The notes under the pieces were generated by a model. The model saw nothing but the letters and a program-made list of their open reading frames with translations, searched no databases and had not been told where the DNA came from. From positions 236,016,005 to 236,080,004 of the forward strand of contig NC_092370.1 of the NCBI RefSeq assembly GCF_030028105.1: a stretch of 64,000 nucleotides of DNA. The letters run 5' to 3'. Of this stretch, positions 1-64,000 are shown piece after piece. This DNA comes from Mobula birostris. Lineage: Eukaryota. The translations under genes and the position numbers were made by a program. The stretch's first letter is position 1; each line of letters opens with the position of its first letter.

Positions 1-850
1 GAAAAATGTCGAGGCTTTGGAGCAGGTGCCGACGAGGTTTACCAGGAGGTTGCCTGGATTAGAGGGCATGTACTGCAACAAGAGGTGGGACAAACTTAAG
101 ACCATAAGATCATAAAACATAGGAGCAGAATTAGGCCATTCAGCCCATCGAGTCTGATCCACCATTCCATCATGGCTGATCCTGGATCCCACTCAACCCC
201 ATACACCTTCCTTCTCACCATATCCTTTGATACCCTGACTGGTCAGGAAACTATCACCTGCAGTATTAAGTATACCCACAGACTTGGCCTCCACCACTGT
301 CTGTGGCAGAGCATTCCACAGGTTCACTACTCCCTGGCTAAAAAAAAAATTCATTCTACCTCTGTTCTAAAAGGTCACCACGCAATTTTGAGGCTGTGCC
401 CTCTAGTTCTGAATACCCCCCACCATAGGAAACTTGGGCTATTTTCTCAAGAGCAGCAGAGGCTCAGGGAGATCCCATAGAGGTTTATAAGATTATGAGA
501 GACAGAGATAGAGTAGGTGGACAGTATCTTTTTTCCAGGGTTGAAATGTCTAATACAAGAGGGCATGATTTTAAGGTGGGGGGGGGGGGCAATTTCAAAG
601 GAGATGTGAGGAGTAAATTTTTTACGCAGAGAATGGTGGGAGCCTGGAATGCGCTGCCTGGGGTGGTGGTAAAGGCAGATACATTAGGGGTTTTTAATAG
701 AGGTTTAGATAGGCACATCAATGAGAAGAAAATGGAGGAATATGGATATTGAGTAGGCAGAAGAGTTTAGTTTAGTTAGCCATTTGATTACTAATTTAAT
801 TGGTTCAGCACAACTTTATGAGCCAAAGAGCCTGTTCCTGTACTGTTCTA
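1..850. mobile_element. Nested CR1-type LINE 3' fragments (+ copy interrupted by a - copy at about 99-432)
   Basis: CR1 ORF2 C-terminus (NTRGHDFKV...FFTQRMVGAWNALP). Repeated CATAAGA tail at 99-120. Confidence 0.8.
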
Positions 851-1509
851 TATAAAAAAAACTGTCTTAGAACATTAGAAATAGAAGTAAGAGTGCTCCA
901 ATCAATCCTTCCGTCTGTTCCAACATTCAGTAAGGTGTTGTCTTACCTCTAATCTCAGCATTACTTCACAGCACTAAACATCATTTTCCACATCTCCCTT
1001 TCCCATGACTCCTTTCCCTCCCATTTCAATTCCGCCCCTCTATCTATCTCTCCACACCCTCACTTGCTTTTCTGTTTCGTGGTTCAAATCAGAACAGAAG
1101 TAGTAATTCTGTATTAAGAATTTTACACTGAGAGTTAGCACAAATACATGTAATCATTGTTTTGACACTGAGGACAATATAAAAGGAACATGTGCGTAGA
1201 AAATTGTTCTGAATCAGTAGTGTGAGATGTGCTACATTGATTTCATTAGAATATATTTTGAAAGCACAGTACAACATGCTGAAATTACATCAAGCTGCAA
1301 GTACTGTATTCAGTACTGTTGATTTCCTGCACAAAATTTGATGAATTAGTTTCTTGGTTTTTAATATAGATAACAAACTGACTGATTTAATATTTTCTTC
1401 CGTTGATAAGCAAATGGCAGGGAAGTTTCTTCAGTAAGCAGCAGTGTAATTTATTATTTTAGTTATAATACCGCTATATTGATCTAAACATTGAGCAGAA
1501 ATAGACACA

Positions 1510-1880
1510 TTAATTTGTTACCTCCTTATGGTGCACCTCATCCTTCCCTTTATCCCATAGTCCATTCTCCTCTCCTATCAGATTCCTTCTTCTTCTGCAC
1601 TTACCTCATCCACTTATCACCTTCCAGCCTGTTACTTCATACCGTGTCTTCCACCAACCCACCTCCCTCCTCAGCTGGCTTTGCATGTCACCTGGCAGCT
1701 TGTAGTCCTCCCCTCCCCACCATCTTCTCCCTTCCTTTCCAGTCCTGATGAAGGGTCTCAGCCTGAAACATTGAATGTTTGTTCCCCTCCATAGATGCTG
1801 CCTGACCTGCTGAGCTCCTCCGCCCAGCATTTTGTGTGTGTTGCTCTGGATTTCCAGCGTCTGCAGAATCTCCTGTGTTT
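1510..1880 (+). mobile_element. Penelope-like element terminal repeat (pLTR) with decayed hammerhead motif at 1741-1776
   Basis: AGTC CTGATGA AGGGTCTCAGCCT GAAA CATT followed by the shared tail GATGCTGCCTGACCTGCTGAG...TGTGTGTTGC...CTGCAGA. Confidence 0.75.
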
Positions 1881-1883
1881 CTA

Positions 1884-3266
1884 CATTCAGTGGCCAGTTT
1901 ATTAGCTGCAGCTGTACAGCTGCTCAGTATTGAATTGACAATGTTACCTACATCCTTTATACCCAGGAGGAGAAAAATCTTTACGTTACATCTCCGTCTA
2001 AATGTGCAATGTGCAATTTATAGTAATTTATAATAAATATTGCGTACAACAGCATAGTCAATATAACATAGAAATTCGGTTGTGTCAGCATGAATTAATC
2101 AGTCTGATGGCCTGATGGAAGAAGCTGTCCCGAAGCCTGTCGGTCCTGGCTTTTATGCTGCGGTACCGTTTCCCGGATGGTAGCAGCTGAATAGTTTGTG
2201 GTTGGGGTGACTCAGGTCCCCAATGATCCTTTGGGCCTTTTTTACGCACCTGTCTCTGTAAATGTCATGAGTAGTGGGAAGTTCACATTTGCAGATGCGC
2301 TGGGCCGTCCGCATCACTCTCCGCAGGGTCCAGCGATTGAGGGAAGTACAGTTCCCATATCAGGCAGTGATGCAGCCAGTCAGGATGCTCTCAATTATGC
2401 CCCTATAGAAAGTTATTAGAATTTGGGGGCCCATACCAAACTTCTTCAACCGTCTGAGGTGAAAGAGGTGCTGTTCTGCCTTTTTCTCCACACAGCCAGT
2501 ATGCACAGACCACGTGAGATCCTCTGATGTGCATGCCGAGGAACTTAAAACTGTTGACCCTCTCAGCCCTGGATCCATTGATGTCAATAGGGTGAGCCTG
2601 ACTCCATTCCTCCTGTAATCCACACCGGCTCCTTTGTTTTTGTGACATTGAGGGAGAGGTTGTTTTCTTGACACCACTGTGTCAGGGTGATGACTTCTTC
2701 TCTGTAGGCTGCCTCATTATTATTTGAGATTAGGCCAATCAGTGTCTAATAATGCAAATGTCTAGTCAGCCAACCATGTGCCAGTCACTCAATGCATATA
2801 AGTGTCCAGATATGGTCAAAAGATTGAGTTGCTGTTCAGACCAAACATCTGAATGAAGAAGAAATGTGACCCAGGTCACTTTGACCCTAGAATGATTGTT
2901 AGCATCAGACAGGATTGTTCAAATATCTCAGAAAATGCTGATCTCCTGGGATTCTCACACACAACATTCTCTAGAGTTTACAGAGAATGGGGCAAAAAAA
3001 AAGCAGAGAGAAACAGTGAGCAGCAGTTCTATGGGCAAAAATGCTTTGCAGAGCAGACTAAAAAGGCTAAACTGGTTCAAGCTGACAGAAAGGCAGTGTA
3101 ACTCAAATAACCACACGTCACAACATGGACTGCAGAAGACCATCTTTGAACGCACAGCACATCGAATCTTGAAGTGGATGGGCTACAGCAGCAGAAGACC
3201 ATGAGCATATACTCAGTGGCCACTGTATTAGGTACAGGAGGTGCCTAATAAGGTAGCTCTGAGTCC
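1884..3266 (+). mobile_element. Tc1/mariner deletion derivative interrupted by a Rex1/L2-type LINE fragment (-, about 1975-2745)
   Basis: TIR-like CATTCAGTGGCCAGTTTATTAG at 1884 and a decayed complement near 3244-3266. HTH remnant ISENADLLGFSHTTFSRVYREW. Insert encodes LRRLKKFGMGPQILITFYRGIIESILTGCITA. Confidence 0.75.
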
Positions 3267-3814
3267 ACTTACAGAATTGGTAGGAGATGCAGAACCATTC
3301 AGATACACATCCAGAATTGTAACAGCAACAAGACTCCATTGTATTGACATTTCATTTGGGCTTTTCTCTTTCGTGCGAAGGAGGATGAGAGGCAACTTGA
3401 CAGAAGTGTATAAGATTATAGGCACAGATAGAATGGCCAGCCAGCGCCTTTTACTCAGAGCGGCAATGATCAATACCAGAGGACATTCTTCTAAGATGAG
3501 TGGAGGAAAACTTAGGGGGGGATGTCAGATGAAGGTGTGAGAGTGGAATGCACTGCCAGGGATGGTGGTTGAGGCAGATACATTAGAGACATATCAGAGA
3601 GTCCTAGATAGGCACATGGATGAAAGAAAAATGGAGTGCTATGGGCTGTATGGGAGGGAAGGGAATAAGATCGTGGAATAGGTTGCGAGGTCAGCATAAC
3701 ATTGTGGGTCAAAGGGCCTGTAATGTGCTGTACTGTTTTATGTTTATCTATCTCAATGAGTCTTTCGCTTTTACAATGACAATTGTCATATCTGTCCAGT
3801 GCACATTTGTTTAT

Positions 3815-4167
3815 AATGTGCCATGTTCTTTGACATGGGTGATCATGCTCTGTCCATGACCATGATTGTTCTTGGCAAATTTTTCTACAGAAGTGGTTTG
3901 CCGTTGCCTTCATCTGGGCGGTGTCTTTACACGACGGGTGACCCCAGCCATTATCAATACTCTTCAGAGATTGTCTGCCTGGCATCAGAGGTCGCATAAC
4001 CAGCACTTGTGATCTGCACCAGCTGCTCATATGACTATCCACCACCTGCTTCCGTGGCTTCATGTGACCTTGTGCTACACCTTGCCCAAGGGTGACCTGC
4101 AGGCTAGCGGAGGGAAGGAGCGCCTTACACCTCTCTTTGGTAGAGACGTATCTCCACCCCACCACCT
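3815..4167 (-). mobile_element. RTE-related short element (SINE-like); other pieces at about 17160-17265 (+) and 19727-19968 (-)
   Basis: Three homologous copies in the window. Contains the Bov-A/RTE-like GAAGGCAACGGCAAACCACTTC motif. Confidence 0.6.
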
Positions 4168-6449
4168 TCAATGCACATTATCACCCTCTAAAACATATCA
4201 AATATTATTAGGATAAATTCCTGTTATTCGCCTTCTAATCTTCAGGGTTACTCATTGTATAAAAGAATACCCTACATTCAATGTGATTTAATTCATAATT
4301 AGTATGTTCACTGAGAATCATACATCTGTACAGCATAAGAACAGATCCTTCAGCCAAACACATCCATGTTTGTCTACCTACACTAATCCCAATTGTTCAC
4401 ATTTGGACTAAGTTCTTCGATGCCTTCCTCAGTTAAGTGCCTGTCTAAAAGACACTTTATATTGATTATATCTGACTCCTGTGCCCCTTCTGATTTCCAA
4501 ATATCAATCAGTGTCTGTGTAAAACAAACTTCTAAATTCTCTTTGAAACTCCTTCCTTGCTCCTTTATCCTTTGCTGTCCTGTTTCTGATATCCCAACTG
4601 AGACAGAATGGGTTGGCAATGCTAATTCTCCCCCCTAACCCTGCCCCTTTGCCCGGTTAGTCACTTCTCCTCATTCTGTCCCTGGTCTAGTTTCCCCGGT
4701 AGTTCACACACTTTGCCCTCCCGTTCCGCAGTTCTTGAGAGTTCACCATTTACACACCTCAACAATAAAACAATCACTAGCTTGGCTAATCAAAACAGCC
4801 CCTTCAGCTAACGTGCTCTATTGGCTTATAACTCATAAAAATAAGGATTCTAGACACAGGCATTCCAAACAGTTTCATTCATTTTCACTCACACTGTTAC
4901 ATCAGTTTGTAGACAGTTAGAACAGCCCCAAAAGACCCAAGGGACAGTTTGGGACATACTAAAATAATGTCTGGGTTAGTGAGATCAGGTACACTATACC
5001 CTTAGCAGGCGCATTTAAACCACCAGTTCTGCTTTGCTGAGAAGTGTGGAGGTTGGATTTGATGGCTGGCGAATAGTTATATTGGAAAGTTAATGACAAA
5101 GCGTGTGTGGAGAAAACCTCAGTCTATTTGTAAATCTTTGTTCATGTTTGTTTTCATTTGTCTATTTGCAAATACTTTTGTTTCTTCACAACTTTTGAGC
5201 AGCTTTGTTTTTTTTCACACCTGGCACTAAATAAAACCCTTGCACTAATGTGCTGTGCTGGCTTACCACCTGTTTTTTCCTGTACACTTACCCACACCCG
5301 ATAGCGAGGAGTGACACCAACCATAGGAGAATAATTCTGTGTGTGTATGTGCCCTCAACCTACCCTTAAGTGGAGGCACTGGGAAAGTATTATTGATTTT
5401 CAGAATGTACAAGGCACTTGTTGGTTATTGATGTACTGTTACATTAATTTCTATCATTAAGGCTGTCTAAACAAATTATAGTGAATAAAAATATTTCATT
5501 TGGAACAACCAGGATGTCTTAGTGTGTGGATCAATGGGTAGTGTATAAGCCCAATAAATGAAGGGCAACCCTCTGAAAGGATATCAGCAATAATAAAAGA
5601 ATAATCTGCCCACATTAGGTGCCGCCTTATTTATACTTTAACCACATAGTTGGCATCAATAAAATCTGCAAATCAAGATAACCTTTGGTTTTGGAATTGG
5701 AGTAACTTTTTTTTACCTGTCATCTTGGTCATCTATAGTAGAAGTAACTGCAGGAATTTGCTCAATGTTTATTTCAGGGAAAAGTGTAACTTAGCCATAT
5801 AAGGAAAATGTTAAAGAAAACAGTTTGGTTTGCAGAATTCTCATGATATTAATTTAATCATACTATACGAAGTATATCACTGCCCGAGAATGAAGTGATG
5901 GTTATCATTTTTTTTAAGTACACAAATTATATAATGGTGATAAGAGAGATATGACCCTCTGGTCACTGTGCTTTCATCTCTGCTGCATAGGGTTAATTGG
6001 ATCCATTAGTTTCTGCTTTTCACTCCTCAGAGACTCCTAGAATACTCGTGCGATTGCATCTTATTCAGTTCACACTTTAAATCTCCTTAGATCACTACAA
6101 TCAAGGTTGCACTAAGGGATGATTTTGAAGTATTGTTTTAACAAAGCTTCCTGATTAAGTAAAATGCTTCTTTAACCCACACTAGACGGAAACCCACCCA
6201 TTTGACCTGTTGGACATGAATCATCTTTGTGGCAGTGATGCAAGCAACGATCCATGTGGTAGAAGGATAATAGAATCATCTATAACCTTCACCTAGTCCA
6301 ATAAAAACTGCCGAATGTTTTTGTTCCCAGTCAATGAATGCCTCGTAGGAAAAGAAGCAGTTTGAAAGGCCCAAACAGAACAAAAGGCCCAGCAACTAGT
6401 TGGTATCCATGACACGTCCAGGCTCTTCAACACCGTTAAGATTACCAGT

Positions 6450-6825
6450 AGCCCCTAACCTATTACCATCCCCTTCTCCCTCTCTTATGCTATCTCCTTG
6501 CCCGCCCATCCCCTCCCTCTGGTGCTCCTCCGCCCCCTTTCTTCTTTCTTCCATGGCCTTCTGTCTTTTTCACCAATCAACTTCCTAGCTCTTTGCTTCA
6601 TCCCTCCTCCTTCAAGTTTCACCTATCTCCTGGTGTTTTCCCCCTCCCCTCCCCCAATCTTTCAAATCTACTCTTCATCTTGTTTCCTCCAGTCCTGCTG
6701 AAGGGTTTTGGCCCAAAATGTCGACTATACTTTTTTCCATAGATGCTGTCTGGCCTGCTGAGATCCCCCAGCATTTTGTGTGTGTTGCTTGGATTTCCAG
6801 CGTCTGCAGATTTTCTCTTGTTTGT
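6450..6825 (+). mobile_element. PLE pLTR, hammerhead core mutated (6691-6726)
   Basis: Homologous to 19440-19726. CTGCTGA...CAAAATGTCGACT. Confidence 0.72.
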
Positions 6826-7199
6826 TACCAATAGCCCAAATAGTCAAGGACCCACCACACAGAGAGCCAAGAACAGAAGGGAGTTTATCAAGGACAGAGA
6901 GTCACAGTGCTTGCTTGAAGGAACTCTCTAATCCTAGCTCCATTACTGACTTCTGGCTACTGAGGACAAACCCTGTTTTTTGCCACAGGAGAATTATTTC
7001 TGGGATCTTCTGCAACAGTCTCTGACCAATGGCTGGAGTGCTGCTTCCTGAATTGCAGTGTGGATTCTGTTTATCCAGAAGTGATCTTGATCTTCATCAC
7101 ACAATAACTCCAAAAGAGGTGGAGGGAACACTACCTACCATATGTATGATGTTTTTGAGATATCACAACAGAAATAGAGTGGCGCACGTTTCAAATCAA

Positions 7200-7730
7200 A
7201 TCAATACTTGGAATATTGTGAGCAGTTTTCAGACCCCTTATCAAAGAAAGGATATGCTGGTGTTGGAGATGGTCTAGAGGAGGTTCATGAGAATAATTCC
7301 AGGACTTACAGAGTTAACATATGAGGAGTGTTCAATGGTTCTGGTCAGTACTTGCTGGAGTTTAGAAGAATCAGTGGGGGGAGATCATTTAAACCTACCA
7401 AATATTGAAAGGCCTTGATAGAGTGGATGTGGAGAGGACATTTCCAGCAGTGGAAGATCTGGGACCAGAGGGCACAACCTCAGAATAGAGGGGTGTCCAT
7501 TAAAACAGAGGTGACAAGGATTTTTTTTAGCCAGAGGATGGTGAATCTGTGGAACTAATTGCCACAGGTGGCTGTTGAGGCTAAGTCATTGGGTAATTTA
7601 AAGTGGAGGTTGATAGTGTCTTTATTAGTCAGGGCATAAAAGATTACAGGAATGGGATTGACAGGGAAAATAAATCAGCCTTGATTGAATGATGGAGAAG
7701 ACTTGATGGGCTGAATGGCCTAATTCTAAT
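7200..7730 (+). mobile_element. CR1 LINE 3' fragment
   Basis: PYQRKDMLVLE motif and CR1 3' UTR ending GGCTGAATGGCCTAATTCT. Confidence 0.75.
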
Positions 7731-7997
7731 CCCTCAGAAACTTGCCTCCATCCTGCATCTGCTAAATCATGGAGCATACACTGTGATTTTAACCAGTGAG
7801 CCCAGAGCAGACAATCTTAGCACAAACTCTCATCAAGCAAGGCTGCGTTATTCTCACAATCATTCACACTTGAGAACTACACCTCTTCTGCAATAAACTT
7901 GCAGCCAATGTGGACCTAATCCACAGGAAATGTGGGAAAAAGGTTAATGCATGTTGCTTTTATTCTGCCACTCTAAAACAAAGGTTATTCCAACCTC

Positions 7998-8195
7998 TAA
8001 ACACGAGAAAGTGCAGATGCTGGCAATCCAAAGCAACACACACAAAATGCTGTAGGAACTCAGCAGGCCTGGCAACATCTATGGAAGTGAATAGATAATC
8101 TATGTTTCGGGCCAAGACCCATCTTCAGGACTGAAAAAGAAGGGGGAAAATGCCAGAATAAAAAGGAAGAGGGAGGGGAAGGTGGTTAGCTGAAC
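7998..8195 (-). mobile_element. PLE pLTR fragment with hammerhead motif 8097-8132
   Basis: Reverse complement reads AGTC CTGAAGA TGGGTCTTGGCCC GAAA CATA GATT. Confidence 0.72.
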
Positions 8196-8289
8196 TTCAA
8201 TAAGCAGACAACATTTGTGTGTTGGCATGCTTTAAGACTGCTGCTACTCAGAAACAGAATCAGAATTAGGTCTATTTCTTATATGACAT

Positions 8290-11165
8290 GAAAATTATTG
8301 TTTTGCAATAATTTTGTGCTGAGAAAATTCAAGCAGTGGTGGATGATCCAAGGTCAAAAGATGTGTAGGTGATGTTTGACTTAAAGAATTCACACTTGTC
8401 ATGTTGTTCCCTGAGCCCATAATCTTCTAATCTTTATAACACTCTCTTGAGATTTTGGAGAAGTTCCTTGTCATTCTCGCTGGTAACAATGATCTCATCC
8501 AGGTAACACTGAGTGCCTGGACGCCTTGCAGCACCTGGTCCATAGCTTTCTGCCAGAGCACAGGTGCAGATACTATTCCAAAAATAAAGTCAATTATTTT
8601 GACAACGGCCTTTGTAACCGTTTATGGTGAGAAACACTTTGGACTCTTCTTCCATGTCCATTTGTAGCTGGGCCATTAGCTAAATCAACTTTGTTGTTGT
8701 TCCTCTGTGGAAAGGTCTACAAATATATCCTCTACCCAGGGAAGAGGGTATTGATCTACTTTCAGTACTGAGTTCACGGTGACCTTAAAATCACTACAGA
8801 TCCCAACAGACCCATTCTTCTTGGCTGTCAAAACCACCGGTGATACCCATGGCTCCACTCAAACTAGGAAAGAATTCCTTCTTCTACCATGCAATCTAGC
8901 TCACTGGCTACTTTATCACAGATGGTGTAAGGAACAGGACAGGCTTTGTAAAACTTCAGTGTGACAGTTTAAGTCAACGCTATTTTACCCTTGGTACGTT
9001 GAGTTCTCCAGTGTCATCCTTGGACAATGCTGTGGCATTATCCAATACCTTTCTTAATTTGCTTTTGGTTGACTTTATTCCAAGGGATCTGGCATGCAAG
9101 TGGTGGATGGATCTCCAATCAAGTTGTAGTTGCCTCAGCCAATCACAGCCCCACAATGATGGCCGTCCTGTTTTTACCACATACAAGTGCAATGAGGCCT
9201 GTTGGTTGTTGCATTTCACTGTTAAAAATATTCCCACAGGAATTACCTTTTTTCAGTGTAAATTCTTAGTTAGATATCTCCAGGCTTCAGCTCAGTATCT
9301 TTGAAATACCATTCAAACTCATTTTGTGAATGACTGATACAATCAAGCCAGCATCCAATTTCGTTTTAATTAATTCACATTTTGTGAAAGCCGTGTTGCT
9401 TACCTCTTGTTAGTTTTCACATTGTAAACCTCAAGACTACCTAATCCTGTTTCACTCTCATTACTTTCGTCAACAGCTTGCAGGTTAGTGAGTACACTTT
9501 TTGAAACTGCTACTTGACTTTTCTAGCTTTTTCTCTTTCCTGTGCAGTTCATTTATTTTAGTCTGCCTGACATGCTCTTTGTATGTGTCCTACTTTGTCA
9601 CATTTTCTGCATGTTTCACATTTAAACCTGCATTGTACTGTAGTATGTGAGCCCCTGTCACGACAGAACACTATTTGTTTTGCCAGCCAGTTTCTGTTTA
9701 GACATTGCAATTTTGTTCACACTCACTTTCATTCCTGACTGCAACTCAATTGCATCTCTGTCTGCTGTTCCCATGGAAACAGCGACTTCAACTGCTCTTT
9801 TAAATATGATTTGTGCTTCAGTTAGGTAGATTAGATTAGATTATGAGGACGCTCAGTCCTTGTTCATTGTCATTTAGAAATGTATGCATGCATTAAGAAG
9901 TGATACAATGTTCCTCCAGAGTGATATCACAAAAAAAGGACAAATCAAAGACTAACACTGACAAGACCACATAATTATAACTTGTAGTTACAGCAGTGCA
10001 AAGCAATACCATAATTTGTTAAAGAGCGGACCATGGGAACAGTAAAAATAAGTCTCAAACTTCCAATCGACTCCCAATATTCACCGATAGCAGGCAGCAG
10101 AAGGGAGAAACTCTCTCTGGCATAAACCTCCAGTTACCGACAACTGTCGATGCATTGGAAGCACCCAACCACAGCCGACCCTGAGTCTGTCCAGAAACTT
10201 TGAGCCTCCGATCAGCCCTTCGACACTGAGCACCAAGCACCATCTCTGCCGAGCGCTCGACCCTGTCCCGGCCGCCGAGCAACAAGCAAAGCCAAGGATT
10301 CGGGGCCTTCCCCTTCGGAGATTCTGGTTCACACAGTAACAGCAGCAGTGAAAAAGGCATTTCAGAAGTTTCTGCAGATGTTCCTTCGTTCTCTCACGTC
10401 TGTCTCCATCTAATCAGTATTGTGCACGGCACCCTACTTGACAGATTACAGATATCATTCACTGGAGTGGCCGCGCAAGCTGCGTCGCGCCGCCATCTTC
10501 TCCTCCTTCTTCCACAAACTAAGCAATTTGTCAGTGCATCATTAAGCTCTTCACTGAAATGACAATGCTCAGACATTTTTTCAATTCAGCCACATAAGCT
10601 GAAATGGACTCTCATTCCTTTTGATTCCACTTATGAAACCTAAAGCATTCTGCTAGCAAAAAGGTTTCAGTTCTAAACGTTCCTGCATTACTTTCGCAAT
10701 ATCAGCAAAGCTTATTTCGGCTGGTTTGGTTGGAGCAGTCAAACTTCAAAACAAACTGCATACCTTCCCACCCAATGCATTCAGTAACACTGGCACTTGT
10801 TTCTCATTGGCTACTTCATTTGCTTTAAAATACTGTTCAATTTGCTCTGTTATACAAAATCCAGTTATCTGTTATGCAATCAAGCATGTCTATTTTTCTG
10901 ATGAAGCCAACCATTTATGCTTTTTCTTTCTTTCTTTATTATTATTATCACCCAGTACTCACTGCTTATGAACTTGGGAATTTCATCCATGTGTCTGTTT
11001 CATTCTTACTATAGTGCAGCACACACAAATGGCATGGTGACATTAGTCATCCCCATACTTTTACATATAAACTGTATTGCATTATGTAGGCACCAAAGAA
11101 TGTTTAATTCAAGAATATACAGTATTTACAAAGTTACTCAAATATTGCTGAAATACTCAATACAC
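8290..11165 (-). mobile_element. Degenerate Gypsy/Ty3 LTR retrotransposon (gag-protease-RT remnants), interrupted at about 9826-10510 by a younger repeat
   Basis: Gag remnant SEHCHFSEELNDALTNCLVCG and protease remnant LYVVKTGRPSLWGCDWLRQLQLDW. RT-like remnants at 8400-8900. Multiple stops and frameshifts. Confidence 0.8.
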
Positions 11166-12084
11166 AATAGATCCGAAGGAGGAGGACTGGGCATAGGGCT
11201 AGCGTAAAAACCTAGAGCTACAGAAACTGCAAGAGAAGCTCCAAGGACCTCATGGGCTACACCAAGACACAACCTTAAAAACTGGCCCAAGACACAAGAC
11301 TCTAGCAAGATGCTATTGGTGGCCTATGCCCTTTTAGGGGTCATGGGTTTACGTAAGGGGGCTCTGAAGTAATGACTGATTTAATTTAGTTGCCATCTCT
11401 TTGTATCTTATTATTAATTCTGCAGATTGTTCCTCTTTAGAACCAACAATTGGCTTGCTAATTTTTCCTTTTCAAATATTGATAGACTATATTAGTCTTT
11501 TTATATTTATGTTTAGCTTTATTTAATATTTTAATTTTTCCATCTTAATCAATCCTTTATTCTTTTGTTGCTTCTGTCCAAGCTTCTGACCTGTCATCCA
11601 TCTTGACCTTGATATATTCCAAGGATGAAGAACCAGAGGGGACTAATACACGCAATCTGCAACAATTCTACATACAGCTTTACTTGCGTCTGGACATAAG
11701 TAAACCTTCACTGCCATCTACTGGACAAACAGCAAGGTGTTCAAAAATGGGATCACATGCAATTGTAATTAAAGCAATAAACAATCTGCTGGAGTAACTC
11801 AGTGGGTCGAGCAGCACCTGCGGTAGGTGACAAACGACTGATATTTCAGGTTGAAATGCTGCATTATGACTTCAGTTGCCCTTAACGCTCTTTTATTGGA
11901 ACATTTTCGACAAGATAATGATTAAACTCTTCTGTCTACCTTGCCTGTCACCTAAATCATGTAACATGCAAAACTTAAATTTAGTGTTTGCAATCTGTGG
12001 GATGAAGGACTAACAAGAAACTACCTGGAAGAAGGATCTCACCATGAAACATCGTCTGTTTATCCATTTCCATAGATACCAAAT

Positions 12085-12628
12085 CTGGAGTATTGTGTTC
12101 AGTTTTGGTCACCAAATTACAGGAAGGATATAAATAAGGTTGAAAGAGTGCAGAGAAGGTTTGCAAGGTTGTTGCTGGGACTTGAGAAACTCAGTTACAG
12201 AGAAAGGTTGAACAGGTTGGGACTTTATTCCCTGGAGTGTAGAAGAATGAGGGGAGATTTGATAGAGGTATATAAAATTATGATGGGTATAGATAGAGTG
12301 AATGCAAGCAGGCTTTTTCCACTGAGGCAAGGGGAGAAAAAAACCAGAGGACATGGGTTAAGGGTGAGGGGGGGAAAGCTTAAAGGGAACATTAGGGGGG
12401 GGCTTCTTCACACAGAGAGTGGTGGGAGTATGGAATGAGCTGCCAGACGAGGTGGTAAATGCGGGTTCTTTTTTAGTATTTAAGAATAAATTGGACAGAT
12501 ACATGGATGGGAGGTGTATGGAGGGATATGGTCCGTGTGCAGGTCAGTGGGACTAGGCAGAAAATGGTTTGGCACAGACAGAAGGGCCAAAAGGCCTGTT
12601 TCTGTGCTGTAGTTTCTATGGTTTCTAT
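12085..12628 (+). mobile_element. Young CR1 LINE 3' fragment nested inside a fold-back PLE remnant (about 11779-12710)
   Basis: QRRFARLLLGLEKLSYRERLNRLGLYSLECRRMRGDLIEVYK, with a TTTCTATG-type tail. PLE tail sequence stops at 12084 and resumes near 12629. Confidence 0.85.
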
Positions 12629-14904
12629 ATTGCCTGACCCACTGAGTTCCACCAGCATTTTGTGTGTATTGCTCTGTATTTGCAGCATCTACAGAACTTC
12701 TCGTGTTTATAATAGACTCTTCATCCTTTGAGTTGAGAATGTGATGAGGAGGTAACTTCTTGAAAAGCTGCAGTTCGTATGGTGTTGGTGAAGTCATCAC
12801 AGGAATCCCATTTGTGTCAGAGAGGAGAATAAGACATTCTAGGATTATGATCCAGTGGTGACAAAATCTGTGATAATTTCATTGTAATCTTCCTCAGTGA
12901 CTTGTTTTATTCCACAAATGCTGACCCCTGTGGTGTCACTAGTTTAGAACAAAATTCCCCAGTACTCTGGGCATACTTTTAAAGTAGTTAGAGCAAAGTA
13001 TGGGGGAATGGGCAGAGGGAATGTCAGAGATAAGTTTTTTACACAGCGTGTTGTGAGAGATTGGAAAGCCCTGCCAGGGACTCAGGTTGAGTCAGATACA
13101 TTAGGGGCATTTAAGAGACACTTATGTAGGCACATAGATGAAAATAGAGAAAGATTAGATTGATATTAGAGTAGGTTAAAAAGTTAACACATTTTGGGCC
13201 AGAGTCCCTGTACTTTGCTGCAAAATTCTTACGTACTATGTTCTGCCTTGGTTTATTCTTCAAAGTTTCAAAGGTTTCAAGTACATGTATTATCAAAGTA
13301 TATATGCAGTACGAGATTCGTCTTCCTGCAGGAAGCCAAGAAACAAAGAAACACCGTGAAAACCATTCAAAGAAAACATCAAGGACCCAACGTGAAAAAA
13401 TAACAAATTAAGAAACAGCAAGAAGCAAGCGAATAACACACAAAAAAAATTAAACATCAAATGGCAGAGTCCTTGAAACAGTCGAGGAATACTCAGTGTA
13501 GTTCAATTCAGCTTGTGTCGTTCATTGATTGCAGGCCACAGAGCAAGTCCGCATCTACAATTAAAAGAAAGCTATAAAAATGTGTTACCAGAAACCAGGA
13601 ACACATGTAATATGAATTGCAGAGTCCTCTAAAGACTAGTGCAATCCACAAACCATGTTGATCAAACCTTGCCCAAGACCCAAGATTTCTGCACCCTCCT
13701 CTGGCAGCAGTGAACGAGAGGGACAAAGCTGTTTGCCACCTTGTTGCCACCTTCACACTCTTTCTGTGCCTTGTTTATTACCTTTCCTCCACAAACAAGC
13801 TTGAAATTAGGGGAACCCCCTTCATTTAGCGGTGTTGGTTTGTTACCATCACATGTACTGAAATACAGTGGAAAAACTTTTGCTTGTATGCCTGTTGACA
13901 GATCATTCTATACACAAGTACACTGAGAGTAAAAATGAAAACACCATACAGAACATAGTGCTATAGTGAGAGAGAAAGTGCAGTGCAGGTAGACAAATAA
14001 CACTCAAGGACTGTGATGAAGTCAATGGGCAGATCAAGAGTTCATTCTATAGCAGATGAGAAGTCTGTTCTAGAGTCTGATGGTAAGACATGGCTGTTCC
14101 TGAACCTAGTGGCTCACAAGCTTTTCTATCTTCTGCCTGACAAGAGAGAGGTGAAGGGAGAATGACCAGGATGGGAGGCATCCTTGGCTTCTTTCCCGAG
14201 GCGGCAACAAGTGCAGATAAGGTCTACAAAGGGGACGCTGCTTTGCATAATGGATTGTGTACAAGCATTATGATAAACTGCATTTTAAAGAGATACTTTT
14301 TACTTGCAAGTGTCAACTGTTCACTCCATCTCCAGCACACCAGCCTACCTGCCATAAAGAACGTATATTCAGAAAAGGGCCAGTAATGCCATGAAGGATC
14401 CCACCCACACTGTTCCTGGACTGCTTGTCCTCCCATCAGGAAGGAGTTTACGTAGCATCCACACCAGGACCATCAGACTCAGAAAGAGTTACTTTCCTTA
14501 AATAGTAAGGCTGATCAATACCTCCACCCACTAACCCACCACGCCACACCCCTACTACCATTACTTTATCTTTTCCTGTCAGAGTCACCTTATATGCAGT
14601 CACTGCTGTGTCTAGTGCCACTTTATGGACATATAATCAATCTATGTGTATTAGCTATCTAACGTATTTCTTGTGTTTGTTATTATTGTGTTCTTTAGCT
14701 TATGTTTTTTTGTGTGCAGCATCAAAGTTGCAAAGTTTTAAAGTACTGCCTAAGTATGTACACAATATACAACCTTTTGTCTTCCTGCATGCAGCCACAA
14801 AACAAAGAAACACCATGGAACTGATCGAAAGAAAACATTAAACACCCAACATGTGAAAAAAAGAATCATGCAAACAGCAAAAAGTGAGCGAATAACACAC
14901 AGAA

Positions 14905-16153
14905 TCACACTTACTGGAGTTCTTTGAGGACGTAATGAGTGCAGTGGATAGAGGAGAACAGGTGGGTGTTGTATACTTGGATTTCCAGAAGGCGTTCGAT
15001 AAGGCGCCGCACAAGAGACTTATAAATAAGATACGGATGCATGGAGTCGGAGGAAGTGTATTGGCATGGATAGTAGATTGGTTAACCAATAGAAGGCAGA
15101 GAGTTGGTATAAATGGGTGTTTCTCCAGTTGGCAGTCAGTGGTGAGTGGGGTGCCACAGGGGTCGGTGCTGGGCATGCAACTGTTTACCATTTACATTGA
15201 TGATTTGGAAGAGGGAACTGAGTGTAGTGTAGCAAAATTTGCTGATGACACTAAACTGAGTGGAAAAGCAAATTTTACAGAGAATGTGGAGTGTCTGCAG
15301 AGGGATGTAGATAAGTGAGTGGGCCAAGGTGTGGCAGATGGAATACAGCGTTGGTAAATGCGAGATCATCCACTTTGCAAGGAATAATAGAAGAGCAGAT
15401 TATTATTTAAATGGTGAAAGATTGCAGCATACTGTTGTGTTGAGGGACTTGGGAGTGCTTGTACATGAATGGCAAAAAGTTGACTTGCAGGCAGAACAGG
15501 TTATTAAGAAAGCAAATGGAATGTTAGAGGTATTGAATTCAAGAGCAGGGAGGTCATGCCGCAACTATACAGGGTACTGGTGAGGCCGCACCTGGAGTAC
15601 TGTGTGCAGTTCTGGTCTCCATACTTGAGGAAGGATATACTGGCTTTGGAGGCAGTGCAGAGGAGGTTCACCAGGTTGATTCCAGGGATGAAGGGGCTAA
15701 CCTATGAGGAGAGATTGAGTCACCTGGGACTATACTCTCTGGAATTCAGAAGAATGAGAGGGGATCTTATAGAAACATACAAAATTTTGAAAGGGATAGA
15801 TAAGATAGAAGTAGGAAAGTTGTTTCCATTGGTAGGTGAGACTAGAACTAGAGGACATTGCCTCAAGATTCAGGGGAGAAGATTTCGGATGGAGACGAGG
15901 AGAAACTGCTTTTCCCAGAGAGTGGTGAATCTGTGGAATTCTCTGCCCAGGGAAGCAGTTGAGGCTTCTTCACTAAATATATTTAGTTAGATAGGTTTTT
16001 ACATAGTAAGGGAATTAAGGGTTATGGGGAAAAGGCAGGTAGATGGAGCTGAGTTTACGGACAGATCAGCCGTGATCTTATTGAATGGCAGGGCAGGCTC
16101 GATGGGCCAGATGGCTTACTCCTGTTCCTATTTGTTATGGTCTTATGTTCTTA
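14905..16153 (+). mobile_element. CR1 LINE, 5'-truncated ORF2 (RT domain and C-terminus)
   Basis: YLDFQKAFDK, GVPQGSVLG, KFADDTKL, RPHLEYCVQFWSP. TCTTATG-type tail. Confidence 0.95.
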
Positions 16154-18759
16154 TATTAAACATCAAACGTTCATGTCCTTGAAACTGTCTCGGAGTGACA
16201 GCCACTGTGTCAGTTCAGTTTAGCAGTGTGTCAAAGTGCAGGCCTCAGAAACAGAGACAGTTCCACGTCAAAGCACCTCGATCAAATCATGCAGAAATCA
16301 AAAAAGAGTAACCAGAAACACATGGAACATGAACTGCAGAGGTCTCCAAAAAACAAGTCCACAGCTATAGAGTGCATTCAATGCTGAAGATGTTAAACAT
16401 CAAGTAAAGTCATTTTTCTATTATCAAAGTACACGTGTGAGTCCCACAGCCACGAGCCACGATCAAACCTTGCAGCCTGGAGCCCACGATTCCCGTATCT
16501 TCCTCTGGCAGCAGTCAAACCAGTCAAACACAGGCAGACAGCACTGAACACCCACTTGCCTTCAGCTCTCGTCCTCGTCAAGTTCAGCCTTACTCCGCGC
16601 TTTAATCGGTGAGGGGTAATGGTGCTATGATGAAACGATGGACACACACTCTGCTCCCAACCTTGTCGAATTCACCCAGAAACAGGAAAAGCACCAAATC
16701 ACTCAGTCGGCCCAAATATACATCATCAAAATGGAGATTATCGGCTGCAATTCATTGCAGTGCAGGAGAAGAAGCATATATAAAGGAAGAAGAAGTCGTT
16801 TTGTGAGCTGTCTGCAGGATGTCAGCTTTGGTTGTGTTGGTCACTGACGCCATCTTGAATGTCAGATCTAGAGTAACAATTATTTTGTTCTCCTTCACAC
16901 TTGTGCACTGGAAATGACGTTAAGCAATCATGACGTGTTGAGCCACTGATATCCTTTGCATTATGCATAACCTATGGTACAGCCTTAGAGCTAATCAGCA
17001 CAGAAACAGAATTATCATTCCAACGAATCCACACCAACTATCAAACACCCACTTACACTTCTCCCATTTTATCCTTCCCAGATTCCTCCCAGATCCCAGA
17101 TTCTACCGTCACCACTTTACTTACACACTAGGCCCAATTTACAGTTCCTACTTAATCTACCCCCAGAAGAAGGCAACGCCAAACCACTTCTGTAGAAAAA
17201 ACTGCCAAGATCAATCATGGTCATGGAAAGACCATGATCACCCATGTCATACGACACAGCACAAAACAAACAAACTAACTAATCTACCAATTTGTACATT
17301 CTTACGATGTGAGAAAGAACTAGAGCATCCAGAAGAAACACGTGCAGTCACAGGGAGAACGTGCAAACTCCACACCGACAGCTCTGGAAGTCTGAATTAA
17401 GCTGCATCGCTGGAAACGTGAGGCAGCAGCTCTACTAGCTGTACTACAGTGGCGCCTAGGTCTTGGATCTCCGAGAAATACTTGACATATTACAAAGCTT
17501 GAACTGTCTCATACTCCACATTAATGTAAGATTTTCTACTTCAAAGAATCGGGGCGGACATGGATGAAAAATAGGATTGTTAAGTTTACTTGCTGGTTTT
17601 CTGTCTACTTGCAAGTCTTACCTCCACAGATGGAAGTAGCTACTGATACTCAGTGATACCTAAGGTAGAGATATTAAGCTGAGGTCTTGACCATATAAGC
17701 AAGTGAAAAATAGTATAATGGATAATGGGGCTCTGTTATAGAAGGGGGAGTTCAAATATCATATGAAGGTTGATAATAATTTCAACGAGAAGCCAATTAG
17801 ATAGTTAATGAGCTGACAAATTAATACTCATCTGCAGAGAACTAGCTCTCTGGAACGGCATGTTGATAGAATGTGCTATTGCACTGCATCACGGAACCTT
17901 AATAGCTTTCTGAGGGCATGCAATCCAACTCAATGTAAACCAGGCTTTTTAGAGGAGGTTCCAGAGATGTCCAGTATCACTAGTAAATGAAGCTCTTCTT
18001 CTTTGCAGTCCCAAAGCTGAATCAAGTGTGACAGTGCTGAAATCCAATCTTACACATAGACATTTTACACTTTACACCAGGCTCTTATCAGTGACCAATG
18101 CAACTGTTCTACAAAGTGAAGAGAATGGCTTAAGAAATTCAGAGGAGCTTTGACAGCTGATAAAGTAACATGTCCCTCCCCCTTCTAAAGTTTCATGTAT
18201 TGCTTACAATTTCCCATAAATATTTCACAAATTTTTGACAAATATACACTTTTAATAATTTAACATTATCTGTATGGAAATTTGGATACATGGAGAACAT
18301 CTGGAGGATTTGAAAGTGAAAGAAGGCTTATCTGATCTACAACCCATGTGATTTTCTGTCCGTCAGTTATAATATTTGTTAAGTTGTACAGATCATGAAT
18401 ACTTTCACATCTAGATTCCCCTTGTGCAATAGTTGTAAAAGCTAGGTCTGTATGTCAACAGGTTTATGCTTACAAGTTCGCAATAACTCACACACTTTTT
18501 TCTTGCAGAGGTCAACAATAAAAAGACTATAAGTCAAGTTCATCGTCTTACTGTATATATATATACAATCAAATGAAACAACATTTTTCCAGACCACGGT
18601 GCACCCACAAAAGGGGTGGGGAAATTGCCCTTGTGTTATATTAGAAGTCTTACACTAACCAATGGTCTATTTTATACCCTATTCTTGGTTGGGGCAACTG
18701 TAACGAAAATCAATTTCCCTCGGAATCAATGAAGTATGACTATAACTATGACTATGACT

Positions 18760-19140
18760 ATACTCTGCCGATCCACGACTGTGCTGCAACACACAGCTCG
18801 AACCACATCACCAAGTTCGTTGATGACACGACCGTGGTGGATCTCATCAGCAAGAACGATGAGTCAGAATACAGAGAGGAGGTGCAGTGGCTAATGGACA
18901 GGTGCAGAGCCAACAACCTGTCTCTGAATGTGAACAAAACAAAAGAGATGGTTGTTGACTTCAGGAGGACACGGAGCAACCACTCTCCGCTGAACATCGA
19001 CGACTCCTCCGAAGAGATCGTTAAGAGCACCAAATTTCTTGGTGTTCACCTGGCAGAGAACCTCACCTGGTCCCTCGACACCAGCTCCATAGCAAAGAAA
19101 GCCCAGCAGCATCTCTACTTCCTGCGAAGGCTGAGAAAAG
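18760..19140 (+). mobile_element. Rex1/L2-type LINE RT fragment
   Basis: KFVDDTTVV...LSLNVNKTKEMVVDFRR...KFLGVHLAENLTWS...KKAQQHLYFLRRLRK. Confidence 0.85.
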
Positions 19141-19726
19141 TCCCATTCCCATTCTGATATGTCTATCCACCGCCTCCTCTACTGTCAAGATGAAGCCACA
19201 CTCAAGTTGAAGGAACAACACCTTATATTCTGTCTGGGTAGCCTCCAACCTGATGGCCTGAACATTGACTTCTCTAACTTCCGTTAATGCCCCTACTCCC
19301 CTTCTTACCCCATCCCTTATTTATTTATTTATTTATTTATTTCTGTCTTTTTTTTTTCTCCCTCTGTCCCTCTCACTATAACTCCTTGCTCATTCTCTGG
19401 GCTCCCCTCCCCTTTCTTTCTCCCTAGGCCTTCCATACCATGATCCTCTCCCTTCTCCAGCCTTGTATCCCTTTTGCCAATCAACTTTCCAGCTCTCAGT
19501 TCCATCCCTCCCCCTCCGGTCTTCTCCTATCATTTCTGATCTCCCCATCCCCCTCCCACTTTCAAATCTCTTTCTATCTTTTCTTTCAGTTAGTCCTGAC
19601 GAAGGGTCTCGGCTCGAAACGTCGACTGTACCTCTTCCTATAGATGCTGCCTGGCCTGCTTCATTCACCAGCATTGTTTATGTGTGTTGCTTGAATTTCC
19701 AGCATCTGTAGATTTCCTCGTGTTTG
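19141..19726 (+). mobile_element. Penelope-like element 3' end: GIY-YIG C-terminus plus pLTR
   Basis: Encodes HSDMSIHRLLYCQDEATLKLKEQHLIFCLGSLQPDGLNIDFSNFR*, followed by the pLTR with hammerhead. Confidence 0.88.
19592..19627 (+). ncRNA. Minimal type I hammerhead ribozyme motif (PLE type), intact core
   Basis: AGTC-CTGACGA-A-GGGTCTCGGCTC-GAAA-CGTC-GACT: stem I AGTC/GACT, palindromic ACGT stem III, GUC cleavage triplet. Confidence 0.75.
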
Positions 19727-19997
19727 CCCAGCCATTATCAATACTCTTCAGGGAATGTCTGCCTGTCGTCAGTGGTTGTATAACCAAGACTTGTGATGTG
19801 CATCAGCTGTTCATACGACCATCCACCACCTGGTCTCGTGGCTTCACGTGACCCTGATCAGGGAGCTAAGCAGGTGCTACACCTTTCCCAAGGGTGACCT
19901 ACAGGTTAGTGGAGGGAAGGAGCGCCATACACCTCCCTTGGTAAATATGTATTTCCACCAACCTGCCCAGAGTTCAAACTGCCTGCAGTAAAATATT

Positions 19998-20606
19998 CAA
20001 ACACAAGGAAATCTGCAGATGCTGAAATTTCAAGCAAAACACATAAAAGCTGCTGGTGAACGCAGCAGGCCAGGCAACATCTCTAGGAAGAAGTACAGTC
20101 GACGTTTCGGGCCGAAACCCTTCGTCAGGACTAACTGAAAGAAGAGCTAGTAAGAGATTTGAAAGTCGGAGGGGGAGGGGGAGATCCGAAATGATAGGAG
20201 AAGACAGGAGGGGGAGGGATGGAGCCAAGAGCTGGACAGTCGATCGGCAAAAGAGCTATGAGAGGATCATGGGACAGGAGGCCTAGGGAGAGACACGTTC
20301 CAAGAAAGGATATATGGCTGTGATAGCGAGTCTGAGTCAAAATGTGGTCGAAAAGTTGAAGAGCCGAAGAAATTAAAGATAGGGAGGAGTGAGAGATGGT
20401 TTCACTGAACTCCCGTTGAAGAGAAGATTTAAACTTCTTCAGTGTAGGCATCAGTGGAAGAGGTTTCGCAGTAGTGAATTTAAAAACGCATACACGAGGA
20501 AATCTGCAGATGCTGGAATTTCAAGCAACACACATAAAAGTTGCTGGTGAACGCAGCAGGTCAGGCAGCATCTCTAGGAAGAGGTACCAGCAACTTTTAT
20601 GTGTGT
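19998..20606 (-). mobile_element. Internally deleted non-autonomous PLE with tandem pLTRs, a short inverted end and a 14-bp TSD
   Basis: TSD TGCAGTAA(A/G)ATATT at 19984-19997 and 20607-20620. pLTR end repeated at about 19998 and 20487. ORF start MPTLKKFKSSLQREF...LTQTRYHSHISFLGTCL. Confidence 0.85.
20097..20132 (-). ncRNA. Minimal type I hammerhead ribozyme motif, best-preserved copy
   Basis: AGUC CUGACGA A GGGU-UUCG-GCCC GAAA CGUC GACU. Confidence 0.8.
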
Positions 20607-21339
20607 TGCAGTAAGATATTATTCATTACAGAAGATATTCATATCAACCAAATGTAAACATTAAGTGCAAGTAAGTCATGTTCATTCTGCAGCTTCCATC
20701 CATAGGAAAAAAGCATTCTGAATGAACCAACTGCCTATGTAGAACAGGGAACACAATCGGAGTTCTTCCTCAAACTGAATGTTTGTTTACTGTAACTAGA
20801 AGTTATAGATCAAAATGTCCAAATGAGCCAGAAATTTGAATAAATCCATTTTGAACAAGTTCCGAGATGATTGGTACCATGGGCCTCATTGAGTCAACAC
20901 AATGCAACCTCAGTGACAATTACCAACCATAGGTGGCATTCGATTTGTACATAGTGTATATCTTTTCTTATTACTGTCTACTCAGTCCATGTGGTCACCT
21001 CACGGATGATATACAGTGATATCCCTGGATGAAGTTTCACCAGCCTTCATTCTATCTCTGACATCAAGCACCAGGTCTGTAGATCTTCCTTTGCTCCATC
21101 TGCAGAATTTGAACCTCACTATTTTACCTAAGCAATTAAGGAGAAATCTTTAAACCATGGGCTAAGCAGATCACTACAAAGTTCAGTATCTCCTCCAATT
21201 CATTTTGTTATATCATGGTTATAATTCAGCATCCTTTTGTTTTAGTCAAAGTTAGCATCTAGGCTAGTTAGCAAGTATTAGGTTCTTCCCACGATGCACG
21301 TCATCTGTTCATTACGTGTAGCACCTCATAGCGGGGAAG

Positions 21340-21882
21340 CAAAACACAAAATGCTGGAGGAACTCAGCAGGTCAGGCAGCATCTATGGAAATGAATAAAC
21401 AATCAATGTTTCAGGCCGAGAACCTTCATCAGGATTGAGAAGGTAGGGTGGGAGGGGGAGATGCCAGAATAAAAAGGTTGGGTGGGGTGGGGGGAGAGAA
21501 GGTGATAGGTGAAGCTAGGTGGGTAGGAAAGGTCAATGGCTGGAGAAGAAGGCTGTGGTAGCGGGTCTGGGTGAGTACATGGGCGAAGAGGAAGACAGCA
21601 GAGATCACAGAGGGGGAGCAGCAAGGGAGGGTTTCACAACTCCCATTGAAGAGAAGATTCAAAGTTCTTCTGGGTAGGCATCCCTCGAAGAGACTTCGCA
21701 TGACGCAGCAGGTCATCAACACGGGAGATTCTGCAGAGAAATCCAGAGCAACACACACAAAATGCTGGAGGAACTCAGCAGGTTTATTCATTTCCATAGA
21801 CGCTGTCTGACCTGCGGAGTTCCTCCAGCACTTTGTGTGCGTTGTTTTAGATTTCCAGCATCCGCAGACTTTCTCCTGTTTA
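21340..21882 (-). mobile_element. Older deleted PLE (pLTR + ORF start + pLTR + inverted pLTR tail); hammerhead motif 21401-21436
   Basis: Shares LTQTRYHS with the 20131-20451 ORF. Inverted arms at about 21718-21783 and 21810-21882. Motif AATC CTGATGA...GAAA CATT GATT. Confidence 0.75.
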
Positions 21883-24229
21883 TCACAGCTGTGAATGTCG
21901 TGGGTATGCTATGATGGCGCCAAAAATGTGGCGCCACTTTCAGGTTGTCTAGCATGATCTTCGTTGATCTGATTTGACACAACACGACGGATTTCTCTAT
22001 AGGTTTGATGTAGATGTGATGAATAAAGCTAATATTTCTTTAATCCCAATTAATAGCAGAAGCAATACACACTATGTGCCCACTTCATACTTCAACACCC
22101 TTTCTTCAGCACCTTCAGTAAGAACTTGCTGGTTACTCTCAGACATTTTCTTTCTATTGCCGGGTCTTTCAGCCTTTATGAAGTAAGTTAAGTATTTAGT
22201 ACAAGTTTAATTAGAAAGCTCATTAAGAGTGATAATTATATAACTCAAAATATTTCCCAGTGTAGCAGTACCTCAGTATAACATGTAACAAACCATTTAC
22301 AGCTTTTGTCACTACAAAAGATTTGTATGCATGGGAAGTAGGGAAAATGTGCACATTACAGAGGGGGCAATGGGCTCGTTTTCAACAAATCTGAATCTGA
22401 AGGCAGGCCTGGTTGAAGCATTTTATTCAGAAAACTTGTATTATTACAGGTATGATGCTGGGCCAAGCTGTCAAATATATTTCTGAGATGAAAAATCAAA
22501 GGAAGAACTTTTACAATCATGTTCTTCCATAGGCAGTCTTCTGGGGATTCAGCCGTAAACAACAGCTTGTCAGATGCAACCAGTCTCTTTGAAAATGTGG
22601 TGATGATATTATCAAAAGGAGAAGTGCTCATCTTCCTAGTGAAACTATAGAACTTTCCCTTGGTAATTCCTGATTTTAGAGCTTTGTTTTACACTGTTTA
22701 TTTCTGAACTTTGTCTTCTGTCATGTGAAATGATTCTTCTTCTGTTAGGGCTACATTTCCATATAACTACACTTAGCGGGAATATGTCTTCAAATCTCTG
22801 AAGAGGGTCTTGAACTAAAGAACAAAAGTCCTGGTGCAAAGCCAAGGCTGTCACCCAATGAAACTCAGAGTGTACATCCACACGTCCTGCTACATTAACT
22901 GGATAATGTATTTTACAAGGTCTTGTTAAGGTATGGAAGCTATTTCACCAAAACCTACTGGCAATATACCAGAGTGCATTAATAAAAACAGCTTGAAGAG
23001 TGCAAAATATTTATTATATCATAAAATAAAGCATTTACAAGTTTTGCCACATTACAAATGATGACTACTGCATACAAAACAACAATTCATCTCACCTTTA
23101 TCTTTGAACATAAGAAAGCACAAATGCTGAAAATTGCCATAGTGCTTTCATATCTGCTTTTAACTCAAGACTGTGGTCAATCCCACTTCACAGGCGTGCT
23201 AACCTTCTTTTACCAGAACAAATTCTCTCACTCAGTAACGTATTACTGAAAGGAAAATAGATTCATTTTCAACAAATCTGAATCTGAAGGGAGGCCCGAT
23301 TGAGGACAGGCAGGGATGGAATGTTCCACTTGTCAGCTGTCCAACGGTATTAACTTTATATAACTAACTGGAAAGGAAAAGAAAATAAGCACTCAAATAT
23401 TGGACTTTAGAGAATGGCATTTGCTAACTTTCTATTTGTGCCAATGCATGTTCTTGCTTTGATCTTCCCTACAGCACCCTAATTAAAACACTTGCAAAAT
23501 AATTCAATATGAACACAGGCTTTAAGCAAGCAACAACAATCTGGTGTACCGTTTGTATATTCTGCCTGATTTTCATTTTATAAAGTAGCTGAAAATATGT
23601 CTTTAATTTCCTTTTTAGAGTGCATGGACCAACATGCATTGTCGGGAAGAGCACTTCAAAATAGCTTGTGTAAAACTTACTAAATTTAATCTTAAACACA
23701 AGAGATTCTGCAGATGCTGGAAATTCAGAGTGACACACACAAAATGATGGAGGGGCATTTCCTGATGTCTCAGCTCAAAACCTTCTTACCACAAATGCAG
23801 CCTGACCTGCTGAGTTCTTCCTGCATTTTATAAATTTAATCTTACACCATTTGCTTTTCCTGAAAAAGATCAATAAGCAGACCTCTCCAACTCTTTTTGT
23901 TATGATATATGCACAGCCCTTCTGAATGCAGCAAAAGGCAGCAGAGGAACAAAAATACCATGTTTATGCTAATTTATAGATATCATTTAATTACAGGTAC
24001 TGAGACGTTAGACACTTGAAGAGTACCTCTTCTCCTTTAGTGATAGTCAGTTCTAAACAGTTTACATTCTCTGGGGAAAAAAAACGATTTATTTAGGATT
24101 ACAAGGTATTTGGTCTTCATAATTGTCCACAAAATTTGTTTCTTCAATCAAGGTTTTGATCATTTGTTCCAATGTCTTCGTTATGTGGCATAAGGTCAAA
24201 TTTGTTTATGCTCCTATGGGGTATGTTGG

Positions 24230-25433
24230 AGCAAGACAGACAAAGGAGGCAGTGGATGTTGCTTATCAGGATTTTGAAAAGGACTGATGAAGCACTGCAC
24301 AAGGCTGCTAAGCAAGATAGGAGCCCATAGTATTACAAGGAAGATACTAGCACAGAGAGGAGATTGGCTAACTGGCAGAAAGCAGAGAGTAGGTATAAAG
24401 AGGGCCTTTCCTGGTTGGCTACCAGTGACTGGTGGTAGCCACAGGGGTTGGTGTTGGGTCCGCTACTTTTTACGTTATATGTTAATGATCTGAATGACGG
24501 AATTGCTGGCTACCCAGCAAATTGACCAATTTCATAGTAGTATAATTTGAAAATAAATGAACCTTTGAAACTACTGTGGTCAGGTTTAAAGAGGATACAA
24601 AGATAGGTAGAGGGGTAGGTAGTGTGGAGGAAGCAGGACATCTGCAGAAGGACTTAGACAGATTAGAATAGGCAAAGAAGTGGCAGATGAAATACACTTC
24701 AGTAGAAGGAATAAAGGCATAGACTATTTTCTACACGGGAAGCAAATTCAGGAATTGGAGATGGAAAGGAACTTGGGAGTCCTAGTGCAGGATTTCCTAT
24801 AGGCTAACTTGTTGGTTAAGTTGGTAATAAAGAAAGCAAAAGCAATGTCAGCATTCATTTCGAGAGGAGTAGAATATAAAAGCAAGGGTGTAATTCTGTT
24901 TCTTTATAAGGCATTGTTCAGACTCTACTTGAATTATTGTGAGCCCCTTATTTAAGAAAGGATGTGTTGACATTGGAGAGGGTCCAGAGGAGTATCGCAA
25001 AAATGATCTGAAAATGAAAGGAAGTGTTTAATGGCTTTGGGCCTGTACTCTCTAAAGTACAGAAGAATGTGGGGCAGTGGGGTGGGGATCTCACTGAAAC
25101 ATCTGAGTATTGAAAGGCCTAGACAGAGTGGAGATGGAGAGGATGTTTACAATAATGGGAGAGTCTAGGATCGGAGGGCACAGACCCTTTAGAGCAGATG
25201 AGGAACTTCTTTAGCCAGATAGTGGTGACTCTGTGGAATTCATTGCCACAGACGGAGTTTCTGGTATATTTAAAGTGCAGATTGATAAGTTCTTGAGTGG
25301 TGAGGGTGTCAAATGTTATGGGGAGAAGACAGGAGATTATGGTTGAGAGGGAAAGTAAATTAGCCATGATTGAATGGTGGAACTGACTCAATGAGCCAAA
25401 TGACATTAATTCTGCGTCGGTGTCTTATGGTCT
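24230..25433 (+). mobile_element. Decayed CR1 LINE
   Basis: DWLTGRKQRVGI. Collinear with 14905-16153. CR1 tail TCTTATGGTCT. Confidence 0.85.
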
Positions 25434-27531
25434 CAAATATCTATTATTCTATGTGCCACTAGAGGGCAATGTTTAGAGCATAAAACTGAGCGGGCTGCAG
25501 AGTTCCACCGAAGTTGGCAAATGTTTAGCAAACGCCAAGGACAAAAGTGGTATCAGAGAAAAAAAAACATTTAAAATTCATAACAAATGTACTTTTTAAA
25601 GACACAATGATGTAGAAAGGAATATGGAAAGCAGAAGTTAGGAGGAAAAAATATTTTACACCATTCAGGGACCTTCAATATAAATGATCTCTCCCTTCTT
25701 ATCTGAGAGACCATTTGTATTTTCTTATATTAACTAAATTTAATACAAGTCAACTCTGTACTAGGACATGTTGGCCTGAACTCAGGAGTGACCAGAGTAC
25801 AGAACACTCCACAAGCAGATCTGAAATGAGGAATCGCCAGTACAGATAAAATAAGGGTTCACTTTGACAGTGCTTCCTTTATGCATAATGCTGGAAGTAG
25901 GGTTTCATAATTTTGCTTCATACTCGTCTTCACAGAGCTGCCCAGCATCTTGCAAACTAATGGTAGGAAAAGTTTGTTCAAGATTTCCACACCCCTCCAT
26001 CCCAACAACCCCCTTATTCCATTTCTTTTAAATTTAAAAAGCACAATGAATGTATTCTTCATGGTAATTACATTATTATTTTTTAGCGAGATCAACTCAA
26101 GGGAAGCTCTGCCATGGACAGTCCTCAGCCTGGCTACAAAAAGAGGTGGGTTTGACACACAGCTAGCAACACATCCCTTAAAAACCCAGAGTTATAGAAA
26201 CACCAACAAAGGCTCCAAAGACCTCATCCTGAGGAGAGGAAGGATACGCCAAGAAGATGGACTACACCTGGAGACACCATTAAAGACTGTCCCAGGACAG
26301 AGGACTCTGGCAAGCTGACGCGGGTGGCCTATGTTCCAGTACCAACTCAGGGAAAAAAAGGAGCACTTGGAAAAAGGATCTCTGGTAGTTCAGGATTTGG
26401 TGAAAACCAGTCTTAACTCAGCTGTTATGGAAGCTCATGATTATATTGGAGTTACCATCTTGTAATAGGAAGCAACTGGCCACATTAAGGTTTTAACCAA
26501 TTTTAGAACACAAGTAGCAACCAGAGAAGCTAACATTGATCTTCATTAAGCAGAGAAGGTTTTGAAGAGTTCATAAAGGCAGACAATATAAAGGGATTCT
26601 AAAAGAAATATAGGTTGAACTTATTCTAGCAGGAAAGTTCCCTTGCAGGCACAAATTTAAGGTAATTGACTAAAAGCTGTTGGTAGATGGTGAGGGAAAG
26701 AAGTGGAAAAGGATTGCAAACAGATTCAATAGTGCTTCCAAATAGCAATCAAATAAATAAATTATGTAAAATCTGTACTACTTTGAGTGAAGGGCAGGGA
26801 ATTGGAATAATGGGACAGGTCTACTACAGGGAAAATGGGCTGAATGGCCTCTGCTGTAATTTATGGTTTTAATTGGTGTAGAATTTTAAATGGGCAACAC
26901 TTCAAGATTCATGAAACTTTGTCTGATGAATAAAATGTCCGAAAATTATTAAAATTTGTGGCTCTTCAACATATTCAATGTTAGAAACAGAACTCTGGAA
27001 ACAAGATTAACCAAACCAAATTAAAAAGTTAAATCTTGGCTGTTGCTTTGTATTTTACTGGGATCTCAATGATAACTAGTAAAGGTCACTGATACATAGT
27101 TCAGGTAAGAGTCTATTACACAGCCACTTCTACCAAAAGCTGCAAGCCCAACAGACACAGTGCCGTACATTTCTTCAGGTCAGATACACTGAACCTAGTT
27201 TTCCAATTTCTTGGGCTGTGGATTCAATTACTTAATGCTTTGTCTGCCCTTATTATTTCAATCTGAAAAAGTACAAGGCCTTCATAAAAGATACTGTGCA
27301 ACCTTTATTATTAGTAGCACATAGTGTTTCAAAACATCTCACTGTATTGCATTGCCAAGTATAAATACTGTAACTCCAATGTTCTGTACCTACTTATTTT
27401 CTTTGTAATCTTCAGCAAGGCTGTAATATCGGACATTGTTTTGTTTTAAGCTTGGCTCTGCATTTTTCTTTAGCCAAGCTTGTTTTTGTGAGCATCTTTT
27501 CAACATAGTGGAAAGGATAAGCTTCTTCACT

Positions 27532-27706
27532 TCACAATTTAATGGAGAAAGAGCTCCCACAGGAACATCCATGTTCTGCTTGTGGATTGTGCAATATCTG
27601 GAATGAACTACGGATGAGTTCTTCGCTGTAGTCCACTGTGCCTCCCTTCAAGTACTCCAGACTATCAGAATCAATGACAACACAAACGCCATCCTGTTCA
27701 AAGACC
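27532..27706 (-). CDS. ISCA2: ISCA2 last coding exon (VFEQDG...[18 protein letters not shown]); iron-sulfur cluster assembly 2, spliced product 179 aa
   Basis: C-terminal CSCGSSF signature of A-type Fe-S carriers. 62+187+116+175=540 nt, open throughout. Candidate AATAAA on - strand at 27304-27309. Confidence 0.97.
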
Positions 27707-28372
27707 CTAATTTGTAAAGACAAGCATACCATTAACTTGCAGGGTAGAAAATTAACAGTTTAAAAAAAATATTTATTCTACATTAATAAACTATAGTTCT
27801 TGCTACGCTTGCTGTCATGTGTATCAAGTCACATATACATGCAGTATCCCTTAAGACAAATGCTTTATAAACTAATGTGAAAAATTTGTATTATAATGGG
27901 TACGGTTAGATTAAACGATACACAGATACTGTTTCAAGCTTTATTAGGAATAATGTCTCATTTTGCAAAGTTCAGTACTGCAAAATATGTAGAAAATTCC
28001 TTTTTGAATCTTCTGATTGAAAGTGATTCTTTGTGTAAAAGTTATATAACTTATTGCCGTCCACAAGAAAATGAGATACCACAAAAGTCTGAGATCTTGG
28101 TTACAATACAACATAGTACATACTTTGGCTGGCCCAATACAGTCATTTAAATTTATGAAAGCTTGGAGACATGACTGTGGGGATTAATTACCAATTACAA
28201 AACCTAGAGTTGAACATGGAAATTCGAGAAAAGGCCCAGATAAGACTGACATTTATTATGAAGTTACCCTGTCCAACTGAACCTTGATGGCAAATTCTCA
28301 TTGAGCTTTTTTTTTATAAAAGTTTAAAATTCAAAGCATTGAAAATAAGTATTGAGATTCCATTTTAAAATA

Positions 28373-28899
28373 CACTCAGTGGCCACTTTATTAGCTACAT
28401 TTTCTCATTAATGCAGATATCTAATCAGGCAATCATGTAGTAGCAACTCAATGCATAAAAGAATGCAGGCATGATCAAGAGATTCAGTTGTTGTTCAGAC
28501 CAAAGATCAGAATAGGAAGAAATGTGACCTAAGTGACTTAGATAGTGGAATGATTGTTCGTGCTAGCGGGGGTGGTTTGAGTATCTGAGAAAATGCTGAT
28601 CTCTTGGGGTTTTCACACTCAAAAGCCTCTAGATTTTGCAGAGAATGGTGAAAAAACAAAACTCATCCAGTGAGCGGCAGTTTTGTGAGCGAAAGTGTCG
28701 TGTTAATGAGAGAGATCAGGGGAGAATGGCTAGACTGGTTCAAGCTGACAGGAAGGTGACAGTAACATGTATTACAACAGTGGTGTGCAAAACAGCATCT
28801 CTGAATGTACAACACATTGAACCTTGAAGTGGATGGGCTAGAGCAGCAGAAAACCACACCGGGATCCACTCCTGTACCTAATAAAGTGGGCAATGAGTG
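28373..28899 (+). mobile_element. Non-autonomous Tc1/mariner element with both TIRs and TA duplication (ISCA2 intron 3)
   Basis: TA|CACTCAGTGGCCACTTTATTAG ... CTAATAAAGTGGGCAATGAGTG|TA. Internal homology to 2750-3260. Confidence 0.88.
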
Positions 28900-29374
28900 T
28901 ACATACACCTGGTAGACTACATACACAAGCATAGTTCCAGCCTCAAAAAACTGAGTAAGTTGGTGATAAACTAACTGATTGATTTTAAAATCCCTTTCCT
29001 CTAATGTCTTCCATCAAAATACAGAGCCCCACAAAGCCTATTTTGTAACTCAAGATCATAAACATGAGATTCTGCATAGCTGGAAATCCAGAGCAACACA
29101 TCCTAAATGCTGGAGGAATTCAGCAGGTCAGATAGCATCTATGAAGAAGAATAAAGAGACAACATTTTGGGCTGAAACCCTTCATCTGGACCTCTATTAG
29201 TTGACTGTTTATTCCTCTCCATAGATGGTGGCTGATATGCAGAGTTGCTCCAGCATTTTGGGTGCGTTAGTCTATTCTGTAACTGCACATGCATCTGCTA
29301 CAATGGATGATTATTACAGCCCAGCAGAAAAAGATTTTGTGGCATTATCAAACAAAACTCTAGTGATTTTTTAC

Positions 29375-29490
29375 CTGTCATCTGAGTTTATTGTATTATC
29401 TAGTACGAATTTGTACTGGAATCCCGAGCAGCCACCTCCTTCCACTTGTACCCTCAGGAACTCATCCTTTTCCAAAATTTTCTGTAGTCG
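29375..29490 (-). CDS. ISCA2: ISCA2 coding exon 3 ([39 protein letters not shown])
   Basis: IscA/HesB motif [15 protein letters not shown]. Acceptor ttccag|, donor AG|gtaaaa, 116 nt. Confidence 0.97.
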
Positions 29491-30382
29491 CTGGAAGACA
29501 GTTATTATCTAATGAGACGTTAATCATGTAGGATTATTCAAAAAGCTGCTACAAAGTATAATGAACATTTAAAAAAACTGTAAATACTAGGAGTCTGAAA
29601 TAAGTACTGGAAATTGGATGTTATGACAAATCACACTCCAACATATTTTTAATTTAACTATATGTAATACAACTGTATAGTAAAATTTTCCAATGAAACC
29701 AGTTTGTTTGAAGGGAGCATGGGAAACAGAAACAGGGAATTTTCAAAGGAGCACAGGAACCAGAGCTCTGCGAACTGGGTCCCTCAGTGTGTTAGATGGA
29801 GCACACGAATACCATCCAGTGAGTCTGGTGCCAACACAAATGAATTTTCCAAATAATTCAATCACAGACTCCCTGAGTTTTATTTTACAACCTCAGTGTG
29901 AGAAGTTGGCTGAGTGGTAAGTCTATTTATTTATTTATCTATTTATTGAGATACAGTGCAGAACAGGCCTTTCTGGCCCTTTGAGCCATGTTACCCAGTA
30001 ACACCCAATTAACTCTAGCCTAATCACAGGACAATTTACAATGACCAGTTAACCTACCAATATGTCTTTTGACTGTGGGAGGACACTGGAGCACCCAGAG
30101 AAAACCCATGCATTCCACGGTGAAGACGTATAGCCTCCTTACAGATGATGATGGAACTGAACGCTGAACTCCAATGTGCTGAGTTGTAATAGCATTGTTC
30201 TGACTGCTACACTACCATGGCGCCCGTGATATTGGAGCTGGGGACAAAGCTTGAACCCGGCACATATCAATGAAAAACAATCATCTCTTTCCACATGAAG
30301 ACTAATGAGGTTTGGAAATGTTTCAACAACTCTAACTTGCAATCTGACTCAAAAACAGGTGTAACATTTCATGCCTCTATAG

Positions 30383-32150
30383 AGTCATAGAACACTACAG
30401 CACAGAAACAGGACCTTTGGCCCATCTAGTCTGTGCCGAACCATTAATATGCCTGGTCCCATCGACCTAAACTGGGGACCACAGCCCTCCATACCCCTCT
30501 CATCCATATACCAATCCAAATTTCTCTTAAATGTTGAAATCGACCTTGCATCCACCACTTGTGCTGGCAGCTCATTCTACACTCTCACAGCCCTCTGAGT
30601 GAAGAAGTTTTCCCTCATGTTCCCCTTAAACTTTTCACCTTTCAACCTTAACCCATGACCTCTGGTTGTAGTCTCACACAACCTCAGTGGAAAAGCCTAC
30701 TTGCATTTACCCTACCTATACCCTGGCCAAGTGGTTAAAGCGTTCGTCTAGTTACCTCAAGGTTGCTAGTTCGAGCCTCAGCTGTGGCAGTGTGTTTGTG
30801 CCCTTGAGCAAGGCACTTAATCATACATTGCTCTAGTCTGTGCGAGGAGTGGCGCCCCACACAGATTTCCAATCTGTGCCTTGTAAGGCATGAAAATGCC
30901 TGACACAGGCCTCTCATGGTTCCCCTACCCTCATAATTTTCTATCAAATCTCCCCTCAAGCTTTGATAGTCTTCTTCACCATCCAATACACCCCCAATCC
31001 TGGTGACATCCGCAAACTTGCTGAACCAGTTTATCATATTATCATCCAGATCATTGATATAGATAACAAACAACAACAGAGCCGGCACCGATCCCTGTGG
31101 CACACCACTAGTAATGGGCCTCCAGTCAGAGAGGCAATCATCTCTACCAATCTCTGGCTTCTCTCGCAAAGCCAATGTCTGATCAAATTTGCTACCTCAT
31201 CTTGAACGCCAAGCGACTCAACCTTCTTGACCAACCTCCCATGTGGGACCTTGTCAAATGCTTTGCTAAAGTCCATGAAGACAACCTCCACTGCCTTGCC
31301 TTCATCAACTTTCCTGGTAACTTCCTCAAAAGATTGGTTGGACATGACTTATCACATAAAAAGCTATGTTGACTATCCCTAATCAAACCCTGTCTATCCA
31401 AATATTTATTATATATATATCCAGTCCCTTAGAAGACCTTCCTAAAACTTCCCCACTACTGATGTCAGGCTCAATTATTTCGTAATTTACTGGCATAATT
31501 TACATATTACTATTTAACTATTTATGGTTCTATTACTATTTATTATTTATGGTGCAACTGTAACGAAAACCAATTTCCCCCTGGGATCAATAAAGTATGA
31601 TTATGACTATGATTTCCTGGCTTATTTTTAGAGCCTTTCTTAAACAACAGAACAACATTAGCTAGCCTCGAATCCTGAAGCAGCTCACACATGACTAAGG
31701 ATGCTTTAAATATCTCTGCCAGGGCTCCTGTAAATTCTGCGCTAGCCTGCCACAGGCTCCGAGGGAATGCCTTGTCCGGCCCTGGGGATTTATCCACCCT
31801 AATTTACCTCAAGGCAGCAAACACTTCTGTCTGCCGAGTAGATACAGATACAGAAACTCCATTTAAGATCTCCTCCACATCTCTTTCAGCTCCACACATA
31901 GATCACCACTCTGATCTTCCAGAGGACTAATTTTGTCCCTTGTTATCCTTCTGCTCTTAACGTATCTGTTGAAGCCCTTTGGGTTTTCCTTCACCTTGTC
32001 AGCTGGAGCAAACTCATGCCTTCTTTTAGTCTTCCTGATTTCCTTCTTAAGTGTTCTCTTGCATTTCTTATACTCCTGAAGTATCTTATTCGTTCCTACC
32101 TACCTATATATACCACTAGGCACCTCCTTCCTTCACTTAACCAGGAGCTC
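30383..32150 (-). mobile_element. Decayed, internally deleted CR1 LINE with nested SINE and LINE-tail insertions
   Basis: MDFSKAFDKVPHGRL, SGVPQGSV and DKSPGPD motifs. Confidence 0.88.
30724..30925 (+). mobile_element. tRNA-derived CORE-like SINE
   Basis: A box TGGCCAAGTGG, B-box-like AGTTCGAGCC, CORE-like GTGCCCTTGAGCAAGGCACTTAA. Near-identical copy at 40490. Confidence 0.8.
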
Positions 32151-32396
32151 AACATGTTTAGGTTTTATGTTTAAGTTATGGATATAGGTCTAAAGTCGGA
32201 AAATCGATTTCCTCTGAGTTATAAACATGATATTGGGCTACGTTTAACTGGAATCCCCTATATTTGCAACTGGTATTTTCTTCACTTCCTACAGCTATCC
32301 TACTTGGAAAAAGAATCTCTAAACATAAAGGGAAATAGTGCAATACCGGTGACAAGTGGCTATTGAAACTGATCTTCGACATCTTTTGAACTTTAC

Positions 32397-32583
32397 CTTA
32401 ACACAGCTGTCACTGAGTGTCACTGTATCCTGGGATGTACCAGACTTTGATTCAGTTTCTTGACCAGCTGAGAAGCACCTTCTATTTAATCGAGTGTTTA
32501 ATAATTGTTGGCATGCCACAGGGCGAGATACATTAGCTAATAACAGAGGTTGGCTCTGCAAAGAAGTGGGCCAACATTGCACC
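32397..32583 (-). CDS. ISCA2: ISCA2 coding exon 2 (VQCWPTS...VTLSDSCVK)
   Basis: Acceptor tttttaacag|, donor AAG|gtaaag, 187 nt. Ends in the ISCA2-like LSDSCVK. Confidence 0.92.
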
Positions 32584-33519
32584 CTGTTAAAAAACACAAA
32601 AATTAAAATAGTTAGCAGAAGAGTGGACAAAACAGAAAACATCCTGACAAGTATAAGTAACTAATGCAGTTTTACCCTTTACTCAAGTCTATTAAACAGC
32701 CCTGTGTCAATTGTGGAAGAAACTTGCTGCACTTACCAGAAGTCTACATGGAGGACACAAATTTTGAAAGTGCACTGTTCGGCACACCACAGCCAGCAAA
32801 CAACAAAAAATACTGTAGGAATTCAGACTGATCTCACTGATTCCTTAAATAGTCAGTGTTGACACACTTGAGAAATGATAGTTGGCCCTGAATTAACCTG
32901 CCATTAATCTCAAGCATACATCAGCAACCTGTTCACTTTCACCGTGTGTTGGTATTAATTCTCTTTGACTCCAAAGGTGGCAGAACTTCCAATTATGTCA
33001 GCACTTCACCATAACGAGTTAGTAACAGCAGTTGAGGGTCAGTGGCTATGGATTATTCTATTTGAATGTTAGACCACAAACTTTACTCATTTCATCAGGC
33101 AAGTTAGGGATGAAAGAAACTTGTATTCAAAGCACTTCCAGCTCTTTAGGACTAATAGCAGCCAAAATAGCACATGGTGTAACATACAATAATGACTAAT
33201 TTATATATAGCTGGTATTACTTGAAAGGCAATAATTGGCCTCAATGTGAAGGAATCCCTATTCATTTTCAACTAATGCTACTGAATATATTAGATTCATC
33301 TCAATAAGTAAATGGAACAAGATTACACCTAAAAGTCATGCAACATTATCTCAAGTACCAGGTTAAGCTATGATGAAATATAATTACATGAAAGGCTCCT
33401 ACTGAGAAGAAAAATATATTTCTATTAGGAGTCTAACAACTTATAAATTCACGCTTCTTGCTCTATCCCCTCCCCTTTTTTATACTGGCCAAGGTGGAGA
33501 GTCTCAACCTCAGAATTAG

Positions 33520-34290
33520 AATCAGAATCAGGTTTATTATCATTGGCATGTGATGTGAAATTTGTTAACTTAGCAGCAGCAGTTCAATGCAATACATAAT
33601 CTAGCAGAGAGAAAAAAATAACAAATAAAATAAAAAATAATAAACAATCAAATAAATCAATTACGTATATTGAATAGATTTTTAAAAAACATACTGTATA
33701 TTAAAAAAAAATGAGATTCAATGTCTATTTGGGAATCGGATGACAGAAGGGAAGAAACTGTTCTTGAATCGCTGAGTGTGTGCCTTCAGGCTTCTGTACC
33801 TCCTACCTGATGGTAACAGTGAGAAAAGGGCATGCCCTGGGTGCTGGAACTCCTTAATAATGGACACTGCCTTCCTGAGACACTGCTCCCTGAAGATGTC
33901 CCGGGTATTTTGTAGGCTAGTACCCAAGACAGAGTTGACTAGATCTACAACCTTCTGCAGCATCTTTTGGTCCTGTGCAGTAGCCCGTCCATACCAGACA
34001 GTGATGCAGCCTGTCAGAATGCTCTCCACAGTACAGCTATAGAAATTTTTGAGTGTATTTGTTGACATGCCAAATCTCCTCAAACTCCTAATGAAGTATA
34101 GCCGCTGTCTTGACTTCTTTATAACTATATCGATATGTTGGGACCAGGTTAGATCTTCAGAGATCTTGACATCCAGGAACTTGAAGCTGATCACTCTCCA
34201 CTTCTGATCCCTCTATGAGGGTTGGTATATGTTACCCTTCCTGAAGTCCACAATCAGCTCTTTTGTCTTACTGACATTGAGTGCCAGTAC
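33520..34290 (-). mobile_element. Rex1/L2-type LINE 3' fragment
   Basis: EDLTWSQH...RQRLYFIRSLRRFGM...ESILTGCITVWYG...LLPSGRRYRS. TTCTGA-repeat tail. Confidence 0.88.
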
Positions 34291-35339
34291 CCAGACGTTG
34301 TACCTGAAACACTGACTGTCCATTTCCCTGCATAGACACACCTGACCTACTGAGTTACTCTACTGCTTCAGATTCCAGTGCCCCCTTACAAAGAAGTCCC
34401 ACCTATTACAAATACCTTTTAAAGTCACAGAGCACCACAGTACAGAAGGAGGCCCTTCAGCCCATCTTGTCTGTGCTAAACTATTATCCTGCCTAGTCCT
34501 GTAGACCTGCACCTGGACCAGAGCCCTCCATACTGCTCCCATCCATGTACCTATCGAAATCTCTCTTAAATGTTGAAATCAAACCTGTATCCATCACTTC
34601 CACCTGGCAGCTCGTTCCACATTCTCACCACCCTCTGAACGAAGAAGACCTTCCTCATGTCCCCCTTAAACATTTCACCTTTCACCCGGAACCCATGACC
34701 TCTAGCTCTAGTCTCATCCACCCTAATGAAAAAAGCTTGCTTGCATTTACCCTATTCTACACCCTTCATAAAGTGATGTCTCTTCAGTAATCCAAACGAA
34801 AAGTTAAAATTGAGCAATCAATAGTTATTTGTTATATCTAGTACTCTTAGAAACACCATGGATTTCCAATTAAGTATATGGCACAGGGAAGGTTTGGATC
34901 TGATCTTCAAATTTCATAACTACCCACTTGGGAATGGGAGGAGGGAAAGTAGGTTAACTAAGTTAAAAGTCAATTAAGAAACAAGCAGCATGAAAGTAAT
35001 ACCAAATTTGAGAAGTTATAACCAAGAAGGAATAGAAATTATATCTGCTCCACTTTAACAGTATCCTCTGACAAACACTCAGTTGCTTTCCGTTTAGCCT
35101 TTGCTTTGTTCATTTGTTTTGCATCTTACAGAATACAGTAGCAGCACCAATGGCCCACAATAAAGCAGAGTTGAAACCTCAAGGTAAATCCAGGAACATA
35201 CAGGCTTCCAGTCATCAATAGAGCAAACATTGTTTCTTCCTATTGCCACTTAGTGAGCAAATTGTCAACATTTCTTGTATTAAAGTGTGTTACATGCTAC
35301 TTTGTAACTTTTAATTTAGATTTCTAATATCTGGAATTA

Positions 35340-37720
35340 GACCATAAATCATAGGAGCAGAATTACGCCATCCAGCCCATCGAGTCTGCTCTGCCATTCT
35401 ATCATGGCTGATCCTGGATCCCACTCAACCCCATACACCTGCCTTCTTTTTTTCTCTTTTCAAATCTTTTTATTATTATTATCCAAAATTAACAAGAGTA
35501 CCTCGAAGTAGGCAACACTTACAATGTCTCAAGAAAAAAAAACATTGTTTTAAAGATTGAAAAAATTTTAGTGACAAAAAAAGAGAATAAAAACCCTACT
35601 AAGCAAGGAAAAGTAAGAAAAAAAACCATTAGGGGTTCAACCCCGGAGCCATGCGTCATACAAAAAGCTTCTAAAGATAAACATCAAACCGCCAGCAAGA
35701 AAAAAAAATATCAAAAATTTACAATTAGATCGTGGAGGAAATCTATCAATTAACTCAAATGATAGTAACGAGCAAATGAACCCCATCTTTTCTCAAAATC
35801 ACACGTAGGTTCAAAAGTTCAACTTCTAATTTTTTCCAAACTAAGACTCGCCATATCTTTTGATGCCCTGACCAATCAGGAAATTATAAACTTCTACCTT
35901 AAATATACCCGTGGACTTGGCCTCCACCGCAGTCTGCGCAGAGCATTCCATAGATTCACTGTTCTCTGGCTGAAAAAAAACCTCCTTACCTCTAATCTAA
36001 AAGATCACCCCTCAATTTTAAGGCTGTGCTCTCTAGTTCTGGGTACCCTCACCATTAGAAACATCTCCACATCTAGCCTTACAATATTTGGTAGGTTTCA
36101 ATGATATACCCCGCGAAAAATTCAACTCACTGGAATCTTCTAAATTCCAGTGAGTACAGGCCCATAGCTGCCAAATGATCCTCGTGTTAACCCCTTCATT
36201 CTCAGAATCATCCTCGTGAACCTCCTCCGGACTCCTTCCAATGACAACAAATCTTTCTAAGATATGGTGCCCAAAACTGTTAACAATTTCTCCAAGTGCA
36301 GCCTGACTAGTGTCTTATAAAGCCTCAGCATTATCTCTTTGCCTTTATATTCTATTTTCCTTGAAATAAATGCCATTTGCCTTCTCTACCACAGACTCAA
36401 ACTGTGAATTAACCTGGGAGTCTTGCACGAGGACTCCTAAGTCCCTCTGCACCTGTGATGTTTGAACCTTCTTCCCATTTAGACAATAGTCTGCACTGTT
36501 GTTCCTTTTATCAAAATGCATTATCCTGTATTTCCCAATCCTGTATTCCATCTGCCACTTTTTTGCCCATTCTTCCAATTCATCTAAATCCTGCTGCAAT
36601 CACATTGCTTCCTCAGCACTACCTACCCCTCCACCTATCTTTGTATCACCTGCAAACTTCCCAAAAAGCCATCAATTCCATTATCCAAATCAGTGACAAT
36701 GTGAAAAGTAGCAGTGCCAATACTGCAACAACACCGACTCACTCTACCTCAGATCGGCTATCAAGTAGGAAAGTTTCCAAGCTCTCATAATTCTTGATAT
36801 AGAATACCCTCCTAGTCATTCTCTCCTTCCACTTTCCGCTGAACCCATCTCTCCACCCAGTTTTACCTCTCACCCTCAGATGGTCCATCTTTGACTATTT
36901 CCTTCCCTTCCTAGGTAAGATCATAAGACATAAGAGCAGAATTAGGACATTCAGCTCATTGAAGCAGAATTAGACAATTCTCTGTCATTCCATCATGCCT
37001 GATTTATATTCCCTCTCAACCTTATTTTCTTGCCTTCTACCCGTAATTTTTGATGTCTTACTAATCAAATACTCATCGACATCTGCTTTAAATATACCCA
37101 ATGACTTGGCCTCCACAGCTGTCTGTGACAATGAATTCCACAGGTTCACCACTCTCTGGCGAAAGAAATTCCTCATCTCTGCTCTAAAGGAGCATCCCTC
37201 TATTCAGAGGCTGTGCCCTTCAGTCCGAGACTCCCCCACTACAAGAAACATACTCCCCGTATCCACTCTATTTAGGCTTTTCAATATTCGATGGCTTTCA
37301 ATGAGGTCCCCCCCTCATTCTTCAAAACTCCAGTGAGTACAGGCTCAGAGCCATCAAACGCTCCTCATATATTAACCCTTTTATCCCTGGAATCATTTAC
37401 GTGAATCTCCTCTGGACCCTCTCCAATGCCAGCACATCTTTTCTTAGATAAGAGATTCAAAACTGCTCACAATTCTCCAACGGCCACCTCACTAATGCCT
37501 TATAAAGCCTCAGTATTACATCCTTGCTTTTCTATTCTAGTCCTCTCGAAATGAATGCTGCCACTTCTTTGCCCATTCTCCTAATCTGTTCAAGTCTTCT
37601 GCAGCCTCCCTGTTTCCTCGATGCTACCTGCCCCTCTACCCATCTTCATATTGTTCACAAACTTGGCCACAAAGTTATCAATTCGCTCATCCAGATCACT
37701 GACATATAATGTGAAAAGAA
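35340..37720 (-). mobile_element. Two CR1 3' fragments (about 35340-36720 and 36915-37720); the first is interrupted by an L1-type 3' fragment (about 35447-35847)
   Basis: EWAKKWQMEY, RDLGVLV, RNFFRQRVVNLWNSL. The insert ends in an A-rich tail on - and encodes SLEKIR...FEKRWGSF. Confidence 0.78.
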
Positions 37721-39659
37721 GATCTTTCCATCTCCAAAGCACGTGATTGGCAATGTGGTCTTCTCTAATATTTAAGAAGCTAATCACAAATTGATTTACT
37801 AATTTGCAGAGCGTGCAGGAAGGAGGACCTCAAGTTTTCTACATGACTGTGCTTTAGTTCTTTATCCTATTGTGATCTATGGCTTCCTGCACATTTATAT
37901 AACAAAGCAAAACGTAAACATGAGGAATATCACCTTACCATCTGTTTGAGCACACTGCAGTATCTTGGACCCAATATCACAACTTGCTTATTTCTATCTA
38001 TAGCAGACTGACCTTTTGGGCTGCAAGTCATCTAAATGCCATCTTGGTTCAGATTCTTTTCTCCACACCTTAACCTACCTGCTCATCTTTCAGCCCTGCG
38101 TTTTATATCTTTTCATAATCCATTCTCTGTATTTTCAATCCCTATCTGCTCTCAGGTCAGGAGGCTGGGAGAACATATACAAATCGGCACTGAACAGTCA
38201 GTGCTGGATGAAGGCGAGCAGCTTCACGTTCCTGGGTGCAATACATCGATGGATTCATGAAGAAAGCACACCAGTGGAGTCTGAGTCACCAAAGAAAATT
38301 GCAAATTTCTATAGGCATACCATGAACAGCATTCTGGCTGGTTGCATCACCGCCTGGTATGGAAAATCCAATACCTAGGATCACAAGTAGCTGCAGAGGG
38401 TTTGTAGACTTAAGCCAGCTTTATCATAGGTGCAACTCTTCCCACCATTGAGGACATTTTCAAGAGCCAGTATCTCAAGAAGACGTTAATTACTATGAAT
38501 CCTGGCCATCTGGGACATACCCTCTTCGTTTTACTATCATTGGGGAGGAGGTAGAGGAAAGTAAAGACACACACTCAACTATTCTTCCCCTCCATTGTCA
38601 CGAGCCATTGTTTCGTGAGGTATATTTTCAGTTTATTTTGTAGTTTTAGTAATTTTTTAATCTCTTTGCACTCTAATGCTGCCACAAAACAACACATTTC
38701 AATTTATACAAGTCAGTGGTAACAAACCTGATACTGGTTCATATCATAGCCTTTGTTCCCTTTTTTTAAACTAACTTTACTAATCCATTAACCAGAGCAC
38801 AGCAATTCTGGTATCACCCTCAGAGACATTTTCTTTGTCCTACCCATTGCCCCTCACTCTCTGGAATTTAAAATTAACATTATTTTCTCTTTCTCAGTTC
38901 TGCCAAAGAGCCTTCGGCACAATCTGTTAACTCTACACAGATGATGCCTGACCTGCTGCACGTTTTCAGCATTTTCTATTTGTATTTCAGATTTATCACA
39001 GCTGCAGGGAATCTGGCCACGCTTCCAAGTCACACAGCATCCAAGCTTGGAAATACACTGACATTTCTTTGTTAATAGTGTTGGAAAGTTCCAGAACAAC
39101 TCAGTCAACTGACCACTAAAGTACCTTCAAGAGTTCGAGGAATAAATACCATTTTTGCAAGAACAGTTCAGCATGAGCAATAATTGCTGACTTTATCAGC
39201 AAAGACCTCATTATAAGACCACAAGACATAGGAGCAGAATTAGGCCCTTCGGCCCATTAAGTCATCTCTGCCAATCCATCATGGCTGATTTATTATCCCT
39301 CTCAACCCCTCCTGCCTGCCCCCCATAATCAAGAACCTAACAACTTCCACTTTAAATATGCCCAATGACTTGGCCTCCATAGCCATCTATTTGTAGAAAA
39401 TAACAACTACAGTTTTATAAATCAAACAAGAAAATGAATTAGTATGCACAAATTAATTTTCACAAACATAAGTCTGAAAACCTCAACGTTTTAATTTGTT
39501 CAGTAACCAAGAAAAAAAATCTACATTGCATTACACAAGTTGGCAGACTGAAATAAAAATTCAAGTTCAGATTCAGCACTGTTGAAGGCCCCATGATAAA
39601 AACAAGGTCAACTGATAACTTGGTCAGTTATCTGACTGACTGACTCTTTTAAACTACAA

Positions 39660-41640
39660 AATTTAAAGAAACTTTATTGTCAAAATACATATACGTCACC
39701 ATATACAACCCTAAGATTCATTTTCTAGTGGCATACTCAATAAATCCATAGAATAATAACCATAACAGAATCAATAAAATACCACACCAAACTAGGCATT
39801 CAACCAGTGTCCAAAAGACAACAAACTGTGTCAATACAAAAAGAAAGCAATAATAATAAATAAATAAATATCAAGAACATGAGATGAAGAGTCCTTGAAG
39901 GTGAGTCCATTGGTTGTGGGAACATTTCAATGATGGGGCAGGTGAAGTTATCCCATTTAGTTCAAGAGTCTGATGGAGCCGAGGTTCCTGTACCTTCTTC
40001 CTTGATGGCTACAGTGAGAAGAGAGCATATTCTGGGTGGGGAGGGAATCCCTGATGATGGATGTTGCTTTCCTGTGACACCCTCCCACCCTCCATGTGGG
40101 TGTGCACAGTCGTGGGGAGGACTTTACCTGTGATGGACTGGGCTGTATCCACTAGGATTTTCCTTTCATGGGCATTAGTATTTCCAGACCAGGCTATGAT
40201 GCAGCCAGTCAATCTATAGAAGTTTTTCAAAGTTTGAGATGTCACGCCGAATCTTTGCAAACTTCTAAGGAAGTAGAGGCACTACCGTGCCCTCATTGTA
40301 ATTGCACTTAGGTGCTGGGCCCAGGATAGGTCCTACAAAATGATAATACCAAGGAAATTAATATTGCTGACCTTCTCCACCTCTGATCCCCTGATGAGGA
40401 CTGGCTCATGGACCTCTGCTTTCCTTCTTAAGTCAATAATCAGCTCCTTCGTCTTGTTGACATTGAGTAACAGGTTGGTGTTATGGCACATGGCAAGTGG
40501 TTAAGGCGTTCATCTAGTTATCTCAAGGTCGCTAGTTCGAGACTCAGCTGTGGCAGCGTTTGTGTCCTTGAGCAAGGCACTTAATCACATATTGCTGTAG
40601 TCTGTGAGAGGAGTGGCGCCCCACACAGACTTCCAATCTGCGCCTTGTAAGGCATGAAAATGCCCGACGCAGGCCTCTCATGGTCTGAGTCAACGTTCCC
40701 TTCATTATGGCACCACTCAGCCAGATTTTCAATCTCCTTCCTGAATGCTGATCCATCACCACCTTTGACTCAGCCTGTGACAGTGGTGCCATCAGCAAAC
40801 TTGAATATATCATCGGAGCTGTGCTTAGCCACACAGTCACAAGTGAAACGTGAGGAAACGTGAGTAGAGCAGGGCACTAAGCACACAGACTTCTGGTGCA
40901 CCTGTGCTGATGCAGATCATGGAGGAGATGTTGCTGCCAGTCTGAGCTAACTAGAGTCTGCAAGTGAGGAAATCGGGGATCCAATTGCACAAGGAGGTAT
41001 TGAGCCAAGGTCTTGGAGCTTATTGATTAGTTTTGAGAGGACGATGGTATTGAGTGCTGAACTGTAGTTAAAAAAGAACATCCTGATGTACAGTCTGCAT
41101 CTTTGCTGTCCAGGTGTACCAGGGTTGAGTGAAGAGCCAGTGAGATGGCATCTGCCGTTGACCTGTTGCTTCAGTAGGAAAATTAGAGCGGATTTAAGTC
41201 GCTTCTCAAGCAGGAGTTGATATGTTTCATCACCAAACTCTTAAAACACTTAATCACTGTGGGTGTAAGCGCTACTGGATGATAGTCACAGAGGCGGGTC
41301 ACCACGTTCTACTTGGGCACCAATACAAATGAAGCCTGCTTGAAGCAGTTGGGTACGTCAGACTGCCGAAGCAAGTGGTTAAAGATTTCCGTGAGCACTC
41401 CAGCCACAGCAGGTCTCTAGTACTTGGCCAGATGCACCAGCTGGGTCAAGTGGTTTTCATGCTTTCACCCTCCTGAAGGCTGCTCGCGTGTCAGCCTCAA
41501 GAGACTAAAGTAGCATCATTGGGGCCTGTGGGAGTTCATGATGTTTTCCCCATGTTCTGACGGTCAAATGAGCAAAGAACACAATGAGCTCATCTGGAAG
41601 TGAAACCGTGTTGTCGCCGATGTCGCTCGATTTGCAAACA
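39660..41640 (-). mobile_element. Decayed Rex1/L2-type LINE with nested CORE-like SINE
   Basis: QTLKNFYRLTGCIIAW and SLPDELIVFFAH remnants. Collinear with other Rex copies. Confidence 0.8.
40490..40703 (+). mobile_element. tRNA-derived CORE-like SINE with TTATGGCAC TSD
   Basis: Same family as 30724. TTATGGCAC flanks both sides. Confidence 0.8.
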
Positions 41641-42990
41641 GCATAAAACCCAGTCATATTTATATATGGTATTTCATCCAGAAAAGCAGTACTGCAACAC
41701 TCCGTGGAGAGCGGAGGGGGTGACAAGGCACAGAAGTAGTATTGGCCATCCACTGCAACCAAGGAAAACCCAGTTGGGAATTCTGGACCCAGGCCACTGG
41801 GGTTGAAAGAATGGAACAGCCCTAGTTCTCTGTCTCCCTCTCTGCTGCTGGAGTCTTGGGTCTTGGGCAAGGTTTGATCGACACAATTTATGGTTTGGAC
41901 TAATTGAGATGAATCTGCAGGTCACCTTATATGTGTTTCTGGTGACTCCCTTTTTATTGCTATTTTAATCGGGGTGGCCTGGCTCTGCAGTCTGCAGTCA
42001 ACGTACCACACAGCGCTAAACTGAACTAAACTGAACATTCCCAGACTGTTTCAAGGCTGTGCGGGTTGGCGTTTAATATACTATGTTATTCGCTTTTTTT
42101 TTGCCGTTTGGGTATTTTTTTTGCACGTTGGGTGTTTGTTGTTTTCTTTGAAAAGGTTCCATGGAGTTTCTTTGTTTCGTGGCTGTCAGTGGCAAGACGA
42201 ATCTCAGGGTTGTGTACTGCACATATATTTTAATAATAAATGTTCTTTGAATCTTTGAAACTCCTAAACAAGCTTTCTTGTCATCGTTGAACACGACGAA
42301 CAACCACCAATGTTTTTCAGAATGGTTTGGTTTCATTGATGAAGCATGAACTGTCAAGTTTGAACATTTATGGCAAGCAATTATTGACAACAGGGAGACA
42401 AAGTACTACTCACGCCTGCATAACTAAGTCACCAAGAAACTGTGGAAAGATAATTTGGTTTAAAGATCCACATCGGTATTCATGAAAAAATTATCTAATA
42501 TTCGCAATTCCGAAGTATACATAACCAAAAGGCAATTTAAGCTTTGGTGTCGTATTTGTGTAAAATGGCTTGTAAATAACTCACATATTCACTTCTAGCT
42601 GAATGATAATCCTAACAATATTAATCAGGATGATAAACAATACTGTATATCATTAAAAAATAAAAGGGCGAACACATTTTCCGAAGTTGATATCCTCGTG
42701 TAAAAAAAATGAAAAGCATATTTGGTGTTAGTCCCGACTGACAGCTGATCCCAGGGCATTTAGCCATCCCTAATGAGAAATACAGTTGGTTTAATATGAT
42801 TAACTGGACGACAGGAACTCACAAAAAAGACAACCCAGGAGGAGGACACGCAAAATAGTTGAGGAACTCAGCAGGTTAGGCAACATCCATAGTCGACCTT
42901 TCGGGCTGGGGCCCTTCATCAGAAATTTGGATGTTATTCTAGCTGACAGCACTCGTTAATGACTACTGACGCGCATTGTTGATTGCTCAC

Positions 42991-43052
42991 CTCCTGCAGC
43001 AAAATCCAACAGCAACTAACAGAGATCTCCTCAGCAACCCACTCACTTCCAT
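42991..43052 (-). CDS. ISCA2: ISCA2 coding exon 1 (start of mitochondrial targeting peptide, MEVSGLLRRSLLVAVGFCCR)
   Basis: ATG in gaagATGG context next to a CpG-rich promoter. 62 nt ending AG|gtgagc (phase 2), matching the phase-2 acceptor of exon 2. Not in the ORF track. Confidence 0.85.
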
Positions 43053-43675
43053 CTTCGTTCCGGTGCCCGGGGGAGGCGGATCAAATGTCATCGGAAGTAC
43101 CGCCTTCAGCCCTTTTCCCCATTGGCGTACTCCCACCGGTTTGTACCGGAAATCGCCAACTTCATTAGCTGAAGAACACGTCCATCATAAACAGACCCTT
43201 GCCCCACCTACTCACTACGCCCATTGGTGCAACGTGAGTTGCATATTTTTCACAACGTATCGTCTACATTGGAGATTAAAAGTGTCTGTCATAATCAGGA
43301 AGGCGGTCCAATGACGCAGAAACAATTTTAAACATCTGATTGGCTAATTTTAGAGCGCTGCGGTTTTATTGGCTTTCCCTTTTGTCAATCAAGGATGCGA
43401 CCTGCCCCAGCGTTCTTGTCTTTGTACCTGGGAAGGTCGTAGTACAGTTGAGTGACTGTCAATAAAAATATTCTTAAATTCTCCGTGAGTAGGTGTTTTC
43501 CAAATAAAGGAAGGCGGTGTTTAATGCAGAAAGCAGACGTGTACCCTGAGGGGTGATGGGATGCCGGTGTGAACAAGAAGGTGGGGTCCGGGTTCGCCCA
43601 CCGGCCGGGATGGATGGCAGGGCTTTAAAACCATCTTTCGGCGGCGGCGAGCCGCTCACTGTAGGACGGTGAGAC
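43053..43675. promoter_or_regulatory. Bidirectional CpG-rich promoter shared by ISCA2 and NPC2
   Basis: Divergent ATGs at 43052 and 43676, locally high CpG. CCAAT/ATTGG at 43121, 43223, 43268, 43308, 43339, 43368. ETS-like CGGAAGT near 43092 and CCGGAA near 43146. Confidence 0.85.
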
Positions 43676-43760
43676 ATGGAGCTGAGGTGTCAGGTGGCTT
43701 TCGGCTTCGTGCTCCTGGCCGCGTTGTGTGCGGCACAGCCGGTGAAGTTTAAAGACTGCG
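43676..43760 (+). CDS. NPC2: NPC2 (copy A) exon 1: signal peptide + PVKFKDC
   Basis: MELRCQVAFGFVLLAALCAAQPVKFKDCG, donor G|gtaagt, 85 nt, phase 1. Confidence 0.96.
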
Positions 43761-44551
43761 GTAAGTCTGTCTAAAACATCCTACGGTCTATTCGGCAGTT
43801 CAGTAGAAATTCAAGAAAAATACTTTGCATGATCCATTTGCCCTAAAGTTTGAGTATTGTTGTTATTGGTGCACAAACACGTGAGATTCTGCAGATGCTG
43901 AAAATCTTGGGCAACACACTGAAAATGATGGAGGAGGCAACATCCATGCTGGAGATCCCGATGAGATCTCAGCCCGAAACGTCGACTCCATAATACTGTT
44001 ATCGAAGCATTTTATTTTTCTCCTTAAAATTCAGAGTTAGTACTTTTCCACGTGCTACGATTTTTGAAGTGTAACCATGATTAGCTCTTTAACTCTTAAA
44101 AACAAACTTCGTTTTGGTTATTGTGCTTTAAAGTCTGAATGTGCCATTGTAATTAATGTCACCTTTGAGAGAAAGTGGCTGTTGGAGTAGAAGGGTCTCT
44201 GCCTGAAATGTCGACTGTACTTCCTAGAGATACTGCCTGGCCTGCTGCGTTCATCAGCAACTTTGATGTGTGTTGCTTGATCTAATTTACATCCTAGATT
44301 GATGTTTTATTGGTAGATTATTGTCATTCTCCAACTTGGTTTTGTGTGACTAATTGCATCTAGTATCTACTGGTAATTCAGTTTTGGTGAAGGATGTCTG
44401 ACCTAGCACATTAACTGTTTCTCTTTCCAAAATCTGGTTTGAGCAAGCTTTTTGCTTTGATTATACATTTCTGGGCAATTGGGCCAGTGGGCTGGGGGAT
44501 GGGATAAAGGGCCATTAATCCTAAACAAAAATCAAGTCAGTGAATTATAAA

Positions 44552-44991
44552 CGCAAACAACAGGAATTCTGCAGATGCTGGAAATTCAGGCAACACACAT
44601 CAAAGTTGTTGGTGAACGCAGCAGGCCAGGCAGCATCTCTAGGAAGGGGTACAGTCGACGTCTCAGAACGAGACCCTTCGTTAGGACTAACTGAAGGAAG
44701 AGTTAGTTAGAGATTTGAAAGTGGGAGGGGGAGGGAGAGATCCAAAATAAGAGGAGAAGACAGGAGGGGGAGGGATGGAGCCAAGAGCTGGGATCTTGGC
44801 TCCATCCCTCCCCCTCCTGTCTTCTCCTATCATTTTGGATCTCCTCCTCCCCCTCCCACTTTCAAATCTCTAACTAACTCTTCCTTCAGTTAGTCCTAAC
44901 GAAGGGTCTCGTTCTGAGACGTCGACTGTACCCCTTCCTAGAGATGCTGCCTGGCCTGCTGCGTTCACCAGCAACTTTGATGTGTGTTGCT
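44552..44991. mobile_element. Fold-back (palindromic) PLE pLTR insertion in NPC2-A intron 1
   Basis: 197-bp inverted arms 44590-44786 and 44794-44990 with a 7-nt spacer. Perfect TSD GTGAATTATAAA at 44540-44551 and 44992-45003. Confidence 0.92.
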
Positions 44992-45089
44992 GTGAATTAT
45001 AAAGGTTGGTGCTTTGACGGTATACCAGTGCAACACTAACTTCTGGTACTAGCTATAGTTAATCTCTATCTGTATTCATTGTATTGCAG

Positions 45090-45197
45090 GATCTACATCC
45101 GGAAAAATTTTAATAGTGGATATCACACCTTGCCCCTCGCTGCCGTGTATACTCCGCAAAGGACAATCCTATGCTGTGAACGTGACTTTTGCTAGCA
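45090..45197 (+). CDS. NPC2: NPC2 (copy A) exon 2 ([36 protein letters not shown])
   Basis: Acceptor ttgcag|, donor |gtaagt, 108 nt. PCPxxPC and KGQSYxVNVTF motifs with the NVT glycosylation sequon. Confidence 0.97.
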
Positions 45198-46224
45198 GTA
45201 AGTCTTGATTTTAAAGTGTAAAATTGGCAAAGGAGAAACCTCAGCACAGATGAGAATCCTTCAGCTCAGAAGGAAAGCAGTCTATTGAATGTTCCTGCAA
45301 AGCAATCTGATCCCTTTTGTTGTACCTTTTCAAATTCTATATCCTCAAATTCAGGCTCATGGAATAAGAGGCAATGGTAAAACAGTGGTCCAAACACTTG
45401 GGTGCTGCCTCTCAGTGCAGTGACCTGGGCTCAGCCCTAAGATTTGTCTCAAGTTCTCACTGTGATGTGAGTTTTCCTTCTGGATGTTGTTTCTCCCCAC
45501 GTCCCAAAAGTATGCTGGTGGTTCTTAATTTGCACACATAAATTACTGCTGGGGTGGTGGTAGGAGAGCTGGAGGGTGTGGAACTAATAGACACATGAGA
45601 GAGAATAGATTACAGGGAGGTAATTTGAGGAATAGGATTGCTGTGAGGACTAGCATGGACATGAAGTGAATGGCCTCCTTGGGTACCTAAGAAAATATGA
45701 AATGGTAGTCTTTGAAGTTGGAGGGAGATTGTGGTGTCTGCCAGGGTACGTGTAAAGACCAGTGTGCTGCTGGTATTTTTTTTTGCTTATCAGTAACTGG
45801 CACAAGTGTGAATAATGTGTAAATGACACCAATTGTAAAACATAGTAAGGAAATCATTTTGTAGAATAGCCAGACAGGTGGCAAATATGGGAAAAGTGAA
45901 ATTTTTGATTTGGGGAGCCAGATGAAGATACTATAAAGCATTACACTAGCCACTACCTTAAATTAACTGTTTCAGCATTTTCCAAATATTGTCATCAACC
46001 CATTAGGTTACTAATGATTCTGGGGGTGAAGGATTTTTGCTTGCAAGGGAAGCTGAGGTATTCTCCTTCAGGCAAATTAAATGAGACAACAGGACTTTTA
46101 AAATATTGTGCCTGATCCCTTGAGAAAATTGTTCCTCTTGATAGTTCACACATGCCATGAAGTGGGATTGATGGGGTACATGAATTTTAAAAAGTGGAAG
46201 ATGTGTGGGGATGGAAACTGTGTA

Positions 46225-46890
46225 CATACATCTACTGATGCTTCTGGCCACATCTTCAGTGATGTTCCTGGAATCATTGAGTGTTTCGGGTCTTTCAACA
46301 TCATACAACCTCCTCCAGGTGACCCAGCCGGGCTGATCAGACCCCAGCTTGTGTCCAGATGGCTAGCTACTTATGACTCCATGGCTCCCCCATTTTGAGC
46401 CACAGCCATTTTGAGGCCCTGTCTGCCGCATCGGTGGTACTGCGGATGGCTCTCCTCTTCCTCTCCCCCTCGAAGCCCAAATTGCTGAAGGCTCTAACTA
46501 AGGAACGGGTTGCAAAACCCCTACAACCAACCTCCACTGGGCAATACTGACAATAATTGTTGTCATGGCTTGCAGCTTCCTACCAATCCTTTCCTTCACC
46601 ATTTCCTCCAGAATTTGGTTAACATCTTCATCAAACTGCTTCCACAGTGAAGTCATGTTAGCTGCAGGCCATTTGATCCGCCTCCTGTTAGACTTCGTAT
46701 TAGAGGGATTAGTTTGCAACACTTGGAGGTTCCGGGCACTATGGGGTGACCCCGGGCCTGGCCCCTCCTTCGTCTCACCAGGTTGGACACCTGCGCGTTG
46801 TGCTGCTCCTGCTCCCGCCAAACACTTCATCCTCGCTTGGTGGATCGTCAAGCCACGATCGTCCTTGCAGATTTTGCCACATGCATACTG
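46225..46890 (-). mobile_element. Internally deleted HERO-like (restriction-like endonuclease) non-LTR retrotransposon in NPC2-A intron 2
   Basis: N-terminal zinc finger CGKICKDDRGLTIHQARMKC and RIKWP...WKQFDEDV joined near 46540 to RLE C-terminus VEVGCRGFA...AADRASKWLWLK, then a 3' UTR. Confidence 0.8.
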
Positions 46891-48977
46891 CTTCCTCATC
46901 ATCATTTGTTCATTGAAAAATTCTTGTCTGCAAGGATTCTCAAAATTCATTCAGGGATTTTAAAATAGAATTGAGAAAATAATTACAAGGAAGAGCTGGG
47001 GTATCGGGCAGCACCTACGGATAGAAGTGGATATCCAGTGTTTCAGATAGAGACCCTTCATCTGGATTGAAAGTTGGAGGAGAGATGGCCATAGCTTAAG
47101 AGCATTTGGGGGTGGGGAGGAGGGTAGGAAGTGAACTCTGGAGATTTGGAACTAAAGACATGCCTGACCAGTATTTTAAGCTTGGATAAGTAACGAAACA
47201 AAATTCACAGGTTGTTTGTGGCTGTGCATCTTGGCAGGCTGAGATTTTGAGGCAATCAGAGAGATGTACTGTAGGCTTGAGGAACGGGATGGCTCTGTAA
47301 ATGAAGGTTAGAATTTTGAAATTGAGGTACTGCTGAGCTGGGAGCCAGGGTAGTTTGCTATCAAGTTCAAGTTTAATTGTCATTGAACCATACATAAATA
47401 CATATGAATGCAGCCAAACGAAACAGTATTACTTCGGAGCCAAGGTGCAAAACACAGTACCAATTGACATACACAGCACAAGGCACATGTAGCACATACA
47501 AGATATCAGTAAAACGTAGTCACAAAAAAAATGTCCCTGAGCACATGAATGTTGGAACAGTCTGCAGTTGAACACAATACAGCTTGACTTCTGCCAAGCA
47601 AACGCTGGGACGGGGGTGTGGGGGGCACCACTGACTGCAGCTTGGACATGTGTCACACTGCCTCCGATGGGCCATCTCTCATGGGCAGCTGTAAACGGTA
47701 ACACTGTGGCCTGAGGCGGAGTCCCCGCTGCGGCTGAGCCTACACTGCTTCCTTGCCGTCTGCTAATAAATTACTGAATCAGATTTGCAGCATTCCACAT
47801 TAACAATGTCCAACAGAGTCTTGCTGTCACAAGATGAGTTACTAAGATGATCACTTGCTGTTAGACTGCACACCGATTCCTCCGACGCCTTTCTGGTGCA
47901 TATTCCACATCCAAGTTCAGCTCCTTCAGTTTCTCAGCCAACGAGTAACTCTGTGATGGGATAGACCTGCAGTTCTTAATGGCCAGCAGAGTCCTGTGAT
48001 CTTAAAAAAAAAAATAATAAAATGTTTAAAAAGGACAATACCTTTGGTTGGCCCTGTAGACGTCGTTGCGTTTGAACATACTGCCATCTTTCCAGAAACT
48101 TAAGGGAAAATGGTGGGAAGTCCACTTTGTTCATGTTCAGTTTCAAGTTATTGTCATTCAACCATACACATGTATACCAGTAAATAAAACAACGTTCCTC
48201 TGGGTCAAGGTGCACAACACAGTACATACAACTTGTACACACAAAGCATAGTAATATTACCACAAATAAATGAACAAATAAGGTGCATTTATGACATGAC
48301 ATGTATTATGAACAAAAGAGTTTTCAGTCAACTTTATGGTGAATAGAATAAGGGCGAAGGTAGAGAGTGTTCTGTAATAGCTGGGTGTCCAGATAAAAGC
48401 ATGGATGACAATTTCAAGGGAGATTTGCAGAGTGGAGAGAGGATATGCAGGTGGAAGCAAGTCTTTCTTGAGCAGATTAGTAAATTGACCTGGAGGAAAG
48501 TTTTGGGAAAAGCAAAATTGTTATTAAGGGAAACTTAGAAAACCCACTACTGTAAAATTAAATAAACTAGATTTGATACAGTAATAAAGGCAGCTTTGTC
48601 TGACTTTAAAAGGCTCAATCAATTAATCTAGATTCCATGTACAGCTCATTATCAGCACTACCAATGCCAAACTTGCATACTCTAATTTTTAATATTCACC
48701 AACATATTTTCACTTTTCATTACAAATTTTGTCATGTAATTAAAATTCTGGATGAAATTGAAGAGCCTTTTAGGCTTCTGAGTGCTAGAACAATATTTAA
48801 GCTTTTCAAAATGTAACAGTAATGGATTGCTTGGAAATGTAAAGTGTGAGCATTGCAACTTCTATTGTGAAACATGCCCTTTGTCCCAGTTAGCAGAAAT
48901 TATGACCCTATGTACTGCCCTTCCTCTGAAACCTGGCCTTGAATCAATGAAGGCTAACTGTTATAATTTCTTCGCAG

Positions 48978-49150
48978 AAACATCGAGTCAAAAAACTGTG
49001 GCTGCGGTTTATGGCATTATGAATGGCATTGCAATCCCATTTAATATTCCTAATGCTGATGGTTGTCAATCTGGGATTCAGTGTCCCATTCAGAATAATC
49101 AGAACTACCACTACCTCAACTACTTACGAATAAAAAAGGAATACCCATCA
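48978..49150 (+). CDS. NPC2: NPC2 (copy A) exon 3 (TSSQKTVAAVYGIMNGIAIPF...DGCQSGIQCPI...KEYPS)
   Basis: Acceptor ttcgcag|, donor |gtaagt, 173 nt. ML-domain motif DGCxSGIxCPI. Confidence 0.97.
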
Positions 49151-50954
49151 GTAAGTGTCATAAAACATGAATGAATTCTAATATCTTCAACTTAATCATT
49201 GTTTGTCTAAGCCTTGTATGTTATATACTTTAACAAAAGGCATTTTTATACAAGTCCTTTAGAATGCAGGTTGATGCTGAGCTCTGCTCCATTCAGTGAG
49301 GATATTGTATAATAAACTTAGAACATTGAAATTTAAGATGTGTGTATACTTTCTTGTCTTACTATTTAAAAATTTTAAGTAAACTGTTTGATTCCAAAAT
49401 CTGTCTAATTAGTTTAAAATAACACTTCAACAATTCCAGCAGCTCTCACCGGTCTTTCAGTATTAGTAGTGCTGTCCTCCTGATTAATGCAAGAGCTTCA
49501 ATTTCCTTAAATTAATTTCTTAATAGCAGAATATTAGAGAACCTTCTAGTTTGCATTTCCTTGATGTGAGAAACCATGTTGTTGGCATTGTATGATTGCC
49601 ACAAGCAATAAAACAAGGCTGTAATGAGCAATTAACATTTTTAAACTAGTTGCTCTATCAGGTATTTAAAATCTTAAGTTGAATAGTCTTCATGGAATAT
49701 GTTTAGTGAGGAAAGGGTACATCATTTATCTCTTAAAACAAGGTATCCAGATGGTTGTATATCTTGTGATACTGCTTTTGCTTTAGACATCTAAGCTATC
49801 ACTATGAATAATTTGGAATAGTTGAAGTGGAAAGTATTTAAACTTACTACTTGCACGTAGCAAGTTCACTTTCTGGGTAGGTGCAGAATGCTTAAATGCC
49901 ATGTTGTGCTAAATCATGGATGGGTGCCTTTTGCTTTAGTACTTTTTGACGGATCTTGCTCTGGCATATGGCCAGTTATCAGCAAGATCTGCACATTTGG
50001 TCATTCGGAAAATGTAGGTCTAAGTTCACAAGGGTTAACCAACACACTTCCTGGTCTGCTAGCTTGTATCTCAAACAGAAATGTGAAGTCATGCACTTTC
50101 GTCATCCCAGCAAGGACAATTCTGTTTCTGAAGCTGCTATTAAGCTAAATTCTATAGCTTGCAGGTTTGCACACTGTATCCATTCTTGCATAATGTTAGA
50201 CAGCAGATGAATAGGAAAAAGTGAATCTAAATCTGCTTTTAGGAATGCCAGCCTTTGAAGTGATTCAGTGAAATTGAATTTGTGTTAACTTGTTTTATCA
50301 TCTAAATATGCTCATCTTCTGTGAGAAATATACTAAAAGAATGAAAAAATACATTCACTCCACTATGTCTAGTTAATCAGCACACACCATTTAATATAAT
50401 TAAGTGATTTATTAGATTTCCTGGGATGGGAGTTATAAGTTTAGATAGGAGAAGTGGAGCTGCTCTAGAGTCAGGATTGAGAAATGTTTTGGGGTAAATG
50501 AAAGGAAATCATTAATGAACTATTCCAGGATCAGGGAACAAATTTTAAATTTTAGCCAAAAGATAAAAGGAAAATGAGGGAGATTTTTTTGTTTTTGCTC
50601 AAGTTTTTCTGCTTTGTTTTCTGATGACATCTGAGACTGTTCTGCCCAGTACTCAGCCATCTTTAAGCATTCTCATTCTCTCATTTTCTCTGTAATTTAC
50701 TGTATTGTACATGCCTATCAACTCTCCCCTATTGTGTGTGACCCACCTACACTAGGGATAATTAATAGTAGCCAGTTAATCTATCGTACATCTTTTGAGA
50801 TATTGGAGGAATTGGAGCACCTTGAAAGTAGGTGAAAATGTGCACACAGACAGCACTGAAGGTTGGGTTGAACTGACTGCTGCGCCATGGAAACATGGCC
50901 AATCATTGCATCAAAGTGAATTGTTTAGAGAATTTAAGAGCTGTAATGAACATG

Positions 50955-51080
50955 CAGGGTCTCGGCCTGAAACGTCGACTGCACCTCTTCCTAGAGATGC
51001 TGCCTGGCCTGCTGCATTCACCAGCAACTTTGATGTGTGTTGCTTGAATTTCCAGCATCTGCAGAATTCCTGTTGTTTGC
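50955..51080 (+). mobile_element. 5'-truncated PLE pLTR (hammerhead lacks CUGANGA)
   Basis: AGGGTCTCGGCCTGAAACGTCGACT followed by the young-subfamily tail. Confidence 0.8.
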
Positions 51081-51171
51081 AGGAAAATGGGTTTGCTCAA
51101 CGAGAAGCCAGTTCGGTCTGTTCCAGGTCATAACAATTCTATGATTATGACATTTTTTTTTCTTTTCCCAG

Positions 51172-51258
51172 ATTAAATTGATGGTTGAATGGGAGCTGAA
51201 GGATGAGCTTGATCGAGACCTCTTTTGCTGCAGGATCCCTGTACAGATTTCCAAATAA
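51172..51258 (+). CDS. NPC2: NPC2 (copy A) last coding exon (IKLMVEWELKDELDRDLFCCRIPVQISK*); spliced product 150 aa
   Basis: Long polypyrimidine tract and cccag| acceptor. 85+108+173+87=453 nt, open throughout. AATAAA at 51254-51259 overlaps the stop. Confidence 0.95.
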   Translation: MKLMVEWELKDELDRDLFCCRIPVQISK

Positions 51259-51469
51259 ATTAGGTTCTGTATTCCTTACTGCTGCAACAGTATCCACGTC
51301 CTTTTATCCATGTAACCAAGAAGTTTCTATCACCTATTTATTTAAGGACTAAGCCAAATTAATGCAAGTAACATTTACTTAAATTTGTAAGTTTTGAACA
51401 TGCATTTCTAAACAATGATTTGTCCCATTATTGCCTTTTGTAAACAATTGAATGGATCAATAAATGAGG

Positions 51470-51956
51470 ATGTTCTACAAGTCTGTGGTGGCCAGTGCAA
51501 TCATGTTTGCTGTCGTCGGCTGAGGATAGCAGACACCACCAGAATCAACAAACTCATTCGTAAGGCCAATGATGTTGTGAGGATGGAACTGGACTCTCTG
51601 ACGGTGGTGTCTGAAAAGAGGATGCTGTCCAAGTTGCATGCCATCTTGGACAATGTCTCCCATCCACTACATAATGTACTGGTTGGGCACAGGAGTACAT
51701 TCAGCCAGAGACTCATTCCACTGAGATGCAACACAGAGTGTCATAGGAAGTCATTCCTGCCTGTGGCCATCAAACTTTACAACTTCTCCCTTAGAGGATC
51801 AGATACCCTGAGCCAATAGGCTGGTCCTGGATTTATTTCCTGGCATAATTCACATATTACTATTTAATTATTTATGGTTTTATTACTATTTAATTATTTA
51901 CGGTGCAACTGTAATGAAAACCAATTTCCCCCAGGATCAATAAAGTATGACTATGA
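51470..51956 (+). mobile_element. Rex1/L2-type LINE 3' end
   Basis: RINKLIRKA...ILDNVSHPLH...RKSFLPVAIKLYN. Tail CAATAAAGTATGACTATGA also seen near 18690-18760 and 31490-31612. Confidence 0.82.
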
Positions 51957-54174
51957 ATTGCAGATGAATGTGAATTTTTAATGTCTGAGGTCCTTAATGG
52001 GAGATCTATCAGGAAAGATGGGTGGCTTTCATTTTGGTTCTTTGGGTCTTGGCATTGAACCAATGGGGCAGCCTTAACAGGATGGGTAAGTGGGCAGTTT
52101 GAAGTGGTATATTAATCTTGCTATCCTCTGCAGCACGGTCATTGTTGGGGTATTTTTGGGGTTAGGACATAAAGTGAATATTGACTTCAGTGACCAACCT
52201 TCAGATCCGAATATGCATTGAAGATTAAATCTGAAGTGCAACTCTGAACAATGGGTTCCTAAGAACTAAGCTAATTGGAAGACATCACAGTTAATTGGAA
52301 AACCAGACAATTCTGACTTAAATGCGTTGTTTGTGTGTCTGTAGTATGGGTACGAAGGAGGGAAGTGTGAAAGTGATGTAGGGTTTAAATAAACCATTGT
52401 AAATATGGATTTGCTTGAATTGTCCTGAATTTTTCTTTGATCTTTGGTGCATAAAATGTTGAATAGTGTGGACCAAGCAGATCTTTTTCCACCAAAAGGG
52501 TCTCCATTTGATGCTGCTTTGTCAAGTACAGAGGCTGCTTCATAACTACCAGTACTCTCCCACCATGACTACTTTCATGCAACAACGGTCGTGATCAGAA
52601 GTACCCTGCAGCCTGTGGCATATTGCAATTTTTTTTTAACCTAAGGAAGCTTTGACCACATCCTTGAATCCTTTCCTCCCTCTGAGGTAATCTTTTCCTA
52701 GGCTTGGAAGTGTGTTTCTTTTGAGAGGCAAACAATGACACCTGCCTAACAGAGCTAGCACAGTGCAACTTGGCTTCTGGGGCAATACCGGTTCACTTGT
52801 GTTTCTAATGGATTTGGAGGATATCACAGGGAGATCAGTATCTTCTTGCCAGTGCTTTGAGGCACCTATTGTCAGTAGTCCAAATCCAGGAAATGTAATG
52901 GAGGGCAGGAATCACTGCCAATTCATAGAACACAAGTCCTGGGTGATCTTGGTCCTTTATCTTCAGTGGACAAAGGACATTGTTCATGTACTAAAAATAA
53001 TTGAATTTCAGCAATGCCGAAACATAGAGATTCTACAGATACTGGAAATCCAGAGCAACACTTAAGATGCTGGAGGAACTCAACATATCAGTCAGCACCT
53101 ATGGAGAGGAAACCATCAACATTGCAGGCCAAGATCCTTCATCAGTCATGATAAAGGGTCTGTGCTTGAAACTTCAACTGTTTATTCCTCTACAGATGCT
53201 TCCTGACCTGCTGAATTTCTCAGAATTTCAGCAAAGTCTGCTTTTGAGAGTTGGCTCCTGAGAAATAGGAGTGGTTCACTCTTCCGGGGTCTCTCCATGA
53301 AACATTGTCAGAGGCTTTGTATAGTAGCAGCAGTTGGTGGAGGACCTTGTTTACTGTATGTTGTGGAGGAGGTGACAAGTCTTAAAAGTTTTCCTTCCAT
53401 TAGCCCCGTAGATTTGTTCCAGTTAATCAGAAAAATTGTTGGAGGAGGTGAGGTGAAGCATTTCCACACATGGTAATCTTTCTCACTGATGCAGCTTTGT
53501 AACAGCAGGCTGCAGTGCGTACTTGTTTAATGGTAGCATGAATTGGCACGAACTTGTGGTCAGAGGGAAATGAATTTGTACACGTTGTTGAATTATGGAA
53601 AGTTCACTACTTCCTCCTGTTTGATGTAATCAAGATTTAATGAGATTGTAAAATGCTACCAAAGATATAACAGTTCTGCTCCCTGCATTTCTCCTAGAGT
53701 TGTCACACAAAGGCAAAATGATCTCCGTGGTGTCTCTTGATGGACAAAATCCACCCTATGAACTTGTTTAAGCTGGCACTAATGAAGCTGGGTGATAGCT
53801 TACTAGTAGCTCAAAAGGCAACAACATGACTAAAAACATCATTAATAACACCTTTTAAATTCCAATGAGTACAGGTCCAGAGCCATCAAATGCTCCTCAT
53901 ACAATAACCAGAATCATTCTTGTGAACATCCTCTCAACCCTCTCCAAAGTCAGCACAACCTTTTTTTGGGGGGATAAGGGGTCAAAAACTGCCCACAATA
54001 CGCCAAGTGAGGCTTCACAAGCACCTTATGAAGCCTCAGCATTACAGCTTTGCTTTTCTATTATAGTCCTCTAGAAACGAATACTGACATCGCATTTTCC
54101 TCCCTTACCATCATCTCAACCTGTCAGTTAATCTTCAGGGAATCGTACATGAGGATTTTTTCCCCCCAGGTCTG

Positions 54175-55810
54175 TTTAAAGAGTAAGAAGCAAAAGTAGA
54201 CATTGAACAGATGGAAAATGATGCTGGTTGGTCATGGAGAACAATGAAATGGCAGTAAAACTAAAGTATTTTGCATCAGTCTTCACTGCAAAGGCACCAG
54301 CAGCATGCCAGAAATACAAGTGTGTCAGTGGATAGAAGTGAGTGCTATTACAGGAGGAAGTGCTGGGGAAGCTGAAAGGTCTGAGGGTAGATAAGCCACC
54401 CAGGGTTCTGAAAGAGGCAGCTGAAAAGATTGTTGGAGACATTAGTAGTCATCTTTCAAGAATCACTAGGTTCTGGAATGGTTCCAGTGGGCTGGAAAAT
54501 TGCAAATGTCACTCCAGTCTTTAAGAATGGAGAGAGGCACAAGAAAGTAAGTTATAGTCCAGTTAGTCAGCCCTCAGTGGTTGGGAAGATTTTACATTAT
54601 TAAGGGTTAAGTTTCAGGGTACTTTGAAGCACATGACAAAATAGGCTGAAGTCAGCATGGTTTCCTTGAGGAGAAATCTTATCTGACAAATCCGTTGGAA
54701 TTCTTTGAGGAAATAACAGGCGGAAGAGACAATGGATACTGTTTGTTTTTTCGGAAGGCCTTTGACAAGCTGCTGCACATGAGGCTGCTAAGCAAGATAC
54801 TGTAATATTACAGGAAAGGTACTAGCTTTGACTGACTGGCAGAGAGCAGAGGGTGGGAATAAAGTGAGTCTTATCTGGTTTGTCTTCCAGTGACTAGTGG
54901 TTTTCTACAGGGGTTGGTGTTGGGTCCACTATTTTTTATATGTTAATGATCTGGATGATAGAATTAACGACTCTGTAGCCAAGTTTGCAGCTGATGGTTA
55001 TGGGGCAGACAGTGTTGAGGAAAGCAGTCTGTGGGACTCTGACAGATTAGGAGAATGGGCAAAGAGCCAGTAGATGGAATACTGTGCAGGAAAGTGATTT
55101 ATCGTGTACTTTGGTAGAAGGAATAAAAGTGTAAACCATTAAATGTGAGTGAATTGAGAAATTGGAGATGCATAGGAGTTTTGGAGTCCTAGTGCAAGGT
55201 TCCCTAAAGTTTAACTTTCAGATTGTGTTAGTAGTAAGGAAAGCAAGTCAGAGGACTAGAATATAGAAGCAAGGATGTAATGCTGAGATTTTATAAGGTC
55301 ATATTTTGAATATTGTGAGCTCTTTTTGGGACCCTATCTCTAAGAAAGGATCTGCTGGTATTGGAGAGTATCCAGAGGATGATCCTGGGAATGAAAGGGT
55401 TAATGTATGAGAAGAGTTTGATGGCTCTGTGCCTATACTCACTGAAGATTGGAAAAATGTGAGGATCTCATTGAAACCTACTGAATATTAAAAGGCCTAG
55501 ATAGAGTGGAACATTTCCAATAGTTGGCAAGTTTAGGATCAGAAGGCATAGAATCAGTTCATGAAGATTTCCTTTTAGAACAGAGATGAGGAATTGCTGT
55601 AGTAAGTGGGTGGTGAATCTGTGAAATTTGTTGCCACGGATGGCTGTGGAGGCCATCATTGACCATATTTAAAGTGGAGGTTGATAATTAAGTGTGTCAA
55701 AGGTTATAGGGAGAAAGCAGGAAAATGGGGCTGGGGGGAAATAAATCAGTCATGATGGAATGGTGGAGCAGACTCAATTGGCTGAATGGCCTAATTCTGC
55801 TCTTACGTCT
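54175..55810 (+). mobile_element. Decayed CR1 LINE between the two NPC2 copies
   Basis: EVLGKLKGLRVDK..PRVLKE, an AFDK region, and a CR1 3' UTR. Confidence 0.85.
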
Positions 55811-56029
55811 AAGGGCATATTTACACAAATCTATTGTCTTTTAATTAATGTGCTATTTCCATTCCTATGTAAAATTAAGGATATGCTATCATATTTGCTT
55901 GCAATAATCAACAAGCCACACAATCATTTGTGAGATTATTACATTGGAGCAGCCTCCAATCCCGGTGGTAGGGAGGATGCGGTAGGGGAGAAATCGGTGA
56001 CATTTAAACTGGGGATAAGGGTGATAAAA

Positions 56030-56490
56030 TTATAGAAACGCTCAGTGGATGGAGGCACATCAGTGGGTAGGGGAAACAGTTAAAATGTTTCACAGCAACA
56101 CCCACAACATGCTGGAGGAACTCAGCAACTATAGAAGTGAGTGAACAGTTGTTTCGAGCCAAGATGCTTCTTCGGGACTGCAGGGGAAGGGAAGGAGGAC
56201 AAGCTAGAGGTGGTAGGTGAAGTCAGGCGAGAGGCATTCAAATAGAAGCCGGGAGGTGATAGGTGGAAAAGGCATAGGGCTGGAGTGGAAGGAATCTGAT
56301 AGGAGAGGCGAGTGGAACATTGGAGAAAGGGAAGGACGAGGCGGTAGGTGAGGAGAACAGCTAGAGGACAAAGTGGCGAAATAAAGGAGAGGAGAGCATT
56401 ACCGAAAGGAGAAGGGATTTCCATGCCATTACGTTGGAAAATATCCAGAAGCACAGCTCCTCCTCCCTGAGAATGAGGAACTGGAAGCGA
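56030..56490 (-). mobile_element. Old PLE remnant abutting the NPC2-B promoter repeat
   Basis: CACAACATGCTGGAGGAACTCAGCA tail, decayed hammerhead near 56145-56180, purine-rich pLTR body. Confidence 0.6.
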
Positions 56491-56507
56491 AGGAGGAGCC
56501 CGCGTCA

Positions 56508-56764
56508 GGATTGGGCGAGGAGGGAAGGAGTCCGTGTCGGGATTGGGTGAAGTGGGCGAAGCCCAAATCGGGATTGGATGAAATTCGAAAGCGTTCGCAT
56601 CGGGATTGGGTGAAGCGGAGAAAGCTCAGGACAGGATTGGGTGAGGCGGAGAAAGCTCAGGACAGGATTGGGTGAGGCGGAGAAAGCTCAGGACAGGATT
56701 GGGTGAGGCGGAGAAAGCTCAGGACAGGATTGGGTGAGGCGGAGAAAGCTCAGGACAGGATTGG
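56508..56764 (+). repeat. 31-bp minisatellite (AGGATTGGGTGAGGCGGAGAAAGCTCAGGAC) in the NPC2-B promoter, one inverted CCAAT box per unit
   Basis: ATTGG at 56510, 56542, 56573, 56605, 56636, 56667, 56698, 56729, 56760. Five near-identical units preceded by three diverged units. Confidence 0.93.
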
Positions 56765-56848
56765 AGTGGGGGCAGCGGAGTCATATGAGGCCTCGGAGTT
56801 GGATCCGCTGTCGCTCCTTGCTTTGACTTGGTCGGTTAGGGAAAGGAC

Positions 56849-56942
56849 ATGGAGCGCGGGTGTTGTGTGTTTGCTGGTCTGCTCGTCTTCCTGGGCTTAT
56901 GGGCCCTGTCGGCTGCTGACCCGGTGAAGTTCATGGACTGCG
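56849..56942 (+). CDS. NPC2: Second NPC2 paralog (copy B) exon 1; further exons not found in the window
   Basis: MERGCCVFAGLLVFLGLWALSAADPVKFMDCG: signal peptide plus PVKFxDC, with a phase-1 donor G|gtgagt at the same codon as copy A. Confidence 0.9.
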
Positions 56943-57430
56943 GTGAGTGGTGGGACCTGGTGAAAACTTTTGGTATGGTGATTTGCTTCCCGTGCTCCCA
57001 CCAAACTTCCAGAGTTTCACTCCCTTCCGGTTCTCTTGAAAAGTTTATTAACCGCATGTGTTTTATTTACCGGTGAAATTAGAATGCTTCATCTGGACTT
57101 TGCGCCCCTCTCTTTAATTTCCAGGAAGACAAGAGTAAACGCGGGCCACCCACTGAATACGGTGCCAGAGTGTGCTGGCTGATTCGACCTAACTTTCCTG
57201 TGGTGGATCGGTGGGGTGATGGTGTGTGTGATTCACTTTCATGTGATGCAGACTGAGTGGGTTCCAGACAAATGTTTCTTTATGGAGTTACTGCTGATAA
57301 CAGACTTGTTCAAAACAATTAATTGGCACTGAAAACAACAGGAATTCTGCAGATGCTGGAAATTCAAGCAACACACATAAAAGTTGCTGGTGAATGCAGC
57401 AGGCCAGGCAGCATCTCTAGGAAGAGGTAC

Positions 57431-57466
57431 AGTCGACGTTTCAGACCGAGACCCTTCGTCAGGACT
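57431..57466 (-). ncRNA. Minimal hammerhead ribozyme motif, intact core
   Basis: AGUC CUGACGA A GGGUCUCGGUCU GAAA CGUC GACU. Confidence 0.72.
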
Positions 57467-58307
57467 AACTGAAGGAAGAGTGAGTAAGGGATTTGAAAGT
57501 TGGAAGGGGAGGGGGAGATCCAAAATGATAGGAGAAGACAGGAGGGGGAGGGATGGAGCCAAGAGCTGGACAGGTGATTGGCAAAAGGGGATACGAGAGG
57601 ATCATGGGGCAGGAGGTCTGGGAAGAAAGCCAGGGGTGGGGGGGGGACCCAGAGGATGGGCAAGGGGTATATTCAGAGGGACAGAGGGAGAAAAAGGAGA
57701 GTGAGAGAAAGAATGTGTGCATAAAAATAAGTAACAGATGGGGTACGAGGGGGAGGTGGGGCCTTAGCGGAAGTTAGAGAAGTCGATGTTCATGCCATCA
57801 GGTTGGAGGCTACCCAGACGGAATATAAGGTGTTGTTCCTCCAACCTGAGTGTGGCTTCATCTTTACAGTATAGGAGGCCGTGGATAGACATGTCAGAAT
57901 GGGCCTCCTCTACTGTAAAGATGAAGCCACACTCAGGTTGGAGGAACAACACCTTATATTCCGTCTGGGTAGCCTCCAACCTGATGGCATGAACATCGAC
58001 TTCTCTAACTTCCGCTAGGCCCCACCTCCCCCTCGTACCCCATCTGTTACTTATTTTTATGCACACATTCTTTCTCTCACTCTCCTTTTTCTCCCTCTGT
58101 CCCTCTGAATATACCTCTTGCTCATCCTCTGGGTCCCCCCCCGTCTTTCTTCCCGTACCTCCTGTCCCATGATCCTCTCGTATCCCCTTTTGCCTATCAC
58201 CTGTCCAGCTCTTGGCTCTATCCCTCCCCCTCCTGTCTTCTCCTATCATTTTGGATCTCCCCCTCCCCCTCCAACTTCCAAATCCCTTACTCACTCTTCC
58301 TTCAGTT

Positions 58308-58343
58308 AGCCCTGATGAAGGGTCTCGGCCTGAAACGTTGACT
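58308..58343 (+). ncRNA. Minimal hammerhead ribozyme motif, sense to NPC2-B pre-mRNA (GUU triplet, one stem I mismatch)
   Basis: AGCC CUGAUGA A GGGUCUCGGCCU GAAA CGUU GACU. Confidence 0.6.
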
Positions 58344-58759
58344 GCACCTCTTCCTACAGATGCTGCTTGGCCTGCTGCGTTCACCAGCAACTTTAGTTGG
58401 TACTGAGTCGCATTTGTACAGATTCTAGTTCATTCTTTGTCATTTTGACTAATTTGATGTAACGTTTGTTTCACATCAGTACTTGTGAGATAGAGGTACG
58501 AGACTGCAAAAATGCTGGAATCTGGAGTGTGGGAGGAACTCCGTGAGTGGAGCAGTATCTACGGCGAGTGAGGGTGAAGAAATTGTTTCGGGTGGAGACC
58601 CTAGAATAGGAGTGATATTAGTGGTGTTAACCAGAGATAGTTTCATCTACAACTGGCAGTTTTAAGACATTGTTCCACTTTCTGCACGTCCACAGCCACT
58701 CCCTTTCCCACCTACAATAAGGTTGGTATTGTTGCCTTCCCTCTCCCACCCTATCAGCT

Positions 58760-59070
58760 TCTCATGGGGAGTGCCTTAATAATGAAGAGCTTCGAGAATT
58801 GGCAGAGCAACGTATCCTGGATGAATCTGAGGGCACGGATGGAGAAGAGGAAACGCCAGCAGGACACCTCTCCACAATATTCTTCAGCACTGGCTTCACC
58901 GCGATCGCGCAAGTCGTGGATTCATCCATAATGACCCTGACTGGGAGTGGAGCAATAAGGCAAAGAAAGGTGTTCTCAACATCATTTCCTGCTACCAAGA
59001 ACTGCTTCATGAGAGGAAACTTAAGAAAGGGCAGTCAAATCTCGACAAATACTTGAAGAAGGATCCAGAG
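58760..59070 (+). mobile_element. Tigger/pogo transposase C-terminal remnant
   Basis: LNNEELRELAEQR...EEE then, after a frameshift, NDPDWEWSNKAKKGVLNIISCYQELLHERKLKKGQSNLDKY. Confidence 0.7.
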
Positions 59071-59669
59071 AGTTAGAGGAGGACCCTCAGCCCGGTCCCC
59101 CCTCTAAGATGTGATCACCACCCGCTTCCCCCCGTTGTTGCTGCTGTGTGGTGTTGCTGCTCCACCGCTGTACAAGTTAGACCTATTTGCTCCGCGAATT
59201 ACTGTGTATACATAAAATAATATATGATGTATCTCACTTTGATTCTTTTAATTGGGCACAATGTTCATTTACATAATGTTATAATAACCTGCATAGTGCT
59301 GATTTACATACTGCCCCACCCCTGAGGGACTCATCCTCGCCTTTGAGCGGGGTCTGAATGTGTAGAAATCCCTCTGTCCGGTTTGCCAGGAGCTTGCGAG
59401 AAAGGCCACTCAGCTCAAGTCCATGCTGTCTCTGAGACCAATCTTATGAGTCCTATTCCCCACATATTTGCTTGTAAAGAAATCTTTCTTGATGCCCATC
59501 AACTTCCCCTGCTTCTCCTGCCACCCGCCCACACCAGGCAGTTTACAGAGCCCAGTTAACCTGCCAGTATGTCGTTGGGGTGTGCGAGGAACCTGGTACA
59601 CTTGGGAACTTCACAGCAAAAAGGTGCAAAGTCCAGTCAGTGGGCTGTGTCCCTCTCCTGTTCTGACCG

Positions 59670-60380
59670 TAAGACACAGGAATAGAATTAGGCCATCTGG
59701 CCCATTGAGTCTGCTTCGATATTTCAATCCTGGCTGATCCCTTTTTTTCTCCTCCTGAACCCCAGTTCTCAGCCTTCTCCCCGTAACCTTTGATGCCATG
59801 TCCAATCAAGAACCTATAAATCTCTGCCTTAAATACACCCAACAACCTGGCCTCCACAGCTGCATGTGGCAACAAATTCCCCAAATTCACCACCCTTTGG
59901 CTAAAGAAATTTCTCTGCATTGGTTTTGAAAGGGTGCCCCTCTATCCTGAGGCTGTGCCCTCTTGTACTAGACTCTCCCACCATGGGAAACATCCTTTCC
60001 ACATCTACTCTGTCTAGGCCTTTCAACATTCAAAAGGTTTCAATGAGATCCCCCCTCATCCTTCTGAATTCCAGTGAGTACAGACCCAGAGCCATCAAAT
60101 GGGCCCTGTATAATAATTTTTTCATTCCTGGAATCATCCTTGTGAACCTCCTCTGGACCCTGTCCAATGCCAGCACATCTTTTCTACGACAAGGGGCCCA
60201 AAACTATTTACCATACTCAAGGTGAGGCCTCATCAGTCCCTTATAAAGCCTCAGCATCATATCCCTGCTCTTGTATTCTAGATCTCTTGAAATGAATGCT
60301 AACATTGCATCTGCCTTCCTCACCACTGACTCAACCTGCAAGTTAACCTTCAGGGTGTTCTGCACAAGGATTCTCAAGTC
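59670..60380 (-). mobile_element. CR1 LINE 3' fragment
   Basis: RLYKGLMRPHLEY and RNFFSQRVVNL. Confidence 0.88.
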
Positions 60381-62189
60381 TAACCCAAGTCTTTGACCTC
60401 TTGTTTTAAGGAAAGCCAGTTTGTTTTGGCATTTTACTGCCATTAGGATTCAACAATTTCAGATAAATCCACCTTTTCAATTTGTGTGGGATTAGAATGT
60501 TCTAATGATAGATCCTCATTTGGTACCATTCGTCTTGTTTTCTCTCTGCAGAGACTGTCTGGATACATTTGCTTTTGATTAATTTTATTTAGGTTTTAGA
60601 TGAGACGCTGTTGTCAAATGCCCAAAATAGAGAACAATGCTGAGAGACTATAGCACTCTAGAATTTATTAAAGTAAATCATAAATGCAGTTTCTGCAGAT
60701 GCCGGAAATCCAGAGCAAAATGCTGCAGTGGATGAACTCAGCAGGTCAGGTAGCACCTGTCGAGAAGAATAGTCAACAAGTCAGGCTGAGATGCTTCAAG
60801 ACTGGGAAGGAAGGGGGAAGAAGCCAGAATAAGGGGGGGGGGGGGTGTGTGTGTTTGTTTTGTCATGGTGAATGTCCCAGGACCTGCATTTTTATTGCTC
60901 TGTCTGCCACTAAGCTTGCTGCTCCCTCCTTTAACATGTGAGGAAAGCAATCTGAGTTTGCTTACATATGGAGTTCCAGTGTATTTCCTAGTTCAGGTGG
61001 CTTGTTACTCAGTGAGCCTGCTAATGGCAAGATGCTCCGTTGCTCGCTGTTTTCCTCCCTGGTGGCAGTTTGGGAAGTGCCAATTGCAGCCATCGCTCTT
61101 TACTTTTCAGTAGACATGGTGTTGACGTAGTGAAGAGAAGCCTTTTTTTTTAGGGCATTGGATCTGTTGCTTTATTGCAGTACTTCCATCTCTTGTGTCA
61201 ATGGGATCTTTGGGTATGCAAATTGGCTAGAACTTCGTGCATAACTACGGTGACCTGTATTTCAGTTATTTCAAATGTAGTGTTTTGGCACACCCCATGC
61301 ATTTTCTTCTATCGGCCTCTGGTGTTTGTTCAAGATATGACATGCAAAGCCCACATGTCAGCAGTTGTTTGTTTTCTAGTATATTAGCAAATGTGTAACT
61401 GCCCAAGGGAGAGGGACTAGGCAGACACAGAAGCAAAACTTACAATAGCTTTTTCATAGCTCTTTAATTTTACTGCCATGTATCGTTGGAGTTGGAAGAC
61501 TGTGTGGATGGAAGGGAAGAAGAGGCTTGTTTTGTTGCTTGTGTTCTACTCAACACCCTATGTTGGCCCCAGCATATGTGGCAACACTTGTGGGCTGCCC
61601 CCAGCACAAACTTTGGTGTGTAGGTTGTTGACACTTCGCTATGTGTTTTGATGTACATGTGATTGAATCTGAATCTTTTCCATCTTCTACAGAGAAATGT
61701 TCAGTCAAGAAGAATAATGTCTGTATATTCAGTACTATGCAGAAGTCTTAGGCACTGTAGTTTGGTGTATGCCCCCCTGCTGCTGAAATTAAAGTTTCAA
61801 AAAAAAATATAGTTTGCTTCAGACAAAAAGTGAAATTTATTCCATGTCCCAGATATTTGTAGGAATTTGAATTCAGTAAAGGTAAGCTTCTGTCTGAACT
61901 GCAGTGACGTGGTGGCCTTCTGTGTGGTCTCCAGAGAAAAGGAATTCCTACCTAAAGGGTAGAAAGGGTTTGAGTTAAAGATACAGAAAGGAAGAAATAA
62001 CAACAATAAATATCGAGGACTTGAGTTGAAGAGTCCGTGAAATTGAGTTCATAGGTTGTAGCAGCAGTTCAGTGATGGGGCAAATGAAGTTACCCCACTG
62101 GATCAAGCTCCTGATGGTTGAGGAGTTCTGAGGATCCTGCATTGTACCACCTTCCAGTTGGTTTGATAAAGCTGCAATTAGTAAATATA

Positions 62190-62413
62190 AAGAAGAAGAA
62201 GAAGAAGAAAGCCCTTAACTCCGAGTGGAGTCATCGGGACGCCGTCATGACGGCGTTTTTTTAGCAGGCTTTCTTATTTTTACGAGGCCGAGTTGCTAGC
62301 TCGACTCTCAACCCCGCACGGATGGAAAGCGTGCAAGGGAGCCGGCTGGATTTGAATTCGGGAGCCTTCGCTCCGAAGTCCGGCGCTGATGCCACTACGC
62401 CACCAGCCGGCTT
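62190..62413 (-). mobile_element. Young full-length tRNA-derived SINE with (TTC)n tail and 14-bp TSD
   Basis: A box TGGCGTAGTGG, B-box-like GAATTCAAATCC. TSD AATTAGTAAATATA at 62176-62189 and 62414-62427. CpGs retained. Confidence 0.88.
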
Positions 62414-63307
62414 AATTAGTAAATATATTTTTGTTATAATTTTGTGGTATGTGATCTGCTATTTCTTGCTGACTGATAATTGTGTATGGGCAGTATTCAC
62501 ACAGCATTCACTCAATCGAGGTTTCTTTAATTGGAACATCACAGTGTTCCTGTTAGGTTGAACCTCAAATCATACTGACTGTGGGCGTATATCGTTTATG
62601 AATGGTGGCCTCACCGCTGAGTCATGTGGCTGTTAGCAGAGTTAGCTAATGAGCCTGGTGAGAGGGCTGCAGGTGGATAAGATGAGAGGCAGAGATGGTG
62701 GACAGCCAGAGACTTTCTCCTGGGGCTGAAATGACTAACAGAGGGTATAATTTAAAGGCATTTGAAGGAAAGTAGGATGGGGTTTCAGAGGTAGGATTTT
62801 ACGCAGTGGTTTGTGGGTGAAACGTGCTGCCAGAGATTGTGCCAGAGGCAGATACATTAGAGACTCCATTACTCTTTCAACCTCATGACTTGGGACAAAA
62901 GCCTGGATTAATCTTAGCATAGATTAAAAGTTCAGTGCAACATCTTGGGCTGGAGGGCCTTCCTGTACTTTAATGTTCTATGGTCTCTGTTCTGTGATAG
63001 ACTCGAGGAGCTGTGGAGGCTGTTCTCAATGCTGCAGGGTGTTTGTGCGACCAGTAGAAGATGTGTCCAAGATCATGACTGATTCTAGACTGAGGAAATG
63101 TGGGAGCCTGCCATTGTGCGCACATTCTACAGTTCTTGATATTTGGCCCCATCACAAATGTTTTGTGGTTGGCAAATACTTGCAGTGGTTGTGAGGGGGT
63201 GCAGCTGCTCATTGGTGAGGGTGGTTTGAGGGTTGGGGAGTGTTAGGGGCTGTGCTGGAACCCACTGCCTATGTGTGAGAGAGTGTAGACACCCATCGTC
63301 CGGAACT

Positions 63308-64000
63308 CATTCATTCAGGTGCCTTGCCGTTCGGCGTGCGCGATCTTGTCTCTTCATCCATCGCAGTCCCTAACCCTCCGAATTGTAGTTGATGCCTCTC
63401 CTGTTTCTAACCATGATGTTATTCCATCTTTAATTTTCATTCTCTGCCTCTGCTTTTTCCTTTCAGCTTTCCAGTTGTAACTAAATGTTCAAATGTGTCT
63501 CTTCGCATGTTGTGTCCAAAGAATTTTGATTGCTGTTCTCTGATTTTTTTTTAAGTAATATACGTTTTGTTTTCATTCTCTGTAGAACTTCTTCATTGGT
63601 TATCCTGTCCGTATATGATATGCGTGGCTTTCTTCTGAGGAGCCACGTCTCTGCTGCATTGATTCGTTTTTCCATTGCGTTTGTGATGGTCCATGACTTG
63701 CAGCCGTACATCAATATAGGAAGAACGTAGCAGCTGAGAGTTCTAAGGCAGATGTCAATCACTATTTTCCTGTTCGTTAGGATGTTTCTCATTTCTGTAC
63801 ATGCTGTTCTTGCCATTGCTATTCTTGCTTTTATGTCTCTTTCGCATTTGCCATCAGATGTTACCCATGATCCAAGGTACTTGAAGTTGTGAACTTGTTT
63901 CAGGATTTCATTTGCCAATACAATCCTACAGTTTGGGATATCAGGTTTCTTTGATATTACCATTACTTCAGTTTTCTTTTTGTTTAAGGTTAGGCCAAGT
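63308..64000 (-). mobile_element. RTE-clade LINE 3' part (runs off the window)
   Basis: FKYLGSWVTSDGKCERDIKARIAMAR...CYVLPILMYGCKSWT...ISYTDRITNEEVL. TGAA-repeat tail. Confidence 0.88.

Follow-up and report, generated by a model that had tools for sequence, protein, structure and literature searches.

A 36-nt motif resembling a minimal hammerhead ribozyme recurs on both strands of a 64,000-nt stretch of the Mobula birostris genome (the window; contig NC_092370.1). The locus raises the question of what has dispersed this motif and whether the ribozyme cuts the RNA that is copied into the genome.

Hammerhead motifs in the window

Window copies were scored on both strands with an ungapped 36-nt profile, which is partly circular as its seed was eight window copies. 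Motif positions are numbered from the first base of stem I (i.e. position 1), which puts the predicted cut site at 32/33. At thresholds of 20 and 8 bits the search returned 18 and 23 copies, as compared to 0 and 0.83, respectively, in thirty order-3 Markov controls (maximum 15.5), indicating that the recurrence reported in an earlier note on this DNA is real. Seventeen of the 18 coordinates given there were recovered among the 18 copies above 20 bits; the loci are present but six are shifted by 1–12 nt (i.e. to 29157, 44181, 47033, 50945, 53114 and 56144). The 43957 copy is gapped and so lies outside the set of the ungapped profile, yet is present in the sequence. Two copies add to that list, 53144(+) and a weak copy at 60771(-) of 10 bits. 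The consensus originally proposed matches no window copy letter for letter, and core and all stems are kept in only three of the 18 copies (i.e. 19592, 20097 and 57431). Three of the four copies singled out as best are intact but the fourth, 58308, has a broken stem I; the hammerhead fold of the 57431 copy amounts to only -0.4 kcal/mol.

The window contains the following features:

57333..57903, minus strand: 3' end of a Penelope-like element (PLE), with a GIY-YIG C-terminus identified by translation (stop 57764), pLTR, hammerhead motif 57431-57466 and tail
57902..58394, plus strand: inverted second arm of the 57333 insertion, with endonuclease C-terminus, pLTR, motif 58308-58343 (stem I broken) and a shorter tail
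19141..19726, plus strand: 5'-truncated copy with endonuclease C-terminus, pLTR, motif 19592-19627 (core and stems intact) and tail
19998..20609, minus strand: one insertion, 14-bp duplication with one mismatch
44539..44998, minus strand to 44791 and plus strand from 44794: two pLTR stubs in inverted orientation, with motifs 44653-44688 and 44892-44927 (core broken in each)
21337..21883: older-subfamily copy on the minus strand with a piece of the ORF N-terminus and motif 21401-21436 (stems II and III broken); short inverted tail on the plus strand
1726..1880, plus strand: older-subfamily stub, motif 1741-1776
6573..6825, plus strand: older-subfamily stub, motif 6691-6726
8012..8132, minus strand: older stub, motif 8097-8132
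29061..29192, minus strand: older stub, motif 29157-29192
42891..42926, minus strand: decayed motif
43952..43990, plus strand: decayed motif that a small deletion hid from the ungapped profile; approximate ends
44190..44280, plus strand: young stub beginning at motif position 10
47033..47068, minus strand: decayed motif
50952..51079, plus strand: young stub beginning at about motif position 12
53030..53217: old inverted stub pair, motifs 53114-53149(-) and 53144-53179(+)
56144..56179, minus strand: decayed motif
60691..60806, minus strand: old stub, weak motif (10 bits)

The 57333..57903 copy is 96% identical to a natural full copy (L028), and the whole 57333-58394 insertion is bounded by a 14-bp target-site duplication with two mismatches. 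Within 19998..20609 a short inverted tail comes first, then a start at motif position 37, followed by tail and ORF N-terminus (20290-20587) and by a jump to pLTR, motif and tail; this insertion holds the cleanest motif copy of the window (20097-20132). As noted earlier for the longest copies, those at 19592, 57431 and 58308 have a GIY-YIG C-terminus upstream of them.

An Rfam scan of the window listed no hammerhead family at E≤1. All 48 Rfam matches were hairpin artefacts of the 44.6-45.0 kb inverted pair, none of them meaningful; below-threshold miRNA matches occur because the 44539..44998 pair is a long hairpin, and only two marginal matches, both to this long perfect hairpin, were not below gathering scores.

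The motifs lie in the repeats of a Penelope-like element, probably of the Neptune type

The element is laid out as pLTR, one ORF (i.e. RT, CX4CX2C linker and GIY-YIG) and pLTR, in a unit of 3.5–3.7 kb. The motif lies ~300 nt downstream of the stop of this ORF, whose first Met is about 135 nt downstream of a motif, and the direct order motif-ORF-motif was found at 4 of 20 long-frame loci elsewhere in the genome, with motifs 3,513–3,725 nt apart. The 1,043-codon frame of L028 matched GIY-YIG above the cut-off (E=9e-5) and RVT_1 below the curated cut-off (E=7e-4), with the linker upstream of GIY-YIG. In L002 and L006 the CCHH signature has two Cys inside the GIY-YIG core and two His downstream; one Cys is substituted in L028. 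The nearest named homologues are unannotated Chiloscyllium punctatum proteins (69–71% identical), the sole NCBIfam match was a weak one to a group I intron endonuclease, and PDB gave no sequence match. The linked ORF is, as the earlier note held, that of a PLE with GIY-YIG, and the element is an EN+ Penelope-like element with a single RT-GIY-YIG ORF, partial-tandem pLTRs each carrying a hammerhead, 5' truncation, an inverted partner and a tail.

Because whole ribozyme-ORF-ribozyme units occur elsewhere in the genome, the element can be assigned to the Neptune type, a placement read from the linker motif, which is common to Nematis too, and not from a tree. Neptune and Poseidon are the PLE clades reported for vertebrates, and the Neptune clade shares with this element the single ORF, DKG motif, RT, CX2-5CxxC linker and C-terminal GIY-YIG with CCHH, as well as 5' truncation, partial tandems, an inverted 5'-truncated partner and a 30–40-bp tail (Craig et al. 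2021, PMC8557442). Poseidon elements, in contrast, lack the Cys linker, and the ORF of the anole Poseidon element PAc starts inside the hammerhead (PMC11167929).

Copy number and shape of copies

The very high copy number proposed from the window was borne out: extrapolation from 121 matches in a 1.2-Mb sample gives ~400,000 motifs genome-wide, and family matches make up about 5% of sampled bases. This is far above the roughly 4,000 and 9,000 motifs given for coelacanth and Xenopus (PMC4209133), although counting methods differ, and ~10 times the highest figure (37,000 Naiads) in the part of PMC8557442 compared.

Most copies are stubs with a median of 123 nt; among 55 unbiased young copies only 12 reach the endonuclease and two the RT. 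The 3' ends fall at two sites, about 97–103 and about 127–140 nt from the motif start. The stubs match the 3' end of coding copies at 92–100% identity; their 5' ends are scattered, and they share the same two 3' ends. As in PMC4209133, there is one motif per pLTR, and copies are mostly single and truncated or form opposite-strand pairs 100–700 bp apart. Head-to-tail repeats were seen occasionally (L206, L232, L233 and L241). The family had been described as largely non-autonomous, which holds in so far as most copies are short, but the stubs derive, by 5' truncation and often with inversion, from an autonomous element that has many long open frames. Sampled copies and long-frame loci gave no sign of a separate non-autonomous master, and by sequence comparison the short copies are truncated by-products of the autonomous element and no separate family.

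Conservation and predicted folding of the ribozyme

Cervera & de la Pena (2014, PMC4209133) described minimal hammerheads in metazoan PLEs, among them Xena, Poseidon and Neptune of fish, where they lie in the pLTRs; the present one is of this known kind. Cartilaginous fishes are not named in the parts of that paper compared; the Squalomix preprint has no whole-word match to Penelope, PLE or ribozyme. The core (CUGANGA, GAAA and NUH) and helices I and II are present in subfamily majorities, the extra base between 9 and 10.1 is A in 94%, and the majority at 15.2-16.2 is the palindromic ACGU. Subfamily majorities and architecture thus agree with the PLE pLTR hammerhead of minimal type I first suggested. 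Type I topology, 4-bp helix I, the extra base, the missing helix III loop and the palindrome are as in PMC4209133, whereas helix II here has only 4 bp and the youngest subfamily has a G-U pair at 10.1-11.1.

Core and stems are intact in 21 of the 121 sampled copies. Across subfamilies 35/36 and 31/36 motif positions are kept with all catalytic bases unchanged, whereas the adjoining 15–20 nt are only 47–62% identical. The 10.1-11.1 pair is G-C in older subfamilies and G-U in the youngest; exact 34-mers number 24,435 for the youngest-type T version and 6,161 for the C version genome-wide, and T is tied to one upstream haplotype (54/59 copies). PMC544870 was uninformative on G-U at this pair.

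Stem I covariation was not supported at either the second or the outer pair in the variant counts. The 21401 copy does have the AATC/GATT letters once read as a compensatory pair, but double variants (41 seen, 19 expected under independence) point to neutral decay; single variants that break this second pair (1,084) are about as common as those that keep a wobble (1,066), and the twofold excess of doubles would fit a mix of copy ages. Compensation at the outer pair, considered for 197 copies of one subfamily, was rejected as mismatches far outnumber compensated pairs: the first 100 matches listed comprise, by hand count, 63 A-U, 33 A-C mismatches, three G-C and one G-U.

For the youngest subfamily, predicted values for stems I and II were 0.38–0.96 with 0–5 nt of upstream sequence and ≤0.05 with ≥15 nt, a predicted switch that is weaker in the C11.1 copy 20097. 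In the folding models, the isolated motif at minimum energy has its core paired with itself, and for two molecules the minimum differs from the double hammerhead. PLE hammerheads are said to cleave as dimers in work by Lunse et al., as cited in PMC6765202.

An excess of 5' junctions at the first bases of the ribozyme

Genome-wide, 5' junctions numbered 136, 392, 1,003, 1,085, 481, 282 and 227 at motif positions -5, -1, 1, 2, 3, 33 and 37, respectively, i.e. rates of about 0.9, 2.3, 6.6, 7.2, 3.2, 1.1 and 0.5%, which are built on assumed base frequencies and approximate denominators. The peak falls at bases 1-2 (~7% of young copies each) as compared to ~1% at the cut site and <1% at control positions. 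Among the 55 unbiased young copies, eight begin at positions 1-2 and none at 33. Target-site duplications of ≥8 bp flank 10 of 30 position-1 loci, 3 of 870 controls and 0 of 15 position-33 loci. In the second subfamily, 223 junctions lie at position 1, 28 at -3 and 11 at the cut site. False junctions made up 1 of 30 inspected hits in the young and at least 4 of 20 in the second subfamily, and inversion joints account for 12 of the 30 position-1 junctions; at such joints microhomology can displace the apparent start.

At the cut site, genome-wide counts did not rise above about 1%, and most junctions there are inversion joints (13/15 position-33 junctions, with four inverted arms that end at position 1); as the rate at position 33 is about double that at position 37, some cleavage may occur. 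Base -1 is G in about 29 of 100 young junctions listed (hand count), i.e. no cap-derived excess, and in 53 of 100 listed for the second subfamily, where microhomology and target bases confound the figure. Unlike in PMC8557442, (TA)n targeting was unseen in the 30 junction loci inspected. Contigs of four organisms also contained the family, with loose ends at motif positions 1-2. These ends were not counted as evidence, as a contig carries no information on RNA ends and older subfamilies diverge there too.

On this sequence evidence, the pile-up likely marks the RNA start and suggests uncleaved templates. Taken together, the motifs are probably minimal hammerheads in the 3' repeats of one Neptune-type PLE, whose copies are 5'-truncated and often inverted and have starts piled at the first bases of the ribozyme, the likely 5' end of an uncleaved RNA template.

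A proposed route and its alternatives

The pLTR portion upstream of the motif would act as promoter, with RNA starting at the first base of stem I. The RT-endonuclease would nick the target and reverse transcription would start internally at one of the two tail sites, as has been shown in vitro for the anole Poseidon element PAc, in which internal priming yields a tail and cleavage is dispensable for insertion (Frangieh et al. 2024, PMC11167929). PAc likewise has two internal RT start sites ~30–40 nt apart that give the tail, and both strands are primed; a 5'-end pile-up at stem I is seen here, whereas none is reported for PAc in the part of that paper compared. Priming close to the RNA 5' end would run off after 100–135 nt and leave a stub of ribozyme and tail. 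Longer copies would stem either from a template jump or from tandem transcripts primed on their downstream repeat, and two-armed inverted copies from priming at nicks on both strands. The upstream pyrimidine-rich sequence is predicted to pair with the catalytic core, so that the hammerhead would fold mainly when located at the 5' end of the RNA. Cleavage would depend on a dimer (through the ACGU palindrome), perhaps also on the protein, and would probably be rare in inserted RNAs. A fuller version, in which RNA starts exactly at hammerhead base 1, the upstream pLTR switches off the downstream ribozyme and a 'strong-stop' cDNA (primed 100–135 nt from the 5' end) is either inserted as a stub or transferred to the downstream repeat, from which the whole element is copied, is tentative and less likely than not.

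The peak could instead reflect endonuclease-mediated resolution, to which Craig et al. ascribe the tail and inverted pLTRs (PMC8557442). The inversion joints among position-1 junctions, the 3 of 10 duplications that overlap the first two bases of the motif and the 4-nt microhomology offered by the stem I inverted repeat would fit, but the peak is found again in a subfamily whose upstream bases differ, counts drop sharply upstream and taper over positions 2-3 as in polymerase run-off, and 7 of 10 duplicated sites require no overlap with the motif; we consider this explanation unlikely, though the strongest of the alternatives. Position 1 may also differ from the true start: the RNA of D. virilis Penelope begins about 120 nt ahead of helix I, with an intron end at helix I itself (PMC2377424, PMC4209133). 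The landmark there is the intron end, and the intron, of 75 bp, begins 46 bp after the start (Schostak et al. 2008, PMC2377424). With this precedent, the AG at motif positions 1-2, which follows a pyrimidine tract in all three subfamilies and whose A is kept despite a changed stem I partner (33 of the first 100 listed), might be a 3' splice acceptor, and the peak would then consist of splicing-related RNA ends or spliced templates. Unlike in Penelope, however, the 30 inspected junctions share no upstream exon, the upstream sequence being target DNA or inverted element, and no GTRAG donor was seen by eye in the young pLTR. Splicing normally frees no downstream exon end, which also counts against an acceptor, and we regard this explanation as improbable.

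Nearly as improbable is the route proposed by Cervera and de la Pena (PMC4209133), by which dimer cleavage of both repeats and ligation would give a circle that is copied round, with position-1 stubs as a side product of primary transcripts. Conservation of the catalytic core, the slight excess of position 33 over 37 and the uninterrupted course of most copies across the cut site, as a religated circle would permit, are in its favour; the 15 position-33 junctions, however, are mostly inversion joints and none has a target duplication, the most successful subfamily has a weakened 10.1-11.1 pair, the downstream ribozyme copy is predicted to misfold, and cleavage mutants of the anole element insert normally in vitro (PMC11167929). 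That the short copies make up a non-autonomous family of their own, retrozyme- or SINE-like and with separate masters, would suit their length and the few that reach endonuclease or RT. Non-LTR retrozymes are likewise short non-coding units with type I hammerheads related to those of pLTRs, and have been proposed as PLE derivatives (bioRxiv 10.64898/2026.07.22.740005). By the definition given there, retrozymes are tandem arrays in which every unit has a hammerhead, whereas copies here are dispersed truncations or inverted pairs and only occasionally head-to-tail; the near-identity of stubs to coding 3' ends, their scattered starts and common ends, and the lack of an upstream pLTR in a stub beginning at position 1 make this explanation very hard to sustain.

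Significance

The pile-up of 5' junctions at motif bases 1-2 goes beyond the textbook account, the rest of the element being ordinary for its kind apart from a scale far above the published figures compared. The role of hammerheads in endonuclease-bearing PLEs is described as unclear (PMC8557442). Thousands of young junctions provide a natural record of template ends that points to the first base of the ribozyme and not to its cut site, and they make the PLE RNA start and the cleavage of copied RNA concretely testable questions. If the fuller version of the proposed route is true, the ribozyme would serve as a structure at the 5' end, left uncut in the replicating RNA and weakened in the most successful subfamily, and tens of thousands of genomic junctions would record the 'strong-stop' step of the PLE cycle.

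Motif copies and neighbouring features in the window

The window was searched with a 36-position motif profile seeded on eight of its own copies. Eighteen copies of the minimal hammerhead motif scored >20 bits across both strands, whilst 30 Markov controls yielded none (best score 15.5). The coordinates listed in the earlier note were correct to within a few bases and most of its copies were recovered, but 43957 is a gapped copy and 53144 had been overlooked. Copy quality had been overstated: the catalytic core is kept in 8 of 18 copies, core plus stems only at 19592, 20097 and 57431, and stem I is broken at 58308, which had been ranked among the best. An Rfam search of the window listed no hammerhead family; Rfam hammerhead models expect helix III. 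Motif density was 18 per 64 kb as compared to 6.5 per 64 kb in a genome sample, partly because the profile was seeded on window copies. Other frames in the window were as follows.

48782-49174, +, frame with a Pfam ML domain (E=4e-10), resembling a host-gene exon
14896-15990, +, broken LINE-type reverse-transcriptase fragment, RVT_1 match
18645-19157, +, broken LINE-type reverse-transcriptase fragment, RVT_1 match
33718-34212, -, broken LINE-type reverse-transcriptase fragment
30735-31348, -, broken LINE-type reverse-transcriptase fragment
46498-46950, -, frame with a C2H2-like zinc finger, no significant Pfam match
8980-9252, -, short frame, no significant Pfam match

The ML frame is presumably NPC2-like, and given its exon-like character some motif copies may be intronic. 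We take the four LINE-type fragments to be CR1/L2-like, the zinc-finger frame to resemble an R2-like retrotransposon N-terminus and the short frame a Gypsy-type LTR retrotransposon protease/RT junction.

Carrier element and abundance

The linkage of the motif to a GIY-YIG C-terminus was borne out, as at both 57.3-58.4 kb and 19.1-19.7 kb a copy retains the final 38-50 codons of this domain, ~300 nt upstream of the motif. Querying the genome for the RT gave a first-pass set of 89,897 candidates; among the 123 that were scored, many had open frames 500-1,064 codons long. Twenty of the longest-frame loci were fetched, and four exhibited a motif-ORF-motif arrangement in direct order with a spacing of 3,513-3,725 nt. 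The frame of L028, a natural full-length copy used as reference, contains DKG, RT motifs, a CX4CX2C linker and GIY-YIG, and among named proteins the closest relatives come from the bamboo shark Chiloscyllium punctatum (69-71%), which makes a cartilaginous-fish host likely. By the definitions in PMC8557442, these sequence features place the carrier among EN+ PLEs of Neptune/Nematis type; of these two, Neptune is reported in vertebrates (bioRxiv 10.64898/2026.07.22.740005). A ~210-nt internal repeat in the N-terminal half of the ORF was observed at loci L029, L030, L033, L035, L039, L041, L042, L045 and L046 and is missing from L028.

Across the 4.0 Gb genome, 24,435 exact 34-mers carry T at position 11.1 and 6,161 carry C, and a CpG-tolerant pattern matched 59,850 times. 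In 120 evenly spaced 10-kb stretches of large contigs, 121 matches (21 intact) were obtained, corresponding to 4.0x10^5 genome-wide (bootstrap 3.3-4.8x10^5); within the first 800 kb of the sample, 5.3% of bases match the family. Unbiased young copies (n=55) had a median length of 123 nt, with the endonuclease reached in 12 and the RT in two. Their 3' ends form two clusters, one ~97-103 nt and the other ~127-134 nt past the first motif base (the latter's upper limit being set by the end of the reference), corresponding to the two-site tail of the anole element (PMC11167929). Two-armed inverted copies with both tails pointing outward were frequent, and the 57333-58394 copy has a 14-bp target duplication with two mismatches. 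As the short 5'-truncated copies share the two 3'-end clusters and long open frames occur elsewhere, they are truncation products of an autonomous element; the family's description as largely non-autonomous thus holds for copy length but not for origin.

Probable constraint on the ribozyme motif

Majority motifs of three subfamilies (40 of 58, 9 and 4 copies, the last set chosen by a biased pattern) differ at between one and six of the 36 positions and never at catalytic bases, whereas the flanks (20 nt upstream, 15 nt downstream) are 47-70% identical. This sequence pattern, motif kept and flanks diverged, supports constraint of the ribozyme motif on master copies. A second block, downstream of the motif at positions ~50-85, is 68-75% identical across subfamilies as compared to 47-62% in the first 15 nt past the motif, and is a candidate protein-binding or priming element.

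No covariation was detected at either stem I pair examined by genome-wide pattern counts and one sub-lineage listing. The pair at 21401, previously read as compensatory, occurs genome-wide as G-C 59,850, A-C 1,084, G-U 1,066 and A-U 41 times (19 expected for A-U), the A-C mismatch being as frequent as G-U. For the outer pair, a sub-lineage with an A-C mismatch has spread (33 of the first 100 listed). The youngest subfamily has U at 11.1, and the resulting G-U at 10.1-11.1 would be expected to slow hammerhead cleavage. This U is coupled to one upstream haplotype in 54/59 copies, indicating inheritance rather than CpG decay. G10.1-C11.1 is termed highly conserved in PMC4209133.

5' junctions of inserted copies

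Eight of the 55 unbiased copies start at motif positions 1-2, which has P ~6e-8 (post hoc) if the 32 local starts were distributed evenly across 116 positions. No copy of this set starts at the predicted cut site (32/33), and all 137 loci together gave a single start there. Genome-wide, copies in which both preceding bases were non-native numbered 136, 392, 1,003, 1,085, 481, 282 and 227 at positions -5, -1, 1, 2, 3, 33 and 37 (~0.9, 2.3, 6.6, 7.2, 3.2, 1.1 and 0.5%, using assumed base frequencies and approximate denominators of 24,435 x 0.87 (hand recount: 0.90) and 59,215). The -1 count is about that expected from chance extension of position-1 starts plus older-subfamily variants. In a second subfamily, position 1 accounted for 223 matches, as compared to 28 for -3 and 11 for the cut site; 20 hand-picked matches comprised 15 junctions, four with native upstream sequence and one ambiguous. 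Inspection of 30 position-1 loci identified target duplications of 8-14 bp in 10 (control 3/870), 12 inversion joints and one non-junction. Of 15 position-33 loci, 13 were inversion joints, four of these being inverted arms ending at position 1, and none had a target duplication.

Possible origin of the 5' ends

The simplest reading of the pile-up, inferred from sequence, is run-off at the 5' end of an RNA beginning at stem I: an upstream pLTR promoter would drive transcription from stem I's first base, and the polymerase would run off at the RNA 5' end, generating copies that start at positions 1-2. By eye, all three subfamily majorities have an AT-rich island spanning -32 to -24; initiator-like bases surround position 1, and a CCAAT box is present near -120 in the young subfamily (pLTR, e.g. 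L028 2750-2876); these are consistent with a putative polymerase II promoter. Inserted templates appear uncut, resembling the anole element in vitro (PMC11167929). Against this reading, no consistent signal of a cap-derived G was observed at junctions of two subfamilies, and there is a small junction excess at the cut site. The precedent also differs: in D. virilis Penelope, a 75-bp intron terminates at helix I and the start is located 46 bp ahead of this intron (PMC2377424, PMC4209133). A splice acceptor at the motif start is a less likely rival, and no shared upstream exon was found at the 30 inspected position-1 loci. An endonuclease resolution site at the motif start would likewise explain the pile-up; this and circular templates are further, less likely rivals to the run-off reading.

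In the youngest subfamily, the predicted probability of stems I/II was 0.38-0.96 with 0-5 nt of upstream sequence and at most 0.05 with at least 15 nt, an effect predicted to be weaker for the 20097 copy. The folding model thus predicts that upstream sequence acts as a folding switch for the hammerhead. Core-core mispairing was predicted for the isolated motif, and the two-molecule energy minimum differs from a double hammerhead, which agrees with reports that min-HHRs have low activity.

Min-HHRs in fish PLEs, including Neptune, are already published and the family itself is of known type. A survey of the openly accessible literature, mostly at the level of search listings, found no published report of a 5'-end pile-up at the hammerhead start. 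Ordinary in kind, the family stands out for the unusual size of its footprint, which lends itself to testing.
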